Assembly (NCBI GenBank): GCA_024137785.1
Contig: JAHRHZ010000062.1
Location: forward strand, 21,132,771 to 21,196,770
Source of the DNA: Ginglymostoma cirratum
Lineage: Eukaryota
Direction of reading: 5' to 3'
Length of the DNA stretch: 64,000 bases
Made by a program: the position numbers and the translations under genes. The notes under the pieces were generated by a model. The model had not been told where the DNA came from. It did not search any database and saw nothing but the letters and a program-made list of their open reading frames with translations. Shown here in pieces: positions 1 through 64,000 of the stretch (the stretch's first letter is position 1; every line of letters starts with the position of its first letter).

Positions 1-383
1 AATAGCAGATGCTGTTTATTGTCCTCATGCAAAATAATCTGTCTTATTTTGTTAATGTGTAAGGTGGAGAAACAAGTGTACATTACCTTAACCAATCCAA
101 TTAAACATTGAAATATTAACAGCACAACAATTGCGTTTAGGGGATGTACTAGTCTGGCTAAATTCAATTTCAAGTCAGGAGTAGAAAGTGAAATAAAATG
201 TTGTATAGGAAAAGTAAACTACATTTTTAATGTTATAATTTTATATCTCCAGCAACTAAAATCTGAAAAAAAGATTCTACACTTTGTGTTAATCTTTAAT
301 GTCAGAAAGGTTGTTTGATGGTAATTAACGATTATTGTCCTTAAAATATCACTTACACTTTTAAAAATAAGTCCTAACATTTT

Positions 384-783
384 NNNNNNNNNNNNNNNNN
401 NNNNNNNNNNNNNNNNNNNNNNNNNNNNNNNNNNNNNNNNNNNNNNNNNNNNNNNNNNNNNNNNNNNNNNNNNNNNNNNNNNNNNNNNNNNNNNNNNNNN
501 NNNNNNNNNNNNNNNNNNNNNNNNNNNNNNNNNNNNNNNNNNNNNNNNNNNNNNNNNNNNNNNNNNNNNNNNNNNNNNNNNNNNNNNNNNNNNNNNNNNN
601 NNNNNNNNNNNNNNNNNNNNNNNNNNNNNNNNNNNNNNNNNNNNNNNNNNNNNNNNNNNNNNNNNNNNNNNNNNNNNNNNNNNNNNNNNNNNNNNNNNNN
701 NNNNNNNNNNNNNNNNNNNNNNNNNNNNNNNNNNNNNNNNNNNNNNNNNNNNNNNNNNNNNNNNNNNNNNNNNNNNNNNNNNN
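384..783. other. Assembly gap (400 N)
   Basis: Run of N characters. Confidence 0.99.
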
Positions 784-917
784 GACTTCTGAAGAAGGGT
801 CTAGGCCCGAAATGTCAGCTTTCCTGCTCCTCTGATGCTGCTTGGCCTGCTGTGTTCATCCAGCTCTACACCTTGTATATCTCAGATTCTCCAGCATCTG
901 CAGTTCCTACTGTCTCT
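784..917 (+). mobile_element. Short hammerhead-motif element, subfamily A (Penelope-like derived)
   Basis: CTGAAGA(789)-A-GGGTC-TA-GGCCC-GAAA-TGTC, followed by the tail CCTGCTCCTCTGATGCTGCTTGGCCTGCTGTGTTCATCCAGC shared with copies at 27600, 33563 and 47400. Confidence 0.75.
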
Positions 918-1699
918 TAACATTTTACGTTGAGTTTAACTGCATTTACTGCACAAATAGAGCAACCACACATCATTTGATGTATTTCAATGATTTGATT
1001 GACAATGGGATGTCATTTTTGCAAAGCTCACAGCTGTGTGATACAACTCTGTCCGTTTAAGCATGCGTCTGTTCCTTGCATGGGGTATATGTGTCAAGTA
1101 TACGTAATAACAGCACTATTAGTTTCAGTGTTGCAGCAAAGCAAAATCTGGCTGAAAAATCTGGAGAAATGCAAATCTTTCTAATTGCAAATAATTCTAA
1201 ATCAAGTGCCATAGCCAGAAATGTAACAAAACTTCCTTTGCCCCAACAATCTGCATCAACCCCAATCTCCAACGGCCACCCAGCACCAACAAGCAAGGAA
1301 GCCAATAACCAATGTTGTAAATGGGTCTGAAAGTAATAAAACTGAGAAGTGCTATAAATACCTTTTACAATGATGTTATGATGTGGACTTGTGGACAGAA
1401 CAGTTTAGGATCTTGGAGGAGTGAGACCTAACTTCTGGTGCTCTTCATTGTCTCCATAACAAGGACTATCATACCAATGTAACCCATAATTAGTTGCTAA
1501 CATGAATTAAACTACATCTTGTTAACAGCAAGAGACCCTTGTGGTGTGGCCAGGAGTGACTTTCCTATACCACACTAGGCCAAGCAAGCCCTATAGTTTC
1601 CTATGCTTAAGGATGATGATAGCAGTGACCTTCATCATGAGGAATGGCTCATGCAGCACAGTGAGCTGGCATAACCGTGCAACACCAAAGGACAAAAGA

Positions 1700-1915
1700 G
1701 TCAATGTAATTGCCAAAAAAAATGAAGGGAGATAAGGACTGTGTTTTATATGACAGATTGTTGTGAACTGGAATGCATTGCTTAAAAGGACAATAGGCAC
1801 ACACTCAATGATAACTTACAAAAGGACATTGGATAAACACTTCAAAAGGAAAAATGTTGCAGGGCAATGGGAGCCAACATAGGCTTGATGAATCAAATGG
1901 CCTCTTTCCACGCAG
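1700..1915 (+). mobile_element. Degenerate CR1 LINE 3' fragment
   Basis: TGGAATGCATTGC (WNAL) and the ...GAATCAAATGGCCT tail resemble the 3' ends of the better-preserved CR1 copies in this window. Confidence 0.6.
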
Positions 1916-2759
1916 TAAAATCACAGCATTTATCCTACAGACTCAATTAAGCAAAGAAAATGCATTCTTAGTTTTTAATGGAGATGAGCAAGAAATAAAT
2001 AAAGGAACAACATGTATCAAGATATGCACCCATTAAGGGCTTTTATACTATTAACTGAAAACAGACTCTGAAACAAAATGTACAAAAGGTTTTCTTCAGA
2101 AGTGCCCTGATAATGAATGCAGTGATGTTATGAACACAGTGGATAAATCATACACATTGATTTTTATAAATCACTCAGGACACAGGATGCAAAACAACCA
2201 TCAGCTATTTCATATTTCAGACAGCCCAGAGCATTTTTGTGTTTCATCATACTGAGTGATTATTTGCTACCTTTGATACTGCAGCTTGCAATTGAATCAC
2301 AAATAATACAAATGCATTTTGCTGCTGAAATAACTTGTCAGCACTCTGTGACCATGCCATGTATGTCATAAGAAAATCTGTATCCTCTTTTTGTCCTGAG
2401 GAGTTGCTGATTGTTCCTTTCCTTCTTGCTCCCCTGGAAAAAAGTTTACATTTTTCATTATAGATTGTTTACCTTTCATTGGCCACCACAGAATGAATCT
2501 TTAAGGAATTCTGACGATGGCAGGCCCATCATCTGTGCCACACATCACTGATGAGTGAGAATGTGATTTTTTTTTTACACGTGAGCCCCTTGTATTACAT
2601 ATTTAAATATAATCCACAAGTTTAACAGTGAAACCAACGTCTGCGCAGACTGGAACTAGGCAGTCTGGACACTAAATTGGTATATTTTGTGCCCAAAATA
2701 ATCTGATGCAACATATAAAAAATTTAAACCCTTTACTGAGCAATCTAACTTTCCCTTCA

Positions 2760-3930
2760 TCAGAAGGTCAAAAGTGGGGATGTTTGCCAGTGACTGCACA
2801 ATGATTAGCAGCACTTGTGACTCCTCAGATACTGAAGCAGTCCATGTTCAAATGCAACAAGACCTGGACAATATCCAGGCTAGGGCTGACAAGTGGCAAA
2901 TAACATTCACACCACACAAATGCCAGGCAATGACCATCTCCATAAAGGGAAAATCTAACCACCGTCCCCTGACATTCAATTGTGTTACATTCCCTGAATC
3001 CCCCAATATCAACATCCCGGGGGTTACCATTGACCAGAAACTAAACTGGACTCTCCATTTAAGGACAAAGTCTACATGAGCAGTTCAGAGATTAGGAATA
3101 CCATGGTACGCCCCTGACTGCATCAGTGATGCTGAGTGGAGATGGTCAAGAGCATCAAGTTCCTGGGAGTGATGATTACCTACAATCCGTTCTGGTCCAC
3201 ACACATCGATGCAACGGTCAAGAAAGCACAACAATGCCTCTACTTCTTCAGGAGGCTAAGGAAATTCGGCATGTCCGCAGTTACTCTTACCAACTTTTAT
3301 AGATGCACCACAGAAAGCATTCTATCTGGATACATCACAGTGTGGTATGACAACTGCTCTTCCAAAGTCCATGAGAAACTACAGAGAGCCGTGAGCACAG
3401 CCCAGTCCATCACACAAACCAGCATTCCACCCATTGACTCCACGTATACTTCTCGTTGCCTCAGGAAAGCAGCCAACATAATCAAAGATCCTTCCTACCC
3501 CGGTTAAACTCTCTTCCACCCTCTTCCATTGTGCAGAAGACATAAAAGTTTTAATTCACGTACAAACAGATTCAAGAACAGCTTCGTCCCCACTGTTATC
3601 AGACTTTTGAACAGACCTCTCAAATGTTAACTCTGATCTCTCTTTTTACCTTCTCTGTGGCTATAACACTGTATTCTGCACTCTGTTCTGTAACTTGATG
3701 CACTTTGTATGGTATGGTCTGCCTGTATAGCGCGCAAAACAACATTTTTCACTATATGTCAGTACATGTGAAATCAATCAATCAATCAATTATCTCCCTT
3801 CCTGACTCCCCAAAGCCTGGCCTTCATTTACAAAGCACAGGCAGGGGTGTGATGGGATACTTCTACATGCCTGTGCAGCTCCAATAACATTCGAAGCTTG
3901 AAACCATTCAGGACAAAGCAGCCTGCTAGT
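2760..3930 (+). mobile_element. CR1/L2-superclade LINE RT C-terminal fragment, split by a Rex1/Babar insertion
   Basis: ORF 2774-3079 reads FASDCT..MQQDLDNIQARADKWQITFTPHKCQAM..PGVTIDQKLNW (decayed FADD and thumb region). The element resumes at about 3792; the same family occurs in reverse at 35330-35965. Confidence 0.75.
3110..3790 (+). mobile_element. Rex1/Babar-like LINE, 5'-truncated
   Basis: ORF 3136-3507 KFLGVMIT..WSTHIDATVKKAQQCLYFFRRLRKFGMS..LTNFYRCTTESILSGYITVWY; ends in an (AATC)n tail at about 3772-3790. Confidence 0.85.
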
Positions 3931-4659
3931 GTCTACACTATTAGCTGCAAAGCCCTTTGAGATGTCCTGAGGTTCTGAAAGATGCTATCGAAAGTCTAGA
4001 TTGGAAACAGAATGCTTACCAGTCTGCTGTACCAGCAAATATAAAGTTTAGTCTCAGCTACAGCCCTATACACACTTGGGTACCCAGCATTTTGACTCAT
4101 GCCAACATGCACCTGACCACTCTGGCCTTAATGATAGTGTCCCAATAGAGACAGGGTGTACATTCCATATAGGATGAAGAGAGCCTTTGCCAGTACAAGT
4201 TTCCCGAGAAATTAATTTATAGAATCATAAGTCTGCTGTCTCCCCTCATTGCCTTTTCCTCCATATCGCTGTTTCCTCGACCAGCCATGCAACCCACTAC
4301 TCTCACTTCATGTTCCCATCCCCACCATTGTTAACTTTGCCTGATATATCATTGTCTTCTTGCTCTGAACTGTATTTATTTTCTATCCCCTCCACCTCTG
4401 AAACTCCATTTCTTCCTTTAAGTAACCATGAAGGAATTCATTCAGCTAAGCTTTTGATTACCAGTTCCAAAACCTCCTGCTTCGTCTTGGCAATCCATCT
4501 TTTATTTTTGATTAATCCTCCATGAAGCAATTGGAAAATGTTTCCATATTGAAGTTGCTATATTCAATATATATATTCACTTTATCCCTTTACAAGCAAT
4601 TATCTAAGGTTGAACTAGATTGTTCAAAATCTTGATGCCCCATTTGATGTTGCAACGAG

Positions 4660-5200
4660 ATACCAACCACATACCTGCACCATTACTAAGGCCATTTTGT
4701 TCCACCTCTGTAACTTCAGTTGCTTCTGCCCCTTGCTCCTGGAATCCTGATTCATTCCTTTCTTACATATAGTGTCAACTTATCCAAAGCAATAATACAA
4801 AACAAAGATAAAACAACGAACTGTAGATACTGGAGATCTGAAACAAAGACAGAGAGTGCTAGAGAAACTCAGCAGGTATGACAACACCAGTGGAAAGTAA
4901 AAAAACAGAGTTAATATTTTGAGGCCAGTGGCCCTTCCTTAGAACTATTCCAAAGTAATCCTACTTGGTCTCTTGCATTCAATCCTCTATAACATATGAC
5001 CATCAAAAGCCACTTTTGCTCATTTCCTTACCTGCACCAAACCCCATTCAACTCATTGCATCTGCTCACTAACCTAGGTTGTACCTCTATTTTAATACTA
5101 CACCCTTGTTTTCAAATCCCTTCATGGCCTCATCTCTGCCTATCCCTGTAACCACTCTTGCCGTGGAATCCTCTTTAATCCTTCAATGTGTCAATTCTTG
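4660..5200 (+). mobile_element. Degenerate L2 LINE 3' fragment (hosts a hammerhead element)
   Basis: Decayed RLDYSN / HITP / LILVFKSLHGL-type coding sequence (CTTGTTTTCAAATCCCTTCATGGCCTC), similar to 16790-17150. Confidence 0.6.
4794..4948 (-). mobile_element. Short hammerhead-motif element, subfamily B (decayed)
   Basis: Reverse strand GTTCTAAGGAAGGGCCACTGGCCTCAAAATATTAACTCTG; flanked by TCCAAAGCAAT (4783-4793) and TCCAAAGTAAT (4949-4959). Confidence 0.7.
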
Positions 5201-5204
5201 CTCT

Positions 5205-5955
5205 TGATTTGGTTCAATTTGATTTGATTTGATTTATTGTAGTCACGTGTACTTAAGTACTGTGAAAAGCCTTGTTTGTGAGCAGTACAGGCAGATCATA
5301 ACAAACAAGGATGTACAGAGCATAGGGTGCTTAGATAGAGTGAGGCATGTAGGTTACATTGCACAGGAGGTGCGCAAAGCAAGATCAACATTATTTGAAG
5401 TTAGAAAGCCCATTCATCACTCTAATAATGGCAGGGAAGAAGCTGTTTTTGGACCCGTTGGTGCATATGTTCTAGCTTCTGTGTCTTCTGATGGAAGAGG
5501 TTGTGGGAGAGCATTACCAGAGTGGGAGGGGTTGCCTTGTCAATGTTGGCAGCCTTTTATCGGCAACAAGAGATGTAAATGGAATCCATTGACAGGAGGT
5601 TAGCTTCTGTGATGGTCAGAGCTCTGCCCAAACCTTCTGTAGTTTCTTATGGACCTGGGCAGAACAGTTGCTGTACCAGGCCATTATGCACCTGGACAAT
5701 ATGCTTTCTATGGTGCATCTGTAAAAGTTGGTGAGGGTCCTTATGGACATGCCAAATTTCCTAAGCCACCGTAGGAAGAAGAGGCATTGATGTGTCTTCT
5801 TGACTGTCGCATCTACATTGGAGGCCCAGGACAGGTTGTTGGTTATCATCACCCCGAGGAACTTGACTCTCTCAACCCTCTCAATCTTCATTCCGTTGAT
5901 GTAGATGTCGGCGTGTTTTTCTCCTTTCTTCCTGAAGTCAATGATCAGTTCTGTT
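5205..5955 (-). mobile_element. Rex1/Babar-like LINE, 5'-truncated
   Basis: ORF 5616-5891(-) VKFLGVMITNNLSWASNVDATVKK..FFLRWLRKFGMSIRTLTNFYRCTIESILS; (ATTTG)n tail at about 5205-5235. Confidence 0.85.
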
Positions 5956-6879
5956 GAAGCTCACAAGAGTATATTATTTTAAGATATCTTCTGCTTTTAG
6001 TGAAGACATTACTTTCAGCGAAGGTAAGTGAAGAATTCTAGACAGACGACTTCAGAAAATTACATTATGAATTGTAGGACAATGCCAGTTGAATGTAACT
6101 AAATCAGTTTGTGGAAGTGGTTGTGCAGGCACTGACTATCTGTTGGGGTGTTTTAATGTTCACAGCTCTGAATACCAAAGTAGTTGGACACCATGTTATT
6201 AAACTCTTAAAGACCATGGTCTCACCCTCACCTGTCCAGCTTCCCTTTAACTGCATCTATGGTATGGATTTCAACCACTTTCTGGTAGTGAGTTTTCCAG
6301 AAGTCCATCGATCTTTGGGTAACCTTTATGCCTTCTGAATTCCCTACTGAATTTTTTGATGACTATCTTTATTTGATGTCCCCCTAGTTAAGCTCTGGAC
6401 AAGAGGAAGCTTTTTTTTTTGCAGCCACAATCGGTGGAGGTGGGGCCTGGTCACTCCTGCTGTGGGAATGTGGAACACACAGTGGTATTGAGAGGATAAC
6501 CTCATCAAGCCATTGACAATGTTTGATTTTACAAGACCAGCAGGCTATCAACCTTGTTAAAAATCCAGTTGTATGGAATTTTTCATTCCCTACTGCATTT
6601 AGTGGGGATCAGATGGAAGGAGGTTTGGGAGGGTGTTACAGCCATTATAACAGGATGACTCAAGAGAGGTAAAAAGGGCCTGATATTGGGTCAAGTCTGC
6701 ATGAGGCAACAGATTCTGTTGGTGAAATGGCAGCTTTGTTCTCACATTCATTTTTTGACTTTTTCAGTCCTCAACAAAAAATAAAGACAGATTCAGAGAG
6801 CAGGATCGTTTTAAATTTGCTGCCATGACTTCCTATTCATGGCATAACACTTCTGATCCATGGTGTCCCAGCCTATGTT

Positions 6880-7490
6880 CATGATTGGTTACAGAACACC
6901 CCATCCTTTGCAAGTCAGCATTCTTTTTAAACAGATAAGAAACACAGCCCATCAATTCTTTCCATGTATTCCTGGTATCTTTGCAAATCTTCTTTCACAG
7001 TCTCCAATGCCTTAATATCCTTTTTAAAGTATGGCAACCAGAATTGCACACGGTTCTGTAACTGTGATCTATCAAGTTTCAATACAATTTTATTGTCACT
7101 TCCCTATGTTTCAATTCTATCCCATTAGAAATAAAAGCTAGTTTGTTCTTGGAATGCTTTTTTTTAATGCCTTGCTAATTTGTCATGCAACTTTTAGTGA
7201 AAGGTGTATTTGTACTCTGAAGCCTCATTATCACTTACCTCCCCAAGATTTGAACATTCTGAACATTAAATGACTTTCCTATTCATGACATGAAAATGCA
7301 CAAACTCAGATTTATCTGCGTTGAATTCCATTTGCCAATTACGGTATTTTCCCCTTCTGCGAGTTTATTAATGCCATTCTGTAATTTATTGCTGCCCTCC
7401 TCAATCTTGACTCCATTCCCAATTTAGTGTCAAGTGCCAATACAGAAATTGTGTTTTTAGTTCCAAACACCAAGTTGTTAATGTAAATTT
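6880..7490 (-). mobile_element. Highly degenerate CR1 LINE RT fragment
   Basis: TTGAATTCCATTTGCCA is the reverse of W-Q-M-E-F-N, and GGCAACCAGAATTGCAC the reverse of V-Q-F-W; both match the CR1 copies at 48-53 kb. Confidence 0.65.
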
Positions 7491-9559
7491 TATCCCACAA
7501 TTCAAATGGTCAAAAAGGTTTATTAATCCTTCAGCTTTCCCTCTTCCGTCTACCCAACCAGTTAAACGAAGGCAAGAAAATCAGTATGGCCTAGTAAGGC
7601 ATAATGCCTAGAAACTGGATTCAAAGCAGCATGGGAAATAGTTACTTTGCTAAACAAGGTTCTTTGGATGCCTTTTATTAAATTCAGACGCCATACCAAA
7701 AATAAGCACAATTAATGAGTCCTGAAATTGTAACTGGTCAACTGCATGCAATTAACAATCTGTAATTCGACAAGGATTTAAAATAGAATGCAACTGTACA
7801 AATGCAAACATTTTGGTGAATGGAGTATAACTTTGGCATTATTCAGAGTAATTCAGTAATGTGAGTTCTAGGGAGGTCACTGTCTCTTTTTTTTGCAGAC
7901 ATAGTCTGAATGTTTTTGTCTAAATGTCAAATGGCCAAGCTCATGTTCATATTTCAACAATGTTTCAAATGCTGGATCAGGCCTGGGATCTGTCCAAAGC
8001 ATGACTTCATCCACAACTAATTAGATTCAGATACATTTCGATTTATTAAATCCAGGAGATGAAGAATGGAAAAAATTTAATGATCATACATTGTTAAAGA
8101 ACTGAGATTTCAATATTTATATCCCAGGCGTTTATCAAATTGTAATTTGAGATTCCCAGTCCAACAGCCCCTCATTTTTAAAAATAATCAATTTTGTCCT
8201 TATCCTGCCTGATCTCTGTGCTCTTCCAATTCAACCAAAATTGAAATCATTCCACCATTTGTGGCTGTGCCTTCAACTGCTGAGGCCCTAACTCTGGAAT
8301 TCCCTCCCTAAAACTTTCTGCCCTTCTCTCTCTTTTAAAGTACTCTTTAAAATCTACTTCTTTAAATCAGATTTTGAGCAAATGCAACTTATTATATTAC
8401 GAACTGGGTGAGAAGTGTCATAGGACAAGGGCTATAGCAACAATTGGCCGCATCTGATCCAGGTGCTCTACTCTTTCCAAAGCCCTCCTCACTTAAAAAG
8501 CTGGAATAAGCAAACCTACATCCTGTGAATGAAGAAAATAACAAACAACTGCATAGAATTTACAGCACACAATAGGTTACATGACCCGTTTGTTTTCAAT
8601 TCCTTCAAGAGACATGGGCTTTGCTGGCTAAGCTGGTATTTTTTGGCCATTCCTACTTGGCCTTGAGAAGGTAGTTTTAACTGTCCACCACCATTCACAG
8701 CTGGCTGTGGCAAGAATGCAAAGCTTAGGTCTGATCTATTAGTTGTGAAATCAGTTAGCTCTATTACTTGCTGTTTATGCTGTTTGGCACACAAGTGACC
8801 CTTGTGGTAACCTCACTAGGTTGACACTTCATTTTTAAATAAGCCTGATGCTGCTCCTGGCATGCCGTTTTGGGCTCTTCTTAGTACCAGATCTGATCCA
8901 CTAGCTTGATGATAATGGTAGAGTTGGTGATATGCCAGCCATGAGGTTAGGATGGCAGGTTTCCTTTCTTAAAGGACATTAATGAATCAGAAGGTTTTTT
9001 TTGTAAACAACAGTGGTATAATGGTCATCATTTGACTTCCAATCCCAGATTTTGTTTTCAATTTGATTTCCACTATCTGCAATACATGGGTCTCTGAATT
9101 AGTAGCCTGGCAACAATACCACTATACCATCACCGCCACCTCAGCACCACTTGATCAATGCCAGTGTTTGTACTGCCCCCAAGTCTACTTCCACACTATC
9201 ACAACTCACCCTATCAACACACCCTTTCTTGCCTTCCCTCTCATACGTTTGTCCAGCTTCCCCTTTAATGCTATTCACTCCAACTATTTCTTGAGGTAGC
9301 AAGTTCCACCTTCTCACCATTTTCCAGCTTTTTCCTAAAGTCAGTATTGAATTTATGTGTGATTGTTACGTCTAGTTTTGGAAACTTTAATAGCAACAAG
9401 TAGCTGTCAAGGTCGTTCTTGAACTACAATTCTTGCCAAGCACCATTTCAGTGACACATTACAACAGCAACTCCATGTGAAAAACATTTCATTGAATGTA
9501 AAATGTATGGGAATGCAGTTCGGAGTAGTGTCATATAAGTTAAGAACATAAAAACTGTT

Positions 9560-9735
9560 AAACCAAATAAGACCAAGGTCCAGAAAATATTCAACAAGTC
9601 AGTTAGCAGCGTGAAACAGAGTTAACGTCTCAGATGAAACAGAACTTTATTTGTTTCCACAGATACTGTTTGACCTGTGGCAAAGTTTTAGTGTTTTCCA
9701 TTTTTATTTCAGATTTCCATCATCTGCAGTTTTGG
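9560..9735. mobile_element. Decayed inverted pair of subfamily-B hammerhead-element arms
   Basis: Reverse arm ...GAAACAGAGTTAACGTCTCAG is followed by forward arm CCACAGATACTGTTTGACCTG...ATTTCAGATTTCCATCATCTGCAG. Confidence 0.55.
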
Positions 9736-9846
9736 AACACCAAGGTCCATTTATCTTTCTTTCAAACATCCTGGTAGTCTCATTATTCGATGATAATGGA
9801 GTTGTTAACTAATCAGAACCAATGTCTATCAATGATTGTACAGTCA

Positions 9847-10320
9847 GGAGGAAGTGATGGCCTAGCAGTATTGTCGCACGATTAATAATCCAGAAAACCA
9901 GGTAATGTTCTGGGCTGTTCTGAGGAAGGGTTACCGGACCTGAAACGTTAATTCTGATTTCTCTTCACAGATGCTGCCAGACCTGCTGAGCTTTTCCAGC
10001 AATTTTTGTTTTGTTGTCAATGTTCTGGGGGCCTAGGTTTGGCAGATGATGGAATTTGAGTTCAATTAAAATCTAGAATTAAAAATCTAACAATGACTAT
10101 GAAGCCATTGTGACAAAATCCCACCTATTTCACTAATGTCTTTTTAGGACAGGAAATCTGCCATTTTCACCTCTTCTCACCTACATGTGAATCAAGATCC
10201 ATAACAATAAATTTAAATCTTAAAGCCCTCAGAAGCAAGGGCAGTTCAAAGGGAGCATGAGATGGGTGACGAATGTTATCTGTGCTGGCGATGCCTGCAT
10301 TCCATGCAGGAATGAAAAGA
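9847..10320 (+). mobile_element. tRNA-head SINE with a LINE-like 3' tail (interrupted by a hammerhead element)
   Basis: Head GATGGCCTAGCAGTA (A-box-like). The body is shared with 17505-18027, and the tail GATGCCTGCATTCCATG..AATGAAAA resembles the LINE end at about 10800. Confidence 0.65.
9915..10018 (+). mobile_element. Short hammerhead-motif element, subfamily B; best-preserved core, 11-bp TSD
   Basis: GTT-CTGAGGA(9920)-A-GGGT-TACCGG-ACCT-GAAA-CGTT-AAT; the perfect direct repeat AATGTTCTGGG lies at 9904-9914 and 10019-10029. Confidence 0.85.
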
Positions 10321-10559
10321 AACAGACCCAGACATGATCTGAGGAAAGCCCAAGTGATACATGGCTTTACTGAATCATAGATCTTAAATAATCTGTTCCT
10401 CCCACGCTCACTAAATGTCATGTCCTTTGTTGTTCATTTACTATATCCTAAAATGTTACTTTCCTTCTTTTAAACGTTACGTTGTTTGTGATGTTTTCTA
10501 CACAAATTCACCAAAGCTCACTCTATAGCAGTTTCCAAACCAACGACCAATATGATCTA

Positions 10560-10830
10560 GGAGAACAAGAGCAGCAGATACATGGGAACACCACAAGTAC
10601 CCCACTCCACTCACCATCCTGACTTAGAGATATTTTGCCTTACTTCAGTGTCATCAGGACAACGTTTTGGAAACCCTTTCCAAACAGCATTGCGAGTGTA
10701 CATATACGAAGTGAGCCGCAGCAGTTAAAGAAGGCAGCTCATCACCACCAAGGGTAACTAAGGATGGGTAATGAATATTGGGTCAGCCAACCAGCAATGC
10801 CCACATTCCAAGAATGAATAGAAAAAAAAA
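10560..10830 (+). mobile_element. 3' end of CR1/L2-superclade LINE
   Basis: CAGTTAAAGAAGGCAGCTCATCACCAC...CAGCAATGCCCACATTCC then an A-rich tail; the reverse-complement counterpart is at 35330-35430. Confidence 0.65.
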
Positions 10831-11769
10831 TTTTTCCGTCAACCAACACCCTGCAGTATAAATTGGCTGTAAATTTCCAACCTTAAAACAGTGATTATAC
10901 TTGCTTGAGCACTTTGAGAATCCTAAGGTAATGAAAATTTCTACATAAATGAAAGTCTTTTCTTCTACATGTCCACTAGGTTTCATTATATTCTCACCTA
11001 ACTTAAGATGTTGCCTTTAAAGCGTATTTTATTCCAATTATTCTAACTTATTCTAGATGGTGTAATCTATTTTACACAGTATAATTCATTTTATTTTAGA
11101 CAATGCAATTTATTTTATTTCAGACAATGTGATCTATTTTGGACAGTGTGGATATCACTCAACAGTCTGGCTCTGAAAATTTGAACATGTTGTTCCTGTC
11201 TCCCATTATAATTCCAATAAAAGATCAGTGGAACCCTTGTAGAGCCATAGTTTTAACAGGGGTCCCAAGTGTCATCACTTTTCTAACAACACAGTGAGTG
11301 TATGCACATGACCTGAACTGCAATGGTTTAGCATTATCTTCTCGGAGCAATTAGGAATGGCAAAAAAGTCTGGCCTGGCCAGTGATGCCCACATTCTTTG
11401 AAAGAATGAAATAAGTTAATGGGAACCCCAATGTAATTCCGTGATATTTTCTTTGGGCTATTGTTAAATCAGATCCATCTCTGCCCTGATATTTTCATGA
11501 ATTAAAGAGGCACCTCCTTTTTATTAATGCATCTCCATGATAAAAATGGTGCGATACTAACAGAGTAGTTGGAATTTTTTTGTATTGTTATCATTTATTT
11601 GGATAGTACACACGGTTGCCACTGTATGCTGTAGAGGAGTGAGTGGATATTTCAAATGATGCATAGGTTGCCAATCAAGCAGGCTGCTTTGTCCTGGGTG
11701 ATGTCATGCATCTTGAGTATTGGAGATGCAGTCATTCAGAATATAGGGAGCATTTCATCATGTCCCTGA

Positions 11770-11880
11770 TTGTGACCCTTTTTCAGAAGAACTCTGCAGA
11801 TGCTGCCAGAGCTGCTGAGTTTCTCCAGCAATTTTAGTTTTTATTTCGGATCTCCTGCATGCACCGTTCTTTGTTTTGTC
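11770..11880 (+). mobile_element. Subfamily-B hammerhead element, rearranged
   Basis: An inverted partial core (GTGACCCTTTTTCAGAA) is joined to the forward tail GCAGATGCTGCCAGAGCTGCTGAGTTTCTCCAGCA. Confidence 0.65.
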
Positions 11881-12899
11881 TCATTATCCATTCCTGTTTT
11901 TAATCTTTCTGTTTAAAGTTTCTCTGACTGTTCAGATGTGACCCTCCATGGGTAGGGACTCTGCCAGTCACTGAATTTACATTTGCAGTCATCCTTTGGC
12001 TGTATTAATCTTCTTCAAAAAACACATATTGAAATTAAGTTTAACATATCCGTAAGTATTTTGAGGTTCAGATCCAGCAATATGACACTTTCAGGAAGTT
12101 ACCAAGGCCTGAGGTTTTGAAATGGTTATTTATGTTCCTTTCCATATAATTATCATAGAATAGGACACCACTGAAGGCCATTCGATCTAACATGCTTAAG
12201 ACTATCCAACCAGTTCCGCTCATCCTTTTCAAGTATTTATCTCATTTTTAATTCAGAATGTTTATGGAGTCTGCTTCCACCACCCTTTCAGGAAGGCCAT
12301 TTTCTGTATGTATTTCATTTGTGATTGTAATTCCACATAGTACTCAATAGTAAAGTTGCTCAAACACTAACCTTCTCCCCTCTCTCAGTAAAGTCATGAT
12401 GCTGCTGCGTATTACAACTGCTTTTGGTATCAGTAGTTTTGCAATTATGTTTTCTCAAAACCGATTCTTTCAGCTTCAGTTAATTATTCATGTGCTTTGC
12501 TGACTAGGCTATTTTAACCTATTGTTTGGTTTACCACATGTGATTTGCTTTGATGGTTTAACTGAGTGCTTACTGTTCTATTACTTCCATTAATTACAAA
12601 TTGAAGCCAGCTGCAGTATCCCTAACCCTGCTATCTTTTAGCACCTTCATTATCCTGTGTATAACAGCTGCATCCTTATGTGGTGCAAGACAAGCACACT
12701 CCAGATTCACTTGAGAGTCATTTAACCTTCTTCCAGGGCTCAGGCTATAGGGTTCTTTTACTCTTGGGCCATGAGTGCTTCTGCTTTTATCCTAGTTGTC
12801 CTTTGAGTTAAGTCTTCAACGACTGCAGCTTGTGCAGAAGGTACCTTAGTATACCAGCAGGAAGCAGTCTAGTCTGACTCAAAACATTGTGAGTTGTAT

Positions 12900-13260
12900 G
12901 CCCTGTTCCTAAGACTCAAGTACAAAAATGTGTCTTGACCCATCTCCTGCAGTTTTGAAGAGATGCTGCACTCAAGGTTGCATGTTGGATGAAATTTTAA
13001 TGAGGCTCCGACTGCTCGTCGCTCAACACTGTTTTGAAGTTGACGAATACCTGTGGTGTGGTGGCCAGTATTTATCCTTCAACCAGTATCATTGAAAACA
13101 AATGATCTGGTAATTATCACACTGCCATTTGTGGGATTTGGCTGTGTGCAAAATGGCTTCCCCTTTTAGTGATGACATTACAAAGCCCTTTGGCAAACTG
13201 CAAGCACTCTGGAACATCCTGAAGTCATCAGAGATGCTGTAGTAATGCAAGTTTTTCCTT
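12900..13260 (+). mobile_element. Deu-domain SINE (AmnSINE1/SacSINE1-like)
   Basis: TGGCCAGTATTTATCCTTCAACC...TTTGTGGGATTTGGCTGTGTGCAAAATGGCT...ACATCCTGAAGTC...AATGCAAGT, matching the remembered DeuSINE body and tail. Confidence 0.65.
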
Positions 13261-14004
13261 TTCCTCGCTGTGTTGTTAGGTAGGTCAGAGATTTCAATCC
13301 TTTTTTTTATTATTTTTGCGGTAACCTAATTATAGGCAGCTCTGTAATTCAGTTATTAAAAATTAACTTTATAATCACATTGAAAGGCTTCTGCCTACTG
13401 CAGTTTCATTGTGGGTTTATGTTTGAATTTATCCTTTTGTTTGTGAAGCATTTGTTTTTCAGTGAGACAGATGTATTGCTATTGATTGAAAAGGATGGGT
13501 CTGACATGCTTGTTTGCTCCCTTACGTGGACCAGCATTCGCAAAAACTTTAAATAGGCAACCTAATTATTCTGCTCTCAATTTATTTCAGAAATCTCGTC
13601 AAGCTGAGTTCATATTCACATTCACATTTTTATTTTTCAGAGTTTTCGAGATTTCAGATCTTCTGGGATCATTACAGGCCCTCCCTATTTGACATTTATA
13701 TTATGCTTTTTAACATTGTACCATTATCCTACGTTATGAGCTAAGGTTAGAGAGACTGGGCCTGTATTCATTAGAGTTTAGAAGTAGTAAAGCTGATCTT
13801 ATTGAGAGATCTTGAGGGCACTTCTCAGATTTGGATTCTGAAGGTATTTTCCCCTTGTAGGAAAGACTACAACCAGAGGACATAGTTTAACAATAAGAGA
13901 TCTCTCATTTAAGACATAAATTAGGAGACAGCTGTGAACAGACACTGGAAATAGTTTTCCAGCCTCTGTCTTTCCATGTCAGTAAGATCTCAAATATCCA
14001 GATC

Positions 14005-14288
14005 AGAGAATCCCTACAGTGGGGAAACAGGCCATTTGGCCCATTGGGTCCAAACTGGCCCTCTGAAGAGCATCTCACCCAGACCCACGCTGCTATCTTT
14101 GTAATCCTACATTTCCCATGGCCCATCCACTTAACCTGCACATCTTTGGACTGTGGAAGGAAACTGGAGCACCCAGAGGAAACCCATGCAAAACAGGGAG
14201 AATGTGGAAACTCCACACAGTCAGTCGTGATTGGAATCGAACCTGGATCCCTGGCACTGGGATAGCATAGCTAACTACTGAGCCACCA
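14005..14288 (-). mobile_element. V-SINE (HE1-like shark SINE)
   Basis: Reverse strand has a tRNA head (GGTGGCTCAGTAGTTAGC...CCAGGTTCGATTCC), a V-domain (GTGTGGAGTTTCCACATTCTCCC...GGGTGCTCCAGTTTCCT) and a CR1-like tail. Confidence 0.85.
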
Positions 14289-14514
14289 ATCCTTCTGATA
14301 GCCTTTTCCATGAACCTCAAAGGTTTGACACTTCCCCAGCTCCCTTTTTCACCCATCATTATGAGCCTACACTAAGCCACATTTCTCCCACCCCTGCTCC
14401 CCTCCAGTCCTTTGCTTTATGTGGTGGCATGTCAGGCATTATAATCCCCTTGAAGCTAGATTTCTTTTGACTATGGAAGAACTGTGACACTCACCTCCCC
14501 CCCACCCCACCTGA

Positions 14515-14552
<38 letters not shown>
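14515..14552. repeat. (AT)n(AC)n microsatellite
   Basis: Directly visible. Confidence 0.95.
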
Positions 14553-15849
14553 CCGAGACTCCTATCCCATGCATGCTTTAATATATGCGCCCCCCCGAGA
14601 TACTGAGGCCACTCTTCGCAACTGTCGTGCCCATCCCTCCAAGCCTGCAGCCCCAATCCTGAGGGATAGGTTCCTGAGTCTTCCTCCTGTGGCAGCTCCT
14701 TTCCTCTTCACCCACATTCACATTACTTTCTGTGGCCAGACACACAGACTGACAGTGGCCCAACTCCTCAGTCAGCTTCTCCAAACAGATCCGGATGACA
14801 GTGCCCAGACCCTGACTGATGGCTGGCTGTCTACCTCCCTGGTTACATTAGCCCTAACCCTTGGAGTGACAACTATGGAAACACAGACCATTCAGACTGC
14901 ATACCTAAGCATAGCCAATTCACTGGATTGATATTGGAGGCTGACTTTGCTTCATCTTGCTGGGACCTCCTGACTGATGGGTGTCTCCATGGATTTTGGT
15001 GAGGATAATACCCATAAGACTTTGAGATGTGGTTGATTATTTGCTGCACATGCAGTGTGCTTGCTCTGTAAGTTGTTGGAGCATGATTCAGGTGTGAGAA
15101 TGGGCACAATGTCCCATGGTGATCAAGTGAGAAGCTCGTGCCTGGGGTCCCACCCAACACAGGAAAGCAAGTCACTCCTCAAAGCAATCATAGAACTCGC
15201 AGCTCCAGAGCCTGACCAGCACCATCGACAGAGATGGCCACTTCTCCTGCTGCGGGGAGAAGGAGAGAGCATTCCCATGCTTGGGAATTTTAAAAGGGTG
15301 GCTAACCTTCTTTTCAATGTACTGAGGCTGGGGAGACTGGTCCTAGTGTTCAGAAGGCTGAACCATCCAATAGGGCAGCCACTGCTGCTGGGCCCATCCT
15401 TCTGTGGACCATGGAGAGGCCATAAAGGAAGGCCCACCCCACACCGGAGACCTTCGGGCTCAATATTCCAGAGGTTCGCTCATACTGCAAGGGTAGATCC
15501 TAAAACTAGGAAGGTGGGGCCAGAAACAGTAACTAATCAAGCAATTAATTGCATTATTTGGATGCTTGCTTCCAGTCGGTGGGTTGCTGATTCAACCTTC
15601 CTGCCAGAAGGATGTTCAAATCCAGACAAGACTTCACATCTCCACATCCTGAACTGATGCCAATGTCCAATCTAATAATCATTATGCATCTTGCTGTCAT
15701 TATGATTAAATTTCTGGGGGCAGCCCTTGTTCAGATTGGAGAGTAGGAACCATCACGCCCACTTCTTGTTCTATTCAAGACACAGATCCAACATTTGTCT
15801 TCATCACATCATCTCAATAGCAGGAAGTGCTACTTCCCAACAAAGGAAT

Positions 15850-15975
15850 CAAACAAAGAACCGTGGATGCTGATGATCTGAAACAAAACAGAAATTAAAG
15901 GAGAAGCTCAGCAAGTCTGGTAGCATCAGTGGAGACAGAGGCAGAGTTTCGAGACCAGTGACTCTTATTCAGAAC
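15850..15975 (-). mobile_element. Short hammerhead-motif element, subfamily B (decayed)
   Basis: Reverse strand GTTCTGAATAAGAGTCACTGGTCTCGAAAC plus the conserved tail. Confidence 0.7.
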
Positions 15976-16339
15976 GTGTCAGCAAAAATCATCCACTACA
16001 TTAGCCTGTTCAAACACACCCAGTGACCATGCCTGTCGTCCCAACAGGAAGATAAACATATCCAACAGGTTTAGACAACAGTTGTCTTGTGCCTGGTTAC
16101 CTCAGGTCATGTCAATGAGCCACTGGGCAACATGGGAGAAAATTAACATTGATGGCAAGATCATTGCTTAATAAATAGAACACCTCTGGATGAATGGGCA
16201 GAGAGCCAGTTTGTGTGGAATACTGTTTGCTTCTACTAATTACCTTTTGAATCCACAGTGTTAGTGACAGTTTCCTAAGGCAGTTATGAATATAATCAAG
16301 AGGGAGCATAAAAGAGACCCAACCAATTAACAAGGAGAA

Positions 16340-16645
16340 TTCATAGGAAAATGTGGAATCGCTTCTGTTACAGAGAGATATTACTTTCAAAAATGCAGAC
16401 TTATATGTTTCCTTTTAGTTTTCAACAGATGTTTGGAACTCTCTTCCACAATGGCAGTGGATGCTGAATCAGTTGTTAATTTTAAGTCTGAGGTAGATAA
16501 TTTTTTTGTTAAGCAAAGGGATGTGGGCCAAAGGCAGGTATGTGAAGTTGGGTCACAGATCAGCTCTAATCTCATTGAATGGTGGAACAGGCTTGAGGGG
16601 CTAAATAGTCCAGTCCTATTTCTATATTCCTATGTTCCTAGATAA
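16340..16645 (+). mobile_element. CR1 LINE 3' end
   Basis: AVDAESVVNFKSEVDNFF coding remnant, GAATGGTGGAACAGGCTTGAGGGGCT stem region and TTCCTATG tail. Confidence 0.75.
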
Positions 16646-16789
16646 AATCAATCTGTTCTTCTTGGCAGCTCACATTAATAATTCAAGTCAAGTTGTCACT
16701 GATGGACAAAGGTTTTTCTTCTCATCCGCCCATCAGAAACACTGCCTATTTGCCACTTAGATAACATTGTCCACATTGTCCATCTCTAT

Positions 16790-17150
16790 TCCAGATTTAC
16801 CTCCATTGAAACTCTCATCCATGTCATTCCCAGACTTAACTATTCCAACACTTTCCTAGCCATATTCCCAACTATTACCTTTGCAATTGAAATCATCCAA
16901 AACTCTGCTTCCTGTGTTGTACTAAGTCCCATTCACCCATCACCCACTGTGTTCATTGATCTACATTGGATTGCAGTTCACCAACACCCAGCATTTATAA
17001 TTCTCATCTTTGTTTTCAAAAGCCCTGTGACCTCACATCATCTTATTTCTGTTACTGCCTCTGGCCCTACAATTTGCTGAGATCTCTGCGCTCTTCAAAT
17101 TCTCTGATTTTAATCACTCCTCCCCACTTTATGATCTATGCTAAAGCCTA
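16790..17150 (+). mobile_element. L2 LINE 3' fragment
   Basis: CCAGACTTAACTATTCCAAC (RLNYSN), ATCCAAAACTCTGCT (IQNSA), CCCATCACCC (PITP), CTACATTGG (LHW). Confidence 0.7.
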
Positions 17151-17504
17151 CTTGTTTCTCCCAGATTTTGTTCACCCACACTCAACCACAACAACCTTGC
17201 ATGAAACAATTTTTGGTATGGGTTGATGGATAGGATTTTAAATTTCCTGTCTGTTAAGATGTGCAAGTTGCCCACCCATGATCGTGAGGTCACCTTTCAC
17301 AGCTCAGCACCTAAACACGAACAAACTCCAACACTGAAAGGTAGATCAGACTTTCACATTAGGTGGAAATGAGGCATGATCATGCCATATTGTCGGACTC
17401 AATGTCTAACTCAGGATTAAGTTGGAGACAATGAATTCTAATCAGTCACATTAGCAAAGGTTGGTGTAAGTAATAAAATGAGATGATTCCTGGTGTATAG
17501 AAAT

Positions 17505-18027
17505 GGCAGTGGTGTAGTAACACTACTGCAGTGGTAATCGTAGAAGCTTTGATTATTCATTCTGTGATGTGAGTTAAAATCCTATCATAGCAGCTGGGGA
17601 ATTTATAAATAAATAAACCTGAAATAATCAGTAATGATGTCTATTTGATTACTATAATAAAGGCAAAACACTGCAGATGCAGGAAATCTAAAAGAAGCAC
17701 AAATAGTGCTGAAGAATAGTCATGCTGTACTCAAAATGTTAGCTCTGTTTTTCTCTCTCTACAAATGCTGCCAGACCTCCTGAGTTTTTCCAGCATTCTC
17801 TCTATTTCGCTGCTGGAAAAAACCATCCAGTTCACTAATATTCTTTAGCGAAATAATTCAGCATGATTTACCTGATTTGACCTATATGTGACTCCAAACT
17901 CATAGTAATGTCATTGACTCTAAGACACTCAGTTGTGAAGTAGGTAGTTCATCACTATCTTCTCCAGAGTGAATAAGAGCGAGCAATGAATGCTGGCTGT
18001 ACCAGTACCTCCACACCAGAAAGCAAA
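17505..18027 (+). mobile_element. tRNA-head SINE (same family as 9847); contains a hammerhead element and abuts the LTR element at its tail
   Basis: GGCAGTGGTGTAGTAA head; CCAGTTCACTAAT and CCTATATGTGACTCCA body; GAATGCTGGC..CCACACC tail. Confidence 0.6.
17660..17808 (+). mobile_element. Subfamily-B hammerhead element with an inverted 5' piece
   Basis: Reverse tail piece (CTGCAGATGCAGGAAATCT), then CTGAAGA-A-TAGT-CATGCTGT-ACTC-AAAA-TGTT-AGCTCTG and the forward tail. Confidence 0.7.
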
Positions 18028-18614
18028 TATGACGATGCTATCACTTTAAAAAGGTTATTCTGTCCTTTGTTTTTATGAAAAGAGGTTTTAAAGGCAGAGG
18101 TGTAGAAGAGTCTAGGGAGTAACAGTTTAACAATGGAAGGGGAGTGGCCAGTTCTCCCAGTTCAGGTTTTTTCTACTTTTTTTTAGCTGTAGCAGTCATA
18201 AGATGTTTTGAGTACTGGAAGTGTTGCAAGCTTCAGTAAAGGATTCCTCTGACTTTCCCTGAAATGTTTCTGGATGTTGTTCCCTCCTGCCTGGAAGAAT
18301 CTGTGTTTGAATTTACCTTTTTGCCAAGTGGTGTGTTTATGGGATGTTACTATATTGGAACAGTTAATTAGTTAAGTTGCTGTATTGAGTCGGCTAGGTT
18401 TTCCAATAGCTAATTTACTCTAAATTTCGCTAGGTTTTATTCATGTATCGAATGTAATATTTAAATAAATTTTCTTTTGCTTACAACAAAGTGGTTTGAC
18501 TAGTTGTGTCACACCAGAAACACCCACTTCACATCTACCTTTAAAATAAGGAAAAGTTAGGATCTAGGCTACCTTCTTAAAATATTTTCAGGGGGCCTGG
18601 CTTACTCCACAACA
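18028..18614 (+). repeat. 5' LTR
   Basis: TATGACGATGCTATCAC...CCACAACA aligns along its length with 23689-24267; the initial TG is mutated to TA. Confidence 0.92.
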
Positions 18615-18617
18615 GAT

Positions 18618-18636
18618 TAGGGGCTCTTGTCCAGAT
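18618..18636 (+). other. Primer-binding site, tRNA-Pro-like (degenerate)
   Basis: TAGGGGCTCTTGTCCAGAT, 3 nt after the LTR, compared with the tRNA-Pro PBS TGGGGGCTCGTCCGGGAT. Confidence 0.7.
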
Positions 18637-18759
18637 TATATTATAATTCCAATTGACGTTTAGGGTTGTTGGACTCAAAGGTGATGAGTGGTAGGTGTTA
18701 GTGTCTTTTGTTTCGAGTTGGTTTGTTGAATTCAGTTGGTCTAAACAGAGCTTTGTGTA

Positions 18760-20050
18760 CTAGTAGCTCTTTCTGCCACTAAGAGTTTTCTGGGGGTGAA
18801 AGAAATGACTTTAGGTGTTTTACAAAGGGTGAGTAAGGCAAAGCTGTTGGAATTGGCAGACAGACTGGAGTTGGTGTTGCCTTTGTCTGTGAGAAAATGA
18901 GAGGTAATTACAGCAATAGCTCGACATTTAAATTTACTTGAGATGCGATCAGAACCTTTGGAAATGGCTAGAATTCAATTGTAGATGAAGCAGCTTGAAC
19001 ATGAAAGGGAGCTGAAACAGTGTGAATTATGATTAAAAGCAGAGGAAAAAGAAAAGGAAAGAGTTGCCCTAGCAGAACAAAAAGGAAAGGGAAGAATTGC
19101 TCTGGCAGAGCAAACAGAAAAGGAAAGGACGGCGTAAGTAGAAGGAAGGGAGAAAGAGAGAGAGAAGTAAAGCAGAAAGAGAGCGTTTGAACTTCACAAG
19201 TCAGCAAATAGACAGGAAAGTTGACTTAAAATGATGGAGGTGAAGATAGAAGGTAGGCCTAGTGAGGAGGACAGTGAGGATGAGTAAACCCATCGTAGCC
19301 AAAGGCCTGGTGGGGGTCTGTTTAAATATATTCAAGCATTGCCGAAATTTGATGAGAAAGATGTAGAAGGCTTTTTCATTTCATTTGAGAAAGTGGCTAA
19401 ACAAATGAAGTGGCCGGTGACCGTGTGGATATTGTTGATCCAAATAGTGTTGGTGGGTAGAACTAGTGAGGTATTTGCATCACGATCAGAGGCAGTATCT
19501 GGGGGATATAAGGAGGTGAAGAAAAACATCTTAAGTGCATATGAGCTTGTGTAAGAAGCCTACAGACAATGTTTCAGGATTCTAAGGAGTGACCCTGGTC
19601 AAACATACATTGAGTTCGAAAGGATCAAACAAAGTAATTTTGATAGATAGATAAGGGCATTAAAAATAGATAGAACATATGATGCTCTTAGAGATAAGGT
19701 TATTTTGGAGAAGTTTAAAAATTCATTTCCTGAGGTAGTGAGAACTCATGCAAAGTGTAGAGAGTTAAAGCGGCAAAATAGCAGCAGAAATTTCTCATGA
19801 TTATGACTTGGTTCATAAATCAGTGCTTAGCTTCCGATATCAATTTCAATCCATGAGGGATAGAAATTGGGGAAAGAGAAATCCTCAGGTAGTAAGGGAA
19901 AAGTAGATCTCAGTGAAGATAATAAAGATAGTTTATCACAGGGTGGAAAGGAAACCCATGAAGGGGAAAGAGGTGTTAAAAAGCTCAGGTGTTTTCACTG
20001 CAATAATGTAGGCCACATAAAGTCATAGTGTTGGTAGCTTAGGAAAAGCA
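18760..20050 (+). pseudogene. gag pseudogene (SCAN-like capsid C-terminus and CX2CX4HX4C knuckle)
   Basis: PKFDEKDVEGFFISFEKVAKQMKWP (19339+), EAYRQCFR...VILEKFKNSFPEVVRTH (about 19555-19750), CFHCNNVGHIKS*C (19990-20031). Confidence 0.85.
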
Positions 20051-20969
20051 CTGGGAAGATGGACGTAGGAAAACAGGATAAGCCAGTGAATTTTGTTAAA
20101 GTGGTAAAGGAAAGCACAGTGGAAGTTAAAAAGCTGCACCAGAATGTACAACCTGGTCGGAGGTTGGTTGAAAAGGAAGTGCCAGATCTTCTTAAACCAT
20201 TTACTTGCGAAGGTAAGGTTTACTCACATAGGCCAGGAGCAGTAGGTAAAGAAGTTACAGTAAAAGAGGTACAGTGTCATTGTCAATCTTTGCTGTTGAG
20301 AGATGAGGCGAAATGTAATTCAGAAGAATTATTGCCAGAAAAAGTGCTAGTACATGGAATTCATGGTAAGACGAAAAGTGTTCCATTATATAGCCTGAGG
20401 AAGGATTCTGCGGTGGAAAGTGAAGAAGTGGTATGGGGGTACTGGAGAAACTTTCGGCTCAAGGAGCACAATTAGTCCTTGGTAACGATATAGCAGAATC
20501 ATAGGTAGAAGTGCTGCCTCCTGTGGTTGAAAAGCCAGTGGACAATCAGGCAACTGAGGTATTACAGAGAGTATATCCTGGGATTTTTCCTGACTGTGTG
20601 ATAACAACGTCACAAAGCCAACGTTTGAAACAGGAGGAGAAATGAAAGAACACAGATAAGGAAGTTGAATTAGAATCATCAGAGACCATGTTTGATTGAA
20701 TTGTTGAGAAAAAAACAAGAACAGGTGGAGGACAAAGTGGATGTTTTTACTTCAGAGAAATTGACTGAGTTACAACAGAAAGGTGAAAAACGGAAGCAAT
20801 TGTATCGAAAAGCATACACAGAAGAAAAATCTGAGTGTATTCCCGAATGCTACTATCTTAAAAATGACATCTTGATGAGGAAGTGGAGACCATCACATAT
20901 TCAGATGAGAAACGGGCAGAAGTTCATCAAGTTGTATTACCAGTGGGTTATAGAAAGGAGGTGTTGTAG

Positions 20970-22000
20970 GTTGCATGTGAATTACCAGTAGGAGGTCAGT
21001 TAGGGGTAAGAAAAGCTCCAGCAAAAATGCAAAAACATTTTTACTTGCCCGACTGCATTAGGATGTAAATTGAATTTTTCCAGCCATGGGTCATACATGT
21101 CAAGTAATTGGAAAACCTCAGGCAGTAATAAAACCAGCACCTTTAGTATGCATTCATGCCTTTCAGGAACCCTTTTCAAGGGTCTTAATTGATTGCATGG
21201 GACCCCTATTTAAAACAAAAAGTGGGAATCAGTATTTGTTAACAATCATGGATGTGTCCACTAGATTTCCAGAGGCCATTCCATTGTACAATATCACAGC
21301 TAAAAGGATTGTAGAAGAGTTATTCAAATTTTTCACTACATACAGACAACCCACCAAGATATAATCAGATCAAGGGTCAAATTTTACATCAAAATTATTC
21401 ACAGAAGTTATGGATAAAAAGTTCAAATCCACAGCGTATCATCCAGAATCGCAAGGAGCACTAGAAATGTGGCATCAAATTTTAAAGACCATGTTAAGGG
21501 TTTATGGTTAAGACTATCCAGATGATTGGAATAAAGGAATTCCATTTGTAATTTTTGCAACTAGGGATGCACCAAATGAATTGTCCAAATTCAGCCCATT
21601 TGAATTAGATTCTGATCATGGGGTGACAGGGCCACTGAAATTAATTAAGGAGAAATTGGTGAGTCAGACTTCAGGGACCGCATATTTGGACTATTTGTCA
21701 AATTTTAGAGAACAATTAAATAGAGCAGGGAAGTTGCCTAGACAGCATTTAAAGATATCACAGCAAATGATGAAACAGGAAGCAGACCAGAAATCAAAAA
21801 CTCGCAATTTTGCTAATGGAGATAAAGTGTTATTGTTACATCCAGTGATAGCTGTGCACCTTTAAAAGCAAGGCTTTTGGACATTATCAAATTGAAAGGA
21901 GATTGAGTGAAGTGAACTATTTGATCAGGACTCCAAATAGAAAGAAGCCTCACAGAGTGAGTCATGTGAATATGCTCAAAGGGTATTTTGATAGGAAAGG
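20970..22000 (+). pseudogene. Integrase pseudogene (HHCC remnant, DDE core, GPY/F-like tail)
   Basis: HTCQVIGKP..PAPL..PFSRVLIDCMGP (D 21191), SDQGSNFTS (D 21368), STAYHPESQGALE (E 21464), FSPFEL, VNYLI..VSHVNMLKGY. Confidence 0.9.
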
Positions 22001-22199
22001 AAAGCAAAAGGCGAATGTGTTACTGCTTACAACACAGTGTGAAGAACCAAGTTCAGAGGATTCTGAATTGGACATTCCTCAAGGTAAATTGAAAAATGAG
22101 GAAGTCCTCAAAAATTGGGATAAACTGTTGAGTTACCTTCCAGAGAAAAATCAAAATGACCTGAAAGTTATTACTATCACATGGGGAGATATGTGGGAA

Positions 22200-23500
22200 T
22201 AAGCTTGGAAGTACTAATTTAATTATGCATGATGCAGAAATAGGAAATGCTGTTTCAATTAAGCAAAATCCTTACAGACTTAACCCTCTAAAGTTGGTAC
22301 AGATTCAAAAAGAGGTTGAATGCATGCTCCAAGACAATATAGTCAAAGTGAGTTGCAGTGGCTGGAGCTCACCCATAGTAATGGTGCCAAAACCAGATGG
22401 TACCCAGTGATTATGTGTAGACTATCGCAAAGTCAATGCAGTTACAGTCTGATTCATATTCAATTCCACATTTGGAAGACCATGTTGAGAAGGTGGGACA
22501 AATAACCTATATTCTAAATTGGGCTTATTCGGAGGATACTGGCAGGTACTTTTATCCTAAAGACTGAAGACAATTTCAGCTTTCGTAACATTGAATGGGC
22601 TGCACCAATTTAAACGTATGCCATTTGATATAAAAAATGCGCCAGCTACATTTCAAAGACTAACCAATAAAGTCATTCTGGATTACCCAATTGTATGCTA
22701 TACATCGACAACCTGGTGATTTTTAGTCACACATGGAAGGAACATTTTCAGCATTTATCAGAATTATTAAAATGAGTTCAGGAGACAAGCTTGGTGATAA
22801 ACCTGGCTAAGGGTGAGTTCACCAAAGCCCAAGTCACATTCCTGGGCCATGTTTTTGGACACGGATAGATGGCCCAAAGAATGTGAAAATAAAGGTTATT
22901 GGGGAGTTTTCCATACCATCGACAAAGACAGCAGAGCAACGATTCCTCGGATTGAATGGGTTTTATTGGAAATTCGTACCAAACTTTAGCAGCTTGGTTG
23001 CTCCGCTGACTGACCAATTGAAGAAGTGCAGAAAATTTTGTGAACGGCAGACTGTCAGAAGGTGCTTGACAGCCTGGCAGCTGTGTTAACCATTGCCCCA
23101 GTATTAACCACACCTAATTACACAAAGCCATTCAAGGTGGCAATCGATATGAATGATGTGGGTGTTGGTGCTGTACTCGCACAAGAAGACGATGAGAAGA
23201 TAGAAAGACCTATCTAGTATTTCTCCAGACAATTGAATATTCATCAACACAAATATTCCACTATTGAGAAGGAGACCTTGAGCTTGGTGTTAGTGTTACA
23301 CCATTTCAACATTTATATTGTCAGTAATGTGTCTGAGACAATTGTATATACTGATCATAACCTATTAAGGATTTTGGAGATATTTAAGGACACAAATTCC
23401 AGACTGTTTAGATAAAGCTTATTACTGCAGCCATTCAATTTGAAAATTATACACGTGGCAGGACAAAAAAACATAATTATTGACATGTGGCCGTGACTTG
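22200..23500 (+). pseudogene. Reverse transcriptase and RNase H pseudogene (Ty3/Gypsy type)
   Basis: IKQNPYR..WSSPIVMVPKPDG, LCVDYRKVNAVT, MPF..KNAPATFQR, YIDN at 22701 (decayed YIDD), RFLGLNGFY.KFVPNFS, FKVAIDMNDVGVGAVL, YSTIEKE, YTDHN.L. Confidence 0.92.
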
Positions 23501-23677
23501 GATGAAGACAGAGGGAGGCGTTCAGTGGCAGGAGTAGACGGACTGAAATAGAATGCAGTAGTGAATGCTTGCATGCTTTGAGTCAATGCAATGTACATGT
23601 ATTATCGTATACTAATAGAGTAAGACTAAGGGGTTTAAAATTGAGCCATCTTTGTATATTGATGGTTCTTTATTTTT

Positions 23678-23688
23678 AAGAAGGGAGG
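23678..23688 (+). other. Polypurine tract
   Basis: AAGAAGGGAGG directly before the TG of the 3' LTR. Confidence 0.85.
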
Positions 23689-24267
23689 TGTAACGATGCT
23701 GTCACTTTAACAAGGTTATTTTGTCCTTCGGTTTTTTTGAAGAGAGGTTGTAAAGCAGAGGTGTAGAAGAATCTAGGGATTGACTGATTAACAAGGGAAA
23801 GGGAATGTCCAATTCTCCCAGTTCAGGTTTTTTCTAGTTTATTTTAGCTGTAGCAGTCACAAAATGTTTTGAGTACTGGTAGTGTTGCAAGCTTCAGTAA
23901 AGGATTCCTCTGACTTTCCCTGAACTCTCTCTCTGGATGTCGTTCCCTCCCGCCTCTAAGAATCTGTGTTTGAATTTACCTTTTTGCCAAACAGTGTGTT
24001 TATGGGAAGTTGCTATATTGAAACAGTTAATTAGTTAAGTTGCTGTATTGAGTTGGCTAGGTTTTCCAATAGTTAAGTTACTCTAAATTCTGCTTTCTTT
24101 TATTCATGTAGTGTTTAAATAAATTTTGTTTTGCTTAAAGCCAAGTGGTTTGACCAGTTGCATCACATCTGGATCACCCACTTCACATCTACCACTAAAA
24201 TAAGAAAAAAGTTAGGGTTTAGGCTAACTTCTTAAAATATTTGAGGGGTCTGTCCTGGTCCATTACA
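23689..24267 (+). repeat. 3' LTR
   Basis: TGTAACGATGCTGTCAC...CCATTACA, with canonical TG...CA ends and a short terminal inverted repeat (TGTAA/TTACA). Confidence 0.93.
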
Positions 24268-24284
24268 CTAAATTAAGAAAAAGT

Positions 24285-24640
24285 ACAGGCCATTCATCTC
24301 CTCAATCCTTTTCTTTTAATTAGAAAATAGGTAACCTGTATCTTACCTCCATCTGTCCACCTTGGTTCCATAAAATTTAAGTAACAAAAAATTACCAATT
24401 TTGGTCTTGAGATATTTGACTGATACCAATTTTTGACAACATTTTCATTGTGTATTGTGTGCAGAAGTTTTTCCTGACATCACCTCCTGTGTCTTGTGGC
24501 TTTAATATGAAGATTTTGGTTCCCTTATGCTAAATTCTCCAACCAGAGGAAATAGTTTCTCCCCATCTGCCCCATCTTATTCTTTGATCATCTCTAACAC
24601 TTCAGTTAGATCACCTTTTAATCTCCCATGTTCGTGATCT
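24285..24640 (-). mobile_element. CR1 LINE 3' fragment
   Basis: Reverse ORF ends in GRLKGDLTEVLEMIK; tail CAGGCCATTC. Confidence 0.7.
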
Positions 24641-25259
24641 TTGCACCTCACAATAGGCAATTTCAAAGCTGAATTGACAAAGGTCAAGAATTCAAGGATG
24701 TCTACTCTTTCGTCATACAGAATGATGAATGATGACATAAAGTCAAGGGTAAAGGACTGTAGATGCAAGAAATGAGTTGCAACGGAAAAGATTTGAGAAG
24801 TGTACTTCACACGTTCCCTCCCACACTGAGGCACACATGCAAACTCTGCCCTAGAAACATACTTTCTTGGAATTGCCGTGATCCAACAATAATGGAGCTA
24901 TAAATTCATTGCAGCAATCAATCTCTATCAATCAGACCACAAGTAATCCAGTTCATGATATACAGAAAACTTCCAATGTTGTAGAGCCTTGGGAACTATT
25001 CTCCCCAAGCATATTATACTCATCACATGTTATATTTTAAAACTTGTCTAAAAACAATGTTTATTTTAAGAAAAAGTCAGACAAATAATGAGACCCAGCC
25101 TAATTGATTTCTGCTGACTACCAATTTGACATTATACCAGGCAGAAATTTGCCTTTAAATCCCTAAAGATCATAAATAAAGTGACATGCATTGTCGGAGG
25201 CGTTTCCTTTTATTGTTACAATGTGAGACCAAGGTCCAGAGTACTTGTTCAGGTGGTTA

Positions 25260-25530
25260 TAAAAGATCAAATGGTACTATTATGAAAAAGAGTGGAAGTG
25301 CTCTCCTCCAGTGTTCTGGCCAATATTTATTTCTCAGACACCATTGTAAAATAGATTAACTGCTCATTTATTTAATTACTGTTTACGTGACCTTGCTGTG
25401 TTCAAATTAGCAGCTGCATTTTCCATACAGAATTACAACAGTGATTACATTCCAAAAGTACTTTATTGACTGTAAAATACTTTTGGACATTCTGAGGTCA
25501 TGGAAGGCACTACATAAATGCATGAATTTC
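25260..25530 (+). mobile_element. Deu-domain SINE
   Basis: CTGGCCAATATTTAT...CTTGCTGTGTTCAAATTAGCAGCTGCATTTTCC...CAACAGTGATTACATTCCAAAAGTACTT...AAGGCACTACATAAATGCA. Confidence 0.75.
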
Positions 25531-25899
25531 TTTACTTTCATTCCAACTGTACACCTTTAAGCTTCCTTCTACTCAATGGGTAAAGAGAAGGATTCAAAGT
25601 TCTTCCCGTGATGCCCAAAATGGAAGTGACTTTTTACTTGGCAAATAAGGGTATTCAGACAGCTTGCCAGTCAGAATACAATGGAAGACGGAGGTCTTGT
25701 GGGCAAATTGAGAGTTCAGCCAATCAGAAAATTCCAACAAAATGCTTTGAAAGAGGATTGTTCTCTGAAGAGCTTGTGAGGGCCTCTTAAAGGGCCATTG
25801 CTTTAACACTCAGTACCTGGCTTCCAAGAACATACTTTTTTCTTTGATAGCTTAGATCTAGTAATTTTACCTAGTGATTAGTATTCCCAAGTATGGGAA

Positions 25900-26330
25900 G
25901 AACTTCCATTTCTATAGCACTTTTCCTGACATCAAGCTGTCTCTACGTGCATTGTAACCAATTAAATATTTTTGAGGCATAGTAATTGTAATGTAGGAAA
26001 TGTTTAACAGCTAATTACCAAACAGCAAGCTCCTAAAAGCAGCAATGTGATGGTGACCAAATAATCTGCTTTTAAGCAATATTAGTTGAGGAACGACTTC
26101 TGACCACAGCTCCAAGCAGAATTTCCTTATTTATCTTTGAAATATTTTAGTGAATTATCTTAGAGGCCAGACAGGGTCTCAATTTATTGTTTCATTTGAA
26201 AGATGGCACCTCTGGCAGTGTAGCAGTCCTTAATACTGGACTGGAAATGTTAACCTAAGCTTGGCCTCAAAAGGATGGTCCCCAAAACTGCAACCTTCCC
26301 TCTCAAGAGGCTACTGAGTGCTATCCACAG
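25900..26330 (-). mobile_element. Deu-domain SINE
   Basis: Reverse complement of the same family (TGTAATGTAGGAAA, ACAGCAAGCTCC, GAAAGATGGCACCTCTGGCAGTGTAGCA). Confidence 0.7.
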
Positions 26331-27599
26331 AAGAATAGCATTGCAGTTTAAATACTGTGTAAAGCATCACTGAATACATCACCCGTTATTTCTATGGTTA
26401 CCAATCCAGAGTGTCTTGCCCTTCTGTAGTTTTTGTAAGATATAAACTGTAAGTTCTCCTGCTGCCGAATATGACTTGCCTACACACCATCAAAGTGACT
26501 TTAAATGAATGAGATTTGCAGAGACCTTTCATGATGGGTTCTGAGGGAGAGAGGTCACTAGATAATTTCAATCAATTACACGTGTCTCACAAATCAGCCA
26601 TGGTTCTGTAGATAGTACTCTTCGTTCTGTAAGATAAAATTATGGGTTCAGTGTAACTCCAGGGATTTGTGAGCAAATCTAGGTTACTACGTTATACAAT
26701 ATTGAGCACATTTATCACTCTAACTCCAAGTATAAATTTCGATCCCCATCTCTCCATTTTAATTCTAAGAATAATCCATTTATTTTTCCAGGTGCATCTT
26801 CCAGCCAGCTGAACTGAATGTTCTTGACTAAGTGTCAGTTGAGTTGAGTTTTTTTGGAGGGTTTTTCACTGCAAAGTCTAGTGACATTTTCCACTCCATC
26901 TTATCAAATTCACCTCATTAACTACCTGCACTATCAGTTTGGCAGCCCTCCTCTCCAATCCAGCCGCATCTTACCATCTTAGAATAACTCACCACAACCA
27001 AGATATCCCTGAATTGACTGGCATCCCTGGCTCCAGGACCATCTTCAAAAGTCTGTTGTGAACCCAGATAAGCACTGTCTGTCTGGAGATGCCCTGCATG
27101 GTTTCTGACATTCGCCTCAGACATGGCAAGCAAAGCAAGTTTGGCGCTGTGTTTTGCAAGTAGAGACCTGTAGAGACCTGCATAGTCCTGTTAGATGGCG
27201 TGAAGCAAGGGTAGGACATCGTCTTTCCCTAGGACCAGCATAGGAGGCTACAACACCCGACAATGCAGTCTAGTCCAAGTCTGCCAGCCGGGTTAATACA
27301 ATCTCAGCTGTACAGCTCACATTCTATCTTTGCTACTATACCCACTTCCCAAAGATTGCTATACAATTCCCACTATTGCCTGCATCATCTTCCCTCACTC
27401 GTTATCACCGAATCCAAACACCTAACATCACTAACTGTGCATGCCCTCTGCACTGCCTGTACACTTGTTTGGGACACCTTACCATCTGCACCAAAAGTGA
27501 CAGCAGTGCCACCTACTTTCACTTTCCTTTATAGCTGCCTCTTTCTCAATTGCAGTAGAAAACAGCTCACAACAGGGCAGAAAGGGTCAATCGATGTCA

Positions 27600-27765
27600 A
27601 TAGGTGTAAGGCTGGAAAAGCACAGCAGGTCAGACAGCATCCAAGGAGCAGGAAAGTCAACACTTTGGGCCAAAACCCTTCATCAGTCTTGACGTTCCTG
27701 CTTCTCTGATGCTGTATGTCCTGCTGTGCTTTTCCAACCTCACGTCTGCAGTCCTTATTACCTCT
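27600..27765 (-). mobile_element. Palindromic subfamily-A hammerhead element
   Basis: Arms 27611-27660 and 27689-27737 are inverted repeats. The reverse-strand core between them reads CTGATGA-A-GGGTT-TT-GGCCC-AAAGTGTT. Confidence 0.75.
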
Positions 27766-28719
27766 GAGTCAATATAGGTGGTGGTCTACCTGACTTTCAG
27801 CTTCTCACCTCTTCTGAGGAGAAGATCCTAATTTTGACCACCCTGAATGACTGAAAGATTCAGTCCAAGCCCCTGGACTGGCGTGTGAGGCTGCCCTTGA
27901 CTTACTGTGCCAGGACTCCTTGACCAAAATCTATCTTCCTTGAATTGTCTAGGGACTGCTGACATCATGGTAAGTTTCTTGCCTTTGTGTCTACATTACA
28001 CAGCAATAATTTGAGCCTGGTGTCTTTGACTGAGGGGGCAAAGTGTAAAAAGACAAAGGAAGGCAATGAAGTTGTGAACACCTGAGCAGGCATAGAGTGA
28101 GTGAGCATTCTGAGAGCAAGCTGTATGTATTCTCGTAATTGCTGGGGCAGCCTGAGGTGCAGCATTGAATTGCAGATGTTATACTGACAGAGACAGAAGA
28201 CATGCCATGAGGGTTCATAGAGGCTGGCACACACTGATGCCAAAGTTCTTGGGCGTGGGTTGCATGTGGGTGGTGCCCTGCGATGTTTATGTCTAGTGTC
28301 CAACATGGTGGTCTAAGTTGCCAGGTACCTGCTCTGACTTCCATGTCATGAATTCTCAACATCTAGCATCTTTGGCAACTTTGAAAAGGTTGGATAATAC
28401 TGAAGCACATTAATAAGGCATTTAACAAGGTAGAATCCTTCTTAACTAGCAACTCAGTACTGCCTAGAGAGTAGCTTATCACTCAGCAGATGCAGTAGGT
28501 TGGCTCCTAACATGGGTGTGACTCTGCCACAAATCTTGCCATTGCCCACAACATCAGGCCCTTACAAGAATCTATCCTTGATGTGAGCTATTTCAGATCC
28601 ATTTCCTATTGTCCTGGATGCATCGATTGGCCCATTTGACATCAATGGAAGAGGAGATCAGTTGGCATTTGGGTCATAGATTCTTCATTTGACCCCGAGA
28701 GTTTGACAACATTGTGAGG

Positions 28720-29380
28720 AAAGTAAAAGAAATGGTCTGAAGCTTCCATGTGTGATTAAGATAAGAGAGAATTTGAACATTTAGCTGCTAAATTGGAAGG
28801 GAAACCGCCAAGCCATTAATTCCGGGATTATTACCTAAACCATGATCAAATTGGCATTGGGTAAATAAAGTTAAGGACTTAAATACATGGCTCAGAGTTT
28901 AGTGTGGGAGGAACAGGTCTCAGTTCATGGGGTCTTGTCAACAATGCTGGGGCTAGAAGGGAACAATGGGACAGACTTTACTTGAACGATGATGGGACCA
29001 ACAATGCTGTAGAACGCGCTTTAAATTAAATAACATGTGCGGTTGGGCACAGTTTGGTAAGAGCAGGAACCCATAGATTTATAAAGCAAAGGATATGACA
29101 GAAATTCAGAGCTACTCTTTGATTAATGATACCCAGATTGGGACAGGAAGGGCAGAGCATACAAACATAGGTAAACAACAGCAAACTGGGTCACTGGGGA
29201 AACAACTGTAAAAGGGCAAAGTTAATGGCTAAACTTAAATGCACACAGTATTTAGAACAAAATAAATGAAAAAATGGCACAAATAGAGGTTAATGAGGAT
29301 GATCTTATGGCCATTACAGAGATATGCTAAACAAGGAGATCAAAGCTGGGAATTAAATATTCAGGTGGATGTGACTTTAC
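28720..29380 (+). mobile_element. Degenerate CR1 fragment (end of ORF1 esterase, start of ORF2 endonuclease)
   Basis: SGLLPKP / LNTWL ORF1 remnants, then LNAHSI*NKINE..DLMAITE..WELNIQ, matching the EN start at 50563+. Confidence 0.7.
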
Positions 29381-30329
29381 CTCGTATCCCCCAATTTTAT
29401 CAATCTGTTCATTAATTTCTCATTTTCTCCTACCCTTCAAGACCACAATGATCCATTTCCAAATGTCATTCCTGATTGATTACCTTCCCAGCATCAAAGC
29501 TGTTAACCCTTGATAAAACTGCACATTCGCAACCTACCAATTCCCACCCAATAAGACTCAACATTTCTCTATGGCTACTAAGATATCCTCCTTGACCCTA
29601 AGCTGGCAGGACATTCCTGGACATTGGCCTCCTGCAAAAAGGACTGTGTCCTGACCAGCCAAATCCCTGTGACTCTCCTTTGTCAGGTATTGTTCTCTAT
29701 GACCCAGAACAGGAGAGAAGGTCCATCTTTGCATCCCTGTACAGTTAGTGCTCCTCCTCTAGACTGACATTGCCCATCCCCTGGACAGACAGTGCCCAGC
29801 CTTGCCCAACTGATACTGCCTCCCCTTTGCAGCTTTTAGTTAAGCCTGCTCCTCAACCATAGGCACTCTCCCTCCACTTTGGTGCTTTCATTTTAATGTG
29901 CTCACAGACATAGTCACTCTACTCCCCTTGGTTACTCAGACTATAGTTGAAAAAGTTGCATCACAACTCAATGCAGACATCAGTTAAAGCCATTTTGACA
30001 TAAGGACAAAGAAGTGAATGCTGTGAAGTCCAGAAGAAAATGAAGGACATTAGGTACATTATTATATGAGGCCCAGGTATCATGGATGCATGGATTGCTT
30101 GGTTAGGTAGAAATTGATTGGGTACAACCATTTAGTTCCAGCAAGTTATGATTTTAATGGAATGTTAATACATGAAAATAAACTTCCCAACAACAGCAGT
30201 GGGGAAATTCAACTGGCCTTTTAAAGTGAGCAAATTTAATTGCAAAACTTTACCCTGTCACCAAGAATCTAACTATTGGATTCTCAGCCAATTAAATTTT
30301 CCCTATTTTCACTCCTGAAAAGTCTGGCT

Positions 30330-31000
30330 GTAATGTTTAGATGACGTTATTCAATTTGTGGAAATAGTTTGTCTCTATCTACCCTCTCTATTCAATATAA
30401 TAATTTGAAAACTTTGATCAAATCCTCAGCTCTCTAAATTCCAGGAAAACAACCCTACTTTATGTAATTTCTCTTTGCATTATAAACGTATCACATTGAT
30501 AAATTTATGCTGCACTTCCTCCAATCCCAATACATACTTCATACAATGTAATGCCTAGAACTTCTCACAGTATTCCAACTGGGGTTGAGTCAGGGATTTC
30601 CATAGTTCAACTAGGACTCTTTTTTGCCGAATCCATTGTTTAATTATGCTATTACTCACTTCCGGAGTTGACAGACTAGAACCCGGGTCTCCTGGATTAG
30701 ACTTCTATTCGTTTGTATTCCAGTTCTCTAGGTATAAAGGCAACATTCTGTCAGTCATTTTGAATATCCCTGCATCTGTTCATGGTATTTAATTATCTAT
30801 TGTACAGCATCCACTGTTTCTCCTGTTAAATCATTTAAAATGAACCTGTTTAGTCCTTTTAAGGTGAAAAATAAATGATGTCACATTTACTTACATTGAA
30901 ATCGATTCACTGCAGTTGTACCCATTCACTTAAGCTATTAGTATCTCTTAATTTTTATGTAACCAACAGCCACACTGCTTGCAATACCTCCCAACTTTTC
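30330..31000 (-). mobile_element. Highly degenerate CR1 RT fragment
   Basis: CACAGTATTCCAACTGGGG is the reverse of PQLEYC; CACATTTACTTACATTGAAAT is the reverse of FNVSKC. Confidence 0.6.
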
Positions 31001-32789
31001 TCTGTGGGCCTCTGGCATTTTTGCATCATGTTTTTATTCCTGGCAGTTGGAAGGATGTAAACCTCAGTCCTTAATCACACCTTAAAACCTTTGGTATGTC
31101 TGATACCACTTACACTCTGAGTGTAAGTAACAGCTAAGGTGAGTCAGTTCCCTCTCCGTGTTGCCAAGGATACCAGAGTATTTGATTCTCTGTCTTGGGA
31201 AGAATTGAATTTTGTCAAATGTTCCACATCAAGCAGCAGATCGACCATTCAATTCAAAGGGTAGTGGAAACTGGAACTTTTGCGCAATTAAAAGCCCTTG
31301 AAGCTAGGGATCAATTCAAAATTTCAAAACTGAGATTGATGGATGTTTAAACTAATGTTCAATAGGTTTCAGAGCCAGAAAAGGCTGATGAAATTACGTC
31401 ACAGATCATCATTATTCTAACTGAATGGGGGAACAGAATCAAGGGGTTGAATGGCCTCCTCCTACTTTCATGTTCCTAAAATAGGTTAACATATTCTAAA
31501 CTCTGAACTTTATGGGGACACTTAGAATTTGGTGCTTCTGGCACATGCTTTATCTATTGTGCAGAAACCCTAGGGAAACTAAAGGAAGAGTTGTATATTT
31601 CTGACAGAAGATTTCCATCAGGCCGCATTCAGAAATGTGGAGCATATTTTAAATCTGACAAGTCCCTCAGAGTTCAGGATTGTCCAGGGAAGGCAAATCA
31701 TGCCCCATTTTTCTTGAGTGTCAGCATCCCATGATTTAACGACCAACCATCACAAATAGCCACTTTGACAGCTTTTGAGAAAGCATGAGGTTAAGGCTCC
31801 AGGTGGGTAGGGTGCCAAGTGGATAGTGTGTCATGTGGATAGGGGCTACGGGTGTCAAGTAGGTAGGTAGAAGGCGACTTCTTGGATCCCAAGGGAATGA
31901 TTGGGAGTTATCGTTTGCGCGAATGGTGGATGTGGGAGGGCATGGGAGGGGCGTCTGGTCCCAGGCAGTCAAGGTTCCAGCTTTTGGGGGAGTAGGGTGG
32001 TATTGGGTGCTGAGTAAAATGGTGATGTTGCATCTTGGGGAGAAATAAAGGAAGTAATGTCACATTTTGGGGGTGTAAAGGATCTGGGGGAGGTGCAGTT
32101 GAGGTTTCTGTGGTTATTTCGGGATCAATTTAATAATCAAACAATAATTGGTCCAACCTTTCCTTTTACCAGCCCTTTACTATTTTTTTTCCCGATTGAA
32201 GACTTTTAGTCATTAATTACTTACTAACTGTTTTAATTGTCCACTTTTTCCTGAATATCTATTTACTTAACTGCAGTTCTCTGGCCATGTACTCTGGTTT
32301 GAATTAATACTTTCAGAGAGTTCTGAGTGCAGGGGAATTGCCAGTGGAATATTCAATTTCCTGGGAATTTGCTGCATCTGTACTTCAGCAGGGAACTCCC
32401 ATCTGTGCTGCAGAAATGATAAACTGGCTATCAGAAAATCCCAGCCACTGATTTGGAGGTCAAGCAGTTTCTGTGGGTTGGGAACAGAATCTGTCCTGGC
32501 TCAGAACAGGCCCAGGCAACTTTGAAATCAAAAGTGGTCAGTTCAAATCGTAATTGAACAGGTTGTCTTTAAACTGACTTGGAGTATAGCCAATGTCCAT
32601 CCACATGAGAGTGAAAAGGAGGGGAACCAAATGCTGAGTTCCCTGGTAGCAAGTAATGTGATGCAGAAATATGTACAAAAGACAGGTGTCGGAAGAGAGA
32701 ATGGAAGAGAGAATCAGGCTGGATATAGAAAGTTCAGTGGGAAAGTGGAATGAAAGTAAGAAAAACAAAAAGAGATTGTAAGAAGAAAC

Positions 32790-33120
32790 AGTGAAAATAA
32801 GAACAGGAGTTGGTTTTTTTCCACTTTGATCCTGCTCCACCATTCACTATGATCATGGCTGATCATCTTACTCAGTACTCTACTCCTATTTTATTCATGT
32901 GCCCTTTGATCTCTTTAGACCTGCGAACTTTATCTAATTCCTTCAATGTTTTGGACTCATCCACTTCCTGCAGCATAGAATTCCATAGGCCCAGCATTCT
33001 CTGGGAGAGCAAAATTCTCCTCATCTCAGTCCTAAATGCCCTACACCATATCCTTAAACTTTGATACCTGCTTCTGGACTGCCCAGACATTAGGAGCATC
33101 CTTCTTGCATTTACCAAGAG
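32790..33120 (-). mobile_element. CR1 LINE 3' end
   Basis: ORF 32872-33135(-) SRSRYQSLRI..FRTEMRRILLSQRMLGLWNSML. Confidence 0.8.
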
Positions 33121-33562
33121 ACTGACAGCTAACATAAAGAGGAATCCAGAAGTCTTCTATCAGCACAAAAATAATGAAAGGGTGGTAAGGGGAGAGGTGG
33201 GACCAATTAGTGAGCAATAAGGGGATTTACACTTTAAGTTAGAGGCAAAATAAATACTTTGTATTTGTCTTTAATAAGAAAGAAGATGTAGCCAGAATCA
33301 TTGTGAAAAATGTGTTAGCTGAGAGAATGGACCTGCTGAAATTAAAAGAGGAGCTTTTAGAAAAGCTGGCCATGGTTAAAGTTGATAAACCATTGGATCT
33401 AGGTCAGATGAATTTAAGGACACTCAGAGCAGAAAGGATGGAAATTGTAGAGGTATTGGCCATTGTCTTCAAATCCTGTTAAATCCTGGCACCTGAAAAC
33501 TGGAGAATTGCAAATGTCACTTGATCAAAAAGGGGCGTAAGAAAATCAAGCAGCTACAGATT

Positions 33563-33689
33563 TTCTGAAGAAGGGTCCTGACCTGAAATGTCAACTTTCC
33601 TGCTCCTCTGATGCTGCCTGGACTGCTGTGTTCGTCCAGCTCCACACTGTGTTGTGGCTGATTCTAGCATCTGAGTTTTTGCTAAGTCT
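33563..33689 (+). mobile_element. Short hammerhead-motif element, subfamily A, 12-bp TSD
   Basis: CTGAAGA-A-GGGTC-CT-GACCT-GAAA-TGTC; flanks CAGCTACAGATT (33551-33562) and CAGCCACAGATT (33690-33701). Confidence 0.82.
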
Positions 33690-34019
33690 CAGCCACAGAT
33701 TAGTTGGTTTAACCTAACTGATGAGAGAGCATTTCAAAATCATAATCTAGGATGAAATTAACTGTCACTTGGACAAATTTTGAAGAAAATTGGGACAGAT
33801 TTGTAAAAGCAAATTTTGCTAACTTGATGTAATTTTTTTTGCTGAGATAACAGTGAAGGAATAAGTAGGTAATGAAGTTGACGTGGTATAAATGGACTTC
33901 TGAAAGGCATTTATTAAAGTGCCACAGAACAGGGATGTCAATAAAGTGAAGGCCTAGCAAATAAAAGGACAGGGGTTGCATGAATATCAAATCGGCTGAA
34001 TGATATGAAGCAGAGTAAG

Positions 34020-34520
34020 ATCATAGAGCATAAAATATAGAAGCAGAATTATATCATTTGGTCCATCGAGTCTGTTCCGGTAATTGACCATAGTTGATAG
34101 GTTCCTCAACCTCATTCTCCTGCCTTCTCCCCGTAACTCTTAACCCTCTTCCTAAGCAAGAACCTATCCAGCTCTGTCTTAAATGCAGTCAGTGACCTGG
34201 CCTCCATAGCCTTCTGTGGTAATGATTGCCACAGATTAATCACCCTCTGCTGAAGAAATTCCTCCTCATATCATTTCTAACGGGTCATCCCTTCACTCTG
34301 AGGCAGTGCCCAAAGGTCCTAGTCTCTCCTACAAGTGGAAACATCTTCTCCACCTCGACTCTATCCAAACCTCTCAGAATTCTGTAATTTTCAATCAGAT
34401 CCCCTCCCATCCTTCTAAACTCCACTGAGTACAGACCCAGAGTCATCAACTATTCCTCATATGTCAAGCCCTTCATCACCAGGATCATTCTTGCAAACCT
34501 CCTCTGAACCCCCTCTGTCA
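34020..34520 (-). mobile_element. CR1 LINE 3' end (nested)
   Basis: Reverse strand encodes GLYSVEFRRMGGDLIENYRILRGLDRVE and TRTFGHCLRVKG. Confidence 0.85.
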
Positions 34521-34749
34521 GGCATGGCATCCCCTTGAGTAGTGATGGAATGGTTGTCTTTTCAAATGAGCGGAATGTATACAGTAGTCTTGTCAGGAGT
34601 CACTACTGAGAGGACACTGTGTTTTGATCAATGTTAAGAACTGTGACAGGGTGCACAATTTCAAAATGTAGAGATGACACAAAGCCTGGAATCATTGTGA
34701 ACTGTGAGGACAATAGTGATAGACTTCAAAAGGAAGTAAAAAAGATGTC

Positions 34750-34960
34750 AGAGGTCTGGTGGCACAGTCGGTAGTGTCCTTATCTCTGAGACAGAAACTC
34801 CAGGTTCGAGTTTCAATCCAGGCATGGATGGCTAGTGAGGACGTGTTCATAATGTGGTCACACAGGTCGATTATCAATGTGCAAGTCCTTCAGATATGCA
34901 TTAAGAAATAACAAGAGAGTTTCTTGATCACAGCCAAAACTGTGTGATAACTATAGTGTA
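34750..34960 (+). mobile_element. tRNA-derived SINE (nested)
   Basis: Pol III A-box TGGCACAGTCGG and B-box GGTTCGAGTTTC at tRNA-like spacing. Confidence 0.65.
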
Positions 34961-35329
34961 ATAGCCTCCCAAACTTAAAAGGCTCCAAATGCAGGGTCTT
35001 GGTACAAACTGTACACTGTTGCTAGCACCTTCCTAGCTTCAATGGTCAACTAGAGAATGGACTGACATAAGACAAATGAAATTTTGTGCAGCAAATTAAC
35101 ATATTTTAGAGGGAAAAATAAAAAAAAGCACATTAAAGGATCTAAACGGGCTGCAGCAACAGATGGACATGGGGGTGTAATACCATTATGGACAGAACAC
35201 TGTGCTACATATCTCTGTCTCCAATCTAGTCAGCATCCCACTGCTCCCTGTAGTCTCTCTTTGTACTCTTTTGAAATCTTATAAAACCAATTAACAAATT
35301 AACTCTTGATTAACTCCTTGTGCGTGTTG

Positions 35330-35965
35330 TTTAAATTCACTGATGGGATGTAGGCATCGCTGGCTGGCCAGGATTTATTGCCCATCCCTACTGCCCTTGA
35401 GAAGGTGGTGGTTAGTTGCCTTCTTGAACCACTGCAGTCCACCTACTGTGGATTGACTCATAATGCCATTAGGGAGCGAATTCCAGGGTTTTGAGCAGAG
35501 ACAGTGAAGGAACTGCAATCTATTTTCACATCAGGATAGTGAGTGGCTTGGAGAGGAACTTGTAGATAGTGATGTTCCTATATATCTACTGCCCTTGTCC
35601 TTCTAAATGGAAGTGCTAGTGGGTTTGTAAGGAGCTGTTGAGGATCTTTAGTGAATTTCTGTGGTGCATCTTGTAGGTAGTGCACACTGCTGCTACTGAG
35701 CATCAGTGGTGAAGTCAGTGGCTGTTTGTGGATGTAATGCGAAACAAGTGGGCTGCTTTGTCCTGGATGGTGTCAAGCTTCTTGAGTGTTTTTGGAGTTT
35801 CACTCATTCAGGCAAGTGGGAAGTATTCCGTCACACTCCTGACTTGTGCCTTGTAGGTGATACTCAGCTTTGGGGAGTCTGGAAATGAGTTTCTCGCTGC
35901 AGTATTCCTAGCCTCTGAACTGCTCTTGTAGCCACTGTGTTTATGTGGTGAGCCCAGCTGAGTTT
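35330..35965 (-). mobile_element. CR1/L2-superclade LINE 3' portion (nested)
   Basis: Reverse ORF ..LSITYKAQVRSVTEYFPLA; same family as 2760-3930 and 10560-10830. Confidence 0.8.
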
Positions 35966-36239
35966 CTGTGTGTGTGTGTGTGTGTCCGCGTGCACATGCA
36001 CACATTGTTGAAGGTAGCAGACAGTTTGACAAAGTTATTAAAAAAGCATATAGAATTCCCATATTTTATAAATAGAAGCATGGAGTCCAAAAACAGCAAT
36101 TTTTTTAATGGATAGATTGTGCAAGAATAATTAAATCTTCTAAGTATGTAAGGAGTGAGTCCTGGCTCCTTTGACGCCATCTTCTGTGTGGAAACAGTGT
36201 AGGTTCAAGACTCCCCTGCATTGATTTGAGCGCAAAATG

Positions 36240-36460
36240 TAGGAAGTGACCCCAATACTGTACTGAGAAAATGCTGCACTTTCAAAGTTGCTGTCTTTTG
36301 CTGTACCCTGTATTTATTCCTTGACCAATTTGTTATGTGCATACTGGTTGCGAAATTTCCCACGCTGCAACTGTGACAAAACTTCAAAAGTACTAATTTA
36401 GCTGTAAAACATATTAAGATATGTTGAATCAAGGTAGGTGTTACATAAATTTAGCTTTAT
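36240..36460 (+). mobile_element. Degenerate Deu-domain SINE
   Basis: CAATACTGTACTGAGAAAATGCTGCAC...CAACTGTGACAAAACTTCAAAAGTACTAATTTAGCTGTAAA. Confidence 0.55.
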
Positions 36461-38519
36461 TTTAATTATGTAGCATCTTAAATGTCCCAAATTGTGACAC
36501 TTCCAGCAAATGACTGTGAAATGTAATCATGTTTTTATGTGAGTTAGATAAACTTGATATTTTGTTCACATTAATTGTTCCACAATGTATCAGACTTTGA
36601 TGGTTTTAGGCAGCAGAACAGAGAATATTTATAAGAACAAGATCTAGAATTCCTCCTCTGTCCATTTCTTTCAACGTCAGAAGACAACACTGGTGGGAAA
36701 CCAAAGTGTAAAAAGAACCATTTGTTGAGAACTCAAAGATATCTATCAACTGCGTTGCTGAATCATTAGTTAATCAAGAATGATCTATGGTTAGCCATCT
36801 AATACCTCAAGCATTCTAAAGGCTTTTAACCTGGGTAACTTTTATTCTTCTCGTTGATACTAGACACTATCTCCTTTTTGAAACTTATTGCCTGTTTAGC
36901 AGAAGTATTTGATAGTAGATTTTATTTTTTTTTCCTCAGGGTTCATAGGCAATAAAATTCTCATTGTTTCACCCAAGAAAGCCTTGTGATTGTCTTCTTA
37001 GTTTTGACTTGAACTATGTTCTAATTAAGTGTGAAAGTTGCTTGATAAAAATATATAAAGTATTTGTTGTAACCGCTGGGAGGGAATTAAAAAGAGGTGG
37101 GGCCAATTAGCCTTTCTCCCTGGCCATAGCACATTGAAAATTCATCAAAATTGTTATTGAGATTGTGAACAGCTTCAACCTCAGACTGTTCCCAGGGAGG
37201 GGGATAGAGTTTGTACTGGGGACAAAGACAATGGCTTCAGTCTTGCCAATAGTTTAATGAAAGAAATTTCTGCTTTTCCAGTCAATGGTGTGATAATTTG
37301 GAGACAGCTAGTGGAGGGTTTGAGACAGGTGGTGGTGAGATAAAGGTGGGAGGCATCAGTGTATGTGATGGCAGCATGCAGGTGAGAAAAAGGAGGGAGC
37401 ATAAGTTATATCCGGTTGAGGTAACAGTGTGAGAAGAGAAGCCATTGATCCAAGAATCTGTTGCAGATTAAACAGATTTCCAAAAGCAAGTATGGAGAAT
37501 TGGATGCTTCAAACTTGGGTCTTAGTTGGATGAGTGCTATCAGTGCTCAGTCGTAATGGGGGGGAATTAAAAGGCAAAGGTGAATCCTCTAATCAATGAA
37601 ATTTTAGGCCTTGAATTTGTTCAGTCCTATGCTCCTCTCTAATGGAGGGTATCACACTATGCATTAAGTCTATCTTGATTTAAAAAATCCATTGCTTTCT
37701 GATTTTGTTCATGCAAGTTAATTGAAAACATTGATTGCAAGTGTCAGAATTAAATGACATTCATTTATTATAGATTTGTTACCAAATTAGATATTTAAAA
37801 ATTACATTGTCTGGTCTATTGACCTTAAATGGTCAAATAATTAATCTTTGATTAGATTTTTAATGAAGAAAGACTTCCTTTGATTTTTGGACATCCTTAA
37901 TTGACTTTAGCACTGCAGTTACACTGACTCCTCCTTGAACTTCTGCAGTCTGTTTGGATTAAGTAAACTCACAGTGCTTTAAGGGAGGATAATGATGCTG
38001 CAACTGTCAAAGAACATGCCATTTATTTCCAAGTCAGAATGGTGTGTGACTTCAGGAAAGATTTTCACGGCATCAGGTGAATTCTAGAGCCATATTAAAA
38101 TGGTGGTGTGACCCCATTCAGATAATTTCACCACCGTTTCCAGTGCCATAAATTTTTGCTAACCTGTGATCAGGATCGCAGGAAGTTAACCCATTCCCTG
38201 AATTTCTGACTTGGACATCACCATTGCAGGTTCAGCATCGCAAAGCCCTCTGCAATTTTGGTGGAGTTGGAGCAAGCCTGTCTGTGATTCGTGGCCCATA
38301 ATTGTTCAGAAGAGTCATAAGCCAAAGTCCACCTTTGGGAACTTTTTAAAATGTATATCTTACGGAATTGATCTACCCACACTCTTTCCATGGCCACATG
38401 CTATCAGAATGTCATCTATGTTTCACTTCTGTATTCCCAATTAGCATTGTACTAATTGTTTTTTCTTCTGTGTGGACCTCCAAGTTGTGCCCTTCCTTCT
38501 ATACCTTCCATCTTCATCA

Positions 38520-38684
38520 TCAGAAGTCACATGACACTGAGTTATAGGTTTAAGTGACTTCACCTGATGAGGGAACAGTGCTCCAAAAGCTTGTGATTTT
38601 AATTGAACCTGTTGGGCTATAACCTGGTGTCATGTGACTTCAGACTTTGTCCACCCCAATCCAACACCGACACCTCCACATCAT
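38520..38684 (+). mobile_element. Short hammerhead-motif element, subfamily C, with inverted arms
   Basis: CAC-CTGATGA(38564)-G-GGAAC-AGT-GCTCC-AAAA-GCTT-GTG. GAAGTCACATGACAC/GTGTCATGTGACTTC form an inverted repeat, and there is a degenerate flanking duplication CTTCCATCTTCATCA / CTTCCATTGTCAGCA. Confidence 0.75.
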
Positions 38685-38689
38685 AGCTT

Positions 38690-39370
38690 CCATTGTCAGC
38701 AGCAGCAGTGTTCCCTCAGAACTAAGGGTGGCATCTGTCACGCTGCATGAGCCATATAGGTGATTGGGGAAACTAGTCTTGGATCCACACTGTTTTCTGC
38801 AGTGAGGGATATTGCTGACTGGGGAATTGGGATACACAGCTTTGGATTGACTCCTTTCTCTTTTCCCAACCACCAGGGTTCCACCGTGCAGTTAGGTCAG
38901 TGAGCCTCAATGTGTATGACACATTGATGGACCAGCAAGTGCTCTGTCGATGGTCAGCAGCATTCTCTTCCCAGTCAGTGGTGTCAATGCCTTTGTGTTT
39001 TTGTGAAACCATGAGCATATCTTTGTAGTTGTTCCTTTGGTTGCTATTTGGATGTTGGCCAAAGGAGAGCTGACAGAAGACAACCTGCTGATGGAGGCAG
39101 TTTTTGGGAATCCGAACACAATGGCCATCCATCAGAGTTGATTCTTCAGGAGTAGGGCTGATAGATGCAGCTTCATGGAAGATGCTTGTACTTGTCTGGC
39201 AATTTGCCCCTTTAATCTGCATGATTCAATGTAGGCACCGTCGATGGAAACGTTCAAGGATCTTAATACAGAATGTGTCATTTTGCTACCATTGAGGAGG
39301 GTGGTCAGCACAAAAGCCTTATGGATTAAGATCTTTGTTGAATTCCAGAAATCCATGTTGTCAAAGACAC
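38690..39370 (-). mobile_element. RTE-clade LINE 3' fragment
   Basis: TKILIHKAFVLTTLLNGSK; GHCVRIPKNCLHQQVVFCQLSFG..NYKDML..IDTTDWEENAAD, a typical RTE C-terminus. Confidence 0.8.
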
Positions 39371-41304
39371 ATTGTCATAGCTAATTTTATCCACATGTGG
39401 GATGTGGGTGTCATTTGCTGGGCCAGCATTTCTTGGCCCACCCATAGTTGCCCGTGAGAAGACAATGGTGAGCTGCCTTGTTGAACCACTGCACTTATTG
39501 CACTTGATGAAGGCAGTGCTGGAACAGTAGTGCTGGAGTTCCCATCCTTAGGGGTAGGCCCTTACAGGAGGGACGGCCAAAATATGGAAAGTGTTGCACA
39601 TAGTCCAGAGCCGCCCAATTATTTAGATGGCACAAGGGAATTCTCAACTGGCACAGGGAAGGTTGGTGAGAACCTTCACTTTATTGATCATTAAGGATAG
39701 GCCAAGCATCATATGTGAGTTGTTCTGAGTCCTGAATCCTTGTTACGTTTAAATCAGCCAACCTGTATAGTAATTCATAGGATTTCAGCATTACCAGAAG
39801 GCCAATGCTTATTGCCCATGCGTAATTGCTTTTGAGAAGCTGGTTGTGAGATAACTTTTCAAACTTCTTCAATTCATTGTAAATATGCACACAGAGCTGT
39901 TCATGAGGGAGACCAGAGTAAGAATTTAAACAAAGAGAAGGAACTGCTCACCCCTCACTCCCTCCCTGTAAATGTTGAATCATATTCTGACCCTGCAAGT
40001 ATTTATCCAAATTCATGCACAGCTCTCTCCTGAAAATGTTCACATTGTTTCAAGCCAGCTGGCAGCCAAATGGATTACTCAGGACATGTCCTGGCTGCCT
40101 GGAATCAGTTTTACAGTCAGATTGATAGCTCCATTGTAACTAGTAAGGTGCTGTGAATTTTTCACACAAGATTTGACCTGAGTTATTCTGTATCCATTAT
40201 TGACTGTTTGATATAACAGGGTCACTTCCTCCCCCAGGACCAATGTTTTCATCTGCTCTATGTTTCCATCAGCTTTTCCAGATCTGACTCGTCGGCCCTT
40301 TCAGTTACTCTATACTACGCTCAGGTAAAACAAGTTACTCTCCTGATCCAAAATCAAGAGCAGAATAGATAACCTTACCCATCACCTTACAAATGGAATT
40401 AACAGCCAAAAATTAGGTCATTCAACCAACTGGTTACTTTGATTTCTTTTGCACTTTGCAGGACTTTTCCCACACTGCTAATAAAACCTACAATATTTGT
40501 CAGTTTTGACTTAAATGTATTTATGTTGTTCATCTCAACAACTTTATTTGACAGTAAATTTCACATCTCACCAATCGCATTGCTATTCCCATGATCTTCA
40601 TTGCTTTCATAATGTAGTTTTACAAAGCAGAGTTTTCATCTTCTGATCTTTGCTTTGGAAGCTTCAATTCTCTGAAGAGATTGAAGTGTAATTTCTGGAA
40701 TTTTCCTGGTAATTTTCCTTGAGTATTTGATTTACTACGTGCCACCTCGACTCCACTTCCAACCCCCACGCCTCAAGCAGCCCCATCGGAGCGAGCATCT
40801 AGTCTTTTCTTATCTGATGATTTTCAACGTTCATATGTGTTTGTACACAATCCATAACTGTTCACCAAGTGTTAAAAACATCCCTCAACTGTCACTAGTT
40901 TACATGACTTTTTTACTGTCTATAAATACAATGTTTATAGAATATTACAACACTGGAAGAGAATTTCGCCTGTTGTGCCTGTGCTCGCTCCTTGTAAGAG
41001 CCATCCAAAATGTCCTGTCAGCCCCCACCTTCAGTCTTTCCCACATTTCTTATTAATAATTCTATTGAAAAAGTTATCAGTGCTTCTTTCAGACCATACA
41101 TTCTATTTTATAACAATTTGGTGTGTTAAAAAAAACTCTTCATTTTCACCCTGGTTATTTGTTAATTAGCTTAAAGCTGCATCCCATTTTGCTTTCAGTT
41201 TTCTCTGCCATTTTTAACTATAACCCAATTTTTATCGCCTATTCTTTTCCATTTCCCAAATAATCTGACAATTCTTGAACACATTCTTGTACATTTATCT
41301 CTTT

Positions 41305-41647
41305 AGAATCATAGCAGTCCTACCGTGTGGTAGCAGGCCATCTGTTTGGCCCATCAAGTGCACACCAACTCTCTGAAGAGCATTCCAACCCAGACCCACC
41401 CCACTACTCCATCCCTCTAACCCTGCATTTCCCATGGCTAATCCATCTAGTCTGCACATCTCTGGACACTATAGGCAATCTAGCAGGACCAATCCACATC
41501 ACCTGTGCTGGACTGTGGAAGGAAACCCACACAGAGACGGTGAAAGTATGCAAACTTAACACAGACAGTCGCCCAAGGGTGGAATTGAACCCGGTGTTTG
41601 GTGCTGTGAGGCAGAAGTGCTATCCACTGAGCCACCATGCTGCCCAC
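41305..41647 (-). mobile_element. V-SINE (HE1-like)
   Basis: Reverse strand GGGCAGCATGGTGGCTCAGTGGATAGCAC...CCGGGTTCAATTCC head; homologous to 14005-14288. Confidence 0.85.
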
Positions 41648-41699
41648 AGTGAATTTAGGAGAGAATGAATTTCATCTGCCTATTAGCAATTGCAAGAAA

Positions 41700-42100
41700 T
41701 AATCACCAAAAGTTTGAAAGTGCTTTACAGCCAATGAAGTGTAACTCAAATGTAGTCACTGTTGTGATGTAAGAAGTACAGCAGCCAATTTGTTCCCAGC
41801 AAACTCCCATAGCCCACAATGTGATAATTACCAGATAATCTGGCATTTTTTGTGATATTGATTGAGGGTATATATGGACCAGGATGTAAACGATAACTCC
41901 TATGTTCTTCTTTGGAGTAGTACTGTAGGATTTTTTTGTACCAACCTGAGCAGGCAGATGGGGCCTGATTTTAACCTTTCATCTAAAAGACAGTGTTGTC
42001 AAAGATGGAGCACTTCCCTGTACTGCACCGGAGAGTCATCATAGATCTTCATGCTCAAGCCCTAGGATGTGGCTTGAACTCAGAGCCTTGTGACTCGGAG
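41700..42100 (-). mobile_element. Deu-domain SINE
   Basis: AAAGTGCTTTACAGCCAATGAAG..TGTAGTCACTGTTGTGATGTA..GCAGCCAATTTG is the reverse of the DeuSINE tail. Confidence 0.75.
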
Positions 42101-42389
42101 AAAGTAATACTCTCCTTTGGAAAAAAACTAATATTGTTTTCCATCATCCAAATTTTTCATGTCAGAACTAAATAATCTCAATTGGCATTTTGTAATAGTC
42201 CTAAACAGATATTACCCGCAACTGAAATTCAAATACAAGTTTCAGTCAACATCCAGTGACTTATGGTTGCAGCTGTCAAGTTTTCAAAATCTTATTTATT
42301 ATGTTTTGTCTGGCTCTTTTTTTTTAAATTTCCATTTGTAGCTTCTCTATTCTGTTCAAACATAAAAGGGAGGAGATTTTATGCTATCT

Positions 42390-43520
42390 GGGTAATTAAT
42401 TCTTGTAGGAAGAACAAGGAGAGATAATAAAAATAAAGGATACATATATAAAGGGGGTGCAGGGGCAGAGGGACCTGTGTGTAGATATGAATAACTTATT
42501 GCTGTTGGCAAAATAAGTTAATAAGATGGTTAATAAAACACACAGTGTCAATTACGGTTAATAATAAGTGCAGAATACAACAGCAAGCAGATTATGTTGA
42601 ACTTGTATAAGACACTGCTTCAGCCTCAAATGGATATTATGTCCAATTCTAGACATGGTGTTTTAAAAAGGATATGAAGACATTGGAGAAAATACAAAAA
42701 TCATTCACAAGGTTAGCTCCAAGAATGAGCAGTTTCAGTTATGAAGATAGATTGGAGAGTTTAAAATTTGTTTTCCTCAGAGGAAAGAAGGCTGGGATGA
42801 GATTTGACGGATGTATCAAAATCACGAGGAATCAGGACGCCTAGACAGAATGGATAGATCAAAACTGTTGCCAGTTGAGAAAGGATTGAGAATAAGAGGC
42901 ACAGATTTTAAATAACTGGCAAAATAAATAAAAGTGATGTGAGAGAAAATCACCATTTTTACACTGCAAGTGATTAGGATCTGGAATGCACTCCTGAGAG
43001 TTTTGTTTTATATTTATTCAAGGGATCTGGGCTTCACTAATTAGGCCAGCACTTACACCCATTAACCAGAGGGAACTTAAGAGTGAGTAACATTGCTGTG
43101 GTTCTGGAGTCGCATGGAGGGCAGACCGGGTCAGGATGGCAGATTTCCTTCCCTAACAGACTTCAGTCCACCATTTAGAATTTTACAACAATCAGTAGTG
43201 ATTTCAGGGTTACTATTAGACTATCTTTTTATTCCAGATCTCTTTTCTTTGAATTCAAATTTCTCCATCTGTCATGATTGGATTTCAGCCCATGTCCTCA
43301 GAACATTAGCCACGGTTTTTGAATGATTAGTCCACTGCTACCATCTCTGTGAAAATTGTGTTGGAAGCAGTTTCAACTGAAACATCCAAAAGGGAATTAG
43401 ATTGTTATCTGAAAAATAAGAATATGTAAGGAGTCATGGAGAAGGTGAGAAAATCGTACTAAGGTAATTGTTCAATCAGAGAGTCATGTGCAGGCACAAT
43501 GGGCCTAATACTGTACTGTA
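42390..43520 (+). mobile_element. Degenerate CR1 RT 3' part with an internal reverse SINE (about 43010-43350)
   Basis: LNLYKTLLQPQMDYYVQF, YEDRLE and IWNAL remnants. Confidence 0.7.
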
Positions 43521-43699
43521 GGAATTCTATGATTTGCGTCTCAACCATACCCTCTGAAGTAGATTGCCTGCTTCATTGTTGTTTGTTGGATCTTGCTGTG
43601 CGTAGATTTGTTGCCCCATTTCTCCACATTACAAAAGTGAATGCACTATACCACCTATGAATTCAGAATGTCCTGAGGTGAAGAAAATCATAGCATGGT

Positions 43700-44260
43700 A
43701 GTATCACAGGACGAGGCCATTCAGTGCACATCTACTCTCTCTGAGGGTTAGTAAGATAGTTCCTATGTTCTCGCCTTTCCATGTAGCCCTACAAATGTTT
43801 TTGAATAATTTCATAAATCCATTGAAGGCCACATCTGACTCTTCTTCTCCCAGATTCTCAGGCTATGGACTTTAGAGTAAGTCCTACACTAAAAGATTTT
43901 GGCTCATACATCTACTCCTTCATTTGTCAGTCACCTTGAATTAGTGTTTTTTGGTTTTCAGTGCTTCCACCAACAGGAACATTTTCTCCCTCTCTACTCT
44001 GTCCAGAGCCCTAATGATCTTGAATGCCTTTCGCAAATCTCATCTCAACTTAATCTTCTTTAAAGAATAACTCAAACTTTGTCAATCTATTCATATAACT
44101 GAAATCTTTTTATCCTTGGAACTATATTCATAAGGCTTTTCTGCACCCTCTCAAAGGCCTTCACAACCTTCTTAAAGTGTGGCAATAATGAATTCAATAT
44201 TCTATCTAATGTTTATAAAGATACGCAGTAGCTTCCCTGCTTTTGTATTATAAAGTGCTA
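43700..44260 (-). mobile_element. Degenerate CR1 3' fragment
   Basis: GAGGCCATTCAG tail; TTCTGCACCCTCTCAAAGGC is the reverse of AFERVQK. Confidence 0.65.
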
Positions 44261-44989
44261 TAAAGATTCAGGTTCCTCTTCTGGCCTTGATTCTCCGATT
44301 ATACACACTTGATGTATTTCACTCTAGAAAATGCTTCTCATTCTTCAATAATTTCAATACATCTCTTTGTTCACTTTTCAAATTTATTTTCAGTCAAGGA
44401 CCATTGGAATCACTTCAATAGAAATAGATAGAAGTGAGGAGCTTCAAACGTTTAACTTTAGTTATATATTGAAGCAAGACAAGAAACAATTGAGTGTGGC
44501 TTCAGGAGACAGACCTATTTGACTTTGCAGACGAGCCAAATTTACTGACCAAGATAAAAATCATTGTTGCAAGATACAGCACAATCCTACTTGACTAATA
44601 TTCACCTCCATGAAATAATTGAGCTATGCATGACAAAAGGGCTTCTGAAGAATATAAACTTAAGTATGATAACTAAAGCTTGCTTTTAAAAGTTGAATCA
44701 ATTAAATATTCCTGCTCAACTTATATTAAACTTCTGCACCTCACTTCCACTCTGTGCTCCTTAAAAAGCCATGGCTCAGTTCTTCGCTCTTTCTCCTCTG
44801 AACAGTGAAGTTTGTTGGTCCAAGTCCTACTCTAGGTGATGAGCGATTAAATTATGCTGATTCTCCCACTGCACCCTTGAAGGATTACTGCAATGTGAGA
44901 AATGCCATCTTTTGAATGTAATGTTGGAAGAAGGCCATCTCTATTTGCAAATGTTAGATCACAAAGAGCTATATAAAAACAGAGAAGTA

Positions 44990-46480
44990 CTAACTAACTA
45001 ACAGGCCAAAAAGCTGAAAAGGCCCCCCGGACCTGGTGTTCCATCCTAGGGTCTTAAAAGAAGAGCCTGCAGAAATAGTGGATCCTTTGGGTGTAATCTT
45101 CCAAAGTTCTTTAGATTCCAAAAAAGATGCAGCAGATTGCAAAGGATTGCAACACCTCTATTCAAGAAAGCCAGTTGACCCATCATCAGTCATTTGGAAA
45201 ATGTTAGCATTCATAATTAAGTAAATAGAGAAGATTTAAAAACCATACTTATTTCTGACAGAATCAACATGATTTTATGGAAGGGATATTGTGTTGCCAT
45301 ATTTATTAGTTTTCTTTAAGGATGTAACACACAAGGTGAAAAAAAGGGAACTAATTGTTATAGATTATTAGGCATCTCAAAAAGTCTTCAATAGAAATCA
45401 CATAAAAAAATTCCACAACAGAAAATCAGAGCTGATGGTATTGGGTATCACACATGAGCATGGATAAAGCATTGACTAATCAGCAGGAAACAGAGAGTTG
45501 GGAGAAATTGGCTTGTTTCTGTTGGCAAACTGTAATCAGTAGAGTACCTCAGATTAGTGCTGGGGCCTCGTCAATTTACAATCAATATTATTTACATTGC
45601 TTAGGAGACCAACAAAGAAAAGTATGAAAACAATTTGTGAGCAGGACACAAAGCGATTGAAAAGAGAAAAATAGATAACGAGTGGTCAAATATTTGATAG
45701 ATGGAGCAGCATGTGCAAAAATGTAAGTTTTGACAGGAGAAATTGAAGAGCAACAAATTATTTAAATAGAGAGAAACTGCAGAATGAAGTAGTTGTGCAT
45801 TCTTGTACCTGAGTCACAAATGAAGAGTGCCAAAACAGCATTTAATTAGGAAGGTAAATGGAATTTTTGCCCGATTTTCAAGGAGAATGTAGTTTAAAAG
45901 CAGAAGTCTTTGTAGCATTGTACAGGTAGTTATGAGATCACACCTTAACTAATGTGTACAGTTTTGCTCTCTTTATTTAAGGAGATATATTCTTGCATTG
46001 GAAGCAGTCCAGAGAAGGTCTACCAAGTTCATTTCTAGGACAAAGAGTTTAGATGGTGCGGAAAAATTGCGCGGATTGCATCAATGCACGCTTAGAATAG
46101 TGAGACACAATCTTATTGAAATAAAGGCTTGATAGAAAAGGTGTTGAAAAGATTTTTTTCCACACGGGGAACCTACAACTAGGAGGTTGTTTCAGAATTA
46201 GAGGTTCCTCATTTAAAATGGAGATTTGGAGAAATTTCTTCTTTCAGAGGTCACACATTTGAGTTTTTTACTCTAGCAAGCAGTGGCGTCTGGATCATTG
46301 AATATATTCAACACTGAAATTGCCAATTTTTTTTTTGATCTAGAAGGCAGTTAAAGGTTATGTGAGGCAGCCAGGAAAATGAAGTTATGGCCATAATCAA
46401 ATCAGCCATGATCTCATTGAATGGTGTAGAAGCTCTAAAAGCGAAATGACCTTCTACTGCTTCTCTTTCTTATGTTCCTT
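44990..46480 (+). mobile_element. Degenerate CR1 RT to 3' end
   Basis: PPGPGVFHPRVLKE..EIVDPLGVIFQSSLDS (ORF 45036), then decayed RT and a TTCTTATGTTC tail. Confidence 0.8.
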
Positions 46481-47399
46481 TGTAAAAAATGTGTGTTATT
46501 CACAGTGTCCTAGCAAGTATTTTTCTCTTAACACGACTAAAAAAATACAAATTTTATGATCCTTAACTCATTATAGTGCTTGACAAATTGCTGTGTGAGG
46601 ATCTTTCCTACGTTACTTGTGAGCATAAAGTGCTTTATTGACTTTAATGTTTAGGGATGTCCTGGCATCAGTAAAGATACTGAAGTAATGTCAGACTTTC
46701 TCTCCTTTAAAATCTCTTTAACCAAACTTTTGATCACCTATCCCAATGTCCCTTTATTTGGATCACTGACAATCATTGTCTTGTTAGGTTCTTGTGAAGT
46801 ATCTTGGATAGTTTATTTCATTAAAGGAACTGAATAAATATAAAATGTCCTTGTTCCAGCAAAGCCTCTCAGTTGAGTTCACTAAATTGTTAAAATTATG
46901 GTTGATTAAGATGAAACAGACATCATAGAAGAAGTTGGTGATATGCATGAGAAATAGAAAATCAACAAAAACCTGAGGAGGTGGAGAGAGGGAGTTTGAT
47001 GCTGGAGGACAGGTGCAAATGGAAGGGAAAGAAGTATTGACAAAGCAGATCAGGTTCCACCTGCCTGGCAGCCTTGGGGAAAGAAAAAGTAAGTTGAGTA
47101 CAAGGGTAAAACTACATTACCAAGCACAATATTCATAAACAATATCACTTTATCACAGCTGAGAAATCAGTGCTGACTGAAAACAGTACTCCCTTCCACT
47201 CATTTGATGTATATTTTATGAATGAACAAATTTCTGTGTAGTGTTATGCTTGCCTGGGTTTTGCAGAATATTTAGACTTCGTATCCTTCACTCTTCTACA
47301 CCTTAGATCATGATCTTCATTGCATGTTTGAAATTCTTGCATGGATTAATGAGGTCCAAATGGAGCAGTTTATTCTTTCCCACACAGAACTATAAGTAT

Positions 47400-47490
47400 A
47401 GATTAACAAGCATGGGGCTGGATGAACACAGCAGGTCAAGCAGCATCATAGGAGCAGGAAAACCTGACGTTTCGGGCCTAAACCCCAGAT
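47400..47490 (-). mobile_element. Subfamily-A hammerhead element, truncated before CTGANGA
   Basis: Reverse strand GGGTTTAGGCCC-GAAA-CGTC-AGG plus the subfamily-A tail. Confidence 0.75.
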
Positions 47491-47679
47491 TGCTTACTTC
47501 AGCCAGCTTCCATTTATTCTGTATTGTTAAACACCGTGAAACGTATGCATTTTTAAGACACGTTTGGTCATCTCCTATCAACTGAAGCTATTGTTTGCTG
47601 CTGGCTGTCAATTACGTTGGGCCGATCTTAAATATTAAACTATGTACTCTTATATTTGAAACGTACTCATGTAAAGAAA

Positions 47680-48110
47680 GATAAACTTGTCTTTACATTG
47701 CATTTTTAAGGATCTTAGGCCTCCCCTAAATTGTTTTACTACTAATTATGGAGGACAGATGCAAATGGAAGTATATTTTGAAATGCAGTCAGATTTACAA
47801 TGCAGGAACTGCATTAGCAAATCTTCAGTCAACAAGCCCCTGAAGGATCACTGTGAAGGTAAACAGATGATCTGTTTTAGTGATATTGGGCAAAGCATAA
47901 TTAATGGCCAAGACAAGGAAGGGCTCCCTGTACTTTGAGCAGTGCTGTTGGTCTCCTGTTGCCTCAGTTTAGCCTCACAGGCAAAATGACACACTTTTGT
48001 GACTGAAGTACTGCTGCAGTACAGTATCACTTTGGATTAGCTGCTCAGGCTCTGGGGTGGGACATGAACCTGTGAATTTTTGACTCAGTATTAAGTATTG
48101 GTACAGCTAA
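47680..48110 (-). mobile_element. Degenerate Deu-domain SINE
   Basis: Same reverse-strand motifs as 41700-42100 (CAGATGATCTGTTTTAGTGATATTG..AATGGCCAAGAC). Confidence 0.6.
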
Positions 48111-48152
48111 CACTTAAAGCCCCTTTCCTGCATCATTCATTGGCCGCTCACT

Positions 48153-50020
48153 GACAAAGAACAAAGAAGAACAAAGAAAATTACAGCACAGGAAGAGGCC
48201 TTTTGGCCCTCCAAGCCTGCGCCAATCCAGATCCTCTATCTAAACCTGTCGCCTATTTTCCAAGGATCTGTATCCCTCTGCTCCCTGCCCATTCATATAT
48301 CTGTCTAGATACATCTTAAATGATGTTATCGTGCCCACCTCTTCACCCTCTGCTGGCAACGCATTCCAGGCACCCACCACTCTCTGCGTAAAGAACTTTC
48401 CACGCATATCTCTCTTAAACAATTCCCCTCTAACCTTGAAATCATGATCCCTAGTAATTCAGTCCCCGACTCTGGGAAAAAGCTTCTTGCTATCCACTCT
48501 GTCTATACTTCTCATGATTTTGTAGACCTCAATCAAGTTCCCCCTCAACCTCCATCTTTCTAAGGTAAATAATCCTAATCTACTCAACCTCTCTTCATAG
48601 CTAGCGCCCTCCATACCAGGCAACATCCTGGTGAACCTCCTCTGCACCCGCTCCAAAGCGTTCAAATCCGTTTTGTAATGTGGCGACCAGAACTGTATGC
48701 AGTATTCCAAATGTGGACGAACCAAAGTCCTATACAACTGCAACATGACCTGCCAACTCTTGTACTCCACACCCCGTCCGTTGAATGAAAGCATGCTGTA
48801 TGCCTTCTTGACCACTTTACTGACCTGCGTTGCCACCTTCAGGGTACAATGGACCTGAACACCCAGATCTCTCTGTGCATCAATTTTCCCCAGGGCTTTT
48901 GCATTTACTGTATAGTTCGCTCTTGAATTGGATCTTCCAAAATGCATCACCTCACATTTGCCTGGATTGAACTCCATCTGCCATTTCTCCGCCCAATTCT
49001 CCAACCTATCTATATTCTGCTGCATTCTCCGACAGTCCCCTTCACTATCTGCTACTCCACCAATCTTAGTGTCATCTGCAAACTTGCTAATCAGACCACC
49101 TATACCTTCCTCCAGATCATTTGCGTATATCACAAACAACAGTGGTCCCAACATGGATCCCTGTGGAACACCACTGGTCACAGTTCTCCATTTTGAGAAA
49201 CTCCCTTCCACTACAACTCTCTGTCTCCTGTTGCCCAGCCAGTTCTCTATCTATCTAGCTAGTACACCCTGGACCCCATGCGACTTCACTTTCTCCATCA
49301 GCCTACAATGGGGAACCTTATCAAATGCCTTACTGAAGCCCATGTATATGACATCCACAGCCCTTCCCTCATCTATCAACTTTGTCATTTCCTCAAAGAA
49401 TTCTATCAAGTTGGTAAGACATGACCTTCCCTGCACGAAACCATGCTGCCTATCACTAATAAGCCCATTTTCTTCCAAATGTAAATAGATCCTATCCCTC
49501 AGTATCTTCTCCAGCACCTTCCCCACCACTGACGTCAGGCTCACCGGTCTATAGTTACCTGGATTATCCTTCCTACCCTTCTTAAACAAGGGGACAACAT
49601 TAGCAATTCTCCAGTCCTCTGGGACCTTACGCATCCTCAAGGATGCTGCAAAGATATCTATTAAGTCCCCAGCTATTTCCTCTCTCGCTTCCCCTTGGCC
49701 TTCCCCCAGTTCAGCACTCTTCCTTCAGGACCACTCTCTTCTTTGTCCATCAGTATTCTAAAACTTACAGAATTGTGATCACTATTCCCAAAGTAATCCC
49801 CTAGTGAAACTTCAACCACCTGGCCAGGCTCATTCCCCAACACCAGGTACCCTATGGCCCCTTCCCGAGTTGGACTATTTACATACTGCTCTAGAAAACC
49901 CTCCTGGATGGTCCTTACAAATTCTGCTCCATCTAAACCCCTAACACTAAGTGAATCCCAGTCAATGTTGGGAAAATTAAAATCTCCCATCACCACCATC
50001 CTGTTGCTCCCACATCTACA
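48153..50020 (-). mobile_element. Young CR1 LINE ORF2 (partial EN and RT), internally deleted
   Basis: ORFs 49673-50080 (MGDFNFPNIDW..GNSDH), 49251-49640 (PGNYRPVSLTS..QHGF), 48459-49211 (SGVPQGS..KFADDTK) and 48240-48422; microsatellite-like tail at 48153-48180. Confidence 0.95.
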
Positions 50021-50562
50021 GTGAGACAGGGTGCCTCTCACTATTTGACAAAGATAAAGTGATTTATATCCAAAATGCATTATCCAAGATGAATTAGAAA
50101 TTCCCAGGCTACTTTTTTAAAGCTGCTGTCTACGAATTTTGGGTACAGATAGGTAGGGCTAAAGACAGTTCTAATAGCCCCCTAAATGTGGTTGCAGAGT
50201 ATCAAAAATAAGCAAGACTCCATTTCTAATCAGTCTATTGGAAACCCAACAGGCAATACTGAATGAATGTCATCAATTGTCTTACCCAGTCTCACCCTGT
50301 CCACACTTCAATCTATGTTATAAAGAGAAAAACAACTAGAAAAGCTAAGGACTAGAAAAGAGTCAATTTCAACTGACATCTCCCACGCACCCCCATCTCC
50401 CCACAAATGATGATTGTATCCGTTGCAGGACAATGTGAGAAAATGTGAAATTGACCATTGACAATTACTCCATTAAAAATTAGGAAAAAAGTTAAAAGGA
50501 ACAAGAACTCAAGAGTTGTTAGTAATGGAGGTAATAGGACCCAAAAAGAAGGTGCAAAAACT

Positions 50563-53473
50563 GGCATAAGGGCACTTTATCTGAATGCTTGGAGCATTCG
50601 AAACAAGGTGGATGAGTTGACGGTGCAAATCATGGCAAATGGGTATGAGTTAGTGGCCATTACACAGACATGGTTACAGGATGGTCATGACTGGGAGTTA
50701 AATATCCAGGGGTATCAAACTGTTCAGAAGGACAGACAGGAAGGTAAGGGAGGTGGTGTTGCTTTGATTTTTAAGGATGACATCAGGATGGTACTGAGAG
50801 ATGATATAGGTTCTACTGAACAAAACGTTGAATCCATTTGGGTGGAAATTAGGAATAACAGGGAGAAGAAGTCACTGATAGGTGTGATCTATAGACCACC
50901 AAATAATGACATTGTGGTGGGGCGGGCAATAAACATAGAAATAGCTAATGCATGTAAAAATGGTTCAGCAATTATCATGGGGGATTTTAATCTACATATC
51001 AATTGGTCAAACCAGGTTGGTCATGGCAGCCTTGAGGAGGGGTTCATAGAATGCATCAGCGATAATTTTCTTGAACAATATGTAATGGAACCTATGCGGG
51101 AACAAGCTATCCTAGATCTAGTCCTGTGTAATGAGACAGGAATAATTAATGATCTCATAGTTAGGGATCCTCTCGGAAGGAGCGATCACAGTATGGTCGA
51201 ATTTAAAATACAGATGGAGCATGAGAAGGTTAAATCCAGTACCTATGTCCTGTGCTTAAACAAAGGAGACCATGAAGGAATGAGGAAGGAGTTAGCTAAG
51301 GTAGAATGGGAGCAAAAACTTTTTGGTGAGTCAATTGAGGAACAGTGGAGGATTTTCAAAACAATTTTTCACAGCGCTCAGCAGAAGTATATTCCAGTGA
51401 TAAGGAAGAACTGCAGGAAAAGAGACAGCCAGCCATGGATGTCTAAGGAAATAAAGGAAAGTATCAGATTGAAAAAAAAACGTACAAAAAAGCAAAGATT
51501 AGTGGGAAACTAGTAGACTGGGAAATCTTTAAAGGCCAACAGAAAACCACAAAAAAAGTTATAAAGAAAAGTAAGATAGATTATAAGAGTAAACTAGCTC
51601 AGGATATAAAAACAGGCATCAAAAGTTTCTATAAATATGTAAATCATAAAAGAGTGGCGAAGGTAAACATTGGTCCTTTAGAGGATGAGAAGGCCAATTT
51701 AATAACTGGGAATGAGGAAATAGCCGCGACATTAAACAGTCATTTTGTGTCGGTCTTCACAGTGGAAGACACAAATAACATGCCGAAAACTAATGGCAAG
51801 AAGGTTCTAACAGGTGAGGACCTAGAAACTATCATTATCACTAAGGAGGCAGTGCTGGGCAAGCTAATGGGGCTAAAGGTAGACAAGTCTCCTGGCCCTG
51901 ATGAAATGCATCCCAGGGTACTAAAAGAGGTGATGGGGGAAATAGCAAATGCACTAGTAATTATTTACCAAAATTCACTGGACTCTGGGGTGGTTCCCGC
52001 AGATTGGAAAACAGCCAATGTGACACCACTGTTTAAAAAAGGAAGTAGACAAAAAGCCGATAACTATAGGCCAGTTAGCTTAGCTTCTGTAGTGGAGAAA
52101 ATGCTTGAATCTATCATTAAGGAAGAAATAGCAAGACATCTGGATATAAATTGTCCCATTGGGAACACCCAGCATGGGTTCATGAAGGTTAGGTCATGTT
52201 TAACTAATTTGGTGTAATTCTTTGAGGACATTAGTTACATGGTGGACAATGGAGACCTGTGGATGTGGTGTATCTGGATTTCCAGAAGGCATTTGACAAG
52301 GTGCCACACCAAAGGCTGCTACTTAAGATAAAGTTGCATGGTATTACAGGTAATGTGTTGGCATGGATAGGGGATTGGTTGACCAACAGAAAGCAAAGTG
52401 CAGGGGTAAATGGGTGTTTTTCTGGTTGACGGTCAGTGGCTAGTGGTGTGCCTCAGGTGTCAGTGTTCGACCTCAATTGTTTACAATCGACATAGATGAC
52501 TTGGAGTTGGGGACTAAGTGTGGTGTGTCAAAATTTGCAGATGACACTAAGGTGAATGGTAGAGCAAATTGTGCAGAAGACACTGAAAGTTTGCAGAGGG
52601 ATATAGATAGTAAAAGTAAATGGGCAAAAGTCTGGTAGATGGAGTACAATGTTGATAAGTGTGAGATCATCCATTTTGGTAGGAATAACAGCAAAATGGA
52701 CTATGTTTTAAATGGTAAAAAAATTGCAGCACGCAGCTATGCAAAGGGACTTGGGTGTCCTTGTGCATGAATCGCTGAAGGTGGGATTGCAGGTGCAGCA
52801 GGTGATTAAAAAGGCAAATAGAATTTTGTCTGCCATTGCTCGAGGGATGGAGTTTAAAAACAGGGAGGCTATGCTGCAACTGTATAGGGTCTTGGTGAGG
52901 CCACACCTGGAGTACTGTGTGCAGTTTTGGTCTCCTTACTTGAGAAGGGATATACTTGCACTGGAGGGGGTGCAGAGGAGATTCACCCAGTTGATTCCAG
53001 AGTTGAAAGGGTTGGATTATGAGGAGACACTGAGTAGACTGGGATTATACTCATTGGATTCAGAAGAATGAGGGGAGATCTTATAGAAACATATAAGATT
53101 ATGAAGGGAATAGATAAAGTAGAGGCAGGGAGGTTGTTTCCGCTAGCAGGTGAAACTAGGACTAGAGGGCATTGCCTCAAAATAAAGGGAAGCAGATGTA
53201 GGACTGAGGTCAGGAGGAACTTCTTCACCCAAAGGGTTGTGAATCTGTGGAATTCCCTGCCCAGTGAAGTGGTTAAAGCTACCTCGCTGAATGTTTTTAA
53301 GGCAAGGCTAGATAAATTTTTGAACAGTAAAGGAATAAGGGTTATGGTGAGTGGGCGGGTAAGTAGAGCTGAGTCTCAAAGATCAGCCATGATCTTATTA
53401 AATGGCGGGGCAGGCTCGAGGAGCCAGATGGCCTACTCCCGCTTCTTGTTCTTATGCTCTTATGTTCTTATGT
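50563..53473 (+). mobile_element. CR1 LINE, near-complete ORF2 (APE endonuclease and RT) with stops and frameshifts
   Basis: YLNAWSIRNK..GGGV..YRPP..MGDFN..SDH (ORF 50458), KSPGPD..NYRPVSL (51654), KFADDTK (about 52531), RPHLEYCVQFWSP (52712+); (TTCTTATG)n tail at 53449-53473. Confidence 0.95.
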
Positions 53474-54215
53474 TGTTATTTTGCAGGGGGAAAATGTAAA
53501 ATTGTACTATCTAAATGCTGAGAGTTTGCAGAGATCTGAGTTGCAGAGCAAGTTGGCTGTCCTTGTGTATGAATCACAAAAGGTTAGCATTCAGGTACAG
53601 CAAGTAGTTAGGAAAACTAAAAGAATGTTAATTTTTATCATGAGAATAATTGAATAGAAGAGTAGGGAGGTTATACTTCAGTTACTCAGGGCTCTGGTGA
53701 ACTGCATCTGGAGCAGATTAGTTGCCTTATTTAAGAAATTAATTGGAGACAGTTCAAAGAAGGTTTGCTAGACTAATACATGACAAAAGATAGTTGTGTC
53801 ATGAGGAAAAGTTGGACAGGTTAGTCTTGTGCCTGCTGGAAATTAGAAATATAAGGAGTGAATTGCTTGAAACATACAAGATCTTAGGGGGTCTTGACAG
53901 GGTAGATATAATGTTTCTTATTGTGGGAGAATCTAGAAATCGGGATCACTGCTCAAAAATCAGGGATCTCCCGTTTAAAACAGAGATTAGATTAATGGGT
54001 TTGTCTCTGAGTCTTTGAAAATCCCTTCCCGAAAATGTGGTGGAAGCAGAATCCTTGAATATTTTTTGAGGCAGAGGTAGAAAGACTGTGGTGAAGCAAG
54101 AAGTTGATGAGGTAGACAGAAATGTAGATTTGAGCTTACAGCCAAATGAGCCCAAGACCTCATTGCAGCGCAAAGCAGTCTGGAGGGACTTAAAGGCCTA
54201 TTCCTGCTCATTGTT
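53474..54215 (+). mobile_element. Older CR1 RT 3' portion
   Basis: LVYESQKVSIQVQQVVRK; EEKLDRL..LLETYKILGGLDRVD..ESRNRDH. Confidence 0.8.
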
Positions 54216-56039
54216 CGTTTGTTGCTATCATCGTACAGGAACAACACACACAAACACAAGAATTTATATAGGCCATTCCTCATCTTGACTCTGTTCTGCC
54301 ATTGAATTTCATCATGCCTAATTGCTCACAAATTCCAAAAATCTGTTCAAGGTTAGTTGTGGGGAAATTCTTGCTGGTATGAGGTGCAGATCCGAATCAT
54401 CACATTATTTGATCTTGCCTGGTGCAAAGTGATTGGGATTTTTCTTTTTCCTCTCTGTCCTCCCTCTGTTTTTATTCCATGCCTCACCAATTGTGATCCC
54501 GATAGGGAAGGTCCAGCATTAACATGGAACATTCCTCGCCTAAACTTCACAAAATGGAAACAACTTTGCAATTTCCAAGCCAGTAGTTACTTCAATGGAA
54601 CAGGTCAATTGGGCTTGGTGAGTATTTCCACAGTGTTGTCTGCTGAACATGTCCAACTGCCTAATAATTCCGCTTGTTGAAATAGATTGAAAGCAAACTG
54701 CAATCTATCGTATTGTTACTGCCAGTAACTTAATGGGGCAGCTCGGGGAGTTCATTATGTCCTTCTGTGGCTTGGTTTTGTTTTATTAAAACATCCATCA
54801 CTAGTTTTCTGCCCAAATGTTAGCACCGTAAGTTGCATGATGTGTGCAGAGTTCCATCTGGTTGTTGTTGGAGGAGCCTCCTGTTGCTTTGGCCAAGGTA
54901 GATTCTAAATTATTCATATACGGCCATGCATTAAGAGATTAGTTGAATGATGACAACAAAAAAAAAGGTTCGCCTCATTTCAAAGTTCGGAGTTAGTTGA
55001 GATCCGAAGCAGTGTACGCTTGGCCGTGATGAATAACACCACTTTTTTAGTCGAACTCGTTTTATTTTGTTTTTTTTTCTTAAGTGTGCAATGATTTGCT
55101 TTGCGGCCCCGTGTGTTTTGAAAACGTGTCTATTCGGGGAAAGTATCTTGCGCGGTTGTAGGAGCCTTGTGATGGGACGTTGATCCTGACACTGAATTGA
55201 ATTTCAGGCGTGAAGAGGCGAACAAGCGGACTGTCTAAAAAAACTTGAAGTTTCATTTCTTGAAAGTGAATTGCCCTGACCGAGCAGAGGGGGAGAAACG
55301 GGGGACTTCTGCAACTCGAAATGTTGCTAGAAGCAATCTGCCTATTAGCCGGCACAACGCTACCAGCCCGATCTTTGGAACAAAGCTCTTCTGGTAAGGT
55401 AGCTAAACAACTACTTCGCAGAGTAACATTTTACTTGATGTGTAATACAATGATCAACTTTCGACACATTTTGATCCGGTCGCCAAAGTTGTGCTTTCTG
55501 TTAGATTGACAGGTACCTCACATTGGGGTAATTTAAATAGAGCCAATGCCATTTTAACAAGGGAAGGAGGCAAAGCGCTAGCGTTCCAGGTTGAAGCAAC
55601 ACACACATGCCCCCCGCGCCCCTCTGAAACGGGATTCCAATTTTTTTTTAAAGTTCCTCCTGGCAGTTTCACTCTTTTTCAGGTTGTTCTAACTAAACTC
55701 GCAGTATCATTGCTTGGTTCACGATTGAGTGCTTCTTAAACGTCTATTTCAATTAGAAAATAATAGGGTCATTACGTCAAACATGACTGTTGCTGGGCAA
55801 ACATTTCTCTTTGCGAGGAGGTCGGATTCAGTCAGTAGAAGAGGTTTCGTTTCATTTCATACTGGCTGCAATTTCTCCACGATTATGTGCATTCGCACCG
55901 AAAAGAAATCTAATTGATAATAATTTAAAATTCCATCTCCTCGCTGACTTTAGAGAGCCACCTCGCTCCCGTACAATTTAGTGACATGCTGCGGGTCGCT
56001 GTCCAAAGATCTAGTGCTGAACAACAACGAGCCTGACCC

Positions 56040-56165
56040 AAAAGCAAAGATACTGCAGGCGTTAGAAATTCGAAAGATAAACAGGAGGTTGAGAATCCTC
56101 ATCGGTTCAGGCAGGATGAGTGGAGAAAACGAATAGAGTTAACGTTTTCGGGTTAGTCAGAAACA
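56040..56165 (-). mobile_element. Subfamily-B hammerhead element (diverged)
   Basis: ATACTGCAGGCGTTAGAAAT...GAGTTAACGTTTTCGGG is the reverse of CCCGAAAACGTTAACTC. Confidence 0.55.
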
Positions 56166-56242
56166 GTTCTGAAGTGCTTATTCTGAGAGTAGCACTGAGA
56201 GGAACAGGAATCCAGACACGGCGCGTCTCCATTTCTCTCGTA

Positions 56243-56417
56243 AAAACCGAAAGAATTGCGGATGCCGTAAATCAGGAACAAGAACAGAAGTTTGTTGGAA
56301 AAGCTCAGCAGGTCTAGCAGCATCTATGAGGAAAAATCAGGGTTAACGTCCCGGGTCCGGTCACCCTTCCTCGGAAAAGTTCTGCTGCGCTTTTCCAGCA
56401 ACTTCTGTATTTGTTCA
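56243..56417 (-). mobile_element. Subfamily-B hammerhead element with an inverted arm
   Basis: Reverse core TTCCGAGGA-A-GGGT-GACCGG-ACCC-GGGA-CGTT-AAC; GAACAAGAACAGAAGTTTGTTGGAAAAGC is inverted as GCTTTTCCAGCAACTTCTGTATTTGTTC. Confidence 0.75.
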
Positions 56418-57377
56418 GTTTTTTCTCATCACTAACCACACCATGCCGTGAACATCGTCGTAGAGTCATGTGCGGTACAGAAAAAGGCCCTTCGGCCCTT
56501 CGCGTCCGCGCCGGTCAAAAACAACCACATAACTATTCTAACCTGTTCTAATCTTCAATATGCTATAAATACGATATATTTTGTGTTTCTGCGCTTGGCA
56601 ACAGGTAGATTATCCTTGTGATTTGTATCTCTTTCTCTATTTTACCGACTCCTATTTCCCCTGAAGTTCATTATTTTCTGCTGCATTTAGCGACCCTTCC
56701 CTGAGGGTTGTATCAGACATCTGGGCGCCCCTGAATTTCTACTGGATCGCTTTGCTCATCTGTGAATTGCCAACTTGCGCCTGTTAAATTCTATCAAACG
56801 TTACTAAAGTAAAGCCCTTGTTAGAAATTGCAGTCCCGCTTAAATCTAGATCCTATGCATCATATAACGCCTGAGGAGAGTGGTGTAGGAACTGGACCAT
56901 TCTCGTTTTAGTTGGAGAGAGATTTTGAACAGGAGAAAAGTGCACTGAAATAACTATTGAGAGTACAAGTCGACTGGATAAGGAATATAAGCCTCCGCCC
57001 CACCCTTTGCTTGCCACTTCCTTGGCGTCTGAGCAAACTTTATTACGAGGGGCCAAAATTCCTCTGGGATCTGCGGAGGAAGGAACTGCAGATAAACCGC
57101 ACCGAGTAATTAGCACGGCGTTTTAAGGCGGGCAGCTTTGCAAATCCCCAGCGAACACATCTGCTAAATGATAGCTAGCAGCCGAGCAGTGGAAGCCATT
57201 TATCGCCAACGTACGTGAGCAGCTCACACCCGGCGCTGATGGACAGGGGCCACTGAGTAGGATTCAGACATGGGCCGGGTTGTACCTCCCTTGCCGCACT
57301 GATCATATCAACACAATCACTGTCTCCGGCGGCTCAGGGAGACGTTTGGCTGGTCGGGTGAGGTGCAGCTTTGAGAA

Positions 57378-57387
57378 ACACACACAG

Positions 57388-57424
<37 letters not shown>
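57378..57424. repeat. (CA)n microsatellite in the promoter/5' leader
   Basis: Directly visible, about 190 bp upstream of the ATG. Confidence 0.95.
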
Positions 57425-57425
<1 letters not shown>

Positions 57426-57493
57426 TCCCAGCTTGGCAGGGGTGCGGTTAGAAGCGCTCAGCTTGCCGAGAGCAGGAGGGGGTATGAATCCAT

Positions 57494-57514
57494 GCAGCTG
57501 TCCACGGTGCTGAA
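57494..57514 (-). promoter_or_regulatory. RE1/NRSE (REST binding site)
   Basis: Reverse strand TTCAGCACCGTGGACAGCTGC against consensus TTCAGCACCnnGGACAGCGCC: 17 of 19 defined positions match, with the canonical 2-nt spacer. Confidence 0.85.
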
Positions 57515-57615
57515 GCTTTGAAGCCGGGGTGTGCGGTCGATAAGGAGAAGGAGCTCCTCTTCCTACGTCCTGTGGAGCGGCCGTTGAGCCCCATTCAGAA
57601 GGATGTTGATGGGAA

Positions 57616-57763
57616 ATGACCGGAGACAGAGAGGACGAGCTTTGTCAGAAAGCGCTCAATATAGTAACCGAACTCTGCTTTAAAGGACTGGTGGAACACG
57701 AAAGCTGTCTGGATTTTTCCTACTATCTCCGGGATCGAGGCCGCCCACGCCACACAGATTCAG
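57616..57763 (+). CDS. SYT9: Synaptotagmin-9, first coding exon (luminal N-terminus with three-Cys motif); gene continues beyond the window
   Basis: MTGDREDELCQKALNIVTELCFKGLVEHESCLDFSYYLRDRGRPRHTDS+G resembles remembered human SYT9 MPGARDALCHQALQLLAELCARGALEHDSCQDFIYHLRDRARPRLRDP|DISVSLL. The phase-1 donor CAG|GTACAA at 57763/57764 falls where the D of DISVS is expected. Paralog SYT10 is the main alternative. Confidence 0.85.
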
Positions 57764-60700
57764 GTACAACGTTGTTTCCTATTTGCTTTGAGTTAGAAGT
57801 GGGGCAAATTTTTATCTCGCTGCACGTGCGAATGAATACGTGAACCCTTGAATTATGAATGTGTTCAACTGTTAGGAATGTCCACGTACACCACCACCCC
57901 CACTCTGTGAATTCTCTCAGAGACAAGTGAGAGCGAATGACAGGAGATTGTCATTTAGGTGATGATTTAGTTCACTGAATCTTGGCATTTAGAATCGCAG
58001 CACCCGAAGAGAGGGATTGCAGTTCCCATCTGGGTTGATCTCTAGTTAAGCAACAGACTTGACCGAGTGACTACCACCAAGTGTTGCTTCATAAAGTTTA
58101 TACGGCTGTGAACTAGAGGACAGCTATCGGCAGCTGCTGGTTTAGATGAAATTTCACATAACTATCTGAATTTACTTATTATCGTGGAATCGAATAAATA
58201 AATATAACATAATAAAACCTAGCGTACAAATTCACTGGAAGAAAGTAGCATTCGAAACACTGTAGAAATGGTGCAAAAAATGTAGGTCATTCACTGACGC
58301 ATCGCTCCAATTACTAATCGTTTTAAAACTACCCCTATCCTATCCAGACTGGGAGTGAGAAAAAAACATTGGTTGCGTTTTAAATTGGTTGTGCTTTCGG
58401 ATGAAAAGTCAGGATAATGATGCACTGCTGCTATCATTAACCCTGTTTAACTGCGACCATGTTAAACTGGCTTTGCCATACCTGCTGCTGCTGTTTGTTT
58501 TCAAACATCCTACGCCAGACTCACAGGCCGCTGCCGAGTCTTCAGACGTAATCGATAGTCGAGCGGTTTAAATAAAAATTCCACCAGGCATGTTGTGCTT
58601 GTTTTACAAACTAGTAGAGTGGCTGGATCCTCGCCCAGACGAGAGAGAGAGTCAACTGCGGGAAATGTAATAAATTTCAGTTCCAAAGTTGGAGCCAAAA
58701 CTATTCACTGTGTGCATTCATTTACGTTTTGCAGCTACATTCTATGTTAAACCAGCCTTGATTTATTCGTGAGCGCGAGTCTTAGTATTAATTTAGTTAT
58801 AGCTTTATGTATGGTCACCACGCCCTATTATTTGGCAGTTTGATTTTCCTAACGTGCATATCACGGAAAAAAAATGTTACTGATGTGAATGACAAATCAA
58901 GATCTTAGTTATTACTTTATGTGATGATCGGGTTTATGCATTTCGAGGGAAAGCTGGTTTGTTACAATAGGTTCTGAGGCTTGTAATCCTTTGTGCTGTA
59001 TATAGAATTGCATTGACATGAAGTATATAAAATATGTTCTGTAAGTATAATCAACTGTCCCTTGAAATTAAATGATTTTGGCTTTCTGCGAGTGTAGTCG
59101 TCATTTTCTTTTTGGTAAATTGTACACAGCAAATGCATCATTATAGCAACAGTAAATGCTTTGGGGTGAGGAATTGGATGATGAGAGCTTTTATTGCCAT
59201 AGTTTCACTTCTGGCATCCAGCTTTGAATCCAGCTCAGAGATATTAAACTAAATTAATCTGTGTCATTGGTAATCCACTTCCTGGTTGGTGCTGGTGAAA
59301 ATTACACTGGCACTAATTTGTCAGGAATATAACAGGACATGATAGGAATGGTTGGCCTATGAATTAAAGAAAAGAATCATTGATGCAGCAGGTTTTTTTT
59401 ATTGTTTTTTATTGTTTTTTATTGCTGGCAAAGTATAAGCTCAGTCAAGTGATACTTCAGTAATCTTGAGTGCTTTGCCTGCAAAAGCAGTGGAAGCAGA
59501 TTCTAAGGCAACTTTAAAATACAATACAACAACAACTTATACTTATATTGCACGTTTAGTGTAACAAAATTTCCCATAATTCGATTGCAGGGGCAGTAAG
59601 CGCAATTAATGTCACTGAATCACATAAGGAGCTATGAAGTCAGATGACAAAAAAAGCTGGGTCAAAGTGTTAGGTTAAAATAATGTGTTAAAGGAGGTTA
59701 GTGAGGTAGAGTCAGTGAGGTATAAGAAGTTATTCCAGAGCTTGTGTCTCAAATGACTGAACTGAATATGTATTTAGGAGGAGAATTGCATGGCGCAATG
59801 GAGAAAGAGCAAGGGAGTGGGACTTTTGACTAGTTCTTTCAAAGTACAATGGGCTGAATGGCTATCTTCTGTGTTCCCACATTCTATTTAGGAATGGAGT
59901 ACTGGCTGTTTACAATTTTACAGATAATGCATTTTCTTTTTAAAGTTGGACATTACTCATGCCCGTGAGGTTTCTTTACTCAATAGCATTGACATTGGTT
60001 CTTGTATCTGCGGTCCGGCTTCCTGTTTATGCTGGCTTCTCACCTGTGTCTTTGGGATTTTGTGCCTTAAGAACTGAATTGATTTTGATGATCTCCTATG
60101 ATAAAGTTAATCTTTTCCTCATTGGACTTAATCTGTGTCACTTCTGGACTTTATTTTCTTTCAATATTTGAATGGTTTTCTGTAAAGTCAAATCATCTTT
60201 TGACAGTAATAAATCCAAATCATCCACAATTCCAATAATTCTGTCTCTTATGAATTCTGAATCCAAAGCTCCACATTCACATTTTTCTCTAGATCTGTTG
60301 ACCCTAAGGAAATATACTATGGCATTCCCTGGACACTAAAATCTTCTGGTACATCCTGCTTGTTCAAGAACTGTATTTGTTCTAAGATTAAAGTGGTTGT
60401 CTGAAGCTTACAGAACTTCACCAAAATGTCCATTATTTCTTTTGTGCTTGGTGAGGTATAAAGTCATTAGCTTTCATTCCAGTTGAACACAAAAGTAAAT
60501 TTACTTGTCATGTTTCTGTTTGATGTCTAGTTTGAAAGCAATTCTGTACTTTAAGAACTGGTTTCTCCAAGATGTCCAATTCTGAGTTTTATTTAGCCCA
60601 ACTCTGAAATGAAACATTCCTAACAATATTATTTTTGTTACAATGTCTTCAAAATTGATCATTTATTTTCCCTTTTTAAAGGCTTTTGATTCTGATTATC

Positions 60701-61574
60701 TCAATGTTGCTATACCTGCTTATGTTAATTGATTTCAACTGTACAGTTTAGCAATACTGCTACCAGATGCTGTTGTAATAGAGGGTTTTTCCACACTGAT
60801 GGAGTCAAAATAGTGGCTTTGCAACATTCCAATAATGTGACCCTTTTTAAAATTATTTTTATGGCCATTGATTTCTTTTATTGTAGTGCTTTGTGGTGTC
60901 TGCTATAAGCATGGCAGAGCACACTCTGACCTGTAAGTGTTTCATTTACTTCCTGGCATTCTCAGCCTGTATCTATGTGTGTGTGGTTTTTTTTTTAAGT
61001 TTCCCCACCAGAAATTAATATGTTACTCATGAATCCCCGAATGTCCTGACTGAAACCTGAATCAGGACTATGACTATAGTTTAGCAGCAACTGATGCAAT
61101 CTGTAACTACCAAGTGTGATTAGTCTTCCAGCTCCATGTAGCTTCTAACTCACACTTGTTTCTGTATGACTCTTACTAGGACTGAGATGCTTTCTTGTTG
61201 ACTTTTCCCATCAGTTATTCTTCTGCAGGTTTTTGAATGCTCAACCTGCCCAGCTGTTGAAAGTCAGCATAAGCATCCTTCTTAAAGTTATGTCTGAAGA
61301 TTTCTCTGGGGGCACTGGAAATTGTGCCACAGCTCACCGTGTCACATGATGGTTGGTTGCCACCATCCTTTTGTGAAAGTTATGGCAAGTCAACTTTCTG
61401 CTGCCATCTCCCTTCAAGGTTTGAATCTAAAGAGTTTGATTGTTCTGATGTGGTAGAGGAAAACCACTTGGTAGTTTACTATGAAGAGGCTCTTGTCTCA
61501 AACAAGGTGTAGCTTTGGCATAATAGCAAGCAGATACATGTTACACTGATAAAGTAGACATTGCTAGTAAGATA

Positions 61575-61850
61575 ATGAGGGAGACCCATATTAGCTTGCA
61601 AGTGCAGCATGTAGTTAAGAAGGCAACTGGAATTTTGGCCTTTATTGCCAGGGGATTGTAGTTAAAAAACAGGAAAGACTTGGTGCAAGTGTGCAGGGTA
61701 TTAGTGAGGCCACACACAGAGTACTGTGTACAATCTTTGATCCAGTATTTTAAAAGTTATAAACTGATAATGGAGGTAGTTCTGCAGAGATTTGCTGGAC
61801 TGATTCCTGGAATAAAGGAGTTATTTTATCAAGGAAGGCTAGACATTTTC
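61575..61850 (+). mobile_element. CR1 RT fragment in intron 1
   Basis: QVQHVVKKATGILAFIARG; RVLVRPHTEYCVQ..RFAGLIPGIKEL. Confidence 0.8.
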
Positions 61851-62979
61851 AATTCTACCTAATATTCCATATGCTCCCCGAAAGGTCCACCCACGTCACA
61901 CTGAAAATGAATTCAAAAGCAGTTCTGCATTGTCAGAGGTGCTTAATTCACATTGAAAACAGGGTCCACAAGAATGCTGAGTAGCATGATGAGGTGGTTC
62001 CATGTTATGATGCACTGATTTGAGAATATCACTCAGAATGGTATTTATTTTATTCATTGCTGCCTTATAAGGACTGGTTTTGGACAATGCTGAGTCAGGT
62101 TTTACTCTTCCACTTAGGTAAGTTTCTGACATTAAGTTGTTCATTTGCCTGTGTCGAATGGAAGTGACTAAAAGATTAAATTTGTAAAGGTAGACAAAAA
62201 CACACACTGGAGCCAAATCTTCGGTGGAACAAACATTACTTGTTGTTAAAGGTGATCTTCGATAGGAATCTGGATTTAGACCAATCCTTTCCAACTTCAA
62301 CTTTAGAGTTAAAGTCAGATTCAGACAATAGCTTTAAATCAGTTACATGAGCCTAATTAAAACAGACAGTTGCATGATAATGACAGTTAACTTCCAAGCA
62401 CCTGAAATTTCTTGTCCTTTTGAGGTACCAATTACTCTGGCTAAGAAGTGACTCCAAGAAGATTCATAAAAGAAAAGGATTTCTTTCACCACAGAGCCAA
62501 TAAGAAGCATGACTAATGCCAATGGAGACTGCCTGAGTGAAACAAAAGCCAGGTGGGTGTAGCTGGGAATTTAGACCAAAGTGGGAATTTGGTGCAGGGA
62601 GGAACAAAAGTGTTTTGTCTAAAGTTTAGTGCCAGAAGTAGAGTCTCTACAGTGAGAGTTGAGTGTGAGATGCTTAAAACCTCAGGTTGAGTGGCTTACT
62701 GACAATGAAACCAGCAGGTGGGTAACATCACAGACCATACTTGTGATGTGAGCGCAAAGAAAGCTGCTGATTAGTAAATAGGATTGGTGAATATTTCTAG
62801 TCTTTAAAGTAAAAGTCAGCTTTTGAGTTTGTGTTTATATCTCTAATCTTTTTCTTCTCCCGTTTCTTAAAAATATCTTACTAAGTGTAAGATTGATAAC
62901 GTTTATATATTAAAATTATAATAAAGTGTAAAGATCAGGGAAACTGAAGTAATTTTTTTTAAAAATTAAATCAAATGCG

Positions 62980-64000
62980 ATAGTGATAGCTTCAAAGGTG
63001 ATGCGTTGTTGCTGCAGCGTGTGGGAGCTGATCGACCCAAGGTGATTGAGAGCAAAAACTTTTGCATTAAGGATTCGCAGTTCAAAAAACTTTGGATTTG
63101 AGTTCAGGAGCTGGAGTTCAATCAGCACACATTGACCCACGTCCCAGGGATGGTGAAAGTTATCTGGATACTTTGCTACAGGAGGTAGTCACACAGCTTA
63201 GACTAGGCAATTGAAATTTTATCTGTGATCAGGAACAGGATGGTGGGATGCAAGTGAGGTGGATCTGAGGACTTAAGGTGATTGTTCAGAGTTTTGACCC
63301 TGCAATTATCCAACTGACGCAAGGTTCTTCCAAGCAGTGTGGATGAAAGTGGGGACTGCAGAGATGATGAGTGTGCTGATCACAACACCATGGTATAGGG
63401 AACCATTCAAACTTAGGGAGGAAATAGGAATACAGTCATGGTAGGGAACAGCATAATTAGGAGGACAGATTCTGTTCTCTGCAACTGTGTGTGGAAGTCC
63501 TATAGCTATGATGTATACCTAGTGCCTAGGTTAGGGACATCGCCTCAGGACTGGAGAGGAATACAATAGCAATAAATTAATTTAGATGGAACATGTAGAA
63601 TCCACATGGGTTGAGCTAAGAAAAAAGGGGAAGAAGACACTGGTGGGAGAAGTCTATAACCCCCAATCAGCTGTACTGATTTGACAAAAGAAATTAGGAG
63701 AAAATTAGCACATGCAAGAAAGATTATATTAACCCTGGGTGACTTTACTTTCATTTAGATTGGGAAAATAAGATTGGTAGGTATAGCCACAAGAAAGAAT
63801 TCATAGTCTATTTGGGACAGTTTCTGACAAGATGTTTTGTGGATCCAACCAGGGATCAAGCTGTTTTGAACCTTGTAATGTGTAATGATGTGTATTTAAT
63901 AAATTATCTCACAATAAAATATATCCTAGAAAACAGTAAACATAACAAGGTTTAGCATTCAATTTGAGAGGGAGAAATTTAGGTCAGAAACATTTATGCT
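62980..64000 (+). mobile_element. Old CR1 LINE 5' part (ORF1 zinc finger and SGNH esterase remnants joined to ORF2 endonuclease)
   Basis: CCCSVWEL (about 63007), MVGNSIIRG (decayed GDS, about 63438), then VESTWVELRKKGKKTL and LGDF (about 63594-63746). Confidence 0.7.

Follow-up and report, generated by a model that had tools for sequence, protein, structure and literature searches.

What are the short repeats dispersed through this stretch of the nurse shark genome, and what gives their copies a uniform size of 100-140 nt? The stretch (hereafter the window, 64,000 nucleotides of Ginglymostoma cirratum contig JAHRHZ010000062.1) had been annotated as carrying 13 such repeats, which were taken for a non-coding family of retrozyme-like mini-elements built on a minimal hammerhead ribozyme and derived from Penelope-like elements (PLEs). 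We consider it probable that they are truncated, hammerhead-bearing ends of autonomous Neptune-type PLEs, i.e. of their pseudo-LTR/ORF junction, with mostly broken cores, and that their size likely results from internal priming and run-off at a likely transcription start upstream of the uncleaved ribozyme.

Each of the 13 named sites is a true repeat. Five profiles built from genomic copies (A1, A2, B, C and D, in the three groups A1/A2, B/D and C) detected 17 arms in the window at 15 bits or more and gave no match in a reversed-sequence control of 387,401 nt. The proposed density of roughly one per 5 kb agrees with 13 sites per 63.6 kb, and a census of a genome sample of 626,790 nt returned 212 arms at 171 insertion sites (130 solo arms and 41 inverted pairs), one per 3.7 kb. 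The division into three subfamilies by stem-II base had to be redrawn; GGG/CCC spans both A and B. A tRNA scan gave no hit.

Table 1. Repeat arms and head-to-head pairs in the window, with core, tail and target duplication.
Feature	Positions	Strand	Core and tail	Duplication and remarks
Family A1 arm	785..915	+	C3 at 789, both boxes present, palindrome decayed to ATGT; long tail	5' end not judgeable because it adjoins the assembly gap 384-783
Family D (B-like) arm	4811..4946	-	core broken (G5, G12, palindrome); long tail	candidate, 11 nt, 1 mismatch
Old family D arm	9644..9735	+	without core; long tail	
Family B arm	9915..10015	+	C3 at 9920, both boxes and ACGT present, C11.1 to T; short tail	exact, 11 nt, 9904-9914 / 10019-10029
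Family B arm	11796..11872	+	without core; long tail	
Family B arm	15855..15975	-	GAG/CTC stem base, core broken (G8 changed, stem III deleted); long tail	
Family D head-to-head pair	17658..17808		minus arm 17716-17658: without core, long tail; plus arm 17705-17808: G12 to A, short tail	minus arm 17 bits
Family A head-to-head pair	27592..27770		minus arm 27687-27592: core broken; plus arm 27695-27770: without core	
Family A2 arm	33560..33685	+	C3 at 33565, both boxes present, C11.1 and C15.2 to T; long tail	candidate, 12 nt, 1 mismatch
Family C head-to-head pair	38519..38685		short minus fragment: short tail; plus arm 38558-38685: C3 at 38564, AGCT palindrome, G12 to A, long tail	candidate, 11 nt
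Family A1 arm	47403..47485	-	begins at stem II, without CUGAUGA; short tail	
Old family D arm	56042..56150	-	begins at GAAA; long tail	
Family B head-to-head pair	56241..56415		minus arm 56376-56241: core broken, long tail; plus arm 56379-56415: without core, short tail	

A degenerate inverted arm, seen by eye only, lies at about 9560-9630 near the old family D arm at 9644..9735.

The predicted hammerhead motif is real at the family level. The CUGANGA and GAAA boxes, the UH triplet, the G10.1-C11.1 pair and a palindromic stem III are all present, and at this level the earlier description of the stem-II bases GGG/CCC, GAG/CTC and GGA/TCC, of the stem-I pairs and of the ACGT/AGCT palindrome holds, with the features of the minimal type-I hammerhead of PLEs. 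The claim that most copies carry the core did not survive: only three of the 17 window arms keep both boxes and the UH triplet, each with at least one CpG-type change and none perfect, eight lack the core region and six have a broken core. Minimal type-I features were found in 32 of 212 census arms and were lacking in 14 of the 17 window arms; the core is broken or absent in 169 of the 212 census arms. For the stem covariation that the initial annotation had proposed to examine, we used a count of anchored pairs in place of the automatic RNAalifold alignment. Between families, both sides change in eight of the 11 anchored pairs and three pairs never vary, one A2 stem-I pair being broken, and these compensatory changes represent few independent events because most come from family C. 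Automatic RNAalifold on seven copies, with the odd-length stem II of family C misaligned, gave four pairs, one of them changed two-sidedly. Energy folding of the repeat does not yield the active hammerhead fold, and the likewise proposed scan with Rfam hammerhead models detected none of the 13 window sites. A weak HH10 match at 25411-25529 (E 0.19) lies away from the sites and looks like chance.

CpG sites are changed to the same extent within and outside the core (29% each), and G12 has been lost at the rate usual for a CpG. Outside CpG, the core is better conserved than the remaining sites even in the less biased of two tests (15/508 versus 169/2916 changed, p=0.007), for which several masters, alignment noise or a degree of selection may be responsible; the cruder comparison (4.5% versus 11.3%) is biased because subfamily-variable columns were kept in.

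Judged by sequence, the repeat is the pseudo-LTR/ORF junction and the "tail" of autonomous Neptune-type PLEs and not a separate non-coding retrozyme family. At 19 of 20 loci found via the endonuclease alone, a same-strand repeat lies 440-840 nt past the point where the GIY-YIG match begins. Two ORFs, of 714 and 650 aa, that have reverse transcriptase (RT) and GIY-YIG matches end in the repeat, with an inverted 5' copy and a flanking duplication. In the parent ORFs, GIY-YIG scores above the cut-off and RVT_1 (E about 1e-5) under the Pfam cut-off, with the YIDD motif present; a PDB sequence search with P0001 gave no matches. The linker between RT and endonuclease (EN) reads CNRRKCYTC (Cx4CxxC type) in P0001 and P0002, with similar motifs in the A2 and C parents, and the CX2-5CxxC pattern was not found in the B and D copies checked. 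The Neptune label rests on this linker and on the vertebrate distribution given in the portion covered of a 2026 preprint (10.64898/2026.07.22.740005), Nematis being the alternative. At loci picked by the repeat alone, ORF remnants lie upstream in 4/19 (A2), 2/29 (C) and 1/24 (D) cases; for family B they were found at locus L018 and at 25/25 loci picked with its upstream part. Furthermore, the repeat runs in frame into the ORF N-terminus at 17 of 20 junction loci (these include the query copy itself and two that overlap), and the pseudo-LTR arrangement, with the repeat after the ORF and before or in its start, was found in family A. The likely start codon, about 19 nt past the hammerhead cut site, thus falls within the repeat, as do the first ~25 codons of the parent ORF, and the label non-coding had to be dropped. 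Upstream, 32 of 212 census arms reach 46 to >1000 nt into the parent element.

A search of the window with eight PLE proteins (tblastn, no match at E<=0.01) confirmed that no PLE ORF is visible there. Mobilisation in trans does not follow from this absence, because truncated cis products would be without an ORF as well. It is improbable, in our estimate, that the repeats are distinct non-autonomous retrozyme-like mini-elements with their own short masters, moved in trans by PLE proteins. Such masters would fit the sharp common 5' boundary and the fixed 3' ends, and also the skew of short copies toward certain subfamilies (of 39 short copies in family A, 30 have another short copy as nearest neighbour, with a best identity of 0.924 versus 0.891 to long ones). 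Few census arms reach at least 46 nt upstream in A2 (2/26), C (2/11) and D (0/35), one tandem array of a deleted derivative (three units, 537 nt) exists elsewhere in the genome, and animal retrozymes are derived from PLE ends according to the covered part of the same preprint. However, short and long copies cannot be told apart by any alignment column, the TATA-like box upstream is absent from short copies, the repeat sequence is the head of the parent ORF, every profile corresponds to the end of a PLE that has an ORF, 5' ends are spread within the repeat and to >1 kb upstream, and most cores are broken or absent. What remains of the retrozyme-like claim is the subfamily skew and the single array. 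Retrozymes are defined, in the portions covered of PMC7229834 and of the preprint, as tandem 150-450 bp non-coding repeats giving circular RNA; they share the type-I hammerhead and the PLE relationship with the shark repeats, whereas the window copies are solo or head-to-head, of the minimal type and with an ORF head. No tandem array or head-to-tail unit of 150-450 bp was found at any window site, nor a non-coding lineage apart from ORF-bearing elements, and where census arms of the same strand lie within 1 kb of each other (13 neighbours), their ends differ.

The anatomy of the insertions points in the same direction as the ORF link. Census copies have two fixed 3' ends, a long and a short tail, 30-37 nt apart, and 34 of the 37 classifiable inverted pairs combine one long with one short tail (18.5 expected). 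Target duplications of at least 9 nt occur in 56 of 95 pairs, versus one in the shifted control. The 41 inverted pairs with target duplications might recall MITEs with terminal inverted repeats, a reading to which we give next to no credence: 130 of 171 insertions are solo, the arms end at different points, junctions differ among copies, and duplications range from 9 to 20 nt rather than having one fixed length. The link of the arms to RT-EN elements refutes a DNA-transposon identity, in line with the initial annotation.

The 5' ends, counted relative to C3 of the ribozyme, cluster at its upstream edge. Of the 212 census arms, 101 have their 5' end at -10..+2 (7.8 per nt) and four at -45..-11 (0.11 per nt); the pile-up holds in solo arms too (62/130), and the remaining ends are spread continuously inside the repeat and upstream. 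It forms a slope across several bases without a sharp step, many ends lying at -1..-3. TATA-like boxes begin at -35 (A), -33 (B) and -37 (C), and the pile-up lies about 28-31 nt past them at a pyrimidine-rich, initiator-like position. The match to the parent falls to background beyond -4 (A), -5 (B) and -7 (C), family C retaining 20/30 at -7 and 18/30 at -6 and reaching background at -8; a run-length test of C reaching further upstream than A and B was not significant (p=0.20). This geometry is not universal among PLEs, because the mapped promoter of D. virilis Penelope is TATA-less and internal, as far as PMC2377424 was covered.

This pile-up suggests run-off cDNA from uncleaved transcripts. 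If the short RNAs were instead ribozyme cleavage products that are reverse transcribed, as in a retrozyme-like cycle, 5' ends would be due at the cut site (+28..+32). Young A1 copies do have intact cores (26/64 perfect), but no excess of starts was found there (8/83 versus 7.6 expected from 6,000 simulated truncations) and the copies retain sequence upstream of the cut, so that this disfavoured reading is very improbable. A PLE origin with a different cause of the 5' edge, namely a structural stop or template switch at the edge of stem I of the folded hammerhead on a longer RNA, seems to us rather unlikely. In A and B the 5' strand of stem I lies right at the edge (-4), and the sloping edge would fit as well. 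A cap-derived extra G, suggested by matches to a query starting with that G, is not enriched in unselected copies (C 5/14, p=0.15; A 1/9; B and D together 3/16), which also favours a stop. In family C, however, stem I ends at -4 and copies match the parent to -7, following the TATA-like box, and A2 has a weak stem I (2.3-1.3 unpaired in 37/38), yet 20 of its 26 census arms start at the common edge. Moreover, by this point an RT travelling along the RNA from 3' to 5' would already have passed stems II and I. Part of the extra G in family C is accounted for by the partner arm at inverted junctions.

A mechanism for the preferred reading, PLE ends shortened by internal priming and run-off, can be proposed by analogy with Poseidon of Anolis, whose protein nicks and extends both strands and primes at two internal sites of its unprocessed RNA (PMC11167929). 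The shark RT would likewise prime at two sites inside its own unprocessed, uncleaved RNA, and the protein would nick and extend both target strands. By motif geometry the pile-up would mark the mRNA start, and run-off at this likely start just upstream of the ribozyme would give the 100-140 nt copies. The arms of inverted insertions may be two cDNAs primed at two nicks, one per internal site, and long copies may stem from read-through transcripts with the tail downstream of the whole ORF. The ribozyme would be at work in the parent RNA, with the help of dimer formation or of protein, and not in the stumps. Tentatively, and with slightly more doubt than confidence, we further propose that about half of the roughly one million stumps are strong-stop-like run-off cDNAs, primed ~95 or 125-130 nt inside uncleaved mRNA and ended by fall-off at the transcription start, a dimer priming once per site on opposite strands to give the one-long-one-short fold-back.

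Many of these features have precedents. The motif resembles the minimal PLE hammerheads of PMC4209133 (CUGANGA, one extra base, G10.1-C11.1, palindromic 15.2/16.2, no helix III), and the parts of that survey covered report many consensus families per genome, as found here, and thousands of single dispersed motifs, for which a relation to truncated PLEs is called probable. No shark is named in those parts, which include one supplement file, and the extrapolated shark numbers lie far above the 4,000-9,000 given there for coelacanth and Xenopus, counting methods being different. As in canonical EN+ PLEs such as Neptune and Nematis, there is an RT with C-terminal GIY-YIG and a CX2-5CxxC linker, together with heavy 5' truncation, partial tandems, an inverted 5' copy, target duplications and a 30-40 nt tail, often at one end only; these descriptions, as covered (PMC8557442, PMC3846280), contain neither a 5' pile-up at the upstream edge of the ribozyme nor a count for the one-long-one-short rule. 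Poseidon PAc of Anolis carolinensis also has its hammerhead at the pLTR-ORF junction and two RT start sites that set the tail; the unprocessed template and the nicking and extension of both strands, established biochemically in PAc, are proposed for the shark. The PAc ORF starts in stem II, whereas the shark elements are of the zinc-finger-linker type with the likely start past the cut (PMC11167929). The retrozyme survey in the preprint includes, in its covered part, one chondrichthyan.

Penelope hammerheads, truncated dispersed copies and a shark Penelope expansion are already published. In the literature outside subscription journals we found no account of these shark subfamilies or of the 5' pile-up; the subfamilies may be catalogued, because Repbase/Dfam, subscription journals and some supplements lie outside this search. 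The clustering of 5' ends at the ribozyme edge is the less ordinary feature, and the rest is known Penelope anatomy. In scale, a rough extrapolation gives ~1.2 million insertions and ~220,000 perfect hammerhead cores in the genome. The copy ends provide in vivo statistics that agree with a single in vitro study on the two start sites, the use of both strands and the uncleaved template, they bear on PLE transposition and on the role of the ribozyme, and they give a precise prediction for the mRNA start. If the run-off reading is true, the dead copies would be a fossil map of the PLE promoter, the RT start sites and the state of the ribozyme.

The thirteen sites named in the initial annotation, on contig C62 (JAHRHZ010000062.1) of the 4.36-Gb assembly, stood as repeats: profiles trained on genomic copies found 17 arms, i.e. 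single repeat copies, of at least 15 bits at all 13 sites and none in a reversed control of 387,401 bases. With blastn, 12 of the 13 matched another named site or their own inverted copy, and site 56040 matched only itself; four sites hold head-to-head pairs. The three subfamilies first proposed became five profiles, arranged as A1/A2, B/D and C. The 5' end of the first copy directly adjoins a run of N.

Repeats and other features of the window
Feature	Window position	Remark
A1 and A2 sites	785, 27592-27770, 33560, 47403	profile assignment
B and D sites	4811, 9644, 9915, 11796, 15855, 17658-17808, 56042, 56241-56415	profile assignment
C site	38519-38685	profile assignment
N run	384-783	400 bases, directly before the first copy
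Rfam Hammerhead_HH10 match	25411-25529	E 0.19, 28 of 75 bits, no intact core; likely chance
Direct repeat, ~570 nt	18018-18587 and 23679-24242	84-92% identity, 5.66 kb apart
LINE-like RT and endonuclease ORF fragments	48462-53496	both strands; by motifs presumably CR1/L2-like
Inverted repeat pair, 247 nt	3139-3385 / 5636-5882	76% identity; probably two LINE 3' ends
SINE-like repeat pair	14035-14151 and 41345-41467	taken to resemble shark HE1

The repeats very probably belong to Penelope-like elements (PLEs). When the GIY-YIG family alone served as query, the genome gave 96 matches, and 19 of the 20 fetched loci had, 440-840 nt past the match start, a family A repeat in the same orientation. 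Two loci encode ORFs, 714 and 650 aa long, in which a Cx4CxxC linker lies between YIDD and YIGET and which have the repeat at their end; these loci also show a 5' copy in inverted orientation and a duplication in the flanks. Such a linker is described as a mark of Neptune and Nematis (PMC8557442), and a 2026 preprint lists only Neptune and Poseidon for vertebrates (10.64898/2026.07.22.740005). The closest named proteins to a PLE ORF of this genome are those of Rhincodon (90% identity), Stegostoma (86%) and Chiloscyllium (74%). In 17 of 20 loci (one being the query copy and two overlapping), the long tail, one of two alternative 3' ends, reads in frame into the ORF N-terminus, with the likely start Met ~47 nt past the core reference position C3; the label "non-coding" is thus not upheld. 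Because of this in-frame run and the ORFs ending in the repeat, we read the repeat as the pseudo-LTR/ORF junction of a PLE, which is likewise where the hammerhead of the Anolis carolinensis Poseidon element PAc sits (PMC11167929). PLE ORF remnants lie upstream in 4/19 A2 loci picked by repeat, 2/29 C loci and 1/24 D loci; for B, one was found at locus L018 and then in 25/25 loci picked with the L018 upstream part, a partly circular search. The window itself gave no PLE ORF remnant, as had been stated. At six loci with ORF-head copies (L292, L296, L297, L299, L302, L304) a second same-strand arm follows 0.3-1.3 kb further on, probably through internal deletions or partial tandems.

At the family level, the motif (CUGANGA, one extra base, G10.1-C11.1, GAAA, and an ACGU or AGCU palindrome) fits the minimal PLE hammerhead as outlined by Cervera and De la Pena (PMC4209133). 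The cleavage triplet is GUC in A, GUU in B/D and CUU in C, and stem I is weak in A2. Anchored pair counts supported stem covariation in part: 8 of 11 pairs changed on both sides between families and three were invariant, but one stem-I pair is broken in A2, and the changes represent few independent events because family C supplies most. That most copies carry the pattern did not hold, since only three of the 17 window arms keep both boxes, none is perfect, six are broken and eight lack the core; the Rfam hammerhead scan proposed as a check detected none of the 13 sites. We also took a census of 626,790 non-N bases, made up of the window and of 10-kb stretches, 20 of them neighbouring and 80 scattered. 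Among its 212 arms of at least 20 bits, 32 have a perfect core, 11 retain the boxes, 94 have a broken core and 75 have none. Individual copies are mostly dead. G12 is altered in 39 of the 135 census arms having a letter there (36 to A), and CpG sites changed equally within and outside the core (29% each). However, A13/A14/A15.1/U16.1 changed less often than other A/T sites (15/508 vs 169/2916, p=0.007), and this better-kept core speaks against pure neutrality.

Each family has two 3' end clusters (95 and 126 nt from C3 in A1, ~91 and 123 in A2, 95 and 132 in B). Among 41 head-to-head census pairs, 37 were classable, and 34 of these join one long and one short tail (18.5 expected, p=6e-8); across all loci it is 75 of 84. 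Of 95 pairs, 56 lie between duplications of 9-20 nt, compared to 1 in the shifted control.

Almost half of the census arms (101/212) begin at -10 to +2 of C3 (7.8 per base), only four at -45 to -11 (0.11 per base), while 75 begin inside the repeat and 32 continue into parent sequence for 46 to more than 1000 nt. This pile-up is kept in scattered stretches (66/132) and solo arms (62/130). In parent copies a TATA-like box begins at -35 (A), -33 (B) or -37 (C), and short copies no longer match the parent above background beyond -4 (A), -5 (B/D) or -7 (C), i.e. 28-31 nt past that box, whereas the end of stem I lies at -4 in every family. These positions point to the edge as the mRNA start, which is suggestive only because a run-length test for tracking of the TATA-like box was not significant (p=0.20), the edge slopes, a cap-derived G was looked for there and not found, and the mapped D. 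virilis Penelope promoter is described as TATA-less (PMC2377424). G12 also exceeds expectation as a start (8 unselected arms vs 2.0, one of 46 positions looked at), possibly by chance or stem II microhomology.

By analogy to PAc, the element protein would most likely bind the head of its own transcript, nick both target strands and prime at two internal sites. On a transcript starting in the pseudo-LTR the cDNA would run off after 100-140 nt, a step to which we give an even chance, whereas read-through RNA would yield long, variably truncated copies, and two end-joined cDNAs a fold-back with one long and one short arm. The common 5' edge could also come from a stop of the RT at the folded ribozyme, an explanation which we consider rather improbable. 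We disfavour the copies being MITEs, and also their being ribozyme cleavage products, as 5' ends at the cut site show no excess (8/83 vs 7.6 simulated), which fits the finding that unprocessed RNA serves as template in PAc (PMC11167929).

Some support exists for a separate non-autonomous family, given that 30 of 39 short family A copies have another short copy as their nearest neighbour. Moreover, a three-unit tandem array at L289:1441-2616 (contig C12, near 80.01 Mb; 537-nt period, 95% identity), whose units 2 and 3 begin at the upstream edge of the ribozyme and include the first ~400 nt past the tail, looks like a deleted, retrozyme-like derivative of family A, and therefore such offshoots exist. 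However, no alignment position shows a fixed difference between short and long copies, and no window copy is such an offshoot, so the retrozyme-like label does not apply to the window repeats.

Earlier work already describes hammerheads in PLEs together with truncated, dispersed copies (PMC4209133), inverted copies and tails confined to one end (PMC8557442, PMC3846280), and a PLE expansion in whale shark (bioRxiv 10.1101/443036; PMC8455134). In the literature searched, which excluded Repbase, Dfam and some supplements, we found no description of these shark subfamilies or the 5' pile-up. Extrapolation gives roughly 1.2 million insertions in the genome, from a sample that is partly neighbouring DNA. 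The repeats are real and of a kind already known, and the addition to published PLE anatomy is the count of long/short tail pairing.

Follow-up and report, generated by a model that had tools for sequence, protein, structure and literature searches.

A 104-bp hammerhead insert in a Ginglymostoma cirratum SINE is an end of a Penelope-like element and belongs to a copy class with a fixed 5' start

The closest described relatives of the insert discussed here are the EN+ Penelope-like elements (PLEs) of the Penelope/Poseidon type. In the parts of the publications covered (PMC8557442, PMC3846280, PMC11167929), these share with the shark element a reverse transcriptase (RT) followed by a C-terminal GIY-YIG domain, a hammerhead in the terminal repeat (pLTR), an optional tail of 30-40 nt, an inverted 5'-adjacent copy, target-site duplications (TSDs) of ~8-15 bp, a pLTR doubling as the leader of the ORF and two internal RT start sites. 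Their published 5' truncation is variable, whereas here ~80% of the ends form one class within a few bases of the ribozyme 5' edge. The anole Poseidon element likewise uses its repeat as a leader, its ORF starting in hammerhead stem II. According to the sections covered of the same paper (PMC11167929), its RT initiates internally at two sites, uncleaved RNA is used by the enzyme in vitro and shorter 5' ends lead to shorter products; the anole hammerhead requires protein for cleavage, and cleavage is dispensable for insertion. In D. virilis, as far as the source was covered, the start is located ~120 nt further upstream and helix I is where an intron ends, a layout different from that of the shark element.

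The minimal type I hammerheads of metazoan PLEs (Cervera and De la Pena 2014, PMC4209133) resemble the shark motif in lacking a helix III loop, in their palindromic positions 15.2-16.2, in the extra base before helix II, in the short helix I and in occurring mostly as single motifs. Such single motifs are widespread and tied to truncated PLEs, and cleavage by a single one was not detected; the parts of that paper covered do not map insertion ends and do not name sharks. Non-LTR retrozymes (PMC7229834; bioRxiv 10.64898/2026.07.22.740005, which includes one chondrichthyan) are also short, non-coding and PLE-related, with a type I hammerhead and TSDs of >4 bp. In the portions covered, however, they form tandem repeats, the RNA being excised between two ribozymes and circularised, whereas the shark copies occur singly or in head-to-head pairs, with ends unrelated to the cut site.

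The structure of the insert agrees throughout with known EN+ PLE insertions (PMC8557442, PMC3846280, as far as covered), and short truncated PLE ends are known. No description of a fixed 5' start of PLE ends was found in the covered parts of PMC11167929, PMC4209133, PMC8557442, PMC6155905, PMC2377424, PMC3846280, PMC7229834 and bioRxiv 10.64898/2026.07.22.740005; figure S2 of PMC11167929 plots genomic copy ends and may show 5' ends. A class-wide fixed start at the ribozyme edge is, modestly, a new and testable variant. As a single insertion, the present copy is unremarkable, being old, dead and of a kind that occurs tens of thousands of times. The population, on the other hand, bears on an open point, namely the template RNA of PLEs and the purpose of their hammerhead.

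The window, i.e., the whole stretch of 64,000 nt that was analysed, contains the following features at this locus (core C3 = 0 for element coordinates):

9847..9914, + strand: 5' part of the host SINE including the left target site, from alignment to 15 uninterrupted copies; start approximate
9904..9914, + strand: left target-site duplication, 11 bp
9915..10018, + strand: 104-bp insert, the tail-less pLTR end/leader of a Penelope-like element, from about -5/-3 to about +95, plus ~3 unmatched bases
9915..9919, + strand: helix I 5' strand, with one change relative to the family; the 5'-junction hot spot of the family
9920..9949, + strand: minimal type I hammerhead, from sequence, motif scan, pairing and the min-HHR definition in the covered part of PMC4209133
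9920..9926, + strand: CUGAGGA, followed by an extra A (9927) and helix II with two G-U pairs (9928..9941)
9942..9945, + strand: GAAA, followed by the palindromic CGUU (9946..9949) without helix III loop; predicted cut after 9949
9950..9959, + strand: helix I 3' strand, with one C-to-T change, and its extension
10019..10029, + strand: right target-site duplication, 11 bp
10019..10320, + strand: remaining host SINE, with a 13-nt deletion right after the site; end approximate, from alignment

The insert is flanked by exact copies of AATGTTCTGGG at 9904-9914 and 10019-10029, the only two exact matches to this 11-mer in the window, and a score as high was reached by 1/1000 random flank pairs. Fifteen other copies of the host SINE, fetched from 1,509 genome-wide exact 21-mer matches and selected for holding that site, each have a single 11-mer and can be aligned straight through the insertion site; hence, the flanks of the insert join into one SINE copy. 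The perfect 11-bp duplication, the length of 104 bp and the interruption of a SINE, as proposed in the original prediction, are thereby confirmed, and the 11-mer was not duplicated beforehand in the host SINE. ARAGORN recognized a tRNA in none of 14 host-SINE loci.

Over positions -3..+85, the insert is identical to the family majority at 84/89 positions. A profile that pooled several families, and that gave way to the sample of 84 copies described below, matched 9915-10015 (E 1.8e-30). The junction pattern has two exact matches genome-wide, this locus and one inverted-arm look-alike, so the insertion at 9915-10018 is unique by exact match and a composite SINE-plus-ribozyme subfamily was rejected. 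Both junctions are present in contigs of two organisms, with flanks ~3-6% different, and the insertion is therefore older than their split. In four public runs, none of the joints displayed corresponded to an empty allele; contigs demonstrate presence, but not absence.

Five further insertions of the same unit were seen at other positions of the same SINE family (L234, L157, L168, L135, L218), one of them ~3 nt from the site used in the window. Read as reverse complement, the helix II-core stretch of the element itself is similar to the target 11-mer, a likeness that is probably due to chance; a decayed inverted arm (L323, 1497-1516) reads the same 11-mer. At 9620-9733, 170 bp upstream of the insertion, there is a fold-back copy of a related unit that is older and decayed.

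A strict scan of the window detected four hammerhead-like motifs, with CGTT intact solely in the copy at 9920-9949. As expected from the original prediction, this copy retains its core (CTGAGGA, GAAA, CGTT) and the insert begins 5 nt ahead of it. The family majority has 12/12 drawn positions paired, with a 5-bp helix II and a helix I formed by -7..-1 against +30..+38. In the window copy, the G-U closing pair of stem II is, contrary to what had been supposed, not the only damage: helix II contains a second G-U, helix I carries one U-U mismatch and one G-U, little of the outer helix I extension is left, and the family shape no longer forms on folding. The core is that of a minimal type I hammerhead, with weakened helices. 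Folding of the 104-bp insert was no better than that of shuffles (z -0.11), and an Rfam scan of the window returned nothing at the insert. This lone, mutated minimal hammerhead is predicted to be inactive. Moreover, self-cleavage did not generate the 5' end of the insert, which lies 35 nt upstream of the cut site.

In its own genome, the insert matches copies that are 92-98% alike, often with an adjoining inverted partner. One of 29 copies (L018) runs upstream into coding sequence. A search with L018 recovered 20 loci with 500-1500 bp of upstream sequence in common and an identical end point; in L018 and 19 further loci, the unit continues upstream into GIY-YIG and RT coding sequence. A 522-aa open frame contains RVT_1 (E 1.6e-7, above the cut-off) followed by GIY-YIG (E 0.0016, below the Pfam cut-off), and the same frame was assigned by Atlas, at 0.97, to RVT_1/HTH_animal/GIY-YIG clusters. 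Of two longer frames submitted to Pfam, one matched RT and GIY-YIG and the other just an unrelated weak family; four broken frames of the element gave no Pfam match. Among the 20 long loci fetched, L253 is complete, with an inverted copy, an upstream repeat with hammerhead and tail, and then the ORF. A single ~140-nt sequence serves both as the 3' end of long copies and, where copies are full-length, as the stretch immediately preceding the ORF, and the long copies have the same two 3' ends as the short ones. The features of an EN+ Penelope-like element are thus present: an ORF with RT and C-terminal GIY-YIG, a pLTR at the 3' end and before the ORF, an optional tail, inverted neighbours and TSDs. 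The insert is the hammerhead-bearing terminal repeat of this ~3-kb element, which is also its ORF leader. From its domain order and motifs, the parent element probably belongs to the Penelope/Poseidon clade.

In the ORF-linked loci L262-L291, an ATG at about +51 of the unit opens a 30-codon frame in 11/16 translations; this frame is in register with the ORF and reaches its stop 9 codons ahead of the likely start of the latter. Both this ATG and the tail follow a pyrimidine tract ending in CAG, resembling a splice acceptor.

To sample the copy population irrespective of upstream sequence, a 40-mer at +43..+82 was used, and the first 90 of its 11,678 exact matches were taken. Six were dropped (three with N across the copy, one second arm of the same insertion, two segmental duplicates), leaving 84. 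TSDs, called at a score >= 8, were found in 33 of the 77 copies for which both ends could be examined, compared to 1% of 600 mismatched flank pairs, an enrichment that the original prediction had anticipated. They are 8-18 bp long (12-14 bp in 19/33), and the first three bases of 29 TSDs show no clear bias towards ATT, the target preference of the anole enzyme. The 3' ends fall into two clusters ~35 nt apart, +92..+105 and +128..+132, and the tail is present in 22/46 non-inverted copies. These ends and the tail resemble those in the covered parts of PMC11167929 and PMC8557442 and are explained by the internal initiation at two sites reported in the former.

The 5' starts are far more uniform than truncation would leave them. 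Among the 46 non-inverted copies, 27 start at -9..-1, four at -16..-11 and four downstream of the core start, while 11 are long and none starts between -17 and -77. Of the copies that reach the core, 31/42 stop within -16..0, whereas the rate of truncation in the region further upstream would predict ~2%. When all arms are counted, 67/122 start just before the core. Genome-wide, 32,264 exact matches to the 17-mer at -2..+14 were counted, of which 3,387 extend to -14. Calibrated on 20 known long copies, 11 of which keep the longer match, ~19% of the ribozyme-bearing ends are long and ~80% belong to the short class, a fraction that other families with the same 17-mer may inflate.

With moderate confidence, the insert is read as a PLE end produced as a short run-off cDNA of the RNA leader by the element's own RT, its start corresponding to a major 5' end of that RNA. 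If the anole enzyme is a guide, GIY-YIG would make staggered nicks 11 nt apart, and RT would begin inside the RNA at about +95, as in the window copy, or at about +132, including the tail. The helix I 5' edge would represent a major 5' end of the template RNA. Either transcription would begin there, at an initiator-like YCA+1NTY, or the end would result from trimming up to the folded ribozyme with its bound protein. A cDNA of ~100 or 140 nt would be obtained when RT primes at the leader copy, and the less frequent long inserts, truncated at random, when it primes at the 3' copy. Self-cleavage would have no part in making short copies, and the window copy would be a dead end.

The initiator consensus is YCA+1NTY. 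Both families compared have an initiator-like match whose A falls at -4, and it coincides with the helix I edge, so the sequence cannot tell them apart. A G precedes the A at -4 at 1.5-1.8 times the background (1,171 vs. 2,206), a weak cap signature. A cap-derived G at the 5' junction is not supported: a single untemplated G occurred in none of 30 such loci, 17 of which are inverted-arm junctions. The second family, that of the copy at 33563 in the window, has other upstream sequence and the same start in ~20/34 motif matches, as read by eye at loci partly picked for PLE ORFs. In two copies (L149, L183), PLE body sequence is joined straight to the 5' start point, as would fit a template jump at the RNA end. 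Thirty ORF-linked copies were picked through the ORF N-terminus. In 17 of them the core is retained on the same strand as the ORF; the leaders of these 17 start at -10..-3 in six cases and at -20 in one, and run past -39 in ten. The 5' start point is thus a frequent end on ORF-bearing templates as well, but longer templates are common, and the helix I edge is not the sole RNA start.

The strongest competitor, even if unlikely, is that the template RNA is longer and that RT stops at the helix I 5' edge, or that the cDNA folds back there by pairing with the cDNA of the other helix I strand. The longer templates behind ten of the 17 ORF-linked leaders would suit this explanation, as would the head-to-head arrangement of 38/84 copies, many of whose junctions use microhomology from the self-complementarity of helix I (e.g., L292, L309, L213); moreover, self-priming has been proposed for PLE palindromes in the covered part of PMC3846280. 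Helix I would, however, already be unwound once RT reaches its 5' strand, and single-arm copies whose TSD abuts the -7..-2 junction show no such fold-back. Furthermore, exactly one arm carries the tail in 27/34 scorable head-to-head pairs (p 4e-4), a pattern that suggests two cDNAs and not a single fold-back. Both arms belong to the same subfamily in 22/25 typed pairs. The one-tail pairs look as if two RT sites had primed both target strands from +95 and +132. Together with the fixed 5' start, such pairs of one tailed and one tail-less arm provide in vivo footprints matching the internal initiation on uncleaved RNA seen in vitro. The one-tail pattern was noted in the head-to-head copies of L131-L226 and at 56240-56417 of the window. 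In L159 and L204, 30-55 nt of unrelated sequence separate the head-to-head arms.

It is still less likely that the unit is an independent non-autonomous element, retrozyme- or SINE-like, whose own short RNA is moved in trans by PLE protein. Short copies with fixed ends outnumber the ORF N-termini ~100 to 1 (the 32,264 matches above vs. 343 exact 17-mers), and non-autonomous PLE derivatives are known from the covered parts of PMC8557442 and bioRxiv 10.64898/2026.07.22.740005. Both subfamily variants are, however, found in short and long copies alike. A second same-strand copy occurs in 5/84 loci, always 147-465 bp away, and abutting tandem arrays in none of the 84; only 2/122 arms start at the cut site (+29..+31). 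No shared 5' flanks were found among 35 short non-inverted copies, a comparison of low power. On the counts for tandem units and cut-site boundaries, an identification as non-LTR retrozyme was rejected. What holds of the proposal that a ~100-170 bp ribozyme unit was mobilised by itself is true retrotransposition with original ends, in place of eroded debris, and the dominance of a discrete ~100/140-nt class; the separateness of this unit from the long element does not, the unit being the terminal repeat and leader of that element. Nor is movement of a short ribozyme RNA by itself supported, the 5' end lying 35 nt upstream of the cut. A further scheme appears similarly doubtful, in which the RNA would start at the first ribozyme base from a promoter inside the ~100-140-nt unit, solo copies would be transcribed and re-copied in trans as a cleavage-free mini-retroposon, and a dimeric RT would prime both strands from +95/+132 of one RNA. 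Solo repeats left by recombination between direct pLTRs, or by plain erosion of long copies, are very improbable and already largely refuted: recombination, too, would result in a single repeat enclosed by a TSD, and it has been suggested for TSD-less solo pLTRs in a rotifer (in the part of the source covered), but full-length copies make up ~1% of the ends, their upstream repeats start widely spread in comparison with the sharp solo peak, head-to-head doublets cannot arise in this way, and erosion would not leave TSDs at the junctions.

The degenerate duplications that had been proposed around the other hammerhead copies of the window are present and weaker than at the insert. The copy at 4794 is flanked at 4783/4949 with a 10/11 match and that at 38520 at 38501/38683, also with 10/11, scores reached by 4.9% of random pairs in each case; for the copy at 33563, flanked at 33551/33690 with 11/12, the value is 1.6%. 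The copies at 33563 and 38520 belong to other families than the insert. These two further hammerhead-bearing families are represented in the window by 33563-33689 and 786-916, and by 38512-38682, respectively. A weak match to Rfam Hammerhead_HH10 lies on the minus strand at 25411-25529; its 28 bits (E 0.19) fall far short of the gathering score. The 33563 type likewise starts just before its own core.
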